DNA of 64,000 bases, taken from positions 66,278,001 to 66,342,000 of the forward strand of contig NC_088853.1 in assembly GCF_963853765.1 (NCBI RefSeq), given 5' to 3'. The notes beneath the pieces were generated by a model. That model ran no database searches and had not been told where the DNA came from. It saw nothing but the letters and a program-made list of their open reading frames with translations. The position numbers and the translations under genes were made by a program. Position 1 is the first letter of the stretch; the number at the start of each line of letters is the position of its first letter. This document shows, in pieces, positions 1 to 64,000 of this stretch. The stretch is from Magallana gigas (taxonomy: Eukaryota).

Positions 1-475
1 CTCCGGCTCATGCACCATGAATCAAACCCTGACTATTATTTAGGCATAGTACATGCACAACTCAACACTATTATATAAATACTAGTCATGGCTTGAAACA
101 TAGTAAACAAGCTGGAAGCGAGTGCATAATTAATGTATTAAACCCTGCCTATTAATTTAGCATAGTACAAACACAACACATCTCTATTGTTATGCTGACT
201 ATTGTATATTGATGTTCGGTGCTTTACGCTATTTATGACGTTTGAACGTTGTCCATTCATTAAAATAATTATCGTAAAAGCAAGTATTTGCTTTTTCAAA
301 TAAATGTATTGATTTAGTTGATTATTTAATCGAGAAACTGCATTACAATAAAAAAAAAACAAGCACGCGTTTAGATTCTTTCCAAAAACGAAAAAAAGAC
401 TCGATTCTCCTTACCGATAACACTTGTTTAGCAGACGAAATCCTATTATGTGTTTTCCTTGTGCATTCCCAAACA

Positions 476-624
476 ATCGTCATTCAAGAAGTTGTTTACC
501 GTGATTCTCATTTACATTTTTGTGAAAAATGATTCATCAATAGCTTGAAATCGTCATTCAAGAAGTTGTTTACCATGATTCTCATTTACATTTTTGTAAA
601 AATGATTTATCAATAGTTTGAAAG
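476..624. repeat. Tandem duplication, ~74-bp unit x2
   Basis: aatcgtcattcaagaagttgtttacc.tgattctcatttacattttt...tcaatag.ttgaa occurs twice back to back. Confidence 0.85.
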
Positions 625-1208
625 TTACTTAGAATTTTTAAACCTTAAAGTTTTCCTTAATGATGTGGTGTAGAAATTACTCATTTTAATTGCTCGATGT
701 AACTTGTATGTATCTACGTTTTGGTTTTTTTAATATATAGAAAAAACGCCCGTTACATCAACGGCTGCAGTTGCGTACATGTAACACGATGTGATATAAA
801 CCGTAGCATCTAATGGTCGATTGCTCAGAAGCCGCTGTGGGAGCTATTACGATATTCGTTGACAACATTTGAGGTGCTAATTTTCGGTATAGAATGATTA
901 CGCTGCATACAACCTTTGAATTTACTTTCAAAAAGTAGATTAATTTTAAATGGAAAAAAGACAAACTCACATACGGTATTACAGTTTGAAATATAATGAC
1001 CAGATATTGCAGATTTAAGAAAAAACAAATCATTATGAAGAAAAAAAAACACACACAAAGAAAATACTCTATGTCGTTTCTATACAACAACCATTTGCGA
1101 GTAAGAAGACGTGCCAAACTCATTATTAAATTCACATTAGATGTCCCTATGATCAACATAAACAGAATAAGACAATTTAATAGATAAAACATCGCTAACA
1201 CATCTTAC

Positions 1209-1436
1209 CCCATGTCTTGTTCTCTGTCCTAAAATATATCACAATGCGATCTAACCGATATATATCTTTCAGATCAACTCGCCAAATTGCTTTAGTATCC
1301 GGTAAAGTTGCTGAACATTGACCACCGCGAAACGTCCGATCAGATTTCCGGTTATCAACTGCCTTCTCTGAACTGGAAGCGCCAGATCGCGTGGAAGACT
1401 GATATGTTGGTTTCCAGAGAGCTAGATTTTCTAGAT
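1209..1436 (-). CDS. Gene A FTP3 N-half exon (tandem acceptors at 1436 and 1430)
   Basis: LENLALWKPTYQSST...KAVDNRKSD...QCSAT...WRVDLKDIYRLDRIVIYFRTENKTW|gtaag. Confidence 0.85.
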
Positions 1437-4400
1437 CTAACGATAAAAACAAAGATGCATTATTGCATTGAACTAGAGTCTCGTGGGAATCGAAGAGCAT
1501 CCGTTCAATATACAAAACTCATAACTTTTAAGAAAAGCATAATAATTTGCCAACAAAAACATGACAATTACTGCAAAAAAACGACTGTATAGGATTATTA
1601 ATCACATATCATGTTTAATATTATTTACATGCATCTAGGATATCAGTTATTGACCCCAATTTTGTTTACAAATCGTTCAGTTCACTTTAACGTTTAAAGT
1701 AGAAAAAATATAGTACAATATTGCATGATTTAGTATAGAAAATAGCTGCATGTCTTTTACTTGGGACTCGTTTATAAACTGTTTGAAATAAATTGACCAA
1801 TCCTAAAAGATCTTACAATTTTTGCAGCTAGAGAAGCAAGGGACAGCACAATGCGGACCGTCGAATCCAGGAATTGGACAACCTGGATACAAAAAAAGGA
1901 AGGCAAAGTATCGCTAGTTTTGTATATAGAAACACACATTTGTGCGAAAAGGCTATAAATATTGTGAATGATGCTACAACAAACAAAAATCCAAACAATA
2001 ATTACCATACACTTCGACTTCACACAGAGCTGACTGGGCGTATTGACTGTAACCAGCTGGATAGCTAATGTCCGGGAGTCTTTCATTGTAATACGAGACA
2101 TATTGACCAATCACAGGGCAGCTTATATCGAATGAGAAAGGTATAGTTGACCTTGTATGGTTTGTGTCTTTGTAGCAGACGACACCCTCATTTTGATTGG
2201 TGGAGTTAGAAACTGTTAATGTAAAGCCCAGAAGAAGTCCTGTATAATTATTTTTCCCATCTGAAATTTTAGAAAAACGTGTCATTCTTACATGTTATTA
2301 TCACTGTTCTTTACGTTGTCAAGATACATTGTTACAATCCAATATAACAGAAAATGAGGATTTAAAAAAAAAAAAAGAATTACTGGCTAATTTATGAAAA
2401 ATAACGACCTGCTTTGTAAGTTCAGCTGAAAGCAATACAAATTAACCAATCAGCCATTTGAAAATTGAGTGATAACTAGAACATGATTGAATGCCCGAAA
2501 TCTACGATTCAATAACACAATGAAGATATTTGGTTAATGGAACTATAGGAATTTATTCCGACTTATAAAATGTTTGCCAAATTCTTATTTATACTCTGAT
2601 ATTATGTAAACGTTGGCAAACATCGTTCAAATTCTTTTTTTATTTAGAGCTAGTGGATTGTTATTAATGACGCTACGTTAATTCGAGTGAACCTGTGGTA
2701 AAAACTTAACAAAAGATGTGAAAAAGAAACATTTAGATTCAGTTGCAAAATTTGAATTGCATTTATCGTAGATTTTGCGTTAGTTAAATGTAAGCAGTAT
2801 TCAAATTTATATTTTTAAGTTATATCTTACATAAGACAAAATAAGCAATAAACTAATCATAACGTATGCATTACAAAAAAGAAGGCGTATATCTTAAATT
2901 TAAATGATGATTATTTGCATATAATTCATTATAAAGTCACAATTTAAAAGAAAAAATAAACGTTTAAAATACCTATCGTATTGTTGCGTGGGGGAATCAT
3001 ATGGTATATATATGAATTTGTTTAACTAACCAAAAACGCGTTAATATCAAAAATAAAATAAAACAAAATGATATCCATATACATGTAGTAAAAATCATAG
3101 TACACAAAAATCACTAACCCCATAAAAATCACTAACCCCATTTGGAAACAGAAGTCAAAGCTTGTAAGGTAAGCCTTTCAATTTTACGCCTTTGCAGGAG
3201 GTCAACTCTCCAGAGAGCGTAGTTTTGATGCTCTGATGTCACAGCGCAATGACCCGAATACAAACTCTGGTCATTCTTTTGACCATCAACAGCAGCCTTA
3301 CTTCCGGTAGTACTAAAAAATGTGGAGGACTGGAATGTCGGTTTATGTAGGGCTAGATTTCCTAGAAAACAATTGTGTAAAGTTATATTAAAATAGCTGT
3401 GGATATATAAGTGTAAAAAGTGAAATGTACACTTTCTATCAGTTGTCTATTTTCTCTAGGTATGAAAGTTAATTATGAAAAAAAAAACAAAACTTAAAGG
3501 ATGTGAGAAATAATCATTTTGAAGAGAAAAAAAAGCTCATTTGATCATGAAAAGTAAAGAAAATTACCCCGATCGTAGAATTTGCACTGTTCACCATAGT
3601 ATCCTGGGTTGCAGGCTCCAATACATTCCCCAGTTTTGGGGTTACAGTATTGACAATTATTTGGACAAGGTTCGTCACAATACGGTCCTTTGAAGCCAAG
3701 TTCGGGGCAGCCTTTTTAGGCAAGAATACAAACAAGATTACTTATATACTAAATAATTGATTAAAGGAATATCAGGTTTAGATTTTGAGATTTTATTAAA
3801 TACTAAAAAAAATTATACGCATCATTCTCCAACTTCGTAAAATGTGTAACAAATATTGTACGCAGTTTAAAGACAAAAATGTTTCACATACAAAACTGTA
3901 ACACAATTATTTTTGCAAATGTTGCATGAGATAATAGAGAAAGTTATATTGTAATGAAAGTAAACTAGACTACTCTCTATGTATATCAACTAACCAAACA
4001 CTTCGACTTCACACAGTTCAATGTATGCTTCCTTTGAATAAGTGGGCTTCTGGGTCAGGTTTCCCTCTCTCGTGTTGTAATATATCACGTACCGGCCCAC
4101 AACTTGACAAGAGATGTTCATGACGCTTTGTATGGAGCTGGCATCATTTTTGGTATCGTGAAAACAGAGGAACCCATCATCTTTGTTTGTTGTATTGGAT
4201 ACGTAAACAGAAAAACCCAGGAATCTGCTCGCATACTTGCTGGATTCTAGATCAATCAATTATAAAATTCTTAACATATTTGCACAAACTTGTGTTTAAG
4301 GTAATGACCCATACCTTATTAATAAAATCAAATACATTATTTATTAAATTTTACCCATTTGGCTGGTCCATCGGTTTTTAAAGCTAGGGCCGTAATTAAA

Positions 4401-6479
4401 AATATAACCGATTGTGGAAAATAGTGGTGTTTTTATTCAAACATTAAGAATATTAGCCTAAGCCTGAAATTTGACTTTCAGAAAATCGGTTTTGACTGAT
4501 ATCTTATGTAAAATGAACAAATGAATTTTACGAAACAATTTATCTTATACCAAACTTGCCTATTTATTAAAAAAACCCAGATAACATTGCTTACAAATGA
4601 AATGATATGATGCAAACGTTCAAAGAGAGTTTTATCTATTGCAATTTTATATGCGTACAGATTTCTCTGAAATGTTGACAGTGCTTGTTTACTTCTAAAG
4701 GCCCTTAATCAACTGTAAATAAAATTACCCAAATATATCCTCGTCTTGATCACAGAGTAAAGTGTATTTTTGGTCAAAATCATTAACATAAAATTTTTGG
4801 AAAAGATTTCCTAAGAATAATACTGTGCAAAAGGTTGTTATTTCATCACCTTTAAAAAGGTTAAGCTTATTGTAAACATAATTTGAACAAATCTTTGATT
4901 TATTTTTATTATTTTAATTGCAACAGAAGTTTTCTTTGGATATCGGTACATCTTTTTAGAAATTACCGCTACTTAGAAAACGCTGTTTACCCGATATGCT
5001 TTCTAGACAAAATCTCTATTCAACATGTTTCCTGGTTTTAAGGATTGTTCTTTTCATAAGCTATAACTCAAATTCTAAAACACACTTCTTCTTGGAAAGG
5101 GGGTTATACTTATTCTCGTTGCTTAACAAAAAGAACAGATATGATATTCTAGTAATTAAGGGTATAGAATGAAGATAGAATTGTTTAAGAATAAGGTCAA
5201 TTTTTTTCCCTCTTTTTGTGTATTTATCTTCCTTATGCACTTGAATCGATCATGGTCAGGATTTATTTTGATGATTTTGAACTTTCAAGAAAAAAGTTTA
5301 AATATTCAACTCAACCTTACAAAATAATGACATTTATACAGAAAAAGGTAATGGTCTATATTTTAAAAACGAGTACCCAATCGTGTCATGTTTGTATTGC
5401 GCTGATCAATAACAATTGATTGCAGTTGTCGAGATTGTTAAAATAAGTGTTTTAAATCAATTTCTAGGTTAGCCTGGTTAAACTAAACCTATTTATCGTT
5501 AGGTCTTCATTAGATTCCTCACGGACAAGACGATATGCCGCCTGAATTACGTCCGACGATGTTTTTGTGATTTATTGATAATTACATTCATTTGAGTGCA
5601 TACGCAATTTTATGTATCTCTTTGATCACCGTACGGGTAAACAATGTTATTAATATCTATATATGATAGGGTACCTTTAAGAGATTCTTTTTAGAACACA
5701 TTTAATACAGAGAGTAATGCTGACCATTCTTAACCACTTAANNNNNNNNNNNNNNNNNNNNNNNNNNNNNNNNNNNNNNNNNNNNNNNNNNNNNNNNNNN
5801 NNNNNNNNNNNNNNNNNNNNNNNNNNNNNNNNNNNNNNNNNNNNNNNNNNNNNNNNNNNNNNNNNNNNNNNNNNNNNNNNNNNNNNNNNNNNNNNNNNNN
5901 NNNNNNNNNNNNNNNNNNNNNNNNNNNNNNNNNNNNNNNNNNTATGTTACTACAATTGATAATAATAACAACAATGTTAACATCAGAAGACTCACTCCAC
6001 GTCTTGCCCTCTGTCCTGTAATATATCACGATATTGTGTATAACTTGAATAGACTGGAGGTCCACCATCCAAGTGGCGCCGTGTGGTGTCCCGTCAGAAA
6101 TAGCACATTGGTTACCGGCCGCCGAACGGCTAGACTTTAGATAATCTACAGCCCTTTCTGGAGGATAGATGCTAATGCTTGGTATCTGCCAGGTTGGCCT
6201 TTTGTAGGCCAGATTATCTCAAATTATAAAAATTAAAAACAATGCATCTTAAAAATAACTATTGCTGTTAAATGTAACAAATCATCTCATATTCAGAAAC
6301 CCAGAAACGTCGGTTAAGACGTAAAACCTTTATATTTTTGCCATTGAGTAATATGTTGAACATTTGACAGCGTTACACGAATGAGTGTGAATGTAAATCA
6401 AATAATACTTACAAATACAATCTGTTAAGGAGATCAATATAAGAGTCAGGAAGAAATAAACATATGTCCGTACACCCAT
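1209..6479 (-). CDS. Gene A: spliced, signal-peptide-bearing tandem F-type-lectin-like (FTP)/EGF mosaic protein, SP-FTP1-EGF-FTP2-halfEGF-FTP3(N-half); 3' end not resolved in window
   Basis: Exons with GT/AG boundaries: 6413-6479, 5996-6217, 3995-4246, 3568-3711, 3137-3361, 2006-2260, 1817-1882, 1209-1430/1436. All joins are phase 1 and give one open frame with FTP motifs (NLA..KP..Q, AVDG, WxVDL, YN.R, LCEVEV) and EGF cysteine spacing. Confidence 0.85.
1817..1882 (-). CDS. Gene A half-EGF linker exon
   Basis: cag|GCPIPGFDGPHCAVPCFSSCKN|gtaaga; 66 nt; read-through hits TAG at 1803-1805. Confidence 0.65.
2006..2260 (-). CDS. Gene A FTP2 C-half exon
   Basis: LLGFTLTVSNSTN...GQYVSYYNERLP...ALCEVEVYG; 255 nt. 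Confidence 0.9.
3137..3361 (-). CDS. Gene A FTP2 N-half exon
   Basis: NLALHKPTFQSST...AAVDGQKND...HCAVT...LWRVDLLQRRKIERL...KW; 225 nt; absent from the ORF track because there is no ATG. Confidence 0.9.
3568..3711 (-). CDS. Gene A EGF-like exon
   Basis: GCPELGFKGPYCDEPCPNNCQYCNPKTGECIGACNPGYYGEQCKFYDR; 144 nt. Confidence 0.9.
3995..4246 (-). CDS. Gene A FTP1 C-half exon
   Basis: SRFLGFSVYVSN...GRYVIYYNTREGNL...ELCEVEVFG; 252 nt. Confidence 0.9.
5742..5942. other. Assembly gap (N run)
   Basis: 201 N. Confidence 0.99.
5996..6217 (-). CDS. Gene A FTP1 N-half exon
   Basis: NLAYKRPTWQ...RAVD...NQCAIS...TWMVDLQSIQVIHNIVIYYRTEGKTW; ag/gtgag; 222 nt. Confidence 0.9.
6413..6479 (-). CDS. Gene A exon 1, signal peptide
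   Basis: MGVRTYVYFFLTLILISLTDCI followed by T|gtaagt donor. Confidence 0.75.
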
Positions 6480-8301
6480 CGTTTCTATAGATTCAAAGAA
6501 CATGAAAACATCATCATTTGTAAATGCTTTTTTTCGTAATGATTATGGATGCAAAATATGTGATGCCAAATAAGCTTTTTGAATACTAATATTGCAATAA
6601 TTAAAGTAATTAATTTCATTGCAAACATCTTGTGTTACAACCTTACATTTATTTCATATTTATGAATATGTTTGTCTTGTTAAGGTGTTATTAAAGTGTT
6701 TAAGTATTATTTTATTTCTACCTCTTCATCTTGAATATCTTTTAGGCGCCAGTATTTAATATCAAACCTCTAATATCCAACATTAAGATTTATATTTCTC
6801 TAACTTATGTAAATCAATGCACTTTTATTTTAAAAAAAAAGAAAACTATTTCTTTTGCAAAAGCCACCTAAAGTCAGGATACTGTTAAATAGTGAAACAA
6901 TGTTTTGTAACTCTTTTGAACTCTAATTTAGCTAACACAAAAAATCAAAGTACTTGGGAGTCATTGTTGATGAGAAATCTCGTATTTTTTTATGTTCTGA
7001 TATTTATTTTATCATTCTGGGGTTTTGGTTACACAATCATCATCATATTTTGTTACAAGATAAATTTCTTAGTTATTTATTATTAGCACGTCCGGTTTGT
7101 TTAATGTTATTTCTTTGTTATATAAACAGAGAGACTGACAGATAAGTGACAAGTTTGGTGTATTTTTAGGTGTATTTAATTAATCACACGGATATTACTT
7201 AATACATATCTCGCACTTGAACGCATTAATACAAATGAAATGTAGCGAAAACGAACAGTGTTTTAGATCAAAAGCAGAAAACAAAAATACAAACCAGAAC
7301 AAGAGCAAACACCAACCTCTTAAAAAAACTAGAGTAACCTAGTCTATGATGTTTTATTTGTATATTGAACATGCATGTCTACATGTATTCACTTACTTCA
7401 AAAGGCATATTTTAAGACTAAATACTATATAAAAAGGTATATTATTCATTATTGTGTTGTTAGGCAAGCTATTCAGTAATATCAACAATATAAACAAACA
7501 AGTATATATGTATATTGTGTTTTTCTGATTTTATTCAAGAATAGTGTATATATTCGCGAGACTCGCCCGGCAAAATTATAATTGAAGCAAAGAAATTGGT
7601 AAAAAAAACTTACAGATGTCCTAATTGTCTCAGATGATTAAAACTGTATCTAAATTTCGAGATAAACCTTAAACAGTTTTTTTTTTAACTTATTGATCGC
7701 TAGCTATAACTGCTTTAAGATACAATGTAAAACATAAACCGGATGAAACAAAATATGGCGATGCTATGTTGGAACAATTATAGAAACATGAATAATGCAC
7801 TACGCTAATGAAAAATGCATGCAAATAATTTCATGCAAACATTGGTTATTTTTTCATATTAATGACACAATGAAATGTGTTCACATGCTTCAATTCTAAC
7901 TTCAATAAACGCAAAATATATTCTTACGCATGAACGTTTTGTTTTATGATAGGTCCGTTTGCCAATGGGTGGATACATGTACATAGTTAAAACATATTTC
8001 ACGTGATGAATGTATGATATGTATCTCTTTATGATCTTTATTTCTGTATCTCCTCAGAATTGTAACATTCATTAAAATTGGCTTTGTGTTTAAATTATTC
8101 AAAACGTTCAAATAAACTTTGTACTTTTAAAACAGATTTGCAATAAATTATAATAGATAGCGTCATGTTAATGTTTCATAAACTTTAAAAACACATTATA
8201 ACAACACAAGCGTTATTTGAAATGTAAACGTCTGGACTGAAAAAAAAAACTTTAAAAAATGTACTTTGAAAACTGAAGTTTGAAAGCACTAACGTTAGTA
8301 G

Positions 8302-8505
8302 TAGTGGAATCATAAGAATTCGCGGTGGCTCAATTTTGGTGGTACTCGTGGGAAACCCCACACAAGAATTTACATCATCGACGAAAACAAACTTAGAGAG
8401 TTTTCTTACTGAAAGTGAAAACCGACGCATCCACGAAATGACATCCCCAAGAATAAAAAAAATGATCCACAAAAATTGGACACCATGAATTTAAAGGATT
8501 CCAGT
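8302..8505 (+). mobile_element. Short MITE-like dispersed repeat (gtggaatcat...gattcca(c)agt termini)
   Basis: Imperfect inverted termini; related copy in opposite orientation at ~32270-32501. Confidence 0.6.
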
Positions 8506-8626
8506 TTTTATCTGAGGACTTAAGTTATATGAGCCGGGATTTATTCAATACGATAATGATGTTAACTTATGTCCTGTTAACTCTGTTCACAATAAGTCCA
8601 TTTATGATGAAGGGGTATAAGCATAC

Positions 8627-8836
8627 ACTGTAAACGTATTGTATTTGGTGCGTACGCTATTTGGCGGAAATTAGTTTTCGAACAAGTTGGCGTGGATTTG
8701 AAAAAGCGTATTCCTGAATATGACTTTTCTTATACATAGATGTATGGTATTTAGCGATGTATTTGATTTAGCGGAGGGCAACATTCCGCCAAAAGCGCTA
8801 AATAGAATACACAGCCAAATGTAGTACGTTTACAGT
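8627..8836. mobile_element. MITE with 12-bp TIR ACTGTAAACGTA
   Basis: actgtaaacgta (8627-8638) and tacgtttacagt (8825-8836). Confidence 0.7.
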
Positions 8837-8930
8837 ACGTTCTTTTTTCCGATTTTCCTAAATGTTACACCATTGGCCGAAAATTATTCATTCCGTCTTT
8901 ACATTTGCAAGAAAGTTCTTCAGGGTTTTG

Positions 8931-9022
8931 TTTTTAGCTCATCTGAGCCAAAGGCTCAAGTGAGCTTTTCTGATTACAATTTGTCCGGTGTCTGTTTTTG
9001 TCGTCGTTGTCGTCGTCGTTGT

Positions 9023-9053
<31 letters not shown>

Positions 9054-10149
9054 AAAAACCTCTGGGCAGATTTTAACCAAATTTGGCACAAAGCACCACT
9101 AGGTAAAGGGGATTCAAGTTTGTCAAATATAAGGACATTCCCTTTTTAAAGGGGAGATTAATTGAGAATTATTGAAAATTTGTTGGTATTTTTCAAAATA
9201 TTTTCTTCTCAGAAACTATTCGGCCCGAAAAGCTTAAACTTGTGTGGAGGCATCCTCAGATAGTGTAGATTTAAGTTGGTTCAAATCGCGGTCCCCGGGG
9301 AAGGGAGGGGCCACAAGAGGGGGATCAAGTTTTACATAGAAATATATAGAGAAACTCTTTAAAAATCTTCTGCTCAAAAACTATCAGGCCAGAAAAGCTG
9401 AAATTAAAATGGTAGTATTTTCAGATAGTGTAGATTCAAGTTTGTTCAAATCATGGTCCCCGGAATTAGGGTGGGGCCACAATAGGGGGATCAAGTTCTA
9501 CATAGAAATATACAGAGAAAATCTTTAAAAATCTTCTCAAAAACTATTAGGCCAGAAAAGCTCAAATTCAAATAGAAGCATCCTCAGGTAGTGTAGTTTA
9601 AATCATGGTCCCTGGGGGTAGGGTGGGGCCACAAATGGGAGGATCAAGTTTTGAAAATCTTCTTCTCAAAATCTATTAGGCCAGGAAAGCTCAAATATGA
9701 GTGGAAGCATCCTCAGATAGTGTAGATTCAAGTGTGTGCAAATCATGGTCCCCGGGGGTAGGGTGGGGCCACAATTAAGGGAGGAATTTTTACATAGAAA
9801 TACATAGAGAAAATCTTTAAATATATTCTGGGAAAGTTTTCGGTCCAGTGTGAAAGCACAGGTTATGCAGATTTAAGTTTGATGACGCCAAGATTCCCTA
9901 GAAAAAAAGTGGGGCCATGAAATGGGGGGGGGTGGTTATAGGAATAGAGAAAAATCTTAGTACAACAACAAAAGGTGTTTGGTATTTATCCAAAAAAAGA
10001 AGTAAATGAAAATCGGCAGATTTTCATTTTTTTTTTAGCAATATCTACCGTACTTAGTTGTCAAGATATTTTGATACTGTAATGTTAATTTGATAAGAAT
10101 TAAGGCAATTGTTGCTCAGGTGAGCGAGGTGGCCCCTGTGCCTCTTGTT
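8931..10149 (+). mobile_element. Non-autonomous Helentron (CvA/HINE-type) with an internal ~166-bp Cg170-like satellite array
   Basis: 5' tttttagctcatctgagc..gctcaagtgagct hairpin, (gtc/gtt)n microsatellite, about 4 monomers (tagtgtag spacing ~166 bp), 3' caggtgagcg..ggcccctgtgcctcttgtt; inserted in T runs. Confidence 0.85.
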
Positions 10150-11192
10150 TGGTTTGTTTTTATTTATTTTTTTGTTCCATTTCTATTTTTCAATTAAGTG
10201 ATTATTTTCGTTTAAAAACTTTAAAAGTGTGCAAGTTTGAGTTTGCGGAAAATTAACAATAAGCTGAAGTTAAAACAGACGCTCGACAAGTATTCATGCA
10301 GGTCAGACTAAAATGTCAGCAACTCGAAACAAGTGCACCGTATCCTTTGCCTCAACTGAAGTCACTTGGTTGTTTGATTTACAGACAAAAGACAGTATCA
10401 TGAGATTGTGTTATACCACGTGATCTACATTTGATGTGCTCATTTAATTCCCATGAAAGATTGATTTTCGGAAATGGACCAATAATAATGGTGTTTTCTA
10501 ACCCATCGCCATTGCTCGGATATAGAAAATACACAAATCATTCCATAAACATCGTATACCATCGCGAATCATAAGTGATCGTATATTTATACAATTTTAA
10601 GGGAATACATTTTATTTGTATGGTATACATGCATGGAAAAGTAATTCATGAAAATAAAAAGACAAAAATGTACGATTGCAACATTCTAAAACATAGCAAC
10701 TGCAATATGTTGAATGATAAATATATATTCAAATACATTGGTCAAATTGTTTAGGTAATTGTTGATCTTTTTTTCTTATTTCAATCCCGAACATTTTCAC
10801 ACTATTACTAAAACTTTTTCAATGTGACCAAGCATGATTATGAAAATCTAATATTAAGAAAGTATTTTAAAGACAAACCTAAGCAGATTCTAGGCCAAAT
10901 TTAAATCAATCTAAAATATAGAATCAAAGCTGATTTTGGACTTTTCTAAACTACAAGTACGATGTCTCAGACGATCTAAACTGGTATATAGATTGCCATG
11001 TGCGCAGCACTTAAGATATATTTAAGAGGAATAATAATAACTTTTGATATATTTAAAAAACAGTAATTTTGAAACATTTGTGCTAAAATCGTGTTTAAAA
11101 CCCCTTAGAACCTGTGTTGCTATTGCTATTTGCAGACAGGCTATATATTCTTTATATCAATCATTTTTTACACATGTTGTACCCAACTTATA

Positions 11193-12927
11193 CTGTAAAA
11201 TGAGAAATTATAGCGCACTACAAATTTTAGCGCCTTTGGCGCAACTGCCTCTAAGCTCTAAAATTACATGTAATAGTGCGCCAACGATTTTCCATATGTA
11301 TTAAATTTCTTCAAGTTGCAAAACAATAACGTCAGTCATTTTTAAGGCTATATAGAAGTGTTTATTTAAATATCAGATGCTGTCGGTTCTGTTTGTTTAA
11401 AGCTATACACGCTATAATTTGCGTCAATTTTGATTAAAGGGGAAAATGTATGTGTTTGATTACTAATAAAAGTTACTTTTATGCTGTTAATTATAATGCT
11501 CAATTCGATCACGTAACAAATATATCAAATATTAAACAACAAAAAATATTTATTTTCCTGCCAGGAAAGTAATGCCTCCTCGTGAATATCAATCTATCAC
11601 GTGATATCGACAGCTAAATTTAGTCTATCATACCAAAACTGGCGAAGGGTCAACATCTTCATAATTGTGATAGTTTCACAAAGGAAAGGATATTTTCAGT
11701 AAAGCATAAATTTGTCCGATATACGAGTACAAACAAAAGAAAAAAATACAAGCCTGTGAGTAGATATGAATACTTCCTTTAAAAAAATGACGTAGACCTG
11801 TGTGTTTCCCGTATGTGCTATTTTTAGATCCTGTAAGTGTTAATGCAGAAGTAAGGGTATCGTGAATGACAGACGTATTTTACTTATTATACATGTATGT
11901 ATTTCAAATAAACAACTGTTAAGCATATTAAAAATCAAGTTGAATATTTAATTAGACAAACAATAACGACCACCTAGTTCTCCGCGGACATGCGCAATGA
12001 GGTCGGTTTCGCTCTTCCTTCATCAATATTCATGAAAAGGTATATTTTCCTGGCAGGAAAATAAACAATTAAAAATATATATCTTTGTAACGAGATGGAA
12101 TTCACCATTGTAATTTACAGATAAAGGATAACTTTTATAAGTAGACAAACACATGCGTTTTCACTGTCATTCAAAATTGACGTAAATTATAGCGTGTATA
12201 GCTTTAAACAATTACACAGGTAAACGGTATGGGTTATCGGGTAGAAGTGCCTAATAATGGATTAATTAATTCAGTTTTAATTGCTTTTTATTATCTCTCA
12301 TCAGCACCCTGAAAATTGGGCTTCTACCGATACCACTTCCATTTAGCGCCTCGATGTGAAAATGTGATTAGGCGTGGCGATCGTTAACGCTGACAATACA
12401 TGATTGATCATAATTTCTTTGATCTCCGATTAGTGGATAAAAAGATACCAAGACAATACATATTTTTTTAATGTAAAATTACTGTAAAAAAGATGCTCTC
12501 ATGTTGATCGAAACTAATGGTAAATGTAGCATTCGATTTCACTTTTAGTTTCGGGACTCTTCTAGTGTTATCCAAGTCGACACGTTAAATTAAAAGTCCG
12601 ATAACTCAAATTTGTTTACCAACAAAAATTACACATCATCGCCAATAAATGAGGTTTTCATATCTATCTACTGACGATTTACACAAAAGTAAATGTATTG
12701 ATTTCAACGACAGTTTACCGTGCAAGGGAGATACAATTCAAAGTCGTTTTGTTCACGTGCTTGAGTGAACACAGAACTAAATTTTGGGAATGATCGTTTA
12801 TCAAACAACAACATTTTTGTATTTTTTTTTTAAGAAAAGATGCATGCGCTAAAATATAATTGCGCTTTTATACTGGCACTTGCGTTTGCGCTAAAATACA
12901 TGTGCGCAAAATTTTCTCGTTTTACAG
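11193..12927 (+). mobile_element. TA-flanked MITE (TIR CTGTAAAA(C/T)GAGAAA) interrupted by a nested element
   Basis: ta|ctgtaaaatgagaaatt ... aattttctcgttttacag|ta; uninterrupted sister copy at 17069-17974. Confidence 0.85.
11401..12203. mobile_element. Kolobok-type non-autonomous element nested in the TA-MITE
   Basis: TTAA|AGCTATACACGCTATAATTT.CGTCAATTTTGA ... TCAAAATTGACG.AAATTATAGCGTGTATAGCT|TTAA; empty site visible in the sister copy near 17265-17275. Confidence 0.8.
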
Positions 12928-14153
12928 TATTGTTTTTTAACAATCATTCCCTTTTCTGATGACAATTTTTGTATATTTTAACTACAATTCATCAAAACAA
13001 CAAAAATCAACGGTTGAACCCGCTTTTGTAGAATAATAATGGTGATTGTACTTTAAAAAAGGCTGGGTGGTCAACGCATTAACAAGATATACCTCAAATT
13101 TCAGCCATAATTTGTAAAGCTTAAACAGTTATTCAGTAGACAAAAATTCCACATAATTATGTTCTTAACTTCAAGTATTTTTACCTTATTTTATGCATAG
13201 CACTTTTTTTTTAAAGAAGGTCAGTTTCATAAAAAAAAGTTACCACTGCTATCCGTCCCTCATAACAATTACTGCGGTTTGTTGAACCGAATCTGATTAG
13301 ATAGTCAAAAGTATCTTTTCTTTTTGTTTAATGTTTTGTTATTCAACACCGACAACAGTATTATATTTTTTATGAAAGAAATGTTTTAATTTTTTTTAAG
13401 AAATATTTAATTTACTGTAAATATATAAATCGTTCGTTTAAATGACATATTAGTATTTGTAGAGTGTCCACAAACCTCAAGAATAACAAATGTTACCTAA
13501 AGTAAAACGCGTAAAACTACAAATAGTATGGAACTCCTAAATTTAAATAAATTGACTCACTAACAAAATTCACAAGTTAAAACAACAATTAAACATTTTA
13601 TCTTATTTATTTACTAGCTGATTGTTACGATTACACGGGGCAGTTAAATGGACGGTACTCCCACAGGCCCGTCATAAGTCTATAGCCATTTTACAGACAA
13701 CACACATCGCATGGTGAAACAGTTCATAGTAAGAAACCCCATGACAAATTACAGAAATTCCAGGAGATTCCTCCTCCTCCGATTTCCCGGCGACTCTTTC
13801 CTCGCAGAAGATACTTTAAATACTTTAATTAGCGAGCTCTAACGTCACAACACAAACAAAGCAACCAAGTGCCATATGAAAACATACAATAGCTGATTAT
13901 ATATGTATCTCAACAATGTTAATACTTAAATACGGAACTACCGGTGAAGATATCCACAGCTTTCTATAATATGTTTTGATAAGAACAGAACTTTTAAATT
14001 AAAAAAAAAATCATACATTGAAATGAAGTGGACAATGCAAACTTTAAAAAAACCCACAAACAAAACCGATTTTTAAAAAGTGTAATTGTTATAAAATATT
14101 ATATCAACATTCAGTGCTTTTAATAAAGATAATTTTAAGATCAACTATATTAA

Positions 14154-15164
14154 AACCCTGTCACACATAGTTGGATTTCCATAGCGTATTAACATCGTTG
14201 TAAAATTCATGGAATCGCCGAAGGATCGCAAACCAAATTCAGAAAAAAATGTTCAATTTTATCAGAATTTTTACGAATAAAAATGCCACGGCGTCCTGAC
14301 GACGACTGAGGAGTTTCTACTGAACTCCCGCGGCGTGTAATTGTGTTTCCACAGATTTCTACTTGGCGATTGATTGTGGTCTCGCTGAGTATCCGCCAAG
14401 TGGTCTTTACACTTTACAACTGGTAAATGAATGATAAAAATATGTTTTTGTTTTGACAAAATAAGGTACCTAGTAAATTGAAACGTAACTAGTTTCTAAC
14501 AAAAATTGTGAAAGACACACATCCTAGTAAACATCCTAGTAAACAGGTCTACAAAAATAACCGTTATTAGTTGTTGGAAAAAAATGTGAAAACATCAGAA
14601 CAAAACGACATGAATTCGATCTACGTCTTCCAATAGGTCCTGGAGTATTCGCAAAGTCTCCTTAAACACTCATCTACATCAAGTTTAAGATTACTACATC
14701 GCTAGCTTTTGTACAACAGCCGTTATTCAAATTTTCGTAATCTGGTTGACATTGCACTAGCAATTTTAAGCGCGGTATAAACGCAGAGGAAACGTCAAGA
14801 GAGCGCAATGGACGAGGCAACACCTCTTTGGGGTCGCTGTGTGAACGTAGCGAAATGAAAAACAACTTGTTCTAACGCTGTGGATGCGCAGCAATGGCGC
14901 GGTGGAGACGCAGTGACATCACAAATGACTCCAATTGGTCTCCGTGCAAGTGCAATCAACTGATCACAGCGTCTACACTGCGAATGGCTGCGTTCCTTGA
15001 GCACGCCAACAGAGCTATTGTGGCGGGGTTTGAGTCCTTACGGTGCAAATGAAGATGCCGTTGCATTGTTACGGCGCTGAAGTAGACTCTACTGCGTGGT
15101 GATCTACATTATTTAAGGACTCATCGGTATCGCCATGAAGACGCAGCTCCGGTGTGACAGGGGT
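14154..15164. mobile_element. PIF/Harbinger-like non-autonomous element
   Basis: TAA|AACCCTGTCACAC ... GTGTGACAGGGTT|TAA; 13-bp TIR, 3-bp TAA TSD; GC-richer interior. Confidence 0.75.
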
Positions 15165-16569
15165 TTAATAATATGTTTTATATACAGATAAACACTTTTT
15201 TGTACAATCATTCATTTTATAACGAGAATGTCATAAAAATGGGAAGTCTGCAAATGTTATTGATGCAACGTCGTTTTCAAAGATTATTTACAGCTATTCT
15301 TAAACTAATCATGATGAAAGAAATACAATGTAATGTCTACATCGATTAGGAAATATTCTGTGCGTTATTGCACAACCATATCTTTTTATTATTGCTTTAA
15401 AAAACTCCTACAGTTCACAGTTTAGTAGTTGTGTCCAAGTAAAGGCATTAATTCTTTAAGTACAAGATGGATTCCTAAATGAAAGGTAAAAGTAAAAACG
15501 TAAATAAAAAAACAAAAAGAAAAAAAAATAGAAGAGCATAAAATACTAAAGAACTTCGGTCATAAAACTATGTTTTACCTGCAAATGATTGGGGTGTACC
15601 TGCCGGCGGTTAATATATTAAGCAGTCAAGTCTTTATTCCAGTTGACATTTCGAGAATGACATCCAGTTACTATTTAATACAACCATGTGTTAAGTTCTA
15701 TTTGACTTTAGAGAATAAAAACAAACAAATAAAAAAATACAAAAAAAAAAAAAACCAAAAAACCAAAAAAGAACCACATATATGTCATCAGTAGCAGAAA
15801 CATTTAAATTAATAAAAGAAAAAATGTGTTAATCATGAAATGCATACAATACAACACCACAAACACTCGTTGTTGTTCAAAAAGAACAAGCTGCCTCACT
15901 CCTTTTGTATGGTTTTGGTTTTTGTTAACGTCCACTTTTGTCTACTCCAAGTCTTTGAACTTTACTTCTTTCTTGCATTCCTTTTTGATTTAAAAAGATA
16001 GAGTTAAATATTTAAAATACAAGAAACACTTAAAACACAGTGCTCTTACTCACACATTTGCCCTCTCCATGCCCCGGTCAATGCTTTTGGCCTTGCAACA
16101 GAAGACGCCCCTTATGATAATCGATGGCGACAACAATGTTAATTCAATGCTTTTCAGTCCTCTTTCTTTCTCCAGTTGTTATCTGATATTATCTGACCTC
16201 CATTGCCTAGTTTTATTCATAGACAAAAGACAATGAAGCTAAAATAAAGATCAACAAGAAGATATCTATATTTCAGTAAGCATATCTCTGTATTTTTGGG
16301 AACACCTGTCTCTGAATCGTCTTACGGGATGTTTATAATAGTCACGTTATGGTATTCTTTCAAAAACATCAATAACCTAAAACGGTTTCTAGCTGCTGGA
16401 GCTCCATTTGTGTCGTCTTAAACATAGCAATAACTTAGTCCAACACTTTAACGCATTTTATTTTTACAAAATAATACTACACAAAGTTTACATGTCCTAC
16501 AATATGTAGCAAATCGGATATATTCACTTTTCACACCATTTTCTGTCTTCTTCACGACATTAGACACTA

Positions 16570-17026
16570 TTAGCAGTTCTCTCCCCTCATGTCATATTCC
16601 TGTTCTGACAAGTAGTTGACATCTCCCCCTTCCGGTCCTATTCCTGTTTTGACAAATAGTTTAATTGTAAAATATACTTAACTTTAGAGAGGAAAACACC
16701 AATGACAAAGAAATAGAATTAAAAGTGTTCATACATTTACAAAGTTTCAAAACAAACTTACATTTAGATTATAACTCATCAACACTGGATGACTTACAAA
16801 CATTTTTATGTCATTTATATTAAAGAAACAACTTTAAAGTATAAACACACTTATACGTGTTGGTTTGTTTTTACATATATTAGAACAGCCGGATTTGTGA
16901 AAAATTCACAAAATTACAATTTCAATAAATGGCAGCACTATATGATATTTATTCGATAAGCAAAGTTACTACTTACCCTGGTACACCGAGTGCATTATTC
17001 CACGTTGTTTTTCAGTGGCCGAATTG
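16570..17026 (-). CDS. Candidate cytoplasmic-tail-like exons of gene B (16977-17026 and 16570-16643)
   Basis: ag|..NSATEKQRGIMHSVYQ|gtaag, then cag|GIGPEGGDVNYLSEQEYDMRGENC*; the phases join each other, but the link to EGF7 could not be established. Confidence 0.3.
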
Positions 17027-17068
17027 CTTTAAACACCAACGCAATGACAGGGTTTCATTTAACATATA

Positions 17069-17974
17069 CTGTAAAACGAGAAAATATGGCGCACTACAAA
17101 TTTTAGCGCCTTTGGCGCAACTGCCTCTGAGCGCTAAAATTAAAAGTGCGCCAACGATTTTCGATATGTATTAAATTTCTTCAAGTTGCAAAACAATAAC
17201 GACAGTCCATTTTTAAGGCTATATAGAAGTGTTCATTTAAATATCAGATGCTGTCGGTTCTGATTGTTAAAACAATTACACAGGTAAACGGTATGGGTTA
17301 TCGGGTATAAGTGCCTAAACATGGATTAATTAATTCAGTTTTAATTGATTTTTAATATCTCTCATTAGCACCTTGAAAATTGGGCTTCTCCCCATGCCAC
17401 TTCCATTTAGTGCCTTGAGGTGAAAATGTGATTAAGCGTGGCGATCGTTAACGCTGACAATACATGATTGATCATAATTTCTTAAATCTCTGATTAGTGG
17501 ATATAAAGATAACAACACAATACCTATTTTTGTGTTTTTTTTAATGTAAAGTTACAGTGAAAAAGATTCTCTCATGGTGATCGATTTCACTTTTAGTTTC
17601 GGGACTCTTCTAGTGTTATCCAAGTAGACACGTTGAATTAAAAGTCCGATAACTCCAATTTGTTTACCAACAAAAACTACAACACCATCGCCAATAAATG
17701 AAATTTTCATATCTATCTACTGACGATTTACCCAAAAGTAAGTGTATTGTTCTCAATGACAGTTTACCGTGCATGCGAGATAGAAATCAAAGTCGTTGTG
17801 TTCACGTGCTTGAGTGAACACAGAACTAAATTTTGGGCGTGATCATTTATCAAACAACATTTTGTGTATTCTTTTTTAAAGAAAAGATGCATGCGCTAAA
17901 ATATAATTGCGCTAATGTACTGGCACTTGCGTTTGCGCTAAAATACGTATGCGCCAAATTTTCTCGTTTTACAG
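17069..17974 (+). mobile_element. TA-flanked MITE, 906 bp
   Basis: ta|ctgtaaaacgagaaaat ... attttctcgttttacag|ta; colinear with 11193-12927 minus the nested insert. Confidence 0.88.
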
Positions 17975-18552
17975 TATACAAATTTTATATAACGATCATA
18001 TTCAATACTTATTTTAAAGAATAAAATATTGCCTAAAGATTAAAATTATAGGTGTATAGTTTTAAGAGAAAAACTGCAAAACATCACATAGACATACTTA
18101 CTTGCGTTGCCATTTCTTCTCTCTTCAGAAATTAACTACGGTGAGTGTTTATCTATTTTTACGCAAAATAAGTTTGTGATTTTCTTTAAAATACATCTGT
18201 TTTACTGTTATCTTGGCTGTGTTTGTTGTCTTAAATAATTCTTTACTTATTTTACAAGAAAAATGTAAACACTAACCTATGAACAAATTGTTGGCGTCCG
18301 ATGTACCCACTTAAGTACAACTTGGTACACATTAAATGATCAATGTAGTCATTCCTTGGCACATTTTATAATTTATATGGGTTATTGTTACTTTGAGGTA
18401 AACTTGAAAATATACAATTTATGAGCCAAGCGTCATATTTCAAAACAAATGTCTTATGTAATGTTTTGAATACTATTTTGATAATTAATAATCAAATATT
18501 AAATCTCTGATTACTATACCATGATTAAAAAATAATTAAATAGATTATGTAC

Positions 18553-18690
18553 TTTTTTGACAGAAGTATCCTATCCAGCCACGACGGCAGCCATAATCAC
18601 ATGAACCACTGACATCGTTACAGCCATCACACGTGTAACTGTTGATACAAGTCTCAGAACAGTCTTGTCCAAAATATCCAACGGGGCAAA
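18553..18690 (-). CDS. Gene B EGF exon 7
   Basis: CPVGYFGQDCSETCINSYTCDGCNDVSGSCDYGCRRGWIGYFCQK; 138 nt; donor gtacat. Confidence 0.85.
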
Positions 18691-21600
18691 CTGAAATGAA
18701 CCAAATGTGTTATATAATTAGTATTAATCCCTACATACTAAGTCAATCTACTTACATGTGAAATACATGTATTATATATTTATTTTTTCTATGCTATATA
18801 TTTAATACAAATCTACACACGGGTTTTACACAAGTCTCCTTGATAATCAGCACCACACCCTGTCAAACACGTCCCATTAATATTGGAACACTGGCTGACG
18901 TCACGGCAATGTCCACATGTTTCATTGCATTCAGAACCATACCGCCATACGTCACATGCTGCGAAAAAAATATTCAATCTCATAAGGTTAATGTGTTAAG
19001 AAATGCTATTCAATTTAAATGTATATATTTTTTTTTACATTTAGACAGCAGAGTGTTTGCTTTCCAAACACAGTAGCGTCTTCTGCATAAGTTTAATAAG
19101 ATAGCAGTATTTTGTATTCAGAAAACTGATAGTGTAGATTTAAAATATCAGATTACACGGTAACATTAATATTATTATTATGATAAGGTAATGATAGCTA
19201 TGATTTTCTCCATTTAAATGTATATCATACGATAAAACACTTACATGTTTTACACAAGTCTCCTTGATAACCAGGGTTACATCCCGTCAGACACCATCCA
19301 TTGATGTTGGAACACTGGCTTACGTCACGACAATGTCCACATGTTTCTTTGCAGGAGTAGCCATACGACCCTCTGTCACAAGCTATAAATTTAACTCAGT
19401 TTAATGTATTAATACAGTTTTCTCATACAAAGTTTAAGAGTTTTTAAACCTATAAACGTAATCTTTTATACAATTTCGTGTGGTTAATTTATTAGAACGA
19501 TAATCTCATTCAAATGGCTAGGGCATATGTGAAACTCACAGAATTATTTAATCAATTCATTTTTTATTTTAAATATTGAGGCACCCAGTCCCTTTTTTTG
19601 GACACAAACAGATTGATGTAATGGCAAAAAAAACCAAAAGCCCTTACTTAAGCTTTAACCACCAAAAGAAATATACAAAAACAGCTAGTATATCATGCAC
19701 AGTTTTTTTTTTAAGTTTTGAAAGGTGTAGGTCATGAGTTTAATAGCTCTGGGTAAATAAATCGACATAACTGTCAACTTCACGCCTGAATGAATTGATA
19801 ATGACAATTAAAAGTTAAGAATATATGCAACCGATATTGAGTCGTTTGTTGCAAAGGTTTTTATCTGAATCACTACGTTCCATTTCACAACACATTAATG
19901 TTTGATATTAAACGTTACAAAATCGGCCGCCATAAAATCAATTATTAAGAGTCAATGACAAAATATATGGACGATGTAGAAGTATAAAACCTGTATAAAA
20001 AAAGATTCTAATATTTCCTTAAATACTTCAATTTAAAACAATGAGCCCCTGTTCTAACAAAATGATTTTATAATCTTATCACGTATTAAGCACTAGTTAA
20101 CGTTATCAAGAAGATCTTAAACAGCTGTTTTTATAAATATTTAAACCTACATAAAACTTTGAACCTCTTGTGGGGCCCAAAAATTGTCCAGGAGCTAATA
20201 TCTAAACAACTAAAAATCATCAGCATTCAAAATGCTTGCATATAAGTACATGTAATACCATACATTTTAAAAATAAATCAAGTAAGAATACTTGGTTCTT
20301 TATACTTGGTAAAAATTTATTTCTCCAATATGGCGCCACCCTACCCCCGAAAATCACAACTTTGACTCGAACCTGCTGAGGTTATATTTACACAGATACC
20401 GCTTCTCTTACCATTTGTTTTTTTTTTTTTTTTGAGAGGAAGATGTTTAAAAATGTATCTCTGTATAATATTATTAAATGCGACCCCCAGTTGTGGACTC
20501 ACCCTACCTCCGGGGATCATGATTTGAACAAACTTTAATCTACACTTCCAGAGGGTGCTACCCCACATTTCAGTTTTTTCAGCCAAATGGGTTTTGAGAA
20601 GAATTTTCCTTTTATATTAATATGTAAAAATTCGACCCCCATTCCGGCGCCACCCTACTCAGGGGACCATGAATTCAAGAATCCTTTCATGGGGATGCAA
20701 CCAAATAAGTTACAGCTATTCTGCCATTTTGATTTTGAAACCATTTTTGAATGATATCATATTTTCAATAAATGTTAATTATCTTCCTTTGAAAGAGGGC
20801 GCATCAAACCTGAATCTCCTTCACCTAAGACTGCTTTATACTAAGTTTGATTGAAAAATGGCCCAGTGGTTCTTGAGATGAGGTCGACACTGTAAAAAGT
20901 GCACAGACAGACGGACGGACGGACGCCGGATAAAAAGTGATAAGATTAGCTCACTTGAGCTTTCTGCTCAGGTGAGCTAAAAATCAAAAGAAAAAAACAA
21001 TGTGAAACTAATAGGAGACCAAAAAAAATTAGGTACAATTGACAAAACTGACAAAAGTTATTGACAATATATGGATTGACTTTTAGTATTAATTTTGACT
21101 GAAAGAGTCGTAAAAAGTCGATATTAACCTATAACTTCATAATGTTGACCGAGCTCACAAACGTAAGACAAGGCAGTGCTATCGCAAAATTATGTTTTAA
21201 TGACTTGTTAAGAAATCTAAGTGGCAAATATATTTTTAATGACTAACAAAGTATATAATCAATGACTACAGTCTCTCTAAAACGATATTATTTGAAAGCA
21301 TCTGGCTTTCAGCCTTGGTTACGCTCTGGAAACAGTCACACTAAAAACAAGCGGCCCATGGGGCCACATCGCTCACCTGAGCAACAATGGGCGTACAAAA
21401 GATATTGTGCCATATGGTCCCTCGGTAGAAAAACAAAAAATGAATATTGTAAAGTATTCGAATTTTACACTTATTTTTGTATACATGTAATCTTTGACAT
21501 TGTACCTTCATGAAATACTATTTTTTACCAGAATAAGAAAATCCTACGCAAGATATAAAACTAAACATTTGGTAGAGGTATACTGTTAGTTGTTAACTTC

Positions 21601-23653
21601 CAAATCCCTATATTTTCGTTCTGCCCCCCCACCCCCTACACACTTTGTAAAGCGATCAAAATATATGAGAGCATATAGGTACATTTTTTTCATCCACTAC
21701 TTATTAGTTTTTGTATTAAAAAAAATTGTTATTGTTTTTTATTTTAAAAACCCTACATGTATAGATGTGAAGAAGAAACTTGTACCTCAATGTGCTCAAT
21801 TCCTCAAATTAAAAAACATTCAACAAGTTTATTTGTCTTCTCAATTATAATTAAATGACTGTTATTTACTTCGCGTACAAACCAGGATAATTTTCCGCTG
21901 TGATATTCTTAGGAATAGCGATAATTACTTTATCCCCTCAACAGAAATGTGTCAGAAATATGGAAACTGTTTTAAAGATGTCGTTTTTATTTACTCGTGT
22001 CTGAAAAACTATCAAAATTGATGTAGATTTTACATTATTTTTTGTATAAAGAGAGGGCCCCAGAGAGTAGATATATACAGAATATCATTCTTTTATTTTG
22101 TTTGTACAAGTACTTAACATATACTCTAATTCATAGAGATTTTCTAATGTTCAACCAAAATTTCAGCGTCAATTGTAGAATTATAAGCAAGATACAGAGT
22201 TCACAGTTCGCCTAGGTTTGATTCATATTTTGTTCACATGAGTTTAATACATTCAGCTTATGATTTTTAACTTGGTATTTCAGCATTTAAAATGGAAAAA
22301 AAGAATGGCCTAAGATTTTATATTCTTTTATTCACTCAAGACCAGTTCACTGGTATTTGAGGTTCAAAATCAGTTTATACAAATGTACACAAACACAGTG
22401 AATGATCACATGTACAGTAGGAGTAATAACGACGAAAGAAGGTTAAGTTTACAATACAATAAGATGTTAAAGTTGGTTTCTGGAAGAACAGACTTTGAAA
22501 ATGTTCTGAATAAAAATTGACAAATTTTTACTTTTTTAATCTTTAGTTTTTAAGATCTGTGTACATGCATAGAATTGGGAGCAAATTTCTTTATCTTGCA
22601 TATAATTTGAAGCTTAACACTCAAATATGGTTAGTAAATAGAAATTGAAAACAATTAAACACAAGAAACATTCACTATAACAAATAAAGAACACAATTTA
22701 TTTTTTTTCGAAATGAATCATATATATACATGTATATACCTACATATTTCCGTCAGCAATATCAAACTTTATTTAAACTGAATAAACTCGAGAAAATGCC
22801 GAGCATCGCAACAAAACCTATTGCATTAATCTACCATTACGCAAAAGATAATGTCGATCGAATTACCGATAGAATGAATTGTATTTCATTATTTTTATAT
22901 ACATCAGATTTTGCTTAATGTGCGCAGGTAAACAGTTAACTGTTTGATTTACCGAAGTCTCTGTTTGATTTGATACGTAAAAATCACGAAATACAGACGA
23001 TAGTTCCCAGGTTACAAGCAGAAATAATGAAAACGAAACGAAAATCGGAACAAGCTAACACCAACGTCATGTGTGAAAACTGTCAACGCATTGAAATATT
23101 TAGCCTCAATTTACTTCACAAAATCGGCAACAATATATTTTGCATGTTTCAAAAATTTCCCTTCATACGCGAACTGTTGCACAACAAGCAAATTCATCAT
23201 AGTCAGATCGACCCTTTTTCGTATAATGTCATGGCTGCTTTAAACAAAAAACCTCGTTTTAAAGATGGAATACGAGTCTTGGTAAAATGGGTATGCAAAC
23301 CCGGGCCGTGGCAAAATAAAAGCCAAGGCAGATCGACAATCGTCAATTCCAAATACGCATTATTTTGCAGCAATATTTACAGCGAATACAAATATACTGG
23401 TCCATCAAATATCCTGAAATTTTAATGAGATTGGCAGATCAATAACTGCCAATCTTTGTTTTGCCCGTCCAAGTCTTGCCTACCCATTTTACCGGATGCC
23501 GAACCCGAAGCTATTAAACTGATTGAAACACGCCTTTCCTTTATTATTATTTTCGTAATAACTCAGATTTGAAACAGAATTAGCACTTAATTTTTACAAT
23601 TTATATTTTCCTTCCCATAAGGATAATTTTATCTAAAATACGTTGAATTAAAA

Positions 23654-23684
<31 letters not shown>

Positions 23685-23777
23685 ATGCACCCCCCTTTTT
23701 CTCCAGTTTCAAGGTTTTCTCCGCTTTGAATACAGATCGGACTTTTATTTTTGCAATTTATATTCGCCCTCCGATAA

Positions 23778-23809
<32 letters not shown>

Positions 23810-23843
23810 ATAAGCGGTTTTAGAGAAGAAGTTCAAAATGTAA

Positions 23844-23876
<33 letters not shown>

Positions 23877-24587
23877 GGACAGACAGACAGACAGACGGAC
23901 AAAATGTGATCAGAATAGCTCACTTTAGCTTTCAGCTCGGGTGAGCTAAAAACGATATTTTTCCATTGGCTTTCAGCCGGACTTGTGTTCATCAGAAACA
24001 CATTTCAGCCTTGGTTACGCTCTGCGAACAGTCACACTAAAAAAAAACCGATATTTTTCCATTCAAAGCATCTGGCTTTCAGCCGGACTTGTGTTCATCA
24101 GAAACATATCTTTAAGTTTTGTATTTAAGTGACTATTTGACTACAACAAAGACATTAATAATAACTCAAGATGAAACTATGAGGAGTCAATGTTTCACGC
24201 AAAGGCTAGCATAGAAGGAAGGGGGGGGGGGGTTGCTGTGAAGTGTACTTGCCAATAGTGCGAGTAATGTGTAGTTCCTATTGCGCTAAACACAACACGT
24301 CTATTGCATTTAAATGAACATAACAAAACTAATTAATATGTGTGTATGTTCATTACACTTACCAGTCTTACACAGGTTCCCCTGGAAACCAGCATTACAT
24401 CCAGTTAGACATGTGCCATTGTTGTAGGAACACTGCTTAACGTCACGGCAGTGTCCACAAATCTCTTTGCAGTCAGCACCATAATTTTCCTCTTCACAAA
24501 CTATCGATAAATATCAATTTTTGTATTCAAGATGATGAGACACCGTCGTATTGTTACTGATTATACTAATTTTTGCTGTTTGTTTAA

Positions 24588-24669
<82 letters not shown>

Positions 24670-26344
24670 CATTTCTGAAATGGAATTTGAAAGTTATGGC
24701 ACGCAAACCCATTCTGTGTAAATTCGTAATACAAAGAACACGTACAGTTTTAAAATAACTTTTCACAGTTATGATATCCCAATAGTCTGAGAATGTCACA
24801 AAGATGCATAATTTCGGATTAGTAATGACGCGATGTCTTTTACTTAATGATAAACACAAAATGATAGAGATATCTTACAGGTAATGATATACACATGTAT
24901 AATTTAATTAGGTTAAAAATATAACGTTGAGGAATTGATCTATATATTAAACAGTATGTTGAAAATTCTTTCCTGAAAATAGATTTTATGAAAAAAATGC
25001 ATATGCATATAGGTACTTCAGTTTATGAGAACCTGAAATAAAACCATTTATAAAAATAATTTAGTTCTCATACAGTATCAACAAGATAAAAAAAAATGGA
25101 GACTATATAACTATTTTTTTCAATACGTTTAAGCAAACAGCATATTTTGGTCAATAAGTTCTACTTACGGGTTATACACATGTCCCCTTGATAACCAGCA
25201 CCACAACCAGTCAAACATGTCCCATTGGTATTGGAACAGTGGTTTAAATCACGACAGTGCCCACAAGTTTCATTGCATTCAGAACCATATGACCCTTTGT
25301 CACAGTCTAAACATTAGAAAAAATTTTGTTAAAACGATATGTTAACATAAAACATTAAAATTTCAATTATTTTTTGTAACAACCCTGGACAGTGAAATTG
25401 GAAGTTGTGAAACTTTAATTTTAAAGACGTCTTTCTATGTGAGGAATTTGAAACGTCGTTAACTGTTTATTTAGTAATCGTAGTCGGATACTGGTGATAT
25501 AAATTTAAAAACCACTGCATTTTGACGTGTAAAGTCGGTTCGCACTAAAAGATATGATTGTTTGGATGTGCATGTATTATAGAGCAAATTCAGAAAAAAA
25601 TGACAAATTATAAACACCGTTTTAAAGAAAAAAAATAATGACAAACATAAGTAAGCATGTACAAGATTGTTATCTTAGTTACTTTTTGTAAATGATCAGT
25701 AAAAAAAATACAGTATTGCTTTTTTATATATTTCATATACTGACACGCTTGAACAAAAAGGGGGGGGGGGGAGGGGGGAGGGGGGGCACCTCTGTGGGAT
25801 GTACACTGGAGATTTACCCACCACTGATTCTCATATCAAAATGATAGGGTTATCATATAATTGGGCTAAAGTGACATGATAAAAAGACATTATAACAGAA
25901 TCAAACCAGGTCTCATATGATCCTGATATGAGAATTACATGAATAACATGATCGTTTACCTAATTATGATAAATCTAAGATGATAACCCTTTAATATGGC
26001 AAAATGTGAGAATTTAATGATTAATTATGTGTGCATATCAAGGATTTACAATTGTAAAATATGCAAAAAATGCTAACTGGACTTAGTGACATTTAAAATT
26101 GCGAAAAATAAGGTTTATTAATGGGCGTATATCTTTTAATTGTAGGAAATGTCATTGTCTTAACTGCTACTTTATGTAATTGCAATAATCAAAAGTTTAT
26201 ATCCACAATGTACGAAGTCGTTTTAATAGGAAGACGTCATTTCATTTTCTTTGATCTGCGTAGGATAATAATGAGGCTATCATTTTTACAGACTAAATAC
26301 ATAGTTAGCGTTAGTTTGTCTATTGTTATTCGTTTAAAGATAGT

Positions 26345-26426
<82 letters not shown>

Positions 26427-29400
26427 AAATAAGGTATCATTTTTGGATGTATATCGGGATATAAATACGGGTTGGTCACGTGGCCAAATCCCCGAAGGGC
26501 TTTATGGAAGATTTGATCACGTACCAACCCATATTTATATCCTGATATACATCCAAAATAATACCTTTTTTTTTTTTTTAAATAAGAGCTATTCTTATAT
26601 TTGTTGCAAATTATGACAATAACAATGCTCCATACTTTCTCTTTTGTGATGACCTAGAAAGCCGCTTAGATAAAGATGAAGTTGCAAAAAAATAGAACAT
26701 CAATGTTGCAAGTATTTGATTATCATGAACAATAAATATGAGACTTCTTTTGACAGTTTGATTATTTTATGATATGGTTCTCATATGAAGTAACTGTCAT
26801 ATTATTCAATTCATATCAAAATCCCCTTATAGGGATTATAAAGTTCTTATATACAGAATTCTTATGTGATTTCAATATCATTCTGATATGAAAACACTTA
26901 ATATCAATATGATATGTGGCGAAATTGCCTATGAAGTTGACAATAGTGCATCTTATGTGGAGTTCCTGCTACGCTCTCCATATCAGTCTACTACTCCTTA
27001 AAACACATCTGTTTACTTAATGTGTTTATCTATCTTCACACTTACTAGTTTTACACAAGTCTCCTTTAAAACCAGCATCACACCCAGTTAAGCAAGTCCC
27101 ATTGTTGATGGAGCACTGGTTTACTTCACGGCAGTGTCCACATGTGTCTTTGCAACCAGCACCATATGTTCCCCTTTCACAAGCTATCAATACAAACCAA
27201 TTTTATATTGAACATAATCAACCTGACCTTTTTTTTATTTTACAAATTCACTGTATTCTTACCCAGACTGTAAAAACAAATACAAAGATATATACTATGA
27301 TGTAGTTATGTTCATTAGACTGTAATTGTAGCTAAACGACATTTTAGTCCATTTTTCCGTAGAATTTCAGATCTGTAGTCTTACTTATTTCACATCGGTG
27401 ACCTTTGTATCCAGGTTTACAGCCCTGGCAGGTGCCCATCTCTATGTGACAGTACTGACAGTTAACGTCTGGACAGGGAACGGAACAGTTGGACCCAAAA
27501 TAACCCGTAGCAGGACACCCTTCAATTTATACACCGGTATTGAGTTAGGTATGCTTCTAAACAGTTCTTAATTTCTTCATGTGTAAAATGGCATAGTTTG
27601 CTTATGCGTAACTATGCATGCGTTTCATCATGGAAATTTAATAATGCATATGCATCGGGTACTAATTATCTATGTTGATAAGGTTCATGTTCAACTTTTA
27701 TGTATCAATGAGTGAGGACAATATTGGGAGAAACACAATCATCATATGTAAATGGCATCATTGTCAAATTTTATGTACGATAAAATTGTTTGAAATAATA
27801 GTAATTGTGGCATGAAAATAAACACGCTAATATCAATCGAAAACACCATACACCAGTCACATACTAAAGTTAAGATCAATATTAAAGATGTTGTATACTA
27901 TGTTTTAATTGCACATATTGAATTGAAGATAAGGTACACTCACCATACACCTCCACTTCACAGAGGTCAGTGACAACAGTGTCAGAGTAACCGTCAGGGT
28001 AGGTAACTCCTGGTAGTCTCTCGTTGTAGTAGATGACGTACTGTCCATGTACAGGACAGGAGGTGTTGAAGACAGCAGGTATGGTGTCTGGTGTAAAGTT
28101 GTCGTCCTTGTAACACAGTGTTCCCTGTAGTCTGTCTGTTGTATTGGAGACGTACACAGAGAATCCAAGGAAATACTTAGTGAGCCCATTAGAGGGACCT
28201 GTATCATAATAATGAGAAAATTAATATGAAGGTCATAAGTAGTTAGATAAAAATAGAGAACCGATAAATGATTCTCAACATGTAATGGTCAACAAATATA
28301 TATAGATGACACTAAATGTATTAACGCACAAATAAAGCGGGCATGTAGACATAATACATGTCAAATAAATAGTGGTGATGTCAGTACATAGTAGATAACA
28401 ATGATTTACAACAGTATATATCTATGTAGATAAGTATTTTGTTAAAGGGCCAACAATGAAACAAAAATAAACCGTATATACAAACAAAAAAGTTTCGTTA
28501 GTGTATTCCTGCCAATAATACAAAAGTTCACTTGCTGCCCCTACACCCTACTGTAGAAGGGATTCACCTGATAGTTCTGTCTAGTTGAAAAGTGTGCTGT
28601 CGCCTAAACTTACGGCAGCGTTAGTGAATACCTGAACGTTTGCAAGTGTGTGAGCGGGGGGGGGGGGGGGGGGGGGTGACAGAGTTCCTTTCACCTGTGT
28701 TGAGTTCTCGTCAGATCCTGGATATGGAGTGGACAGACACAGTCTCTATCTTGTTTTACAGGGCATGAAGGATTCTCGATAAATGAAACTTCAACTAAAG
28801 GTTTCTTTCTCGTGCCAACACCGACCACGACGCTTGGCCTAATGTAATGACAAACAGTTATGATTTGTCTCTGGATCTTTAATTTATTTAATACCATAAA
28901 TATTATTTTGAAAATCTCAAATCTGTTCACTCTTTTAAACCTCTACTGTAGAAGGGGTTTACCAGATAGTTCTGTCTAGTTGAAAAGTGTGCTGTCGCCT
29001 AAACTTATGGTAGCGTTAGTGAATGCCTGAACGTTTGCAAGTGTGTGAGCGGAAGGGGGGGGGTTACAGAGTTCCTTTCACCCGTGTTGACACAGTTCGT
29101 GTTGAGTTGTCGTCAGATCCTGGTTAAGGAGTGGGCAGACACAATATCTATCTTTTTTACAGGGCATTAAGGATTCACGATTTAAAAAAATCACATCTCA
29201 AAATAAAACGCATATTTCAACTAAAGGTTTCCTTATCGTGCCAACACCGACCGCGACGCTTGGCCCTATGTAATGACACACAGTCACGATTTGTCTCTGG
29301 AGCTTTCATTTATTTAATACTTTGTGCAACCATACATTTTATAATGTTAATCTCAAATATGTTCACTCTTTTAATAAAAAATAAGCAGTATTACAAAGTT

Positions 29401-30915
29401 TCTGTAATAAACGTTGTTATTAAGCGCCTTATTCATAACTGTTTTGTTATTTAAATTTTGTTCACCAGTTGATAGGGGTTTAACTTCACATACATTTTTT
29501 GCAAAAAAATTCTTGCACGGAACAAAACACTGGTAAACTTGTTACTTTGTTTTGTATTCTGAAAAAAAAAATCGGAAATAGTTCCCTACTCAGTCTCATT
29601 ATAAATAAAATCAACGGAATTTATGTTTACATGAGATGATCGAAAAAATGTGACTATATCCCATTGATATATTATACCTGCCCCATAAACAGTTTCATAA
29701 CAAATAATACCAACAACGGAATCTAGGTTTAACAGAACCTTATCAATAACGAGAATCAGTAAATGTGACTTTACCCCATGGATCATTGTTCGTGTAGAAG
29801 AAGATGGTGATGTGGTGGATGCTGTGGATGGTGGTCAGGTTCACCCACCAGGTGGCGGTTTGTCTGGTCTGTGATACAGCACATTGACCTCCACCACCAC
29901 TCAGGTCTGATTTACGTCCGTCTACAGCGTTACTGGCGTCATATGTGTCGTAACCTGGTACAGGGTACTGTTGGTATGCTGGTTTGTTGAGGGCGACATT
30001 AACTGTGAAGATAAACACACATGTTCTAACAACATTACTATTGTGATGATGTTAACTCGTGGTTCGAATAGCTTATAATACATGTATGCATGTATTGAAC
30101 ATTCAAATGCAGTTGTTAAAACGATTTGAAAGTATCAATTTTCTCTAGCAAAACCTTTAAATATATAAAAATCATATGTAGTTCAATCGATAAACGAACT
30201 TAAGTAACTAAGGTTATAAATATTATGAATAAAAATTTCATATCTAATAGAATAACATTGAAGTTAGAAAAAAAATCGTATGGAAATATTAATGGTACAT
30301 GAGTTTGTTATAATGTACATTGTGTGTATGTGTAAAAATATTTTTTCTAGTAAGTCTGTATATAATTCAAATGTAATACAATCAGGGAAAGTACTTACAC
30401 ATAAAATATAAAAGTTGCCGCATTAAGTCATGAATCATGGTAGGTGCCAGCACGATAAAGAACCCGTACTTGTCATTGTGACTAACTACCGAACCATTGA
30501 CCTTTTTCCAGCATCAAGTGACATTAGAAACTTGATATTTCCCTTTTCAATATATTTCTTTGAAGTACGTTATGTATATATAGCCTTTAAAATACTTGTA
30601 GTTAATATGTAAATACTCTTTGAGTGTGGAGATTGGTTTTATAGTGTAGTATTGCTACTGTTATTTGAACAATAATTTCAGGGAAATTCAATAAAATGCT
30701 CCTATTTTTTTTACATTTTATTCTTTTAAATTACCAACTAATGGTTTGGTTCAGTCCTTGAAAAGTATCCCAAAACAAACTCATTTGGAAAATATCATGA
30801 TATTTAGAAATGTACATAAAGTGGACTCACCGTACGCCTGGGATACTGTCAGCAGACATAACAACACAGTGAGGACATCGTGAGGATACACAGAGTTTCC
30901 GGACAGGGACACCAT
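18553..30915 (-). CDS. Gene B: SP-FTP-7xEGF(laminin-type) protein, MEGF10/SCARF/CED-1-like architecture with an N-terminal F-type-lectin-like domain
   Basis: Exons 30831-30915, 29775-30002, 27944-28198, 27385-27519, 27046-27183, 25169-25306, 24363-24500, 19245-19382, 18821-18958, 18553-18690; all phase 1 and open when joined. Confidence 0.88.
18821..18958 (-). CDS. Gene B EGF exon 6
   Basis: CDVWRYGSECNETCGHCRDVSQCSNINGTCLTGCGADYQGDLCKT; 138 nt. Confidence 0.88.
19245..19382 (-). CDS. Gene B EGF exon 5
   Basis: CDRGSYGYSCKETCGHCRDVSQCSNINGWCLTGCNPGYQGDLCKT; 138 nt. Confidence 0.9.
20040..20983 (-). mobile_element. Helentron/CvA-type element, partial (5' end at 20983; left boundary approximate)
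   Basis: agctcacttgagctttctgctcaggtgagctaaaaa terminus, (gacg/gaca)n, degenerate satellite-like core. Confidence 0.7.
21346..23952 (-). mobile_element. Helentron/CvA-type element, ~2.6 kb, with extra internal sequence
   Basis: acaagcggcccatgggccacatcgctcacctgag at the left end; (gaca)n and agctcactttagctttcagctcgggtgagctaaaa at the right end. Confidence 0.75.
24363..24500 (-). CDS. Gene B EGF exon 4
   Basis: CEEENYGADCKEICGHCRDVKQCSYNNGTCLTGCNAGFQGNLCKT; 138 nt. Confidence 0.9.
24591..24666. repeat. (AT)n microsatellite
   Basis: Pure AT run. Confidence 0.97.
25169..25306 (-). CDS. Gene B EGF exon 3
   Basis: CDKGSYGSECNETCGHCRDLNHCSNTNGTCLTGCGAGYQGDMCIT; 138 nt. Confidence 0.9.
26347..26424. 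repeat. (TA)n microsatellite
   Basis: Pure TA run. Confidence 0.97.
27046..27183 (-). CDS. Gene B EGF exon 2
   Basis: CERGTYGAGCKDTCGHCREVNQCSINNGTCLTGCDAGFKGDLCKT; 138 nt. Confidence 0.9.
27385..27519 (-). CDS. Gene B EGF exon 1
   Basis: GCPATGYFGSNCSVPCPDVNCQYCHIEMGTCQGCKPGYKGHRCEI; 135 nt. Confidence 0.9.
27944..28198 (-). CDS. Gene B FTP C-half exon
   Basis: FLGFSVYVSNTTD...HGQYVIYYNERLPGVTYPDGYS...DLCEVEVYG; 255 nt. Confidence 0.92.
28548..29373. repeat. Tandem duplication, ~400-bp unit x2, in the gene B FTP intron
   Basis: ctactgtagaaggg...gttcactcttttaa at ~28548-28940 and ~28942-29373. Confidence 0.85.
29775..30002 (-). CDS. Gene B FTP N-half exon
   Basis: VNVALNKPAYQQYP...ASNAVDGRKSDL...QCAVS...WWVNLTTIHSIHHITIFF...PW; 228 nt. 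Confidence 0.92.
30831..30915 (-). CDS. Gene B exon 1, signal peptide
   Basis: MVSLSGNSVYPHDVLTVLLCLLTVSQAY + G|gtgagt. Confidence 0.8.
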
Positions 30916-31020
30916 GATGTTGTCAATCTGGTCAAACTATATAACTCTATGAGTATAGATGTGTATGCCTAACAGATATAACAAAGCAAATTTTTCTCGT
31001 AAGACTGTTTTCCTACTTTG

Positions 31021-31870
31021 AGGGATTGGGGAAGAGCCAACGCGGATTTATTCCAGATGTCATAAATTTAATGAACACTTACGATCTCCTGACTTACCTG
31101 TATCAGTGGGTTGAGAGCGGTTCCTTTCCATCCAAACTATCCTGGAAAAACATTGTAAGATCTACAACCATCAGAGTTCACAAAGACCTGCGACAGTACC
31201 GGATGTCTAATGACATAGACTTTTCTCGATTTCTGGCAGTCTTTAGTGAACAGGATCCTTCTAACTTCTGGCGAGCACCGAAGAACTGCTACGAGATCCG
31301 GTTGTGGAAACTTATCTGTAAACTTGTGACCGATCGTCCTCAGAGTTCTCTGAATGTTTGTCATCTGTGTGGTGCACCTTTCTTTAACCTAGCAGCACAT
31401 GTTGCATGTTCTTGTGCAATAACCCTCGGCACTCGAAACAATTGGTGGACTGATATTATAAATAACTTTACCATCTATCTGTCTGCAGAACTGTGTGCCC
31501 TCCCTGACGACGACTTGCTCCTCATCCTCTTGGGTCGGCAACCAAACACGGAACTGGACGCTTATGCCACCGAGACTTTCCGTATCAAGAACTTTAAGCT
31601 GATACAAGATACTTCAGCCCAGTATAATCAGCTCATGCGTCGACATCATGATGTAACGAATAGGGTCAATTAGTAAACCCTGTGTCGTGACCTGATAAAC
31701 ATGTATATAACATTCGTTAACTTTCATTTTGTGTGTTTGTCCTTGTTTCTTTTTTTTCTCTGTCTTTCTTCACTTTCTCTGTAATTGCTGATTTGTATTG
31801 GTTAAATTAATTGTATTCATTTGAAATTATCTCAGTCATGAGGAAATAAAGTATGAATGAATGAATGAAT
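31021..31870 (+). mobile_element. 5'-truncated non-LTR retrotransposon (LINE) 3' end
   Basis: ORF 31026-31673 contains a CCHC-like C-terminal motif CHLCGAPFFNLAAHVACSC and a conserved-looking LLILLG; followed by a T-rich UTR, AATAAA and a (TGAA)n tail ending ~31870. Confidence 0.8.
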
Positions 31871-32269
31871 TCGACTGAGAAGACAGATGTAGACAGGCTG
31901 TATATGTATTTGTTTAGAACTTTAAGTAGAAGAGGGGTGTGTGTGTGGCGTAGTGAAGGCGGAGACTCAATGATCACGTGACGAGGAAGTAGAACAAGAA
32001 ATATTAAGAGCTTAGTACGGCTGTCAATCTTTATTAAAACAAGTAAACCTTTATGAGATTTTTTCTTCATTTGAAAATGTTAAAGCAATATAGTCTAATA
32101 TAATCATATGTTATAATACACTCATGTATATGTATGAAAGTCTGTTGATGTAGTCGAGTTACTGCACACGTACGTTACTCGGTCTGTATTTGTATTATTC
32201 CTATCATAATGTTCACCTTACTTATATGTTTATGGTCACATTAAACGATATCTTGAGTATGCTGAGTGA

Positions 32270-32501
32270 TATTCTTTGAAATCATTTAATTTCATGGGGG
32301 CCAAATTTCGTGGATTATTGGGGTTTATTTTTTTGGCTTATTCATGGGTATGTAATTTCGTGGATGCGTCAATTTTCAGTTTCAGTAAAATAGGTAACTT
32401 TTTTTGAATTTGTTTTCGTTGAGGATGTAAACTCATTTGGGAGGGATACCAACGAAAACCATGAAAATTGAGCCTTCATGAATTTTAATTATTCCACAGT
32501 A
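32270..32501 (-). mobile_element. MITE-like repeat, same family as 8302-8505
   Basis: Reverse complement shares gacgcatccacgaaat, aaaacaaa, ctcaatttt blocks; ends ttccacagta. Confidence 0.6.
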
Positions 32502-33289
32502 TAGAAATAGATTCATGACTGCATAATTCAAGAAAATAATTTACATTAAGGGAGGGTTACGCTGATGAAAACAAACTGTGTTTAAAATATACACGAGTTT
32601 GCATTGTGTAAGCGTGTATAGGTAACTTCGCCAAATAAAAACGAGTTGGCCAATCATACAGTTTGTACACCAGCGGCACGTATTGTTTATACATAATGAC
32701 ATAACGTGCTGATCTTTAGAGCGCTAAAGTAATGCATCTAACATTATATTTTAGAATGTGATGCAATATCACAAGTCCGGAACAAGCTTATAGACAAACA
32801 TGTTTCGGCTAGACCAAGTGTGCTAAAATTTTCGTACCTTATGGCAGCATGCAACATGAAATTGTTGAGAAAATTGTGTATGTTTATAAGAAAGATATAC
32901 GATGTAGTGTCGTTTATGAGGTTCATTTGGTGTAATTTGTCCCAACTTTATAACCCTTATATTTATATATGTTTACCTCTGACCATTTCTTTTTGTATAT
33001 TTAATGTTATTTTTGTCCTCATGTACCATATGTTTGAAATAGTTTTTAACGATTAAATGAACTGAACTGAACTGCAAAAGTGAAACAATTTTATTAGTGA
33101 GACTTAAAACAGTAACACATAACATGTTTAATATTGTCGTAGTATGTTTTCTTTTTCCTTACAAAATATATTTTCCATCTATCATTCTTTGCCTTTTAGC
33201 GTTGCCATTTTTTAATTAAAGAAAACAAAATTCATATCGATTATTATAAATCAATGGCTGAAATATCTGGGACACAGGTGCGTGCAGGA

Positions 33290-34527
33290 ACAATGTACAC
33301 AAACCATAATTAACTAGTCAAGACATAAATCTCATTATTCTGTTTAATAGATAATAAAACTCTTTTGATTCATACTTAATTTAGTAAACTTGAAATCCAA
33401 CATGTATTAAGGGTAATTCCAAGTGAAAAATTATCAAACTTCATAAAACATAACACAAAGGACGTGTTATTACACGTGAGTGCACAATATTCAATTGTTT
33501 GTAATAAACAACAATTCACATTAAAGGGTATTTCACAGAAGTCCATTAAAAAACAATGGGCGGTGCCTTTTAAGAATACCAAGAAAAGTGTGATATCGAC
33601 GTTATTTTTCCTAAAGTCACTCTCATTGCATGCACATAGCATCGTTTTTGAAAGTTGGGGAGGGGCAAAATCATCTAAAAAAAATTGACAAGCAAAAAAT
33701 AAAAAAAACAAAAAAAAAAACACAAACAAACAAACAAACAAAAAAGGAGTGAGTTTTAAAGATCATGAAAATCATCCGGGGGTTTGGGGTTGGGTAGGGA
33801 GGGGATGGGGGGCAGAGCATTACTATAACTTCATATAACAATAATCTTGTAGTTAGTTTCCATCCTTTCAATTCAGTTTTATACATCCTCTCGCAAAACG
33901 TGGGAAGCCGACTCAATTTTAATTCACTTTATTTACATCTTATAAAACACAATGTTTCCTGCGAGAAAGAGTGGGGGAGGGGGTGTGCTGGCCCTCCCCC
34001 CCCCCCCCCCACCCTCCTCTGATGTTACGTCCCTGCATTGGGATGATGCAACTTGTTTGTCTCTAAAAATAGATTAAACAGTTTTGTCCAGTGGCTCTGG
34101 TTATTTAGTAAGCAGTTAAAAACTATATTACCATGATATTTGGCGATTTAGTTCCATCTTCTTACATGTATTTTACAAGGGAATCAATAAAAATACATAT
34201 ATTGAATTATTATATTCCACGAGAACAATTGGTTTGTATAACAACATTTAAAGATTGAAATACCGATACAAGCACACAATAAACAGATGTTTACTCTCAC
34301 CATCTTATTAAATGAGAGAAATGCGCACTCTTGGCAGTAATTAGCCGTTAAATAATGTAACTTTTAATTTGTGTGATGCGAGTATGAACAATATTTTGAT
34401 GCAAATGACAACATCCGTAGAACAGTAATATGCTATTTATTCATTGGACGTTGAATTTAAATATATATCTATTATCAGCACTGTCACAAATCGTTATTTC
34501 ATATATTGTTTTCTAATTATGTAAAAA
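33290..34527 (+). repeat. Diverged monomer of the same repeat family; related dispersed copy at ~51770-52860
   Basis: Shared blocks aaaccataattaactag, ttcacattaaagggta, taagaataccaagaaaagtg, gtgggaggccg, ttttgtccagtgg. Confidence 0.7.
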
Positions 34528-34594
34528 CAATATACAGGTTTTCCCATAACTGAAGCATATCTCTATCTCATTCTCTCTTTCCCATAACTGAAGC

Positions 34595-34643
<49 letters not shown>

Positions 34644-35499
34644 GATTAAACAACTCCTAACACTTACTATAAAGTAATGATTGAAAAAACACCGAAAACG
34701 TTTCTTCAGCACACTTTCTTTTATTGAACGTTATATATTTATCGATATCTTAGACGCGGGTGTGTTAACAAACCAGGATTAACTAGACAAGATATTAATT
34801 TCATTATTATTATTTAATTGATTATAACATTCTTGATTCCTACTACGCTTAGTAAACTTTAAAACCTAAATGTATCAACAGTCATTCCAAGTGCAAAATA
34901 ATTGAACTTCATAACACAGAACACAAAGGACGTGTTATTACACTTTAGCGTAAACATTCACATTAAAGGGAATTTCAAAGAAGTGCATTAAAGAAACAAT
35001 GCTTGACAAATAGTTTGGGCGATGTGTTTTAAGAATACCAAGAAAAGTGTGACATCGGCGTTGTTCTTCTTAAAGTCACTCTCATCTCATTGCAGGCACA
35101 TAGCATTGTTTTTGAGAGTTTGGGAGGGGCAAAATTATTAATAAAAAAAAGAAAAAAAATTGACAAGCAAACAAAAAGGGGGTGGGGTTTCAAGAACATT
35201 AACATCATCCGGGGAGGTTGGGGTGGGGTAGGGGGAGCAGAGCATATTTTTAACTACATATAACAATAATATTGCTGTTAGTTTCCTTCCTTTCAATTCA
35301 ATTTCATACATCCACCCCCCTCCAAAAAAAAAAAACAAGTGGGAGGCCGACTCCATTTTAATTCACTTTTATACATCTTAAATAAAACACAATGTTTGCT
35401 GACAGAAAGAGTGGGAGGAGACAGATCGTTAATCGTTATTTCGTATATTGTTTTCTAGTTATGTCAAAAATATACAGTTTTTCCCATAAATGAAGCAGG

Positions 35500-35552
<53 letters not shown>

Positions 35553-37469
35553 ATTAAACAACTCCTAACACTCACTATAAACTAATGATTAAAAAATCAC
35601 CGAAGACGTTTCTTCAGCACAGTTTAATTGAACGTTAGATATCTATCGATATCTTAGACGCGGGTATGTTAATAAACAATAAACACAAACCATAATTTAC
35701 TAGACAAGATATTAATTTCATTCTTTTTATTTAATTGATAACAACATTCTTTTGTATCCTACTCCGCTTATTAAACTTGAAAACCTCAATGTATTAGGAG
35801 TCTTTCCGAGTGTAAAATTATTGAACTTCATAAAACAGAACACAAAGGACGTGTTATGACATGTTTATCTACATTGAACAGACGGAAACAACTGGTGGAG
35901 AAGAAATTCCCGCTAAAACTGAGTCAAGCATATGTGAAATAGATGTTTATTGTCATCATAGCTCTTTCTACAAAAGAAAAACAAAACCTGCATTGTTCAT
36001 TTTACTTCCGAGGTTTTACTTGAAAATACTATCTTCTCTCGACGCTTTTCTCTGTTTCTTAGTTAATTAAGGAATATTTTACATAAGTGTTTAAAAGAAA
36101 GCACGCATGACAAATTAATTGGACGTTGTGTATTAGGTACATGTATACTAGTTAAATGTTTAAAAGAAAGAATGTTTGACTAATTCTTGGAACGGTGTGT
36201 ATTTGATACATGTATACTAGTTAAGTGTTTAAAAGAAAGAATGCTTGACAAATTATTGGGACTGTGTCAGGCACGTAATATCGTTTTTGATATGTTTGTG
36301 TGTGTGTGGGGGGGGGGGGGGGATCGCAGATTCATCCAAGAAAATATTGACAAGCAAAGAAAAAAAAACAATAAAAAGGGGAAAAAAAGGGGGGGGGGGT
36401 AGTAGTATACCCTTGACTTCAATTTCATTGATTATTTCCTTATTTCCAATTCAATTTTCTACATGGTCCCATAAAAGTGTGTGTGTGTGGGGGGGGGGGG
36501 GGGGGGGGACTCCATGTTAATTCTATGTTAATTAAATTTGTGGTATGTATATTTAAGAAAAATCTTTGCTGCGCAAAAAAGTGGGGGGCAGGTCCCCCTG
36601 ATGCTATGTGTCTGCTATGTTTCTGGGTGCGTATTAGGTGCATTTGTACTAACTACTGTTTTTAAAAATTATGTTCAAGTCCTAAGATGATGAAATAAAA
36701 CTCTATATACAGGATGAAAGGCGATTTTGTTCCTAATTCGCCCACTCTCATGTATTAAACGTAGATGTCATCTTCGGTTTGTAATTATCAAATTCCACAC
36801 GAACAACTGGTTTGAAAAACAACATTGAAAGACTAAAGTAGCCGAGAGGAAAACTTTTTTTCAGATAAAAATGATGGAAGCACAAATTAAACAGACGTTT
36901 ACTATCATCATTTGTTCTCTCCAAGATAACATCAGTTTCCGGTTTTTACTCACGAGGCTTCATTACAAATATTTCCTGTTTCAACACCTTTTATTTTTTA
37001 TAAGTATAATATACTGATTTAAAAATACTACACAAACATACATTTAAATGATAGTTTTATATAGAAACATGAGGAAGGAATCATGAGAAATAGTTGAGAA
37101 TGTGAATGTCAAAGCTTTCATGTAGAATCACACATAAGGGGGCCGTGATGGGTGTAACACAGGACACGTGATTTTAAAGCGGTGAAAGTAGATCATTGAG
37201 TATTCAAAGACTTATTATGTTTTTAATTAAAAACGATTTATATAACCAAAAATATCGTATGGAAGACAGTGAGTATTGATAAACTACCTGTAGTAATATG
37301 GGAGTTAAGAAATTTTTGGAAAAGATCAAACACTTCGACAATATGCAGGTGGGGTAGGCGCAACGCATTTTTTATACAGACAATATACAGGTTTTCCCAT
37401 AACTGAAGCATATCTCTCTCTCATTCTCTCTTTCCCATAACTGAAGCAGCTCTCTCTCTCTCCCTCTCC

Positions 37470-37507
<38 letters not shown>

Positions 37508-38370
37508 TTAGATTAAACAACTCCTAACACTTAACTATAAAGTAATGATCGAAAAAGCACTGAAAACGTTTCTTCAGCACACTTTCTTTTATTGAACTTT
37601 ATATATTTATCGATATCTTAGACGCGAGTATGATAACAAACCATGATTAACTAGACAAGATATTAATTTCATTATTATTATTTAATTGATTATAACATTC
37701 TTGATTCCTACTACGCTTAGTAAACTTTAAAACCTTAATGTATCAACAGTCATTCCAAGTGCAAAATAATTGAACTTCATAACAGAGAACACAAAGGACG
37801 TGTTATTACACTTTAGCGTAAACATTCACATTAAAGGGAATTTCACAGAAGTGCATTAAAGAAACAATGCTTGACACATAGTTTGGGCGATGTGTTTTAA
37901 GAATACCAAGAAAAGTGTGACATCGGCGTTGTTCTTCTTAAAGTCACTCTCATCTCATTGCAGGCACATAGCATTGTTTTTGAGAGTTTGGGGGGGGCAA
38001 AATTATTAAAAAAAGAAAGAAAAAAAAATTGACAAGCAAACAAAAAGGGGGTGGGGTTTTAAGAACATTAACATCATCCGGGGAGGTTGGGGTGGGGTAG
38101 GGGGGAGCAGAGCATATCATTAACTACATATAACAATAATATTGCTGTTAGTTTCCTTCCTTTCAATTCAATTTCATACATCCACCCCCCTCCAAAAAAA
38201 AAAAAAACAAGTGGGAGGCCGACTCCATTTTAATTCACTTTTATACATCTTAAATAAAACACAATGTTTGCTGACAGAAAGAGTGGGAGGAGACAGATCA
38301 TTAATCGTTATTTCGTATATTGTTTTCTAGTTATGTCAAAAATATACAGTTTTTCCCATAAATGAAGCAG

Positions 38371-38416
<46 letters not shown>

Positions 38417-40240
38417 AATTAAACAACTCCTAACACTCACTATAAACTAATGATTAAAAAATCACCGAAGACGTTTCTTCAGCACAGTTTTATTGAACGT
38501 TAGATATCTATCGATATCTTAGACGCGAGTATGTTAATAAACAATAAACACAAACCATAATTTACTAGACAAGATATTAATTTCATTCTTTTTATTTAAT
38601 TGATAACAACATTCTTTTGAATCCTACTCCGCATAGTAAACTTGAAAACCTCAATGTATTAGGAGTCTTTCCAAGTGTAAAATTATTGAACTTCATAAAA
38701 CAGAACACAAAGGACGTGTTATTACATGTTTATCTACATTGAACAGACGGAAACAACTGGTGGAGAAGAAATTCCCGCTAAAACTGAGTCAAGCATATGT
38801 GAAATAGATGTTTATTGTCATCATAGCTCTTTCTACAAAACAAAAAGAAAAACAAAACCTGCATTGTTCATTTTACTTCCGAGGTTTTACTTGAAAATAC
38901 TATCTTCTCTCGACGCTTTTCTCTGTTTCTTAGTTAATTAAGAAATATTTTACATAAGTGTTTAAAAGAAAGCACGCTTGACAAATTAATTGGACGTTGT
39001 GTATTAGGTACATGTATACTAGTTAAATGTTTAAAAGAAAGAATGTTTGACTAATTCTTGGAACGGTGTGTATTTGATACATATATACATGTTAAGTGTT
39101 TAAAAGAATTAAAAGAAAGAATGCTTGACAAATTATTGGGACGGTTTCAGGCACGTAATTTCGTTTTTGAAAATGGGGGGGGGGGGGGGGGGGGTCGCAG
39201 ATTCATCCAAGAAAATATTGACAAGCAAAGAAAAAAAAAACAATAAAAAGGAGGAAAAAAAGCGGGGGGGGGGGGGGTAGTAGTATACCCTTAACTTCAA
39301 TTTCATTGATTATTTCCTTATTTTCAATTCAATTTTATACATGGTCCCATAAAAGTGTGTGTGTGGGGGGGGGGGGGGGCAACTCCATGCTAATTATATG
39401 TTAATTAAATTTGTGGTATGTATATTTAAGAAAAATCTTTGCTGCGCAAAAAAGTGGGGGGCAGGTCCCCCTGATGCTATGTGTCTGCTATGTTTCTGGG
39501 TGCGTATTAGGTGCATTTGTACTAACTACTGTTAAAAATTATTTTCGAGTCCTAAGATGATGAAATAAAACTCTATATACAGGATGAAAGGCAATTTTGT
39601 TCCTACTTCGCCCACTCTCATGTATTAAACGTAGAAGTCATCTTCGGTTTGTAATTATCAAATTCCACACGAACAATTGGTTTGAAAAACAACATTGAAA
39701 GACTAAAGTAGCCGAGAAGAAAACTTTTTTTCAGATAAAAATGATGGAAGCACAAATTAAACAGACGTTTACTATCATCATTTGTTCTCTCCAAGATAAC
39801 ACCAGTTTCCGGTTTTTACTCCCTAGGCTTCATTACAAATATTTCCTATTTCAACACCTTTTATTTTTTATAAGTATAATATACTGATTTAAAAATACTA
39901 CACAAACATACATTTAAATGATAGTTTTATATAGAAACATGAGGAAGGAATCATGAGAAATAGTTGAGAATGTGAATGTCAAAGCTTTCATGTAGAATCA
40001 CACATAAGGGGACCGTGATGGGTGTAACACAGGGGACGTTAATTTAAAGCGGTGAAAGTAGATCATTGAGTATTCAAAGACTTATTATGTTTAATTAAAA
40101 TCGATTTATATAACCAAAAATATCGTATGGAAGACAGTGAGTATTGATAAACTACCTGTAGTAATATGGGAGTTAAGAAATTTTTGGAAAAGATCAAACA
40201 CTTCGACAATATGCAGGTGGGGGAGGCGCAACGCATTTTT
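34528..40240. repeat. Head-to-tail tandem duplication of a ~2.85-kb unit built from ~0.9-kb related subunits
   Basis: caatatacaggttttcccataactgaagcatatctct at ~34528 and 37381; gcaacgcattttt at ~37360 and ~40228; duplicated spurious ORFs at 35861 and 38726. Confidence 0.9.
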
Positions 40241-41501
40241 TTTTTAGGGAATTTTATTAAAAATGTCGATTCCTACTGCAGAACGTCCAAGTTTTTTCGT
40301 CTAAAACCATTCCAAGTGAATAAAAATTCTACATTTATGAAATAAAACCATCTCCAATGTATGAATTGGGGAATATTTAATCGAAAACCCGATGTTGCGT
40401 AGGGGGCTGTGATCTTGTAGCAAAGGGGGACTGTGACTATATTTCATATAACAAAATCCACATTTAATATAGCAATGAACATGTGGTTACTGGGTTCTAT
40501 ATGTATACAGCTTATTCCCCCCCCCCCCCTTTTGGGGGTTTTTCTTTTGGATCCTTTTTTAAAATGTCGATATTCTTTTATTCCTTTTATTATAAAAACC
40601 ATGATAAATGAAGATTGATGAATAAGGCGTTTGTAAACTGCCTATATGAGAATACATAAGAGACTGTAAAATTAAGATAATAACAAATCTCAAAATTTCT
40701 TTCTTAATTATTGACAACAATGAATACTTACCATAACATTTTTATAACCGTGTTAAATATTTCGAAATATTGATTTACACTCGCGTATGCGTGTCAAAAC
40801 CTGTTATAAGGAATTTCGGGCAAAAGAAAAGAAATTCTCTGGGCAGTCAATACTTCTCTATCACCTCCATGTCGTTCAGGAAACCTAGGGGGTCTCTGAA
40901 AACTCGTTTCTCTTCGTTATTTTCTCTGCACGACGTCGTCTGCTAGTATAAACACGGCGGTCATTTTTTTCTGTTTACGTGCACGTAGATCAATTAAGAG
41001 TGTCCATGGTTGCTCATAGACTAAAAAACAACTTCCATCGTAATTTGCAACTGACAACTTTAAGTGAAACGCACTTACGCGCTACGTTCACGTTTACGTT
41101 TACGATCTACGATACGTTAGTGAAACAGTCGCTTGGTGTGATATAGGACAGACGATATCCAAAAAAGGCATTCGCTGCTAAAAATAATCATTTCAAAAAT
41201 GTGATGGTGACACTGCCCTGGTCCCCTCACCCCCCCCCCCCCCTCTCCCCCCCACCCCCCCCCCCCCCACACACACACACAAGGTTTTAAAAAAATACAT
41301 CCCCATATAAGAAAGGATATATGATAGGGGCGATACAATAACAGATAGATAGGTTTACAATTACGATCTTCTTCACTTTACTCTTATATCTTCCATTAAA
41401 TAATTGAGATTGATAAAATATAAGATTAAATGATTATGGCAAATGTATTTAACGATGAATTTGATACAAAATTTATGTTAATTCCACCTTTATTTAACAA
41501 A

Positions 41502-42636
41502 CTATTGACTTATTAGGGTCTTCCGTTTTGAAATCACATCTCGAGAGAGAGCGTCCGAATTAAGATGCCTTTTGCCCGGCCAGTGGATGATTGTCATGTC
41601 ATACTGACTGAGTTTCTCAAGCCACCGTGCTATTTGTCCCTCTGGGTGACGAAAGTTAATTAACAAGGTCAAGCTATGATGATCTGTGCGGACGGTGAAC
41701 TTACGACCAAGGAGGTAATGTCGGAACTGACGGGTAAACCTGACTACTGCAAGCAACTCTTTAGGAGTAGTACAGTACCAACGCTGCTATGTGATTAACA
41801 CGGAACTTGCATACCCTATTGTTCGCTCATACCCATCCTGAATTTGACACAGTCCCCCGCCAATGGCGAGGTCTGAGGCGTCAGTATCCAGAAAGAAGTA
41901 CCCCTCCTGGGTCGGGATAGCCAATACTGGGGGGCTAGTCAGACGCGATATTAGGTTCTCGAAAGGCTTGTTCTTGTTCACTTTCCAACCAGAAGCCAGC
42001 CTTGTCCGTGATGGCATATAACGGGGCTGCAACGTCTAAAAAATGAGGGATAATGTTCCGGTGATAGTCCGCGAACCCTAAGAATCTCTCAACTGCCTTG
42101 GTATTTACGGGTCTTGGCCAATCTCGAACTGCTTCAATATATTGGTCACCCATTTCAACCCCCTCCGAGCTCACCAAGCGATCTAGAAACTCAACTTTTT
42201 GCCGGAAGAACTCGCATTTCCTTGACTTGAACTTAAGGCCTTACCGGCGGAATCTCTCGAATACTTGACGCAAGTTGTCCAGATGTGCTCGAGTGGACTA
42301 TCCGAGAATGAGAACATCCTCCAGGAAGGCCCGGGCTATCTTCCAATTTAACCGGTGAAGGACGAGATTGATAGCCCGGGCAAACGTAGCCGGAGCATTG
42401 CAAAGGCCAAACCCCTATCCTTGTGAACTCGAAAAGCCCATACTTGGTTATGAACGCTGTCTTTCTCCGATCCTCGGGGTTGACCGTAATCTGCCAATAC
42501 GCCGCGTTGGCATCGAGTTTTGAAAACAACCTGCCCCTTTTTCCGGACTTGTTGAATGACCTCGACGGAATTACTACTACCGGAAATTCATCTAAAGGCT
42601 CAAGAACAAAGTCACAGATTTCATTAGTTATCTCGC
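41502..42636 (-). pseudogene. Gypsy RT-RNase H remnant
   Basis: ORF fragments 42233-42676, 41935-42177, 41787-42032, 41502-41756 in shifting frames. Confidence 0.9.
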
Positions 42637-42638
42637 AA

Positions 42639-44365
42639 CGCAGTACAGTTAAGGCGGTCAATAAAAATATCGGCAAATTTTTGTGATGAAAACACGTATA
42701 CTTTAGTTAAATTGGCATGTCCTTTTTAAAATCAATAACAGTCACTCAAATGCAATATATTTCTAAAATATATATATAACAGTACAATATTTTATGTTCA
42801 TAGTGGTCACGTGATATGGCAGTCGCATGGTACAAGCAGATGTATTTGTGGTTTTGAGGTCATTTAAAAAATTCAATATTGCAAGGGCATAATCATGTCA
42901 AAATTCACAACTGAATTATGAAATAACTTGATGTTAAATCGTAGATTTTGAAAAACGGTGCGAACTTTTTAAGATAAGAATATTTGTTAGTAGAAACCGT
43001 AATTTATAATGCATATGTTGAATACTTTTGAAGGTCACAGGGTTAATTTCATTAAAAAATAATTAATTTGTAAGTTTTTAAAAGGATCGTAGAAGTTTTT
43101 AAGTTACATAGCATATTTCAAATGCACATGTAAAAGTTTGTCGGGATCAGGTAAGTGTATGCCCTTGCAATTAAGTGATTTATTTAGGTACTCAGATTTT
43201 AGATATACGATATTTTATACAAAACCGAGGTGGCTTCTTTATACGATGCATACTTTTAACAAAATGAAAATAAGACTATATAGGTAGCATTCTACTAATA
43301 ATAATTTTAAACAAAATATTCAGTTATACTTTTCCGTTAATGTATGACATTTATTTTTCTTCGCTATAAAACTGCACGATAGCCTTCAATGATTTAACTT
43401 AATGCGTCATTTTGAAGCATATGACGTCATATTTTGTAGTACAGCGAGAACGACATCTCGCTTATTTTTCAGTGTGTACGATATAACGGACATCAAAATT
43501 GTAAGTAATAGCATTTGTTGTTTTTAATTAAAAGATAAGTATAAGTTAATTTTACTAATAAATAGATTAAGGTAGTACAAAACAGATAGCGTAAATTTTT
43601 CCCATAATTCATTTTTTTTTAAAAATTGCACCAAATGTTAATCATATTGAACTGTATACGTATACAAAGTTTTTAAAAAAAAATCCACCATTAGTTTTCT
43701 CGTAATATAGGTCTTAACTATGGCTTCCGACACCCTGTTAAAAAGGTCTAATGTGGGCTCATCAGAATACATGATTTAAAAAAAAAATTGTCAAAATATT
43801 TTTGTTGAGCAAATATTTTTTAACAAAGAAATTAAGACATGTTAGACGTTAAAACAATAATAATTATTGACTTTGATAAATTTTTGTACCAATAAAATCA
43901 GTCCAATTAAAGTATATGCAAGAAGGCCCTACTATTGAGCTATTCGCCAAACTAAATACCGTTTTTATTTAAATTCCTATCATTCAAATTCCACGAAAAA
44001 CTATCATATAAATTGTTGGAATATGTAAATAATATTAAGTAAATACCAAAACAATTCCACCACTAGATATTTTTAAAAAGAAGTTTAAACCCCCCTCCCC
44101 CATTTAGTGATAAAGTATTATTTTTAAAACAGTTCTTGCACGCCGTGACGTCATAATAAGACATAGAACGTGACGTACGTCATTTATTTGTTTCTCGTAA
44201 ACGTTTGACTTGCGCAAGGATTTCCGAAGTGCTTGTTTTTCGGATACTGTTTTGTACTACCTTAATAAGTACTTTCGAGGTTTGTAACATACTGTGATGT
44301 CATAATGCACATTTCCCGTACTTTTTGTCTGAACGGAGTTTATTGACAGCCTTAACTGTGCTGCG
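42639..44365 (+). mobile_element. Non-autonomous DNA transposon with 27-bp TIR and 2-bp TSD (CMC/EnSpm-like), copy 1
   Basis: AA|CGCAGTACAGTTAAGGCGGTCAATAAA ... TTTATTGACAGCCTTAACTGTGCTGCG|AA. Confidence 0.8.
43571..44261. mobile_element. Kolobok-type MITE nested in copy 1
   Basis: TTAA|GGTAGTACAAAACAG ... CTGTTTTGTACTACC|TTAA; absent from copy 2. Confidence 0.85.
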
Positions 44366-44367
44366 AA

Positions 44368-45693
44368 TCAATCACCCCCACTGACAATGGAGGTAGACGC
44401 ACGCGACGCACCGAGACAGCTTGCTTGAAGAAAGAGTTTGGGTTTGCATTTAACATGGGCTGTATAGTCAGACTTGCCCCGACGCGGAACTCCCCTGTGC
44501 TGCAGTACAATTGAACTCCATGTTCCTGCATAAAATCATTGCCTAGGAGCATTTCATCATGAAGTGGGGCAACATACACAAGATGTCTTAACTGGGACCC
44601 CTATTTCTATAAGAGCATTCCTTAGAGAACCCACCGACATGGTTGCCCCGCCCCCAGCGAGTTTGACATCAATACTAGTGGAAATCTCAAGACGCGGAGA
44701 CATCTTATCATAAACCCGCTGCGGTATGATTGTAATATATATATATTGATATGCGCCACGCACTTTCCCCATAACCAAGGCCCCCGACCTAACTGATGGC
44801 ACAACTCGAGTGGCCGACCCTACTGTTGGAGTATCTGAGAATTGTACCTGCCTACCCTCAGCCTGTTTACGGGTACGCTGGCTCTGACGGTGTGATGAAT
44901 CAAGCCGCTGTCGATTTGGGCACTCTCTCCGAAAATTCCCCTGCTGATTGCATGCATAGCACAACCCAGACCCCCGCTGACGGCTGCAAGGATTTAGTGA
45001 AGAACCCCCCTGAGCCTCCACGGGTGTCATGTTCCCTCTGTTACTGGCCAAACTAGAGTGTGCGACGGACTCTTGTCTTGGTGAAACATCACGCCTTACT
45101 GAGTTGTAGGAATCGCTACGCGGTGCGGGCAAGGGAGATCTCGACTGCTCCCCACCGGACAACTGACCATCTCGCGACACAGAATGCACTCCCCTGCGTC
45201 GTGGCGCAAGAGCTTGTCGGCTCAGTTGGTATGTCTTGATCCTTTGCACAGCTTCGTCTACAGTGATAGGAGGATTATCAATGAGTTCCCGTCCGGCGAA
45301 CCGTAGAACTGCCTGCTCTTGGAGCACTTGTCCTTGAACTCTCGCCCCATAGAGCACGCTGCGCCACTTCCATAACCCTGTCCCCTCATTGCTCTAAACT
45401 CTCCTCGGACCCCTTGGTCATGGCGTTAAACTCTACCTGAGAGGCAGCTTGAAGTGTGCCCTTCCCAAACCGCTGCTCAAAGCGCAAAGCTAATTCCCCA
45501 AAGCTCATTTCTTCCCCCCGCGAGGAGAGGATATGAAAGTACTTTAACGCAGAGCCTCCAACTGACACACTTAGAACCAACAAACTGTCGTCATCTGTCC
45601 ACCCGTAGTACCTCGCTAAGGTTCGGAACTTGGCATAAAAGAACCCCCAATCTAAACTACCATTGTCCCGTAGACTTTTGGTCTCGGCTGAGA
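44368..45693 (-). pseudogene. Gypsy gag (capsid, zinc knuckle)-protease remnant
   Basis: ORF fragments 45386-45802, 44557-45357, 44352-44579. Confidence 0.88.
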
Positions 45694-45695
45694 TG

Positions 45696-46727
45696 CGCAG
45701 TACAGTTAAGGCGGCCAATAAAAATATCGGCAAATTTTTGTGATGAAAACGCATATACTTTAGTTCAACTGGCATGTCCTTTTTAAAATCAATAACAGTC
45801 ACTCAAATAATATATGTTTCTAAAATATATATATAAAAGTACAATATTTTATGTTCATAGTGGTCACGTGATATGACAGTCGCATGGTACAAGCAGATGT
45901 ATTTGTAGTTTTGAGGTCATTTATAAAATTCAATATTGCAAGGGCATAGTCATGTCAAAATTCACAACTGAATTATGAAATAACTTAATGTTATACCGTA
46001 GATTTTGAAAAACGCTGCGAACTTCGTGAGATAAGATTATTTGTTAGTAGTAACCGTAATTTATAATGCATTTGTTGAATAATTTTGAAGGTCACATGGT
46101 TAATTTCATTAAAAAATAATTAATTTGTAAGATTTTACAAGGATCGTAGAAATTTTTAAGTTACGTAGCATATTTCAAATATACATATTAAAGTTTGTCA
46201 GGATCAGTTAAGCGTATGACCTTGCAATTAAGTGATTTATTTAGGTACTCAGCTTTAAGATATACGGTATTTTGCACAAAACAGAGGTTGACTCTTTATA
46301 CGATGTATATTTTTATAACAAAATGAAAATAAGTCTATATAGGTAGCATTCTACTAATAATAATGTTAAACAAAATATTCATTTATAATTTTCCGTTAAT
46401 CTATGACATTTAATTTTTTGCTAAAAAACTGCATGATAGCCTTCAATGACTTAACTTAATGCGTCATTTTTGAGCATATGACGTCATGTTTTGTAGTACA
46501 GCGAGAACGAAATCTCGCTTATATTTCAGTGTGTAGGATATAACGGACTTCAAAATTGTAAGTAATAGCTTTTGTTGTTTTCAATTAAAAGGTTAGCATA
46601 AATTAATTTTGCTAATAAATTAATGAATAAGTAGTTTAGAGATTTTTAATATACTGTGATGTCATAATGTACATTTCCCGAACTTTATGTCTGAACGGAA
46701 TTTATTGACAGCCTTAACTGTGCTGCA
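45696..46727 (+). mobile_element. Same DNA transposon family, copy 2 (1032 bp)
   Basis: TG|CGCAGTACAGTTAAGGCGGCCAATAAA ... TTTATTGACAGCCTTAACTGTGCTGCA|TG; colinear with copy 1. Confidence 0.8.
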
Positions 46728-49700
46728 TGTTTCGCCCTGACGGCCCCCAACTACTGCTGGAGGTTGAGACGCTTCTCTCCGGCCTCCCCGGGGTCCCCAA
46801 TGACATGTTCTCCCTAACTAATGGGTAAGCAGACCTAACTTGACTATCAACTGTGACACTCCGTGGTGCCGGAGTACTGAAAGTGACAATGTACCCCTGC
46901 CCCAGGGATGAGAGCGAGTGGCTATGGGTTCCAGAGGGCTCTGAACAAGAATGCATACCCCCCCCCCCCTGTGAGATGACAGATTCTCAAGCACAGACGT
47001 ATCTGAGACTGCCCAACCATACAAGGGTTCCCCCAGGGCACGGCCCCTTTACTCTGACGGGTATGGACCCCGACATGGCTGTCCGAGGCATTGGTTCCCC
47101 CACTGCCTCCAGCACCCCTGGGCCTGACACTACAATCCCGTGGTGTTCCCCATACCCACTTGGCTCAACACCCGGCCGCTGCCCCCTCAACCTGCCCCTG
47201 CCCAGGAGAACCACCCCCATGAGGGCCACCCTCCCCCATGCTACCTGGTGTCGCCCGGGCAGTGCCCACAGTGTTTTCAGCCCTGGGAAAGCTAGTATCC
47301 ACTGGGGTGCCCAGTGTCTACACTCCCCTGGCTCACAGACCGCGAGCTCACTCCTGCCTCTGGCGGCAGGTTATATTGTGCTTTATCCCTCGGACTTGAT
47401 CCCTGAGACCGAGTTCCCCCCCCAAGGACCCTGACATTCCCACCAACAGTTGTGTAATCTGGGCTAACTGGGATTCCATAGCTCCAACCCGTGCCTGCAA
47501 TTCAGACACACCTTGGTCCCCCCGGGCAGACTCTCTGGTTTTAGGTCTGGCCATAATTACAGGGTCCCTTTGTCCTGCTCCAACATTAACCTGTTCTCCC
47601 TCAGCTGTCCCAAATACATTTGCTTCCCTTACAGCCCCACTTCTGTTCACCTCCCTAGTAAGGGACACATTTACTTTCCCTACCACAGTGCTATCCTCAA
47701 CTGTCCGGGCCTGAGGAGTACTGTAGACCGGTGGCCTAAATGGGGTCACAAATCCGAACAGTTGGTCAAAACTGTCAGGTACAGGGCCCCCCATGGCATC
47801 CATATCCCTTCCCTGGGCCCCAGCTAAGCCAGCCGGCTTAGCTCCATTGCCCCCTGGGACACCCATGCCACTCCTTTTCCAGGAACCGCCCCTACCTAAC
47901 CCAATTTTCCCCCACAACCAATATCAACAAATGTATGATTCACAGCTTCACAGCTAGTCACCGCCGTTGCCTAGCACGGCTATTTACATAAGCAAAAATA
48001 CAATTTAACTTTACAAAAAATTAAACATTACATATAATGTACAGAAGTAAACACATGGCCTAACCCCGCGGTGTCCCTTAGGCACAAGCCATAGGTGCAA
48101 CAAGCCAACAAATCAATTATGTATAAAATAATATGTTCTGGTGATTAAAGTCAAGGACTTACACTATCTGATTATCTCTGGTGGCTGCGCGTGGCTAACT
48201 CCACGATGTTCCCAGAAAATGACAAAAACCTGCGAACTCGGGACGTCGAGCCCGACACAAAAACAAAAAAGAAATACCCCCCCCCCCCAAACACACTACA
48301 ACACCTCGAGTACACCTGTTCAGACGTCCAAATATACACAGTTAGTTGTAAATTACAATGGCACCTTACAAGAAAGACAATAACACCTCTTGTGTATAGA
48401 ACCCAGATGAAAGGCAATGTTGTGTATCTGATCTGCTTCCGTACACGTGTATCGCACGAGTGATTTTTGTTCAAGTCATGACGTCATTACCAGCTATGCG
48501 GGAAATAAAGTTGAAAGTTGCTGTTATTTTATGAAATGCAGGTAAATTTTTAGTACACGTACAATGCTTGAATATAATTTAACAAGAGTTTGTACATGTA
48601 TGTATCTATAATCTATAATATTAAAGTGAATTTTTTTGTTTATTTATTGCTACATAACTAGCTGAAGTACTAATCATTCAAGTCACCGGTAATATGGGGT
48701 TATTTACTACAGCACATCCACATGTATTTAAAATAAACATGACCTGAAATATTTTCATTTCTCATTTTTAATTGGTTTAAAGTAAGGCTCTAAATTAATA
48801 AATCAGAAAGTGTTTTCAGATAACAGAAAATAAGACGTTTAAGCTCCCCACATTTTAATAGGACCGCCAGTTACAACATCACGTGTTTAGAAAAAAAAAC
48901 CCGATGAATTAAATTGATTTGCATTTTGATTATATATCAATTGACTAATACATATACTTGGTGAATTTATTTCAATTTATTAAAGAACAAATGAATTAAA
49001 AGGTACCCATTTACGTCGAGTTTTCAGATCACCAAAAATTAACTTTACTTTGAAAGCCCCTACAATTTCCAGGGTCCGTGCAACTTAAGTCGACATTCTG
49101 TTTTTTTTTTTTAATATGAAAAGGATATATATGTTTCAACCCTTTTTTAGCCATTATTTATTTATTTCTAAACATACACTATTTCAATCAACGTCTCAGA
49201 AAAACGAGATCCACGGAGTTACATGGGTGGCCACGGTGCGACACGGTGTTTTGTATTGAATTTTCCAATACACATACACTGTGTCACACCGTGTACACGG
49301 TGCAACACAGACAGTTTTCCACCGTGTTTTTTGCAAGGTGGGTGTCGGGATACTCGTGACCTGTACTGTATCTTTGTTGAAATATTAAGAACTTTACAAT
49401 AAGTGTTAAACATATTTAGAGTGGTATAGACTAATTTTGTCCCTATATACATGCAACTGTATCTATGAGCTGCATATGTAATTCCCTTAAACCAAACCCT
49501 TTCTCAGTCATTTACCTATTTTCGACCCTATCAGCTAGGCGTTCCTCTCTATCACAAGCTTAGCTAACTATCGTAAGTTTCTATTCATCTTTTTTCTCTG
49601 TTCTCGCTGCCTTTATCCAGGTTCTAGCAGCATCTCTCTCAGCCTATATCATGAGCCAAGCTTACTACAGTATGATCCCGCTCATCTGTTTTCACTGTTC

Positions 49701-51769
49701 TCGCTGTTTAAGTCCTAATAGTATTTCTTTCAGCAAGCATTGCCCCCTGCTCGAATAATTCCGCACCTTAATTATTGACGCCTAAGCTATTTTTGATATG
49801 TTTGGTCATCCATTCTGGCATTTGCGACGTTGTGAAAAAATTTACACTCAAACATACACAAACAAAATGTGATAAAAAAGAAAAGAATTAACATTCCTCG
49901 GTAGGAAAAAAATGTTGACTTATACAAGCCCAATGTATTAAAACACTGCAGCTGCCATGATGAGGCTGTGAGGGCGTGTGCTTTACACCCCGATTGACTT
50001 AAACAAATCAAAGAGAGCTAACAATGAACATTTTAGAAACACGGATTATAAAAAAGTGAAAACAAACAAAGAGAAAATGAAACAACAGAAACGTAAACCA
50101 ACTAAATTATCAATTGATATATGAGGAATGATAAACGAACGTAAAATTATTACATACAATATCCTTGGCTATCTTTTACTCGCACACGTCAAAACAGCAA
50201 TGTTTATATAGCTTTAACAGTTAATAAACTTGAAATGGCTACACTGAAAACAATGAAATTCTGTGCTAAATTCAGCACATATTGACCCTTTGAAATTTAA
50301 AAGGAAAATTAATTAGCATTGAAAAGAAATATTTTTTTAACCAACCAATATAACTGAAAGCACCTGTATAATAGCAACACCATATTGTTCTAAATGAAGA
50401 TCAACCGTGCATGCCTGATATTACAAATTCAATATTGGAGATTAAATATTTGATACCACCGGTATCAAAGGAACATCAGCTTGTTTATATACACTTGCCT
50501 ACAAATAAATGTTTCTTTGACTATGGTTAAATGATCACAAGTATGAATTATTTCGCGCAGAACGAATACAATAAAATTTGTAAGAATACAATGTACTTTG
50601 CATATTTTAGTGATATTGCTCGCCTCGTGTGTACCCCCTCCCCCCCCCCCCCCCCCAACCTCAAATACTCTTTTACCCGGCGTGAACATGTGTATTTTAC
50701 CTTTAATACATGTGCGTTTGTGGAAGCTGGATAGGAAACAAATTAGCCATCCTTTCTACCTCAAATTTTAAGATATGATTCGTTTAGCTTTAAACTATTA
50801 TTAAGTAATGAAAACAATTCATACATTGCACTTTTTAAATATAGGTATTTTCTAATATTTTTATATAGTGCTGATCTTTTAAAGAAGATCAATACTGTTT
50901 AAGAATGGGAACGGCCGTCGAGCATTCTTAAATCCGCTGTGTGTAAGTAAAGAGAAATTGACCAATGAGAGTCAATCAGATCAGATCTACATTGATTTAT
51001 TCATTTTGTTTTATAAAGATTCTTTTTTTCTGAAATAAAATACTTTATGAGGCTACTTTTGGCATTGTTTTTAATATAGAATAACAATTAAATTACAGGT
51101 GTAGAAACGATAAGTTTGGGTCGTTAATTCAAGCGCTAAGCAAATCTAAGCGCTTAAATGTCGTAAGACTTCTACTTCCGGTGCAACGAAGAACCACCCC
51201 CTATGAGCAGAAGTTAACTAAATTTAAACTGGTTAGGGAAACAGTTTCAGGCGTTTGTACACGCTAGTACGGACTATTGTGAATTTTAATGTACGTGGCT
51301 AACATACATCATTGCACGCGCTGCCACGCAGTGATGCGGAAATGTATTGCGTATACAGAAGCTGAAACGTTATATACATATACCTTTTCTATACAAACAG
51401 AAGCTGGGTTAGCGCTATTCAGTACTATCAGTACTTTGATTAATTATTAATATTGCATATACCGACTTGTGTATGCCTACTTGTCATAAATGTAAAGACG
51501 TTGTATGTGAGTTTACCATTACCATTGAGTGGACTTATGTCAAACTCTTGTTGAAGACATTCTCTTCATTTAAGATGTTTTATTCATTTTATTAACTTTT
51601 ACACCTCACTTTTGATTTAGTTGACTCACTAGAATTGAAGGTTTACTCTATGACATTTGTCACTCGTGTTTGATCCAATCGCAGCGTTTAAAACAGGCGC
51701 TTGTAAAAAGAAAAAAAAACTTTAGAAGAAACACATGTGAGTTATTTGGTAAAAAACATTCAGGCGCAC

Positions 51770-52860
51770 AATATTCAATTGATTATAATAAACAAAAATT
51801 CACATTAAAGGGTATTATTTCATAGAAGTACAATAAGAAAAGAATGCCTGACAAATAGTTTGGACGGTGCATTTTAAGAATTCCAAGGAAAGTATGATAT
51901 TGGCGTTGTTCTTCCTAAAGTGATTCTCATTGCAGGTTCATAGAATCGTTTTTTAATGTTGGGGAGGGTCAAATTTATCTAAAAAAAAAACCTTGACAAG
52001 CAAATAAAAAACCAAACAAAGAAGAAGTAAGTTTCAAGACCATAAAAAACAACTGCGGGGTTGGTGTGGGGTAGGGCGATTTTGGGGTGGGGGTGCAGAG
52101 CATATCTTTAACTTCATATAACAATTATCTTGCTGTTAGTTTCCTTCCTTTCAATTCATTTTTTTACACCCCCCCCCCAAAAAAAAAGTGGGAGGCCGTT
52201 TCCATTTTAATCACCTTTTTACATCTTAAATAAAACACAATGTTTGCTGCGAGAAAGAGCAGGGGGAGGGGTGGTACAGGCCGTACTGCCCCCCCCCCCC
52301 ATGCTACGCACTTTCATTGAGATGATGCAAGCTGTTTGTAATTGAAAAATATATTTAACAGTTTTGTCCAGTGGATCTGGTTATTTAATAAGCAGTTTAG
52401 AATTATATTACGAAGATATTTGGCGATTTGGTTCCGTCTTCGTACAGGCTATTTACAAGGGAATCAATAAAAGTACATGTATTGATCATTATATTCAACG
52501 AGAACAATTGGTTTATATAACATTAAAAAGACGGAAATAAACCGACACAAGCACACATTAAACAGATATTTACTGTCATCATCTTAAATTGCTCAATAAA
52601 TCCATTTAATATTAACAAGCAAAAAGCAAAAAAAATAAAAAAAAAAAAATAAAAAAATAAAAATTAAACAGACTTAATCAAATATCTTACTAACAAAAAT
52701 ATAAGCAATGTTTTGTTGTTCTAAGTGACAACATTCGAAAAGCAGTTGTAATCATTTTTTATAGCCGTTACATTTAGATACATATTTATAAACAGCACTA
52801 TCACAAATCGGTATTTCGTAGATTTTTTTTTCTAGATATGTTAAAAAAAAATACAGTTAT
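51770..52860 (+). repeat. Dispersed copy of the 33.5-34.5 kb repeat
   Basis: Colinear blocks from attcaattg..aaacaaaaattcacattaaagggta to cactatcacaaatcg. Confidence 0.7.
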
Positions 52861-53528
52861 ACCCTATCACCAGAGCAGGATATAAAGTCAAAACCTGCAA
52901 AAGAGCAAGACTGTCATTAAAAAGAGAGAAGACAGACCTGTTGAAATATCAAATTTTACATTTCTTTGTGTTTTCGATTAAATTCACATTAGCATAACCT
53001 GACACAATAGGAATTAATGTTATAAAAACATACAAAAGAAAGAAAAAAAAGGAAACACGCCAGACCCATTTTTTTTTACATTGTACGCTACATTTGATTC
53101 CGTTATTTTTCTAATAATATTGACCTCTTGAAATTTAAAAGCTTTCTGTTGATAACACAAAGATATAGAATCGCATGCATGTATTTTCACATACCGTGTC
53201 ATTTAATATGGTAATATTTATTAGTTATACATGTAGGAGAACATGAGGTCTGTTAGCTACCTTATCTAACCTCCATTGAGAAACCTTTACTGCTCAATGC
53301 GGTTGCAGAAAAAAAAATAAGTGATTTATGTGTTAACTCGATGTACCCTGGTAATGTTCTTTAAAGGTTTTTTTTATTGGTTGCAAATATTGTTGTTGTT
53401 GCATAGTAACGTCACAGTGAAAAGTGTTTATCCACAGGCATCAGCAATAAACAGTGATCATATTGCTATACATTGTAGTTTAGTTGAAGGGGAGGTACAG
53501 ATGTCACTGTGTTGATATAAAACACATC

Positions 53529-53530
<2 letters not shown>

Positions 53531-53580
<50 letters not shown>
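53531..53580. repeat. (CT)n microsatellite (others at ~34597, ~35503, ~37446, ~38372)
   Basis: Pure CT run. Confidence 0.95.
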
Positions 53581-53583
<3 letters not shown>

Positions 53584-54045
53584 TGTAACGCAGCAGTAAA
53601 AATTGTTCATCTACAGGCATCATTAAACGCTAATCTTGTTAGTGTATTTAGACATTTTGTTGACGGAGAGATACAGATATCACTGTGTATGTGAGACTCC
53701 TTTCGTCTGCTCTAAGAGAAGTATTTGTACTTGTACTTATCCCAGGTGATTATTTTTTTTTATGATCCACTGAAAAATTTCAAAATTCGGTTAACATTGC
53801 GTTGTGTCTAAATTATTCAAAACTTTCACAATAATATGTTTTGTTATTGATTTGCAATAAAATGTGATTATTAGCATCGTGTTTATGTTTCATATACTTC
53901 AAAAACACATTATATCATCGTTATAAGTGCTGATAAAAAAAAGAGAAAAAAACTTTTAAAAAATAAATTCTGACGGCAGTGAAATTAGTAATAGTGATTT
54001 ATCAGAGAGTGCAAATTTGTGAGAGCCGGCATTCTTATTAAAACT

Positions 54046-54109
54046 ATGATGCCGTTAACTTGTGTCTTGCTTACTCTGGTTGTATTTATGCCTAATCTAA
54101 TGACGGGAT
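54046..54109 (+). CDS. Gene C exon 1, signal peptide
   Basis: MMPLTCVLLTLVVFMPNLMTG + T|gtaagt. Confidence 0.8.
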
Positions 54110-57100
54110 GTAAGTACACGAATTACTAACTTGTTTTGCAATGCTTTACTTTTGATCGCACGAATGTTCATTTTTTCTTTACATTTGTAAACAAGTGATT
54201 TTTTTCATTTGTTTAAATTAAGGTGTTTTTTCTTTAAAAAACTGTTATAAAATACTGTCTTTTTCTATGTTTACCATATTAAACAGTATGTCTTAAATTA
54301 CCTCATAACACTTATGAACGACAATATCTTTTTAGAACATATATTAAAAAATCCTTAAGTGTAGTTGTTGTATTTTTTTCCTCGTTAAATAAAAAAAATG
54401 GTAAAATGATATATTTTGTGAGTGTTAAATTTGACTGGTACTGTTCTTATATCAAGATTTGTTCGTTATCATTTAACAAAATAATTAACAATATATGTCT
54501 AATATACATTATGCTCTAATTAAACCAAATCTTAGCACATTTAAGATATTACTGTTAAATAAAAATTGTGAATGTGATTTTTTTTTTACTTATGAACCCA
54601 AAGATAACCTAGCGTATAAAAAACCGACATGGCAGACACTTGACAAGTATTCGTCGGACAAGGCAGTGGATGGACTGTATACTAATCTATCAGCAAATGG
54701 AAACCAGTGCGCCGTATCTTTTGCCTCGTCTGAAGTCACGTGGTTAGTTGATTTAGAGACAATAAACAGTATCAGTAAGATTGTATTGTACCACGTGACA
54801 GAGGGATCTACATTTGGTAAGCTCATTTCACTTTTATAAAGTGTTTCTTTCTTTCTACTTACGAGTCTTTTTTTTAACAAATATTAAAGAAAGCACACGC
54901 AACCAACTGGATAATTCATAAATAAACATTAAATCTGTACTTTAAAAAATATTACTACAATGATTTTCTTTTAAGTTTTGTTATGATATCGATTTTGGAA
55001 ACAGTGAAAGGTATCCATCTAACACAGATTTGGGCGTTTTTGTGGTCCAGAAAAAATCTTAATGACTTCATTCCCATGTTTTTATGATTCAGAAAACTTT
55101 TGAGGGATTGAGTGACACACAGAAACAGCATATAAAACACATTAAATTGATAATTTCATCTTTTTTATTCCTGTTTTTGTATTTGCTACTTTCTAATAGT
55201 TTGCATAATGCTTCAATGGATAAGAATAACTTGGGTTTTTTTCAAATTTTACGTTTGATATTTTCAGCTATGCTACTACGTTTTACCAAAAATTGAAGGT
55301 TAAGCAACTATCTGAATTATTTCAAAATTTCATAAAGATTAACCAGTTTCCGTCATTGTTTTCTGTATTACTTTGATTGTTTTGAACATCAAATGTAAGA
55401 AACAATGTTTAACGCAATGTCTTTTTCATTTGGACGGGGAATATTAAGAATTATGTCATTAAAATTTATTTTTACATCGATGAATACATAAAAATCTATT
55501 TTCTTTTAAATCTTCAATATCAGTGGTTATTGCTGTTCTTTAAAAGATAATATAAGATGATTCCATATTGTACATTGACACCTACATTCNNNNNNNNNNN
55601 NNNNNNNNNNNNNNNNNNNNNNNNNNNNNNNNNNNNNNNNNNNNNNNNNNNNNNNNNNNNNNNNNNNNNNNNNNNNNNNNNNNNNNNNNNNNNNNNNNNN
55701 NNNNNNNNNNNNNNNNNNNNNNNGCATAAAAAGGAGTTGATATATATATATTGAATGGTGTTTTGTTAAATTCAGAGCGATTGGTATGCTGTTACTTTTT
55801 TCATAATATGTGAATAGTTGGTGTAATATGTATATACAAATAAATAGTAACCTAAGTTTTATTTAAAGTATTAGATTTTACTTTTTGGGTATCAATGAGA
55901 TATATTATCCTGTTTTATACACACAAAGCTGACAGCGTCTATGCAAGCAGATTCCTCGGTTTCTCCGTATATGTATCAAACTCAACCAACAAGAAAGATG
56001 GAGTCCTGTGTTATCACGACACCAACTACACGGTATCAACCATTACGTCTAGGATAGCCATTGAGTGTATTTCCCAAGGCCGCTATGTGATATTCTACAA
56101 CACAAGAGAAGGGAACTTGTCATTGAAAATTGGCTATTCTGATAAAGTGGAGATTAGTTTATGTGAAGTTGAAGTATATGGTAATATTTATTATCTTTAT
56201 ATTTTTTTCTTATATTATCCTTCATCTTTATGACTAAAAAGGTATATCTTACTTCTGTTTCTATCTTTTGCGAAAACAAAACAAAATTTAAAAAAAAATC
56301 AGAACTGTGTCTTTTTATAGTAATTAATATATAAAAGAATACAAAAATGTCATCATTTCATGAGATATCAAGCAATCATAATATGATCATATTCTTTTAA
56401 AAATCATACATGTAATTTCAATTCATGTGTAGCTAATATGACACATTTTGTAAATACTGGACGATTCTATATTTATGTATGCATCATCTCTCTGTACTGT
56501 CTTTGTTTTATTTTATAACAACAAGGATGTCCTTTGGGATTCTATGGCGGGGATTGCTTAAAGACTTGCCCAGTTAATTGTCACCATTGTAACTACGAAT
56601 CTGGAAAATGTCTCGGAGGCTGTCGCCGTGGTTTTTCCGGACACTTTTGTAATTCTTATGAACGAAGTGAGTTAGTTTAGTTGTTTTTTAATGAATTCTT
56701 TTTGAACTGCTATAAGCCAGCTTTCATTCACGTGAGAAAAATGTTCTTGAGACTTTCGTCGATGCATCAATTTTCTCGCCCCGAATCACTTATTGTCTTA
56801 TGGTTGATTTAGCAAAACAGATATTCGAAATGCTTGTCGCAAAAATAAGTCGCAGAGTACCATTAATGTCTGGTAAATCGCAAATGAATGTCGTCCTGTA
56901 TAAAAGTTGTTGGGTTACCGAAATTGAAATAGCATTGTAAAATAATTAATTTTTGTTTGAAATGTACCATCTTACTAAAAATGGCAGAAAAATAGTTCGT
57001 ATCGTGCAAAAAAGTTGTCTAGGTGAAGTAACTAACGTAAAAATAAACGTATTAGTCTGCCATACATGACGTTTGAAATTTGTGAAATCATACCATTTAA

Positions 57101-60100
57101 GCCATCACTTGGCCATTTTAATAAACAATTAATGGCTGATAATTAAATTGTAACGAATTAACGTAATAGCTTCCAAATTTACAAATATGAGATAAGTTGA
57201 AATAGTTTAATTCTTAAAAAGCGCAGACAGACCAATCAATTTTATATTCGAATAAACTTGTAAGCTGTTGATTTTATTCCCTATACAAAAATTAAAATTG
57301 AAAAACGATGTTTTTACGACTGTTGACTTCTATAATGCCGTTTGAAACCCAGTGACTTTTATTCATGATAAACAACATTTTTACATTCTTTAGATATTAT
57401 AAAAGTGAAATATTCTAATTTATATGAATAGTGTCCTAAGGTTCATATCAATAACACATCGTTATGTTTTTCCTATTCAGTTAATTTGGCATTACATCGC
57501 CCGACTTTTCAACTACATACACTGTTTGACGGACAACCAAGTTCCAGACTCGTTGATGGTAAAAAGAGTGATCTGAGTATATACAACGGTCAATGCACCT
57601 CTACTAAAAACGGCCAAACGTTTGTAATGTGGAGGGTGGATTTAGAAAAACTTCGTCGCATTGAACGTATTGTTGTTTACTCCAGAACGGATAACAGAAT
57701 ATGGGGTGAGATAAATAAATCTGTTATATTTCTCTTTGCATTAAATGTATAAATCAAATATACACATAAACAAATGAATATTCATATATTATTATTTTGC
57801 TTAAAATTAAATGATTTAAATATATTGTTTTGACAGATGGAGATAACCAATTTTCAAAAAGATTACTAGGATTTTCAATTATTGTTTCGAACACCACTAA
57901 CCACAAAGATGGCGTCATTTGTTTCCACGACCAAATATACAACAAGAATACAATACCATCGGTGGTGGATATTCTCTGTTCCGTCGTTGGACGCTATGTT
58001 ATATATTACAATGAGAGACTACCAGGAGTCACATACTATGCAGAACATAGTCAATATGCTTTTGCTGACCTCTGCGAAGTAGAAGTTTACGGTACCTACT
58101 GATGATATCAATAAAACAAAAAAAGGTGCATACTGTCTTTACATTTAAACTAGATAATTTGTAATGTTTATTTTCAGGTTGTCCTTTAGTCCAGAGTAGG
58201 TTTCAAGACGAGGCCTGCAGACTCATGTGTCTCGAAATGTGTAGGAAGGGTGAGTATATACGCTTGCTTTATTACAATTATTCTTTCTGTAGTTGTAAAT
58301 AAAATACTTTTAAGTGTAATATATCTTGAAAAAGATATTTGCATTATAAATAAAAACAAATCATTCAAATACACAAAAACAGATAAAACGAACTTTAAAA
58401 AATTAAAGTATTTTGGAATCATTTAAGTTTGTTTGGCCAAATTGTGTGGATTCCTTGAAAATTACAAATTTGGAAAGGAGATTATTTCTTGTTTTATCTT
58501 TGACCAACAAAATAAAAAATGATTGTATAACCCTACAAATTAATTCAACATGAGCCATAAAATCCGAGCCATCAGTTTAATATTTAAATATTATACTGGA
58601 AAGGGACATTGATGGCAATATAACAACATCAGTTTGTGAAAAACGTGATGACTTAAAATATATATCAATATACCTTCATCACCTGTATATGGAGATTTCG
58701 TATCTAAGTTACTGCGATACGCAAAGACATGCTCCTGGTATGAATAGTTTTTACATGAGGCAATCTACTGTCAAACAGGTTGATGAAAAAAGATCTATCA
58801 ACAGTCTCGATTGAATTCATTACTTTATATAACCAACGCTTAGTAATACAAACAATGCAAACACATATAAAATAAGCTGGTGTTTTGGAATGTCTTGATC
58901 GCCTTAGAAGGATATCAAAAATACTCCACAGACTGTAACAAATTATTCAGCAGGATCAACATACTATACACTGTCCTAAGTTTTTTCTTCCACCATTGTT
59001 CGGTTGATATTTCGATAATAATAATTACTTTTGTGTTCAGACTAGGTTCATCAACTGATATAAAAATGTCCAGATTATGTCTTGAAACGTCCCTTCGTTC
59101 GCTTCAGGGTTCAATATCGAACCCGAATGATATCTTTGATATTGTGCGAGGTATTTAGTGTGAGTTCCAAATTGTGAAACGATTGAAACATATCCAATTA
59201 CAAATCTTCGTAAGAAATTTGTTTTCGTTCATGAGAGTTTATTTGTCAATAAAGATACACGTATCTTGAATTTTTACTTTTATTGATTTCAACTGTATTT
59301 TTTTTCATAAGTATGTGCATTTTGATTAAACAATTATAAAAAAATGAGGGAAGAAAAACATGGGACATACTAAAGACGAACAGTTATTTTGCTACACGTA
59401 TGTTTTTTGTATTGATCGAGTTATTCCCATATGACAATATTTAAAACGTGGCATGGTTAACCACACGTCTGAGGAGGTACATGAAATAGACCATATCAAA
59501 AGTAGCATTTGATGTTGAAGCCAATCAGCTATTATTCAAGACCAGTTAAGACGACATTTTGATTCATCATATTATTTGCATATTTAAATGATCAACAAAA
59601 CGTTGTAACATCTTCGTGCAAGGTAAAAATGATCCGATGAAATTGGAGCACTAATACCCAACGGCAATTAATAAATGTCCGAAAGTACATTTACATCATT
59701 TTATCTGGAAAAAAAAAATATTTTAGAGCACCAGTCCAGTTTAGCAACTGGATTCACTAAGGAGAAGTTCCTCATTAATTAACCTATTAAATTGAAACAT
59801 TCGTGTACTTTCAATGTATGTAGAAAAACAGTTGGGTTATAGTTTAGGGGATTCATGAAGTTATACCGTGGTCATTTAAAAACAAATCATTAACACTCTC
59901 TATTCTGCAAAAAAGAATCAAAGGTTTTGTTTTTAATTTAAGATCTAGAAAATCTCAGTTACAAGAAAAGAACTTGGCAGTCTGCGACATATTCCTCTTC
60001 GGGAACAAGCGATAAAGCAGTTGATGGACGATATACGTCACGCCATTACTCAAGTGGACAGTGTGCTATATCAAAACCATCAACACAAATAACATGGTGG

Positions 60101-62342
60101 GTTAATCTGGGGAAAATATACACGATAGACCATGTCGTAATTTACTTCAGGACCGATAACGTACAGTGGGGTAATGCATATATAATTTATCTCTTTAATG
60201 TACAGTTTTGTTCTTAAAAATTGCACATGAATAATGGCGAAAACGTCATTATAATTAAGCCATTTTGTGTCACCAGAAAATGTGTAGTTGTTTATGCGGT
60301 TTCTTTTAATTATAATAAATTTGGTTTTATCTATTCAAAGAAAAAATAATTCCGATATTATATTACGTTTGTTTGTTATAGGAATAAACAATGGCTATAC
60401 GGCAGTTTTCCTAGGATTTTATTTGTACATTTCGAACACCACCAATCGTCATGACGGAATCCTATGTCACCACGATACAAATTACACAAGAGAAACCATT
60501 CCTGATCACGTGTCTATTGATTGTCCTTGCCATGGACAATACGTCATTTTTTTACAATGAACGTCTGCCCGGAGTTACCTACCCTTCCGGGTATTCAAAC
60601 ATGGCTTATGGTGACCTCTGTGAAGTTGAGGTTTATGGTAAATATTTTTTTTTTTGTGTCAAAAAATGAAGTGTGATTTAAGTGTTGAACATGTCATATT
60701 GTTTTTTTCTTTACCAAGGTTGTCCTAATCCTGTGGTCGAAGTTCCTCAGTGTTCTAAACCGTGTCCATCAAACTGTGAAGAATGTTACCCAGACACGGG
60801 AATATGTATGAAGTGTAAACTTGGTTTTGAAGGCTATGCTTGTGAAAGAGGTAACTATATCTTTGCAATTCAAGATGCAATTACATTTAACCTATATAAA
60901 ATATATTCATTTTATTTGACAAAAGCCATATTCTGTTCAAAGAAAGGCAGTTTAAGGTTATTTGAGGCTATACTTTTAATTTTCATCTCAAGGAACATCA
61001 CGCATTTACTCCTTTATTTTTGTTACAATTAAGAACATGACACTTTCTTTTAGAAGAATTTTTATCTAAAAATAAGTCATGTTTGATAGGACGTTTTGGA
61101 ATCAACATACAACTATCTTATTTCAGCCTGTCAAGCGGTGACCGACGTAAAAGTATCGTTACCAGTTACAATCGCCGGATCAGCATACGAAGCATTGTTT
61201 TCAAGCAAGGGATATTCTTTTCCAGAACATGGACACCACAATATGTCTCTTTTTTTGTCATTATCTGAACAGTCGACAAACCTTGTAAGCGTGTCCTTCA
61301 CAATCCATGGGGCATCGGTAGTCAGTGTGTACTTGTTGGATGGAATAGGCTCTCTAATCAGGATGGTTAGTATTCATAAAATTTGAATATGTGAAAACAA
61401 TCAATCAACATACAATCAACTAAAAGTAAAAAAACAAAGTTGAGAATAACGTAGACATTCTTATGTTAGAATAAAAGATTCAAGGATTTTTTTTTTGATA
61501 TATTTTGACGGGATCTAAGAAAACAAAAATTAACAAATATAAGACAGGAAAAAAAGTGCTATAAGAACCAAAAATGCTGCCTTAAAACATAAAAAAACAA
61601 ATACAAAACGAATATCAACAATTGTTCGATGTATATTTCATCTTTCATTTGGGGCTGAAAAGCATTGATGTAATTCAAATGATACTCTACCTATGTTTAA
61701 AATAATATATGTGATTTAATGTATTAACAAGTCTACGTAAATATGAATTATCTGAGGTGTTTTAATTATCTTTTTTACTTAGTATGTCGACGAGTCTATG
61801 GAATCTGAGGATGTAAATGTCACAGTTGTAAACAACATCATTGCTGAAGTTCATTCTATTATAATAGAAGTTGTGTATTACCATCAACTTGTCATCTCGA
61901 AATTGAGGCTGCCGGAGTGTAAATGCTTCAACTATATCAATAGCACGGTAAGTTTTATAGAATATATTGTAGTTGACATTTTTAATTGCTTTCATTTAAA
62001 AAATATATAATATGAATGAAAATATTTCTTTTTGCAAATGTACTTTCATAGATATTATGAATTTGAGATGACTTACTATATTAACTTCTTTTTTTTTTCT
62101 TTTTTTTTTTCGTTTAGATTTAGTGAGTTTAATTATAAGAATGTATTTAACTTTTCAAGAAGTAGTCAAGTTGTCCTAAGAATGAAATAACAATCATTAA
62201 GTCTCAGTATTATGCATCAAAACTAGGTTAAACAAAAGTGTTAAATAACATATTTCCTACCATTATTTCCTTTCATTTTTCAGACATTTTAACCAGTGGT
62301 GTGCATTTCAGCGAGAAATTATTAACAGAATTGATTTGTTAA
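54046..62342 (+). CDS. Gene C: probably secreted tandem FTP/EGF mosaic protein, SP-FTP1-EGF-FTP2-halfEGF-FTP3-EGF-unrecognised beta-rich domain; apparent +1 frameshift in exon 9
   Basis: Exons 54046-54109, 54604-54816, 55929-56180, 56526-56666, 57481-57705, 57837-58091, 58178-58249, 59943/59949-60170, 60382-60637, 60719-60850, 61127-61365, 61783-61918/61947, 62284-62292/62342. Confidence 0.85.
54604..54816 (+). CDS. Gene C FTP1 N-half exon
   Basis: NLAYKKPTWQ...KAVDGLYT...NQCAVS...TWLVDLETINSISKIVLY; 213 nt. Confidence 0.9.
55590..55723. other. Assembly gap (N run)
   Basis: 134 N. Confidence 0.99.
55929..56180 (+). CDS. Gene C FTP1 C-half exon
   Basis: YASRFLGFSVYVSN...GRYVIFYNTREGNL...SLCEVEVYG; 252 nt. 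Confidence 0.9.
56526..56666 (+). CDS. Gene C EGF exon 1
   Basis: GCPLGFYGGDCLKTCPVNCHHCNYESGKCLGGCRRGFSGHFCNSYER; 141 nt. Confidence 0.9.
57481..57705 (+). CDS. Gene C FTP2 N-half exon
   Basis: NLALHRPTFQ...VDGKKSDLS...QCTST...MWRVDLEKLRRIERIVVYSRTDNRIW; 225 nt. Confidence 0.9.
57837..58091 (+). CDS. Gene C FTP2 C-half exon
   Basis: KRLLGFSIIVSNTTN...GRYVIYYNERLPGVTY...DLCEVEVYG; 255 nt. Confidence 0.9.
58178..58249 (+). CDS. Gene C half-EGF linker exon
   Basis: ttttcag|GCPLVQSRFQDEACRLMCLEMCRK|gtgagt; 72 nt. Confidence 0.75.
59943..60170 (+). CDS. Gene C FTP3 N-half exon (tandem acceptors at 59943 and 59949)
   Basis: NLSYKKRTWQSATY...KAVDGRYT...QCAIS...TWWVNLGKIYTIDHVVIYFRTDNVQW|gtaat. 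Confidence 0.88.
60382..60637 (+). CDS. Gene C FTP3 C-half exon, +1 frameshift in the T7 run at 60547-60553
   Basis: Frame 1 gives FLGFYLYISNTTN...HGQYVIF, then the next frame gives YNERLPGVTYPSGYS...DLCEVEVYG; 256 nt versus 255 in paralogous exons. Confidence 0.85.
60719..60850 (+). CDS. Gene C EGF exon 3
   Basis: GCPNPVVEVPQCSKPCPSNCEECYPDTGICMKCKLGFEGYACER; 132 nt. Confidence 0.88.
61127..61365 (+). CDS. Gene C C-terminal domain exon 1 (unrecognised)
   Basis: tttcag|ACQAVTDVKVSLPVTIAG...LVSVSFTIHGASVVSVYLLDGIGSLIRM|gttagt; phase 1 in, phase 0 out. Confidence 0.7.
61783..61947 (+). CDS. Gene C C-terminal domain exon 2 (unrecognised)
   Basis: cttag|YVDESMESEDVNVTVVNNIIAEVHSIIIEVVYYHQLVISKLRLPEC..; phase 0 in matches the previous donor; possible donors gtaaat (after 61918) or gtaagt (after 61947). 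Confidence 0.65.
62284..62342 (+). CDS. Gene C putative terminal exon
   Basis: tttttcag| gives (Y)ILTSGVHFSEKLLTELIC* in phase 1 or TF* in phase 0. Confidence 0.35.
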
Positions 62343-64000
62343 TTTTGAACAAAATAAAAACTTCAAGTGCATTGGTATTCGGCATATTCTGCTTTCAATT
62401 CAGATTTATTTAGAGTACGGTGTGCTTATAGGCAGATGTAAGGCAAAGTAAACGGCGAGGGCGGGATGACATCGATTTGTATCTCTTTTACAAGGAAAAC
62501 CGAGTGCTCTTACTGACTTGTAATATTTCCTTGTTTAAGGATCACGTTTATATACTCATCAATATAATTTTGAAAAAAAAATCATCCTTACAGAAATTAA
62601 ATGCTTGGGGAAAAAAAATATTTTTTTTTATTTTACTGTTAATATTCTACAATCAATCAACAAATTTTAGAGGAATCAATCACATGCTTAAGAAATTTCG
62701 GAATTTATTTTTCTGAAGTATATTGATATAGAAATAAAATGAGATGCTTTTTTGAGCTACGTTATCGTCTGTCCAAACCAAAATAAAAAATCTAATAAAA
62801 CAAAATAAACATTCATAAAACTAGAGCAGTGCCCATGGCAAATCCACGAGTAGGTCGTCCGTTGTTGGTTGCTGCGAGTTGAAAATACATGTATATGTGA
62901 GATGGTGTCAAACAATTCTGCTTTTGTTATAAAAACGTTTAGTGATTGAAAGCCTGAATAAAAACGTGTTTCGAAAAAGAAAGAAAGAAAATGTTTCGGA
63001 AAAACTATTTGTGAAACACAGTTCGTGTAATAGTTTTAAAAATTCTTTAAACAATGAGATCTTAAATGGCGAGTTAAATTTTGAAAGGGTATCAAGAAAT
63101 TTTATAGACGGTATGTACTCATGATTCATGTCAGGAATTGTATTTTTATTTTAAAACCGGACCCGCCTACAACACACGTAACCTTTTTTATAGGATAACT
63201 TCTGTATTTAATTTTTTCTAAATTTTCAAAGACTATGTGCAAGTTTGAAATTCTTGCGTGCTGTCTAAAACTTAGAAATTAATCAAAATTGATGGCATCT
63301 CTAAACTTTTCTTTTGGAAAGTGTGTGTCGTCAGATATTATTTAATGATACGAGTATATTTGGATATTCAAAATAATAATCAGCTATCAAAGATCAGCGG
63401 GAGAATTTATGCAAAAGTGAGCATCTCCATTTACACCAGATGGTGATGTTTCTTAGAGCCACTATGTAACGTGAAATTAAATAACCTTTTTTACAGAAAT
63501 AAATATAACTTCTCTCAACGATGCAATAATATGCAAAATCCTTATTTAATGTCAGTGGGTTGACTAATTACATTGAATAAAACTTCAATTGCGCTTGCGT
63601 TAATTTGAATTCTGGAAAGGAATTAGAGAGTCCATGTTAGAGATATTCGAAGAAATTTTGAATGAAACTGCTTTCTAGATCAAACTACGCATTGATGTAC
63701 TAAAAGACTGTCAAAGGGTATCGGCTGTAGCCACGGTCCGGAATCTGTATGTGCAGTCATAAATTGTATAGTAAAGTGCAAAAAAATCCGGATTTCAATT
63801 TAAGTCGTTTCATTTTTCAATTTGCAACAATATCATCATTTTGAAACAAAACAATGAATATAGAACCACTGTGTTCAAAATGCATAAAGTTAATAATCAG
63901 TTAGACCCCCGTGTCGCTCTGTACACTGAGCGATGCGTCGTTGCATACTGTCTATCAGATTGTCGATATAGTTTTGATCCAAACCCATCCACATTTCCAT

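Follow-up and report, generated by a model that had tools for sequence, protein, structure and literature searches.

What kind of protein is encoded by a cluster of mosaic genes built from shared F-type-lectin-fold and EGF-like exons? The question is raised by a 64,000-nucleotide stretch of Magallana gigas OY970745.1 (~66.278-66.342 Mb), hereafter the window, which holds three genes, A, B, and C, all made of phase-1 exons. Lacking adaptive immunity, oysters depend on very large families of recognition proteins peculiar to their lineage, and the initial annotation of this DNA had proposed a recognition system made up of soluble lectins (A and C) and a receptor-like form (B). The reading favored here, held at a probability of roughly 0.7, is that all three genes of the window belong to a heavily duplicated family, restricted to oysters, of extracellular proteins assembled from symmetrical phase-1 exon modules.

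Exon organization of the locus

Each F-type-lectin-fold domain (FTLD) is encoded by two exons, an N-half and a C-half, and each EGF-like module by one (Table 1). Self-trained HMMs detected seven N-half and seven C-half exons in the window (E 1e-16 to 1e-49), without exception in the order N then C on the same strand, with EGF-like exons interspersed. All FTLD and EGF exons are bounded by AG/GT, in phase 1, and in all seven FTLDs of the window the split is placed after a conserved W/F-G. This exon order and these boundaries bear out the earlier description of three genes using the same building blocks in varied number and order. When single exons were submitted to Pfam, N-halves fell slightly under the cutoff and C-halves, EGF exons, and X gave no match, while whole proteins pass. 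The two assembly gaps are both intronic and leave the coding sequence uninterrupted; they are regarded as non-coding because in orthologous proteins the exons on either side are joined with no added residues.

Genes A (minus strand) and C (plus strand) share one layout: signal, FTLD-EGF, FTLD-halfEGF, FTLD-EGF, and a terminal domain termed X. Gene A runs past the left end of the window, so that of its third FTLD just the N-half falls inside; the remaining C3, EGF, and X exons were located 2.4-6.2 kb beyond that end. Colinear RefSeq matches (92-100% per segment between gene A and P0162), together with this completion of gene A, confirm the proposed arrangement of three FTLDs with EGF spacers in A and C. 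Gene B (minus strand) consists of a signal, a single FTLD, and seven EGF modules, as had been suggested; its 512-aa open reading frame is intact and aligns without gaps to its C. angulata orthologue P0268 (86%).

The FTLDs of the window are 36-56% identical to each other. By sequence comparison, genes A and C are old paralogues; recent gene conversion between them was considered and rejected, since just one exon stretch is alike (86 nt, 79%). An isolated relic N-half exon also lies between genes A and B, with no partner exons nearby.

Table 1. Coordinates (window positions), strands, and evidence for the features of genes A, B, and C.
Feature	Position	Strand	Evidence or remark
A, FTLD3 N-half	1209..1436	-	HMM; splice sites; gene continues 6.2 kb beyond left end
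A, half-EGF exon, first 4 Cys alone	1817..1882	-	EGF exon profile; splice sites
A, FTLD2 C-half	2006..2260	-	HMM; splice sites
A, FTLD2 N-half	3137..3361	-	HMM; splice sites; 100% to P0162
A, 8-Cys EGF-like exon	3568..3711	-	EGF exon profile; splice sites; P0162 match
A, FTLD1 C-half	3995..4246	-	HMM; splice sites; 98% to P0162
A, assembly gap in N1>C1 intron	5742..5942	.	54 nt past N1 donor (5996); P0162 joins N1-C1 directly
A, FTLD1 N-half	5996..6217	-	HMM E 3e-33; splice sites; 92% to P0162/P0164
A, signal-peptide exon (predicted)	6413..6479	-	ATG, hydrophobic core, phase-1 GTAAGT donor; no database model covers exon
Relic N-half exon	10307-10408	+	HMM E 3e-16; 59% identity to gene C residues 48-81
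B, EGF-like exons 5-7	19245-19382, 18821-18958, 18553-18690	-	Profile; splice sites; P0268
B, EGF-like exons 1-4	27385-27519, 27046-27183, 25169-25306, 24363-24500	-	Profile; splice sites; P0268
B, FTLD C-half	27944..28198	-	HMM; splice sites; P0268 alignment
B, FTLD N-half	29775..30002	-	HMM; splice sites; P0268 alignment
B, signal-peptide exon	30831..30915	-	Near-identical N-termini in P0259, P0268
C, signal-peptide exon	54046..54109	+	Identical residues open XP_052691420 (P0357)
C, FTLD1 N-half	54604..54816	+	HMM; splice sites; P0159
C, assembly gap in N1>C1 intron	55590..55723	.	Splice sites; P0159
C, FTLD1 C-half	55929..56180	+	HMM; splice sites; P0159
C, EGF-like exon 1	56526..56666	+	P0159; joint 56666>57481 in RNA contigs
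C, FTLD2 N-half	57481..57705	+	RNA contigs; splice sites; P0159
C, FTLD2 C-half	57837..58091	+	RNA contigs; splice sites; P0159
C, half-EGF	58178..58249	+	RNA contigs; splice sites; P0159
C, FTLD3 N-half	59943..60170	+	RNA contigs; splice sites; P0159
C, FTLD3 C-half, +1 frameshift	60382..60637	+	Extra T in T7 run 60541-60547; T6 comparisons in text
C, EGF-like exon 3	60719..60850	+	RNA contigs; splice sites; P0159
C, X domain, two exons	61127-61365, 61783-61947	+	RNA joints; translation
C, last exon, two codons + stop	62284-62292	+	RNA joints; X region overall 61127..62292

Fold and fucose-binding motif of the FTLD

Both sequence and fold mark the FTLD as homologous to F-type lectins. N-half profiles matched FBP32 (1e-11), SpX-1 (9e-10), and AAA (5e-7), full-domain profiles matched FBP32 (2e-13) and AAA (3e-8), and whole-protein searches found PF22633 in three stretches (69.7 bits; cutoff 27.8). 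For the orthologue of the second FTLD of gene C, an AF2 model (pLDDT 97.1) returned F-type lectins at all of Foldseek PDB ranks 1-11 (TM 0.71-0.84, probability 1.0).

The domains were compared with the fucose-binding motif HX24RXDX4(R/K), which comprises His52, Arg79, and Arg86 of AAA. The motif histidine is absent from all seven domains of the window, where V, I, A, S, or T takes its place, and from 69/71 domains of the family (two have His). The pocket is still partly conserved, as 51/71 family domains keep the Arg79 equivalent and 46/71 are acidic at position +2; in the alignment reference, the next conserved Arg stands 12 residues past the acidic residue, not 4. Because the fucose-binding histidine is missing, lectin activity should not be assumed, so that of the earlier designation as lectins the fold and homology stand but the functional label is not supported.

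The terminal X domain

X, the 136-residue C-terminal domain of A and C, is predicted to be a jelly-roll of the galactose-binding-like superfold. Its model (pLDDT 84) best matched IFT25 (Z 12.2), DOC domains, CBM32, and SpX-3 (Z 10.0). When X was compared with the FTLD as a possible degenerate copy, the profile-profile probability was 1.8%, so a relationship is undetectable by sequence, although the fold class is the same. Word-based searching with just the X region yielded only the query and K1QDV4 and is uninformative on distribution. No membrane span was found in A or C or in any of 18 X-bearing proteins, in keeping with the soluble form proposed for A and C.

Gene B

All seven EGF modules of gene B have the 8-Cys pattern, and the EGF stalk of its orthologue matches the EGF repeats of Tie2 (E 2e-7). 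The N-terminus of B has a signal and an FTLD with no EMI domain, and Pfam finds none in P0268 or P0259. The whole EGF stretch covers 18545..27519, and unless the last exon splices onward, the protein would end at a TAA at 18545-18547. Hydropathy, motif searches, and tblastn with the tails of membrane-bound relatives revealed no convincing membrane span or ITAM, NPxY, or YxxL tail in window positions 6480-18553 or in the 16 kb left of the window. P0268 and the closest B paralogues (420-440 aa) likewise end after the last EGF and are annotated without a membrane span. The assignment of B to MEGF10/SCARF/CED-1-type receptors is therefore not supported for the region within reach, and the likeliest product of B is a soluble protein with a single head carried on an EGF rod.

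Gene B may nevertheless extend into further exons, given that an 802-residue gene model on its strand covers 32 kb or more, starting upstream of window position 16068 and reaching past gene A. No AATAAA or ATTAAA signal occurs within ~650 nt of the B stop, no database entry represents the product of B itself, and no database protein is at least 90% identical to B. Comparison of the P0259 downstream flank with that of B (blastn, tblastx) gave no match, but the last exon that they share was also not recovered.

Gene C and its twin

RNA contigs carry nine GT..AG joints of gene C in linear order, with EGF1-N2-C2-halfEGF-N3 all present in a single RNA-seq contig of 1332 nt; transcripts joining exons in this arrangement do exist. 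Non-canonical joints at 58028-58036>60611-60615, with 28-40 foreign letters between the two sides, were read as paralogue contigs, not splicing. The 749-aa model is colinear and gap-free with C. angulata XP_052691414 (P0159; ~98%).

In the reference assembly the frame is broken in the third FTLD, and the RefSeq stump P0361 (270 aa) ends at the resulting stop near 60560. RNA contigs, DNA contigs, the twin copy described below, and P0159 all have one T fewer at 60541-60547, and this T6 form prevails in one DNA run (31.4/40.2 depth). The X domain of the window copy has PECKC where PLRKC is conserved. Window gene C would be either a homopolymer mis-assembly or a young pseudogene. Users of the annotation should note that, owing to a homopolymer, gene C appears in it as a stump of 270 residues.

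An intact twin of gene C, 97% identical, lies 320 kb upstream on the same chromosome (65.95-65.98 Mb), in a cluster 312 kb upstream that is built from the same FTLD and EGF exon toolkit. Sites that distinguish the two copies include 57651, 57827, and 61783-61947. The two differ by 10 synonymous and 6 non-synonymous codon changes and their introns are 3.0% apart, a pattern indicating that the pair is under purifying selection. Because RNA contigs hold variants that partly match the twin, expression of window gene C itself is a candidate result; one RNA-seq contig agrees with the window, not the twin, at 57651.

Distribution and naming of the family

All named matches are from Ostreidae, and C-half matches number 694 among 1.84 billion representatives; the A/C subfamily has so far been seen only in M. 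gigas and C. angulata. As judged from these matches, the family is oyster-restricted, strongly expanded, and multi-copy, not housekeeping. Databases name its members 'uncharacterized' or 'MEGF10-like', and the automatic 'MEGF10/CED-1-like' names are based on EGF repeats alone. The initial annotation could not name the A/C architecture; no published description was found in the literature searched, but the architecture is already predicted in RefSeq/UniProt, as multi-copy 'uncharacterized protein' entries of M. gigas and C. angulata. The present work supplies an exact, transcript-backed gene model for one such subfamily.

Interpretation

Direct observations comprise the arrangement of the exons, their linear splicing, the fold, and the missing histidine of canonical fucose binding. 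Tandem and segmental duplication probably expanded the family. A and C would be secreted, each with three or four beta-sandwich binding heads set at rigid intervals, and because of these heads they are predicted to act as multivalent cross-linkers of an extracellular ligand; the architecture suggests that this may be a protein or a glycan beyond canonically bound fucose. If these heads do bind ligands, the family would offer a tractable case of modular diversification through exon duplication.

It seems improbable that the locus is a diversified glycan-recognition system for innate immunity or gamete recognition, with A and C as soluble, multivalent lectins of the fucose type and B as a phagocytic receptor like MEGF10/CED-1. 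The F-type lectin homology and the expansion in oysters are real, relatives elsewhere have membrane spans and ITAM-like tails (e.g., P0029, P0031, P0046), and oyster bindin illustrates that arrays of mid-domain-split FTLDs can serve gamete recognition (PMC5712786); against this stand the missing triad histidine, the altered Arg-to-Arg spacing, and the lack of EMI, membrane span, and tail in B within the window and of a span in its orthologue and nearest paralogues. An absent sugar-binding triad is the hallmark of non-lectin F-type-fold domains (PMC5712786) and would suit structural or adhesive extracellular-matrix proteins, with FTLDs and X as protein- or lipid-binding discoidin-like modules comparable to factor V/VIII C domains, and with a family whose size would reflect matrix roles in particular tissues and not diversity of recognition. 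Matrix proteins typically have rigid EGF spacers and secreted layouts of several domains, and purifying selection between the C copies points the same way. This explanation is doubtful, however, in view of the partly conserved pocket and the low mutual identity of the window FTLDs.

It is also rather unlikely, though worth taking seriously, that the cluster is partly decaying, with window C a pseudogene copy of its intact twin and B an unexpressed relic. The frameshifted stump, the clustered change in the conserved PLRxC motif, the want of a close database match for B, and the orphan N-half exon at 10.3 kb would all fit. However, an extra base within a homopolymer such as the T7 run is a typical error of long-read assemblies, the T6 form prevails in the DNA run, the reading frame of B stays open, with canonical splice sites, across 10 exons, and one RNA-seq contig agrees with the window, not the twin, at 57651. 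To return to the preferred family of extracellular proteins, a bolder extension of it, which we consider a long shot, is that A and C are Magallana-specific secreted four-headed proteins (three triad-less FTLDs plus X) with a pocket retuned to a non-fucose ligand, serving as soluble opsonins or bridging partners of membrane-bound FTLD-EGF-ITAM receptors whose genes lie elsewhere on the chromosome, their diversity renewed by duplication and exchange of phase-1 half-domain exons.

Comparison with known systems

The oyster FTLDs share the jelly-roll fold and detectable homology with AAA, MsaFBP32, S. pneumoniae SpX-1, and the lectin domain of lectinolysin, as well as the core NxAxxGxAxQSS...AVDG...C...WWxVDL; tandem FTLD arrays are known among F-type lectins too. 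Unlike those lectins, they have Ile, Val, Ala, Ser, or Thr for the triad histidine, no adjacent Cys-Cys pair, and a longer Arg-to-Arg spacing, and they alternate with EGF-like modules and are joined to an unrelated terminal jelly-roll.

Compared by description, a parallel in the same species is sperm bindin, which has 1-5 tandem FTLDs, each with a mid-domain intron and some without the triad (Moy, Vacquier and colleagues 2008, reviewed in PMC5712786). Bindin is single-copy with extreme allelic and splice diversity and is described without EGF spacers or X (PMC5712786), whereas the window genes, with the same mid-domain split, are multi-copy and possess EGF spacers and, in A and C, X, and the transcripts seen are spliced linearly. 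No match named bindin occurs among the family's database matches. Gene B resembles MEGF10, MEGF11, CED-1, Draper, and SCARF in its series of 8-Cys EGF-like modules, each encoded by a single phase-1 exon, and in a stalk that aligns to the EGF repeats of Tie2; it differs in having an FTLD in place of the N-terminal EMI, and neither a membrane span nor an NPxY/YxxL tail was detected in B or its closest relatives. The oyster FTLD-EGF-ITAM receptors are built from the same FTLD/EGF exon toolkit and lie on the same chromosome as A, B, and C, which have no visible membrane span or ITAM and, in A and C, add the X domain.

A cluster built from symmetrical modules

Within the window (G+C 34%), iterated HMM searches of every stop-to-stop segment, started from ORF fragments of the F-type-lectin-fold domain (FTLD; three C-halves and one N-half), found seven copies of each half (E 1e-16 to 1e-49), together with an orphan eighth N-half fragment. 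EGF-like exons were found between the FTLD halves by a cysteine-density scan. The module order on either strand is N-half, C-half, EGF, without exception, and every module has candidate AG/GT boundaries in phase 1 at the homologous point, so that the FTLD and EGF exons are all symmetrical 1-1 modules; the only phase 0 introns are one inside and one after X, the C-terminal domain of genes A and C. The recovered halves and their phase-1 boundaries, the RNA joints of gene C or its twin, and the RefSeq matches described below show that the modular gene cluster of the initial annotation is real.

Both assembly gaps sit in the intron splitting the first FTLD, in gene A (54 nt past the donor) and in gene C, and in both genes orthologous proteins join the gap-flanking exons directly. 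Their position in the same intron of two paralogues may be coincidence, or may reflect a hard-to-assemble repeat common to these introns.

Coordinates of features (window positions unless stated)
Feature	Position	Strand	Basis or remark
N runs (assembly gaps)	5742-5942 and 55590-55723		
Gene A signal exon	6479-6413	-	prediction only
802-residue gene model	L001 (locus across the left end of the window) 1-32255 = window 16068 to about -16187	-	annotation
G-run repeat copies	36.2-36.7, 39.35-39.55, 41.1-41.3, 48.2-48.4, 50.5-50.7 kb		intergenic
Degenerate Ty3/gypsy-like LTR retrotransposon	41502-47917	-	ORFs broken by stops and frameshifts
Gene C signal exon	54046-54109	+	same residues open XP_052691420
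Gene C joints 1-5	56666>57481, 57705>57837, 58091>58178, 58249>59943, 60170>60382	+	RNA contigs
Gene C joints 6-9	60637>60719, 60850>61127, 61365>61783, 61947>62284	+	RNA contigs

Other sequence in the window includes the Ty3/gypsy-like element, with a gag-like ORF bearing a CCHC knuckle (44557-45357), reverse-transcriptase and RNase H/integrase-like fragments (41502-42676) and long ORFs on both strands at 46.7-47.9 kb, and five copies of a dispersed intergenic repeat with a G-run (VWGGGGG in ORF lists).

Gene C and its twin

Comparison of four public sequencing runs with window 56400-62399 gave RNA contigs with nine GT..AG joints for gene C, all consistent with linear splicing, and a single 1332-nt contig, from a run recorded as RNA-seq, links EGF1, N2, C2, the half-EGF and N3. 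The joining of these exons in transcripts, a question the initial annotation had put to RNA data, is thereby answered for gene C or its twin. Adding the signal exon, N1, C1 and EGF1 to the RNA-joined exons yields a 749-residue product about 98% identical, with zero gaps, to XP_052691414 of Crassostrea angulata. It reads signal, FTLD, EGF, FTLD, half-EGF (the first four of the eight Cys), FTLD, EGF, X and stop, and has no hydrophobic span.

The reading frame of the third C-half exon of gene C stays open only with six T in place of the T7 run at 60541-60547. One T fewer is found in contigs of three RNA-type runs and in a DNA run (31.4/40.2 depth). The C. angulata proteins agree with this shorter run, as does another M. 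gigas copy of the gene; the RefSeq model at this site is a 270-residue stump ending at the frameshift stop. PECKC stands in the window gene where all relatives read PLRxC. In the third C-half exon, contigs of two runs (X1 and X2, RNA by guess) have six base differences within 31 nt (60421-60451) that fit neither window nor twin, and K1QDV4, an old UniProt model, departs from the window sequence at five residues around this stretch, further nearby changes included. Such variants could stem from a third allele, or else from gene conversion by a paralogue.

The twin sits 320 kb upstream. Exons and introns together are 96.7-97.8% identical across 8 kb or more, and identity is 92% farther upstream. 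The alignment of window 49998-64000 with this locus (OY970745.1:65,950,669-65,975,725) covers at least 14 kb at 87-98% and represents either a segmentally duplicated region or a haplotype left uncollapsed; this second locus carries an intact gene C copy. Exon differences amount to 16 codons (10 synonymous, 6 non-synonymous) and intron divergence is 3.0%, a comparison that indicates constraint on the gene C copies since their split. Several RNA-contig variants agree with the twin and not with the window, and others with neither copy. What the contigs establish is thus the exon structure of gene C or its twin, not expression of the window copy itself.

Genes A and B

The minus-strand gene A has N1, C1, EGF, N2, C2, half-EGF and N3 in the window; its third C-half, last EGF and X exons were found 2.4-6.2 kb to the left of it. 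The three domains assigned to it earlier are therefore right for the gene and not for the window. Gene A is 92-100% identical per segment to RefSeq XP_065943139 and, where measured, 97-99% identical to a C. angulata protein; its RefSeq model begins at an internal Met. The DNA of genes A and C is alike over 86 nt only, and they are old paralogues. About 9.4-11.2 kb left of the window (L001 25400-27300) lie X-domain exons of another family member, tail-to-tail with gene A on the opposite strand and 90% identical to C. gigas LOC105334073; the cluster thus extends past the window.

Gene B, also on the minus strand, consists of a signal exon, N-half, C-half and seven EGF exons in an open frame of 512 residues. 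It aligns gap-free at 86% with C. angulata XP_052691406 ('cell death abnormality protein 1-like'), whose gene shares one 318-kb scaffold with the gene C orthologue; no database protein is at least 90% identical to gene B. Microsatellites of (TA)n type occur in its introns (24584-24650, 26330-26430).

Past the last EGF the frame runs two codons to a stop. Hydropathy, ITAM pattern and tblastn with the tails of membrane-bound relatives gave no further exon, either between gene B and gene A or in the 16 kb that follow the end of the window. XP_052691406 also ends a short way past its final EGF, and so do the nearest paralogues in M. gigas (420-440 residues); these tails are not conserved. No AATAAA or ATTAAA lies within about 650 nt of the stop. 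The annotation also places on this strand a gene, with a product of 802 residues, that extends over the whole of L001 and would thus enclose gene A; this model may represent gene B in a longer form. We consider it rather likely that gene B lacks a membrane span.

Fold, binding motif and the X domain

Single N-half exons score slightly below the Pfam cutoff; whole proteins pass PF22633 in three stretches. PDB matches of the N-half profile and of a profile of 71 whole domains are only F-type lectins (FBP32, AAA, S. pneumoniae SpX-1/3 and the lectinolysin lectin domain; E 2e-13 to 6e-6). The second FTLD of gene C was modelled through its 98%-identical orthologue (AlphaFold, pLDDT 97.1), and the first eleven Foldseek matches of the model are the same lectins (TM 0.71-0.84), with CBM32 modules ranking behind. 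Profile and model thus establish F-type lectin homology and fold membership.

The fucose motif of F-type lectins is HX24RXDX4(R/K) (PMC5712786). At the position of His52 of AAA the seven window FTLDs read V, I, V, A, V, S and I, and only 2/71 domains of the family have His there; Arg79 is retained in 51/71 and the acidic residue in 46/71. The next conserved Arg (R-F-L-G-F motif) lies 12 residues past the acidic residue in the alignment reference, versus 4. Judged by alignment, the canonical fucose-binding motif fails in the window FTLDs. In domains without the triad, specificity may have changed or sugar binding may have been lost (PMC5712786), so 'lectin' activity in genes A, B and C is a lead and not a finding. 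The proposed repertoire of soluble lectins and a receptor-like form is borne out only in part: homology and fold stand, but the motif His is gone and no membrane span was found in the three genes.

X comprises 136 Cys-bounded residues with no Pfam match and no profile similarity to the FTLD. Its model (pLDDT 84) is a jelly-roll of the galactose-binding-like class, matched best by IFT25 (Z 12.2) and also by DOC domains, CBM32 and SpX-3 (Z 10.0). X was carried by 18 of the 355 proteins fetched at that stage, all from M. gigas or C. angulata; each has one to three FTLDs, complete or fragmentary, and none a membrane span.

Relatives and known systems

A search of 1.84 billion representative proteins with the C-half gave only 694 matches (E up to 0.001). 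Word-based searches returned 404 and 477 relatives, the named ones all Ostreidae (Magallana/Crassostrea, Saccostrea, Ostrea), listed as 'uncharacterized', 'MEGF10/11', 'draper-like', 'CED-1-like' or 'SCARF2'. Some have a membrane span and ITAM-like tails, neither of which was found in genes A, B and C. RefSeq isoforms of a paralogue elsewhere on the chromosome, LOC105323786, differ by whole half-domain modules (P0007 and P0373 versus P0377): in one the third FTLD lacks its C-half, and another has an alternative donor for its first N-half. The annotation thus includes isoforms that skip modules, and none was seen in the public-run contigs examined for the gene C region.

A full-text literature search found no description of FTLD-EGF mosaics in oysters. 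Genes A, B and C are a variant of the F-type-lectin-domain theme that is already in databases. Among described systems oyster sperm bindin comes closest, its FTLDs likewise being split by a mid-domain intron (PMC5712786).

Follow-up and report, generated by a model that had tools for sequence, protein, structure and literature searches.

The window, by which we mean the whole 64,000-nucleotide stretch analysed (chromosome 1 of Magallana gigas, = Crassostrea gigas, the Pacific oyster, 66278001-66342000), contains three genes of a family whose products combine F-type-lectin-fold (FTP) domains with EGF-like modules. The genes were located by tblastn using the open frames of the window, and searches were run with single exons or with database proteins (P0160, P0164, P0270 and others). 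Gene A lies on the minus strand, between about 6217 and 1209, and continues past the left edge of the window into L006, which holds the FTP3 C-half and another EGF exon. Gene B, of the MEGF10/draper type, runs on the minus strand from 30002 downward, and gene C occupies the plus strand between 54001 and about 61956. The architecture of genes A and C is alike, consisting of a signal peptide, FTP1, an EGF module, FTP2, a mini exon, FTP3, a further EGF module and a C-terminal domain, and gene B has a single FTP followed by EGF-like exons. The family is very large, with 447 matches at E<=1e-20 and dozens of copies on chromosome 1. The genes of the window correspond to annotated RefSeq loci.

The exons of gene A are listed below; the N- and C-half exons of FTP1 are abbreviated F1a and F1b, and those of the other FTPs likewise.

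5996..6217, minus strand: FTP1 N-half exon, 222 nt, phase 1-1; donor at 5996 used in P0160
5742..5942, no strand: assembly gap in the FTP1 intron (F1a/F1b), spliced across in frame by P0160 with split codon AAA = Lys
3995..4246, minus strand: FTP1 C-half exon, 252 nt; 83/83 residues as in P0160
3568..3711, minus strand: EGF-like exon, 144 nt, 8 Cys; P0160 agrees
3137..3361, minus strand: FTP2 N-half exon, 225 nt; P0160 agrees
2006..2260, minus strand: FTP2 C-half exon, 255 nt; P0160 agrees
1817..1882, minus strand: mini exon, 66 nt, half-EGF-like, 4 Cys; P0160 agrees
1209..1436, minus strand: FTP3 N-half exon, 228 nt; the alternative AG at 1430, 6 nt downstream, would give 222 nt

The NCBI model P0160, from this assembly and 679 aa long, reproduced the six gene A junctions exactly, split codons included. 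The exon peptides were 100% identical to it, with K, G, G, D, G and Y as the split-codon residues between exons, and its comparison with the C. angulata orthologue P0002 gave 99%. For gene A only one annotated product is found at NCBI. The borders of gene B were set from sequence, canonical sites and alignment to paralogues only:

29775..30002, minus strand: FTP N-half exon, 228 nt
27944..28198, minus strand: FTP C-half exon, 255 nt
27385..27519, minus strand: first EGF-like exon, 135 nt
27046..27183, minus strand: EGF-like exon, 138 nt
25169..25306, minus strand: EGF-like exon, 138 nt
24363..24500, minus strand: EGF-like exon, 138 nt
19245..19382, minus strand: EGF-like exon, 138 nt
18821..18958, minus strand: EGF-like exon, 138 nt
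18553..18690, minus strand: sixth 138-nt EGF-like exon, more divergent, borders set by eye

For gene C, both database proteins and RNA were available. The C. angulata orthologue P0164 reproduces F1a through F2b, plus F3a, split codons included, and the models P0269-P0271 span the exons for the signal peptide and the C-terminus together with the mini exon of 72 nt. The RNA consisted of Logan contigs from four public runs of three studies, aligned to positions 54700-60699 of the window (gene C only).

54001..54109, plus strand: signal-peptide exon, start approximate, phase 1 end; P0270 residues 1-36
54604..54816, plus strand: FTP1 N-half exon, 213 nt; P0164, RNA
55590..55723, no strand: assembly gap in the FTP1 intron (F1a/F1b), bridged by an RNA contig of run X3 (record 16)
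55929..56180, plus strand: FTP1 C-half exon, 252 nt; P0164, RNA
56526..56666, plus strand: EGF-like exon E1, 141 nt; P0164, RNA
57481..57705, plus strand: FTP2 N-half exon, 225 nt; P0164, RNA (joint in 4/4 runs)
57837..58091, plus strand: FTP2 C-half exon, 255 nt; P0164, RNA
58178..58249, plus strand: mini exon, 72 nt; orthologue models, RNA
59943..60170, plus strand: FTP3 N-half exon, 228 nt; P0164, RNA
60382..60637, plus strand: FTP3 C-half exon, 256 nt (255+1); extra T leads to a stop at 60558-60560
60719..60850, plus strand: EGF-like exon E2, 132 nt; RNA loose end, weak PF00053 match

The RNA contigs joined these exons as follows:

54816 -> 55929, plus strand: F1a-F1b, GT..AG, across the assembly gap
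56180 -> 56526, plus strand: F1b-E1, GT..AG
56666 -> 57481, plus strand: E1-F2a, GT..AG
57705 -> 57837, plus strand: F2a-F2b, GT..AG
58091 -> 58178, plus strand: F2b-mini exon, GT..AG
58249 -> 59943, plus strand: mini exon-F3a, GT..AG
60170 -> 60382, plus strand: F3a-F3b, GT..AG

At the F3b-E2 junction, an RNA contig has a loose end past 60637 that corresponds to the window from 60721 onward. The genes are transcribed, and their exons are spliced in linear order. Near-identical paralogues, such as the copy at C1:65963793, may have contributed some of the RNA contigs. One further RNA joint, 58028 -> 60615, might have been an FTP2b-FTP3b hybrid but was dismissed as such: its ends are TC..GA, 40 foreign letters separate its two sides, and only 22 letters match on one of them. 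Because of these ends and foreign letters it was assigned to the exon of a paralogue.

Two irregularities of the assembly could be placed with respect to these exons. Both assembly gaps are intronic, within the FTP1-internal introns of genes A and C, and the flanking exons are continuous and in frame in the transcript; since P0160 and the RNA contig splice across them in frame, the gaps leave the exon assignments untouched. The extra base of the gene C FTP3 C-half exon is the seventh T in the run 60547-60553, which has six T in five paralogous copies, one of them otherwise identical to gene C across 280 bases. Gene C as assembled is shortened by this one-base insertion in the T run, and the NCBI model P0274 terminates at the resulting stop.

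All 25 internal exons were bordered by AG and GT and had phase 1 at either end, at candidate sites in conserved frames; being paralogous copies, they represent about four independent exon types. The lengths and phase 1-1 ends proposed in the sequence-only reading were all reproduced from the AG/GT sites, with agreement from P0160, P0164 and RNA for genes A and C. Module exons of class 1-1 (the Patthy rule) are a textbook signature of exon shuffling, as they allow in-frame duplication, insertion and skipping. The genes of the window resemble that class in having EGF-like and other extracellular modules between phase-1 introns, and differ from it in that one domain, the FTP, is split into two symmetric 1-1 exons. 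The caveat attached to the earlier reading, that such symmetry is common in extracellular modules, is correct as the default.

The intron within the FTP splits the codon right after a conserved Trp, seven residues past the motif Arg. It interrupts the same codon in phase 1 in all seven domains of the window and in one C. virginica relative, whose N-half exon (237 nt, phase 1-1) ends after the same Trp as the oyster-window copies; at that locus, adjacent exon pieces were joined to test junction candidates. The Y-R-T-x-N-x-x-W of the oyster family aligned in profile alignments to N-R-T-D-A-E-T-Q of 2J1R and to N-R-G-D of the eel lectin AAA, and therefore the split codon sits where canonical F-lectins have their second basic residue. 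The loop at this point is longer in the oyster proteins than in canonical F-lectins and is followed by a conserved R-F-L-G-F. In an AF2 model of gene A FTP3 (P0160:338-500, pLDDT 96.8), built on 72 family domains, the junction residue is residue 78, located in a 20-residue loop (71-90) between strands 65-70 and 91-95. Both the profile alignments and the model bear out the proposal that the intron falls after R-x-D/E...W in a loop.

The AF2 model adopts an F-lectin fold, with 1K12, 2J22, 3CQO and 3LEI as best PDB matches (TM 0.70-0.74, E ~1e-11). Full products scored 60.3 (P0160), 47.2 (P0274) and 68.1 bits (P0270) against PF22633, for a cut-off of 27.8; single N-half exons scored slightly below the cut-off. 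A profile of N-halves matched 3CQO (FBP32) at 1e-11, 2J1R (pneumococcal SpX) at 9e-10, and eel AAA. Neither single C-half exons nor a profile built from five of them matched a solved structure; the C-half is placed only via full-domain profiles and the AF2 model. The fucose motif (His ... Arg-x-Asp-x4-Arg/Lys) was found complete in no copy: the His is absent from all seven N-halves (I, V, A, V, V, S and I in its place), and the first Arg of the motif is present in four and missing from three. At the split codon the residue is Lys in gene A FTP1 and Asp or Ala in the other copies read at the junction. The fold is that of an F-lectin, and canonical fucose binding is not predicted; these substitutions make the "lectin pocket" of the earlier reading doubtful.

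The EGF-like exons encode modules about 45 residues long with an 8-Cys laminin/MEGF pattern. This pattern was found in the gene A EGF-like exon (A-E1), in E1 and E2 of gene C and, for gene B, in the first five of its six 138-nt exons; in the sixth, the Cys pattern was assigned by eye. Single EGF-like exons gave no match or sub-threshold matches in Pfam (gene C E2 reached 17.8 bits for PF00053 against a cut-off of 21), and paralogues bear precomputed PF00053/PF23301 matches. The repeated 46-residue, 8-Cys EGF-like exons of gene B resemble those of the MEGF10/Draper/CED-1 receptors, and the relatives nearest to it in the database go by the names MEGF10/11 or draper-like, which are pipeline names only. 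Unlike those receptors, gene B has an N-terminal F-lectin-fold domain where the EMI domain would be. With the fish F-lectins (eel AAA, 1K12; striped bass FBP32, 3CQO) the family shares the fold and an alignable N-half motif, whereas the fish proteins retain the His/Arg/Arg triad; in FBP32 the intron of the domain is at a different place (PMC5712786).

A further parallel is offered by the sperm bindin of oysters, whose F-lectin repeats are each interrupted by a mid-domain intron; recombination takes place in that intron, and the number of repeats is alternatively spliced (PMC5712786, drawing on Moy et al. 2008, Moy & Vacquier 2008 and Springer et al. 2008). C. gigas bindin belongs to the same species group and resembles the genes of the window in its F-lectin domain, its mid-domain intron, the tandem repeats in one gene and the presence of some copies without the His-Arg-Arg triad. 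It differs in being a single-copy sperm protein without EGF modules. Moreover, recombination and variable repeat number were shown experimentally for bindin, whereas linear splicing is what was seen for the genes of the window.

As every internal exon is symmetric, the in-frame skippability of any of them, as stated in the sequence-only reading, follows arithmetically, and skips of EGF exons, mini exons and one N-half are annotated in relatives. Among the annotated isoforms of the family, some lack EGF exons (46, 45 or 33 residues long), and a 24-residue mini exon is skipped in isoforms of LOC105334073 and LOC105340139. Isoform X3 of C. virginica LOC144624229 omits exactly the first N-half exon (237 nt), and in one M. 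gigas isoform an alternative first exon is spliced onto a C-half. Because such N-half-skipping and alternative-start isoforms are annotated, half-domain exons are at times used separately, which speaks against the ordinary-family explanation given below. HMMs of both halves run over 347 family proteins detected N-C pairs in order in most of them, the exceptions being mostly 5'-truncated models, old GLEAN predictions and single Gnomon models. The GLEAN models with odd orders of halves (K1QTX8, which reads N-C-C-C, and K1RB57) were set aside as unreliable predictions.

Two more active roles for this layout were weighed. One of them is combinatorial splicing, by which N-halves would be joined to the C-halves of other FTPs, or exons freely skipped, to yield many chimeras per gene. 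The uniform phase 1-1 would keep all such products in frame, the EGF and mini exon cassettes of paralogues and the C. virginica N-half skip are annotated cases of alternative exon use, and alternative splicing of repeat number has been reported for oyster bindin (PMC5712786). Against it, non-adjacent junctions were absent from the gene C contigs of the four runs (window 54700-60699), a type of contig that loses rare variants, and an N-half joined to a foreign C-half was present in none of the annotated family isoforms examined, gene A having its single NCBI product. The contigs demonstrate that the linear form is present, not that other forms are absent. In addition, the N-half-skipped isoform yields an orphan C-half rather than a chimera, and the incomplete fucose triad of all copies also weighs against this alternative. 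The splicing of an N-half to a different C-half, as proposed earlier, was thus encountered neither in the gene C contigs nor in these isoforms, and we regard combinatorial splicing as extremely unlikely. Dscam1 offers a comparison. In that gene, half-Ig alternative exons lie in mutually exclusive arrays, and the idea of swapping half a binding domain by splicing is alike; the window genes differ in that neither arrays of alternative exons nor such junctions were seen in them.

The other is a mixing over generations similar to that of bindin, in which recombination or gene conversion within the mid-domain intron would reshuffle halves and diversify the binding face in populations. The precedent in oyster sperm bindin (PMC5712786), the many near-identical copies in the cluster and the uneven divergence of some pairs speak for it. 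Such pairs had identities of 1.00 (N) and 0.93 (C), 0.82 and 0.65, or 0.55 and 0.87, the last in MEGF10-like genes, and in the MEGF10-like P0152 the C-halves are near-identical although the first N-half diverges. Uneven divergence could also arise if the N-half evolves faster, and across 209 domains the pairwise identities of N- and C-halves co-vary overall (r = 0.65), far more tightly in close pairs. Maximum-likelihood trees of eight paralogue types sorted N- and C-halves each by domain position (F1/F2/F3) with as few label changes as possible, and an F2 clade for the C-halves was not rejected by the AU test (p = 0.42). The within-position discordance between gene C FTP2 and the LOC105323786 type (the 0.82/0.65 pair) was not significant, the alternative sister groupings not being rejected either (p-AU 0.26 and 0.09), so that congruence was rejected in none of these tests. 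From the sorting by position and the AU tests, the halves appear to have kept their partners since the three-FTP architecture arose. The earlier proposal of half-domain exchange by crossover is not supported by these trees, and we consider mixing of this kind unlikely.

Very probably, the genes of the window belong instead to an ordinary modular family, whose phase-1 exons were inherited by duplication and are spliced linearly. According to this ordinary-family explanation, they would belong, all three, to a large oyster family that grew by tandem duplication and encodes putative secreted or membrane proteins, built from FTP domains and laminin/MEGF-type EGF-like modules. Each module would have spread on phase 1-1 exons by exon duplication and shuffling, the FTP on two such exons. 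The intron within the FTP is probably an old feature of the family, as suggested by its presence at the same codon in seven copies, including the divergent gene B, and in the C. virginica relative. The uniform phase would then be a record of family growth that lets entire EGF or mini exons be skipped in frame now and then, and probably not a device for making chimeric lectin pockets.

The analysis provides exact exon maps of three genes, proves the gaps to be intronic, locates the gene C frameshift and reveals that the canonical fucose triad is lacking. Lectin-like recognition genes have expanded enormously in oysters, and bindin sets a precedent for recombined F-lectin halves. A far-reaching extension of that precedent would be that a cluster of well over 100 FTP/EGF genes uses its mid-domain intron as bindin does, with recombination or rare splicing giving each oyster an individual chimeric repertoire for non-self or gamete recognition. 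We hold this to be very improbable; if it were true that this far larger FTP/EGF family recombines its halves, it would constitute a new source of recognition diversity in invertebrates.

An in-frame omission of half of an F-type-lectin-like (FTP) domain, which is encoded by an N-half and a C-half exon with an intron between them, was found in Crassostrea virginica, where isoform X3 of LOC144624229 lacks the following exon:

L013 (the genomic locus of LOC144624229) 2029-2265: N-half exon, 237 nt, phase 1-1.

In this isoform the signal exon is spliced straight to the C-half exon, and the C-half is thereby orphaned. Uneven divergence of the two halves was apparent in P0152 and P0179, MEGF10-/draper-like paralogues encoded on the same chromosome, in which the FTP C-halves are 87–89% identical inside one protein and the first N-half is just 55–59% identical to the remaining N-halves of the protein. 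This imbalance could reflect conversion limited to the half-domain, duplication units with their ends in the mid-domain intron, or an N-half that evolves faster. In P0006 and P0003, proteins of the LOC105323786 type, the first N-half stops about 20 residues early, past W-L-V-D-L, and is followed directly by the C-half; the strand bearing the first Arg of the fucose-binding motif is therefore missing in those models. In the window itself, an isolated FTP N-half-like fragment is located at 10307-10444 on the plus strand. It matches FTP1a of gene C at 53% across 49 residues, has no partner C-half nearby and is probably a relic exon.

The T run at 60547-60553 in gene C consists of seven residues, and of six in 5 paralogous copies. 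The extra T shifts the frame into a stop codon at 60558-60560, at which the NCBI model of this gene (P0274, 270 aa) terminates. RNA contigs covering the run carry 1 or 2 indels with respect to the window, located somewhere along the contig. The C-terminal exons are:

61126-61365 and 61783-61956, plus strand: gene C C-terminal exons, around 140 residues, with no Pfam family assigned.

Between genes B and C, a GC-rich block (45%) on the minus strand at 41500-47950 contains long, stop-interrupted ORFs, with a gag zinc-knuckle-like CxxCxxxxHxxxxC and reverse-transcriptase/RNase H-like stretches, and looks like a retrotransposon. The segments 35861-36665 and 38726-39530, offset by about 2.9 kb and nearly identical in sequence, have the same ORFs (e.g. 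MFIYIEQTETTGGEE...) and are a local tandem duplication or repeat element.

Copies elsewhere in the genome were found for part of gene A:

200-1400: gene A FTP3 intron and N-half exon.

For positions ~6-780 within it, at least 40 copies (64–72% identity) are scattered over many chromosomes, and a repeat element therefore lies within the FTP3 intron. The stretch also has 94–98% identical copies on chromosome 1 (C1:65843157, 66114171 and 66199455), which shows recent copying of gene A by segmental duplication.
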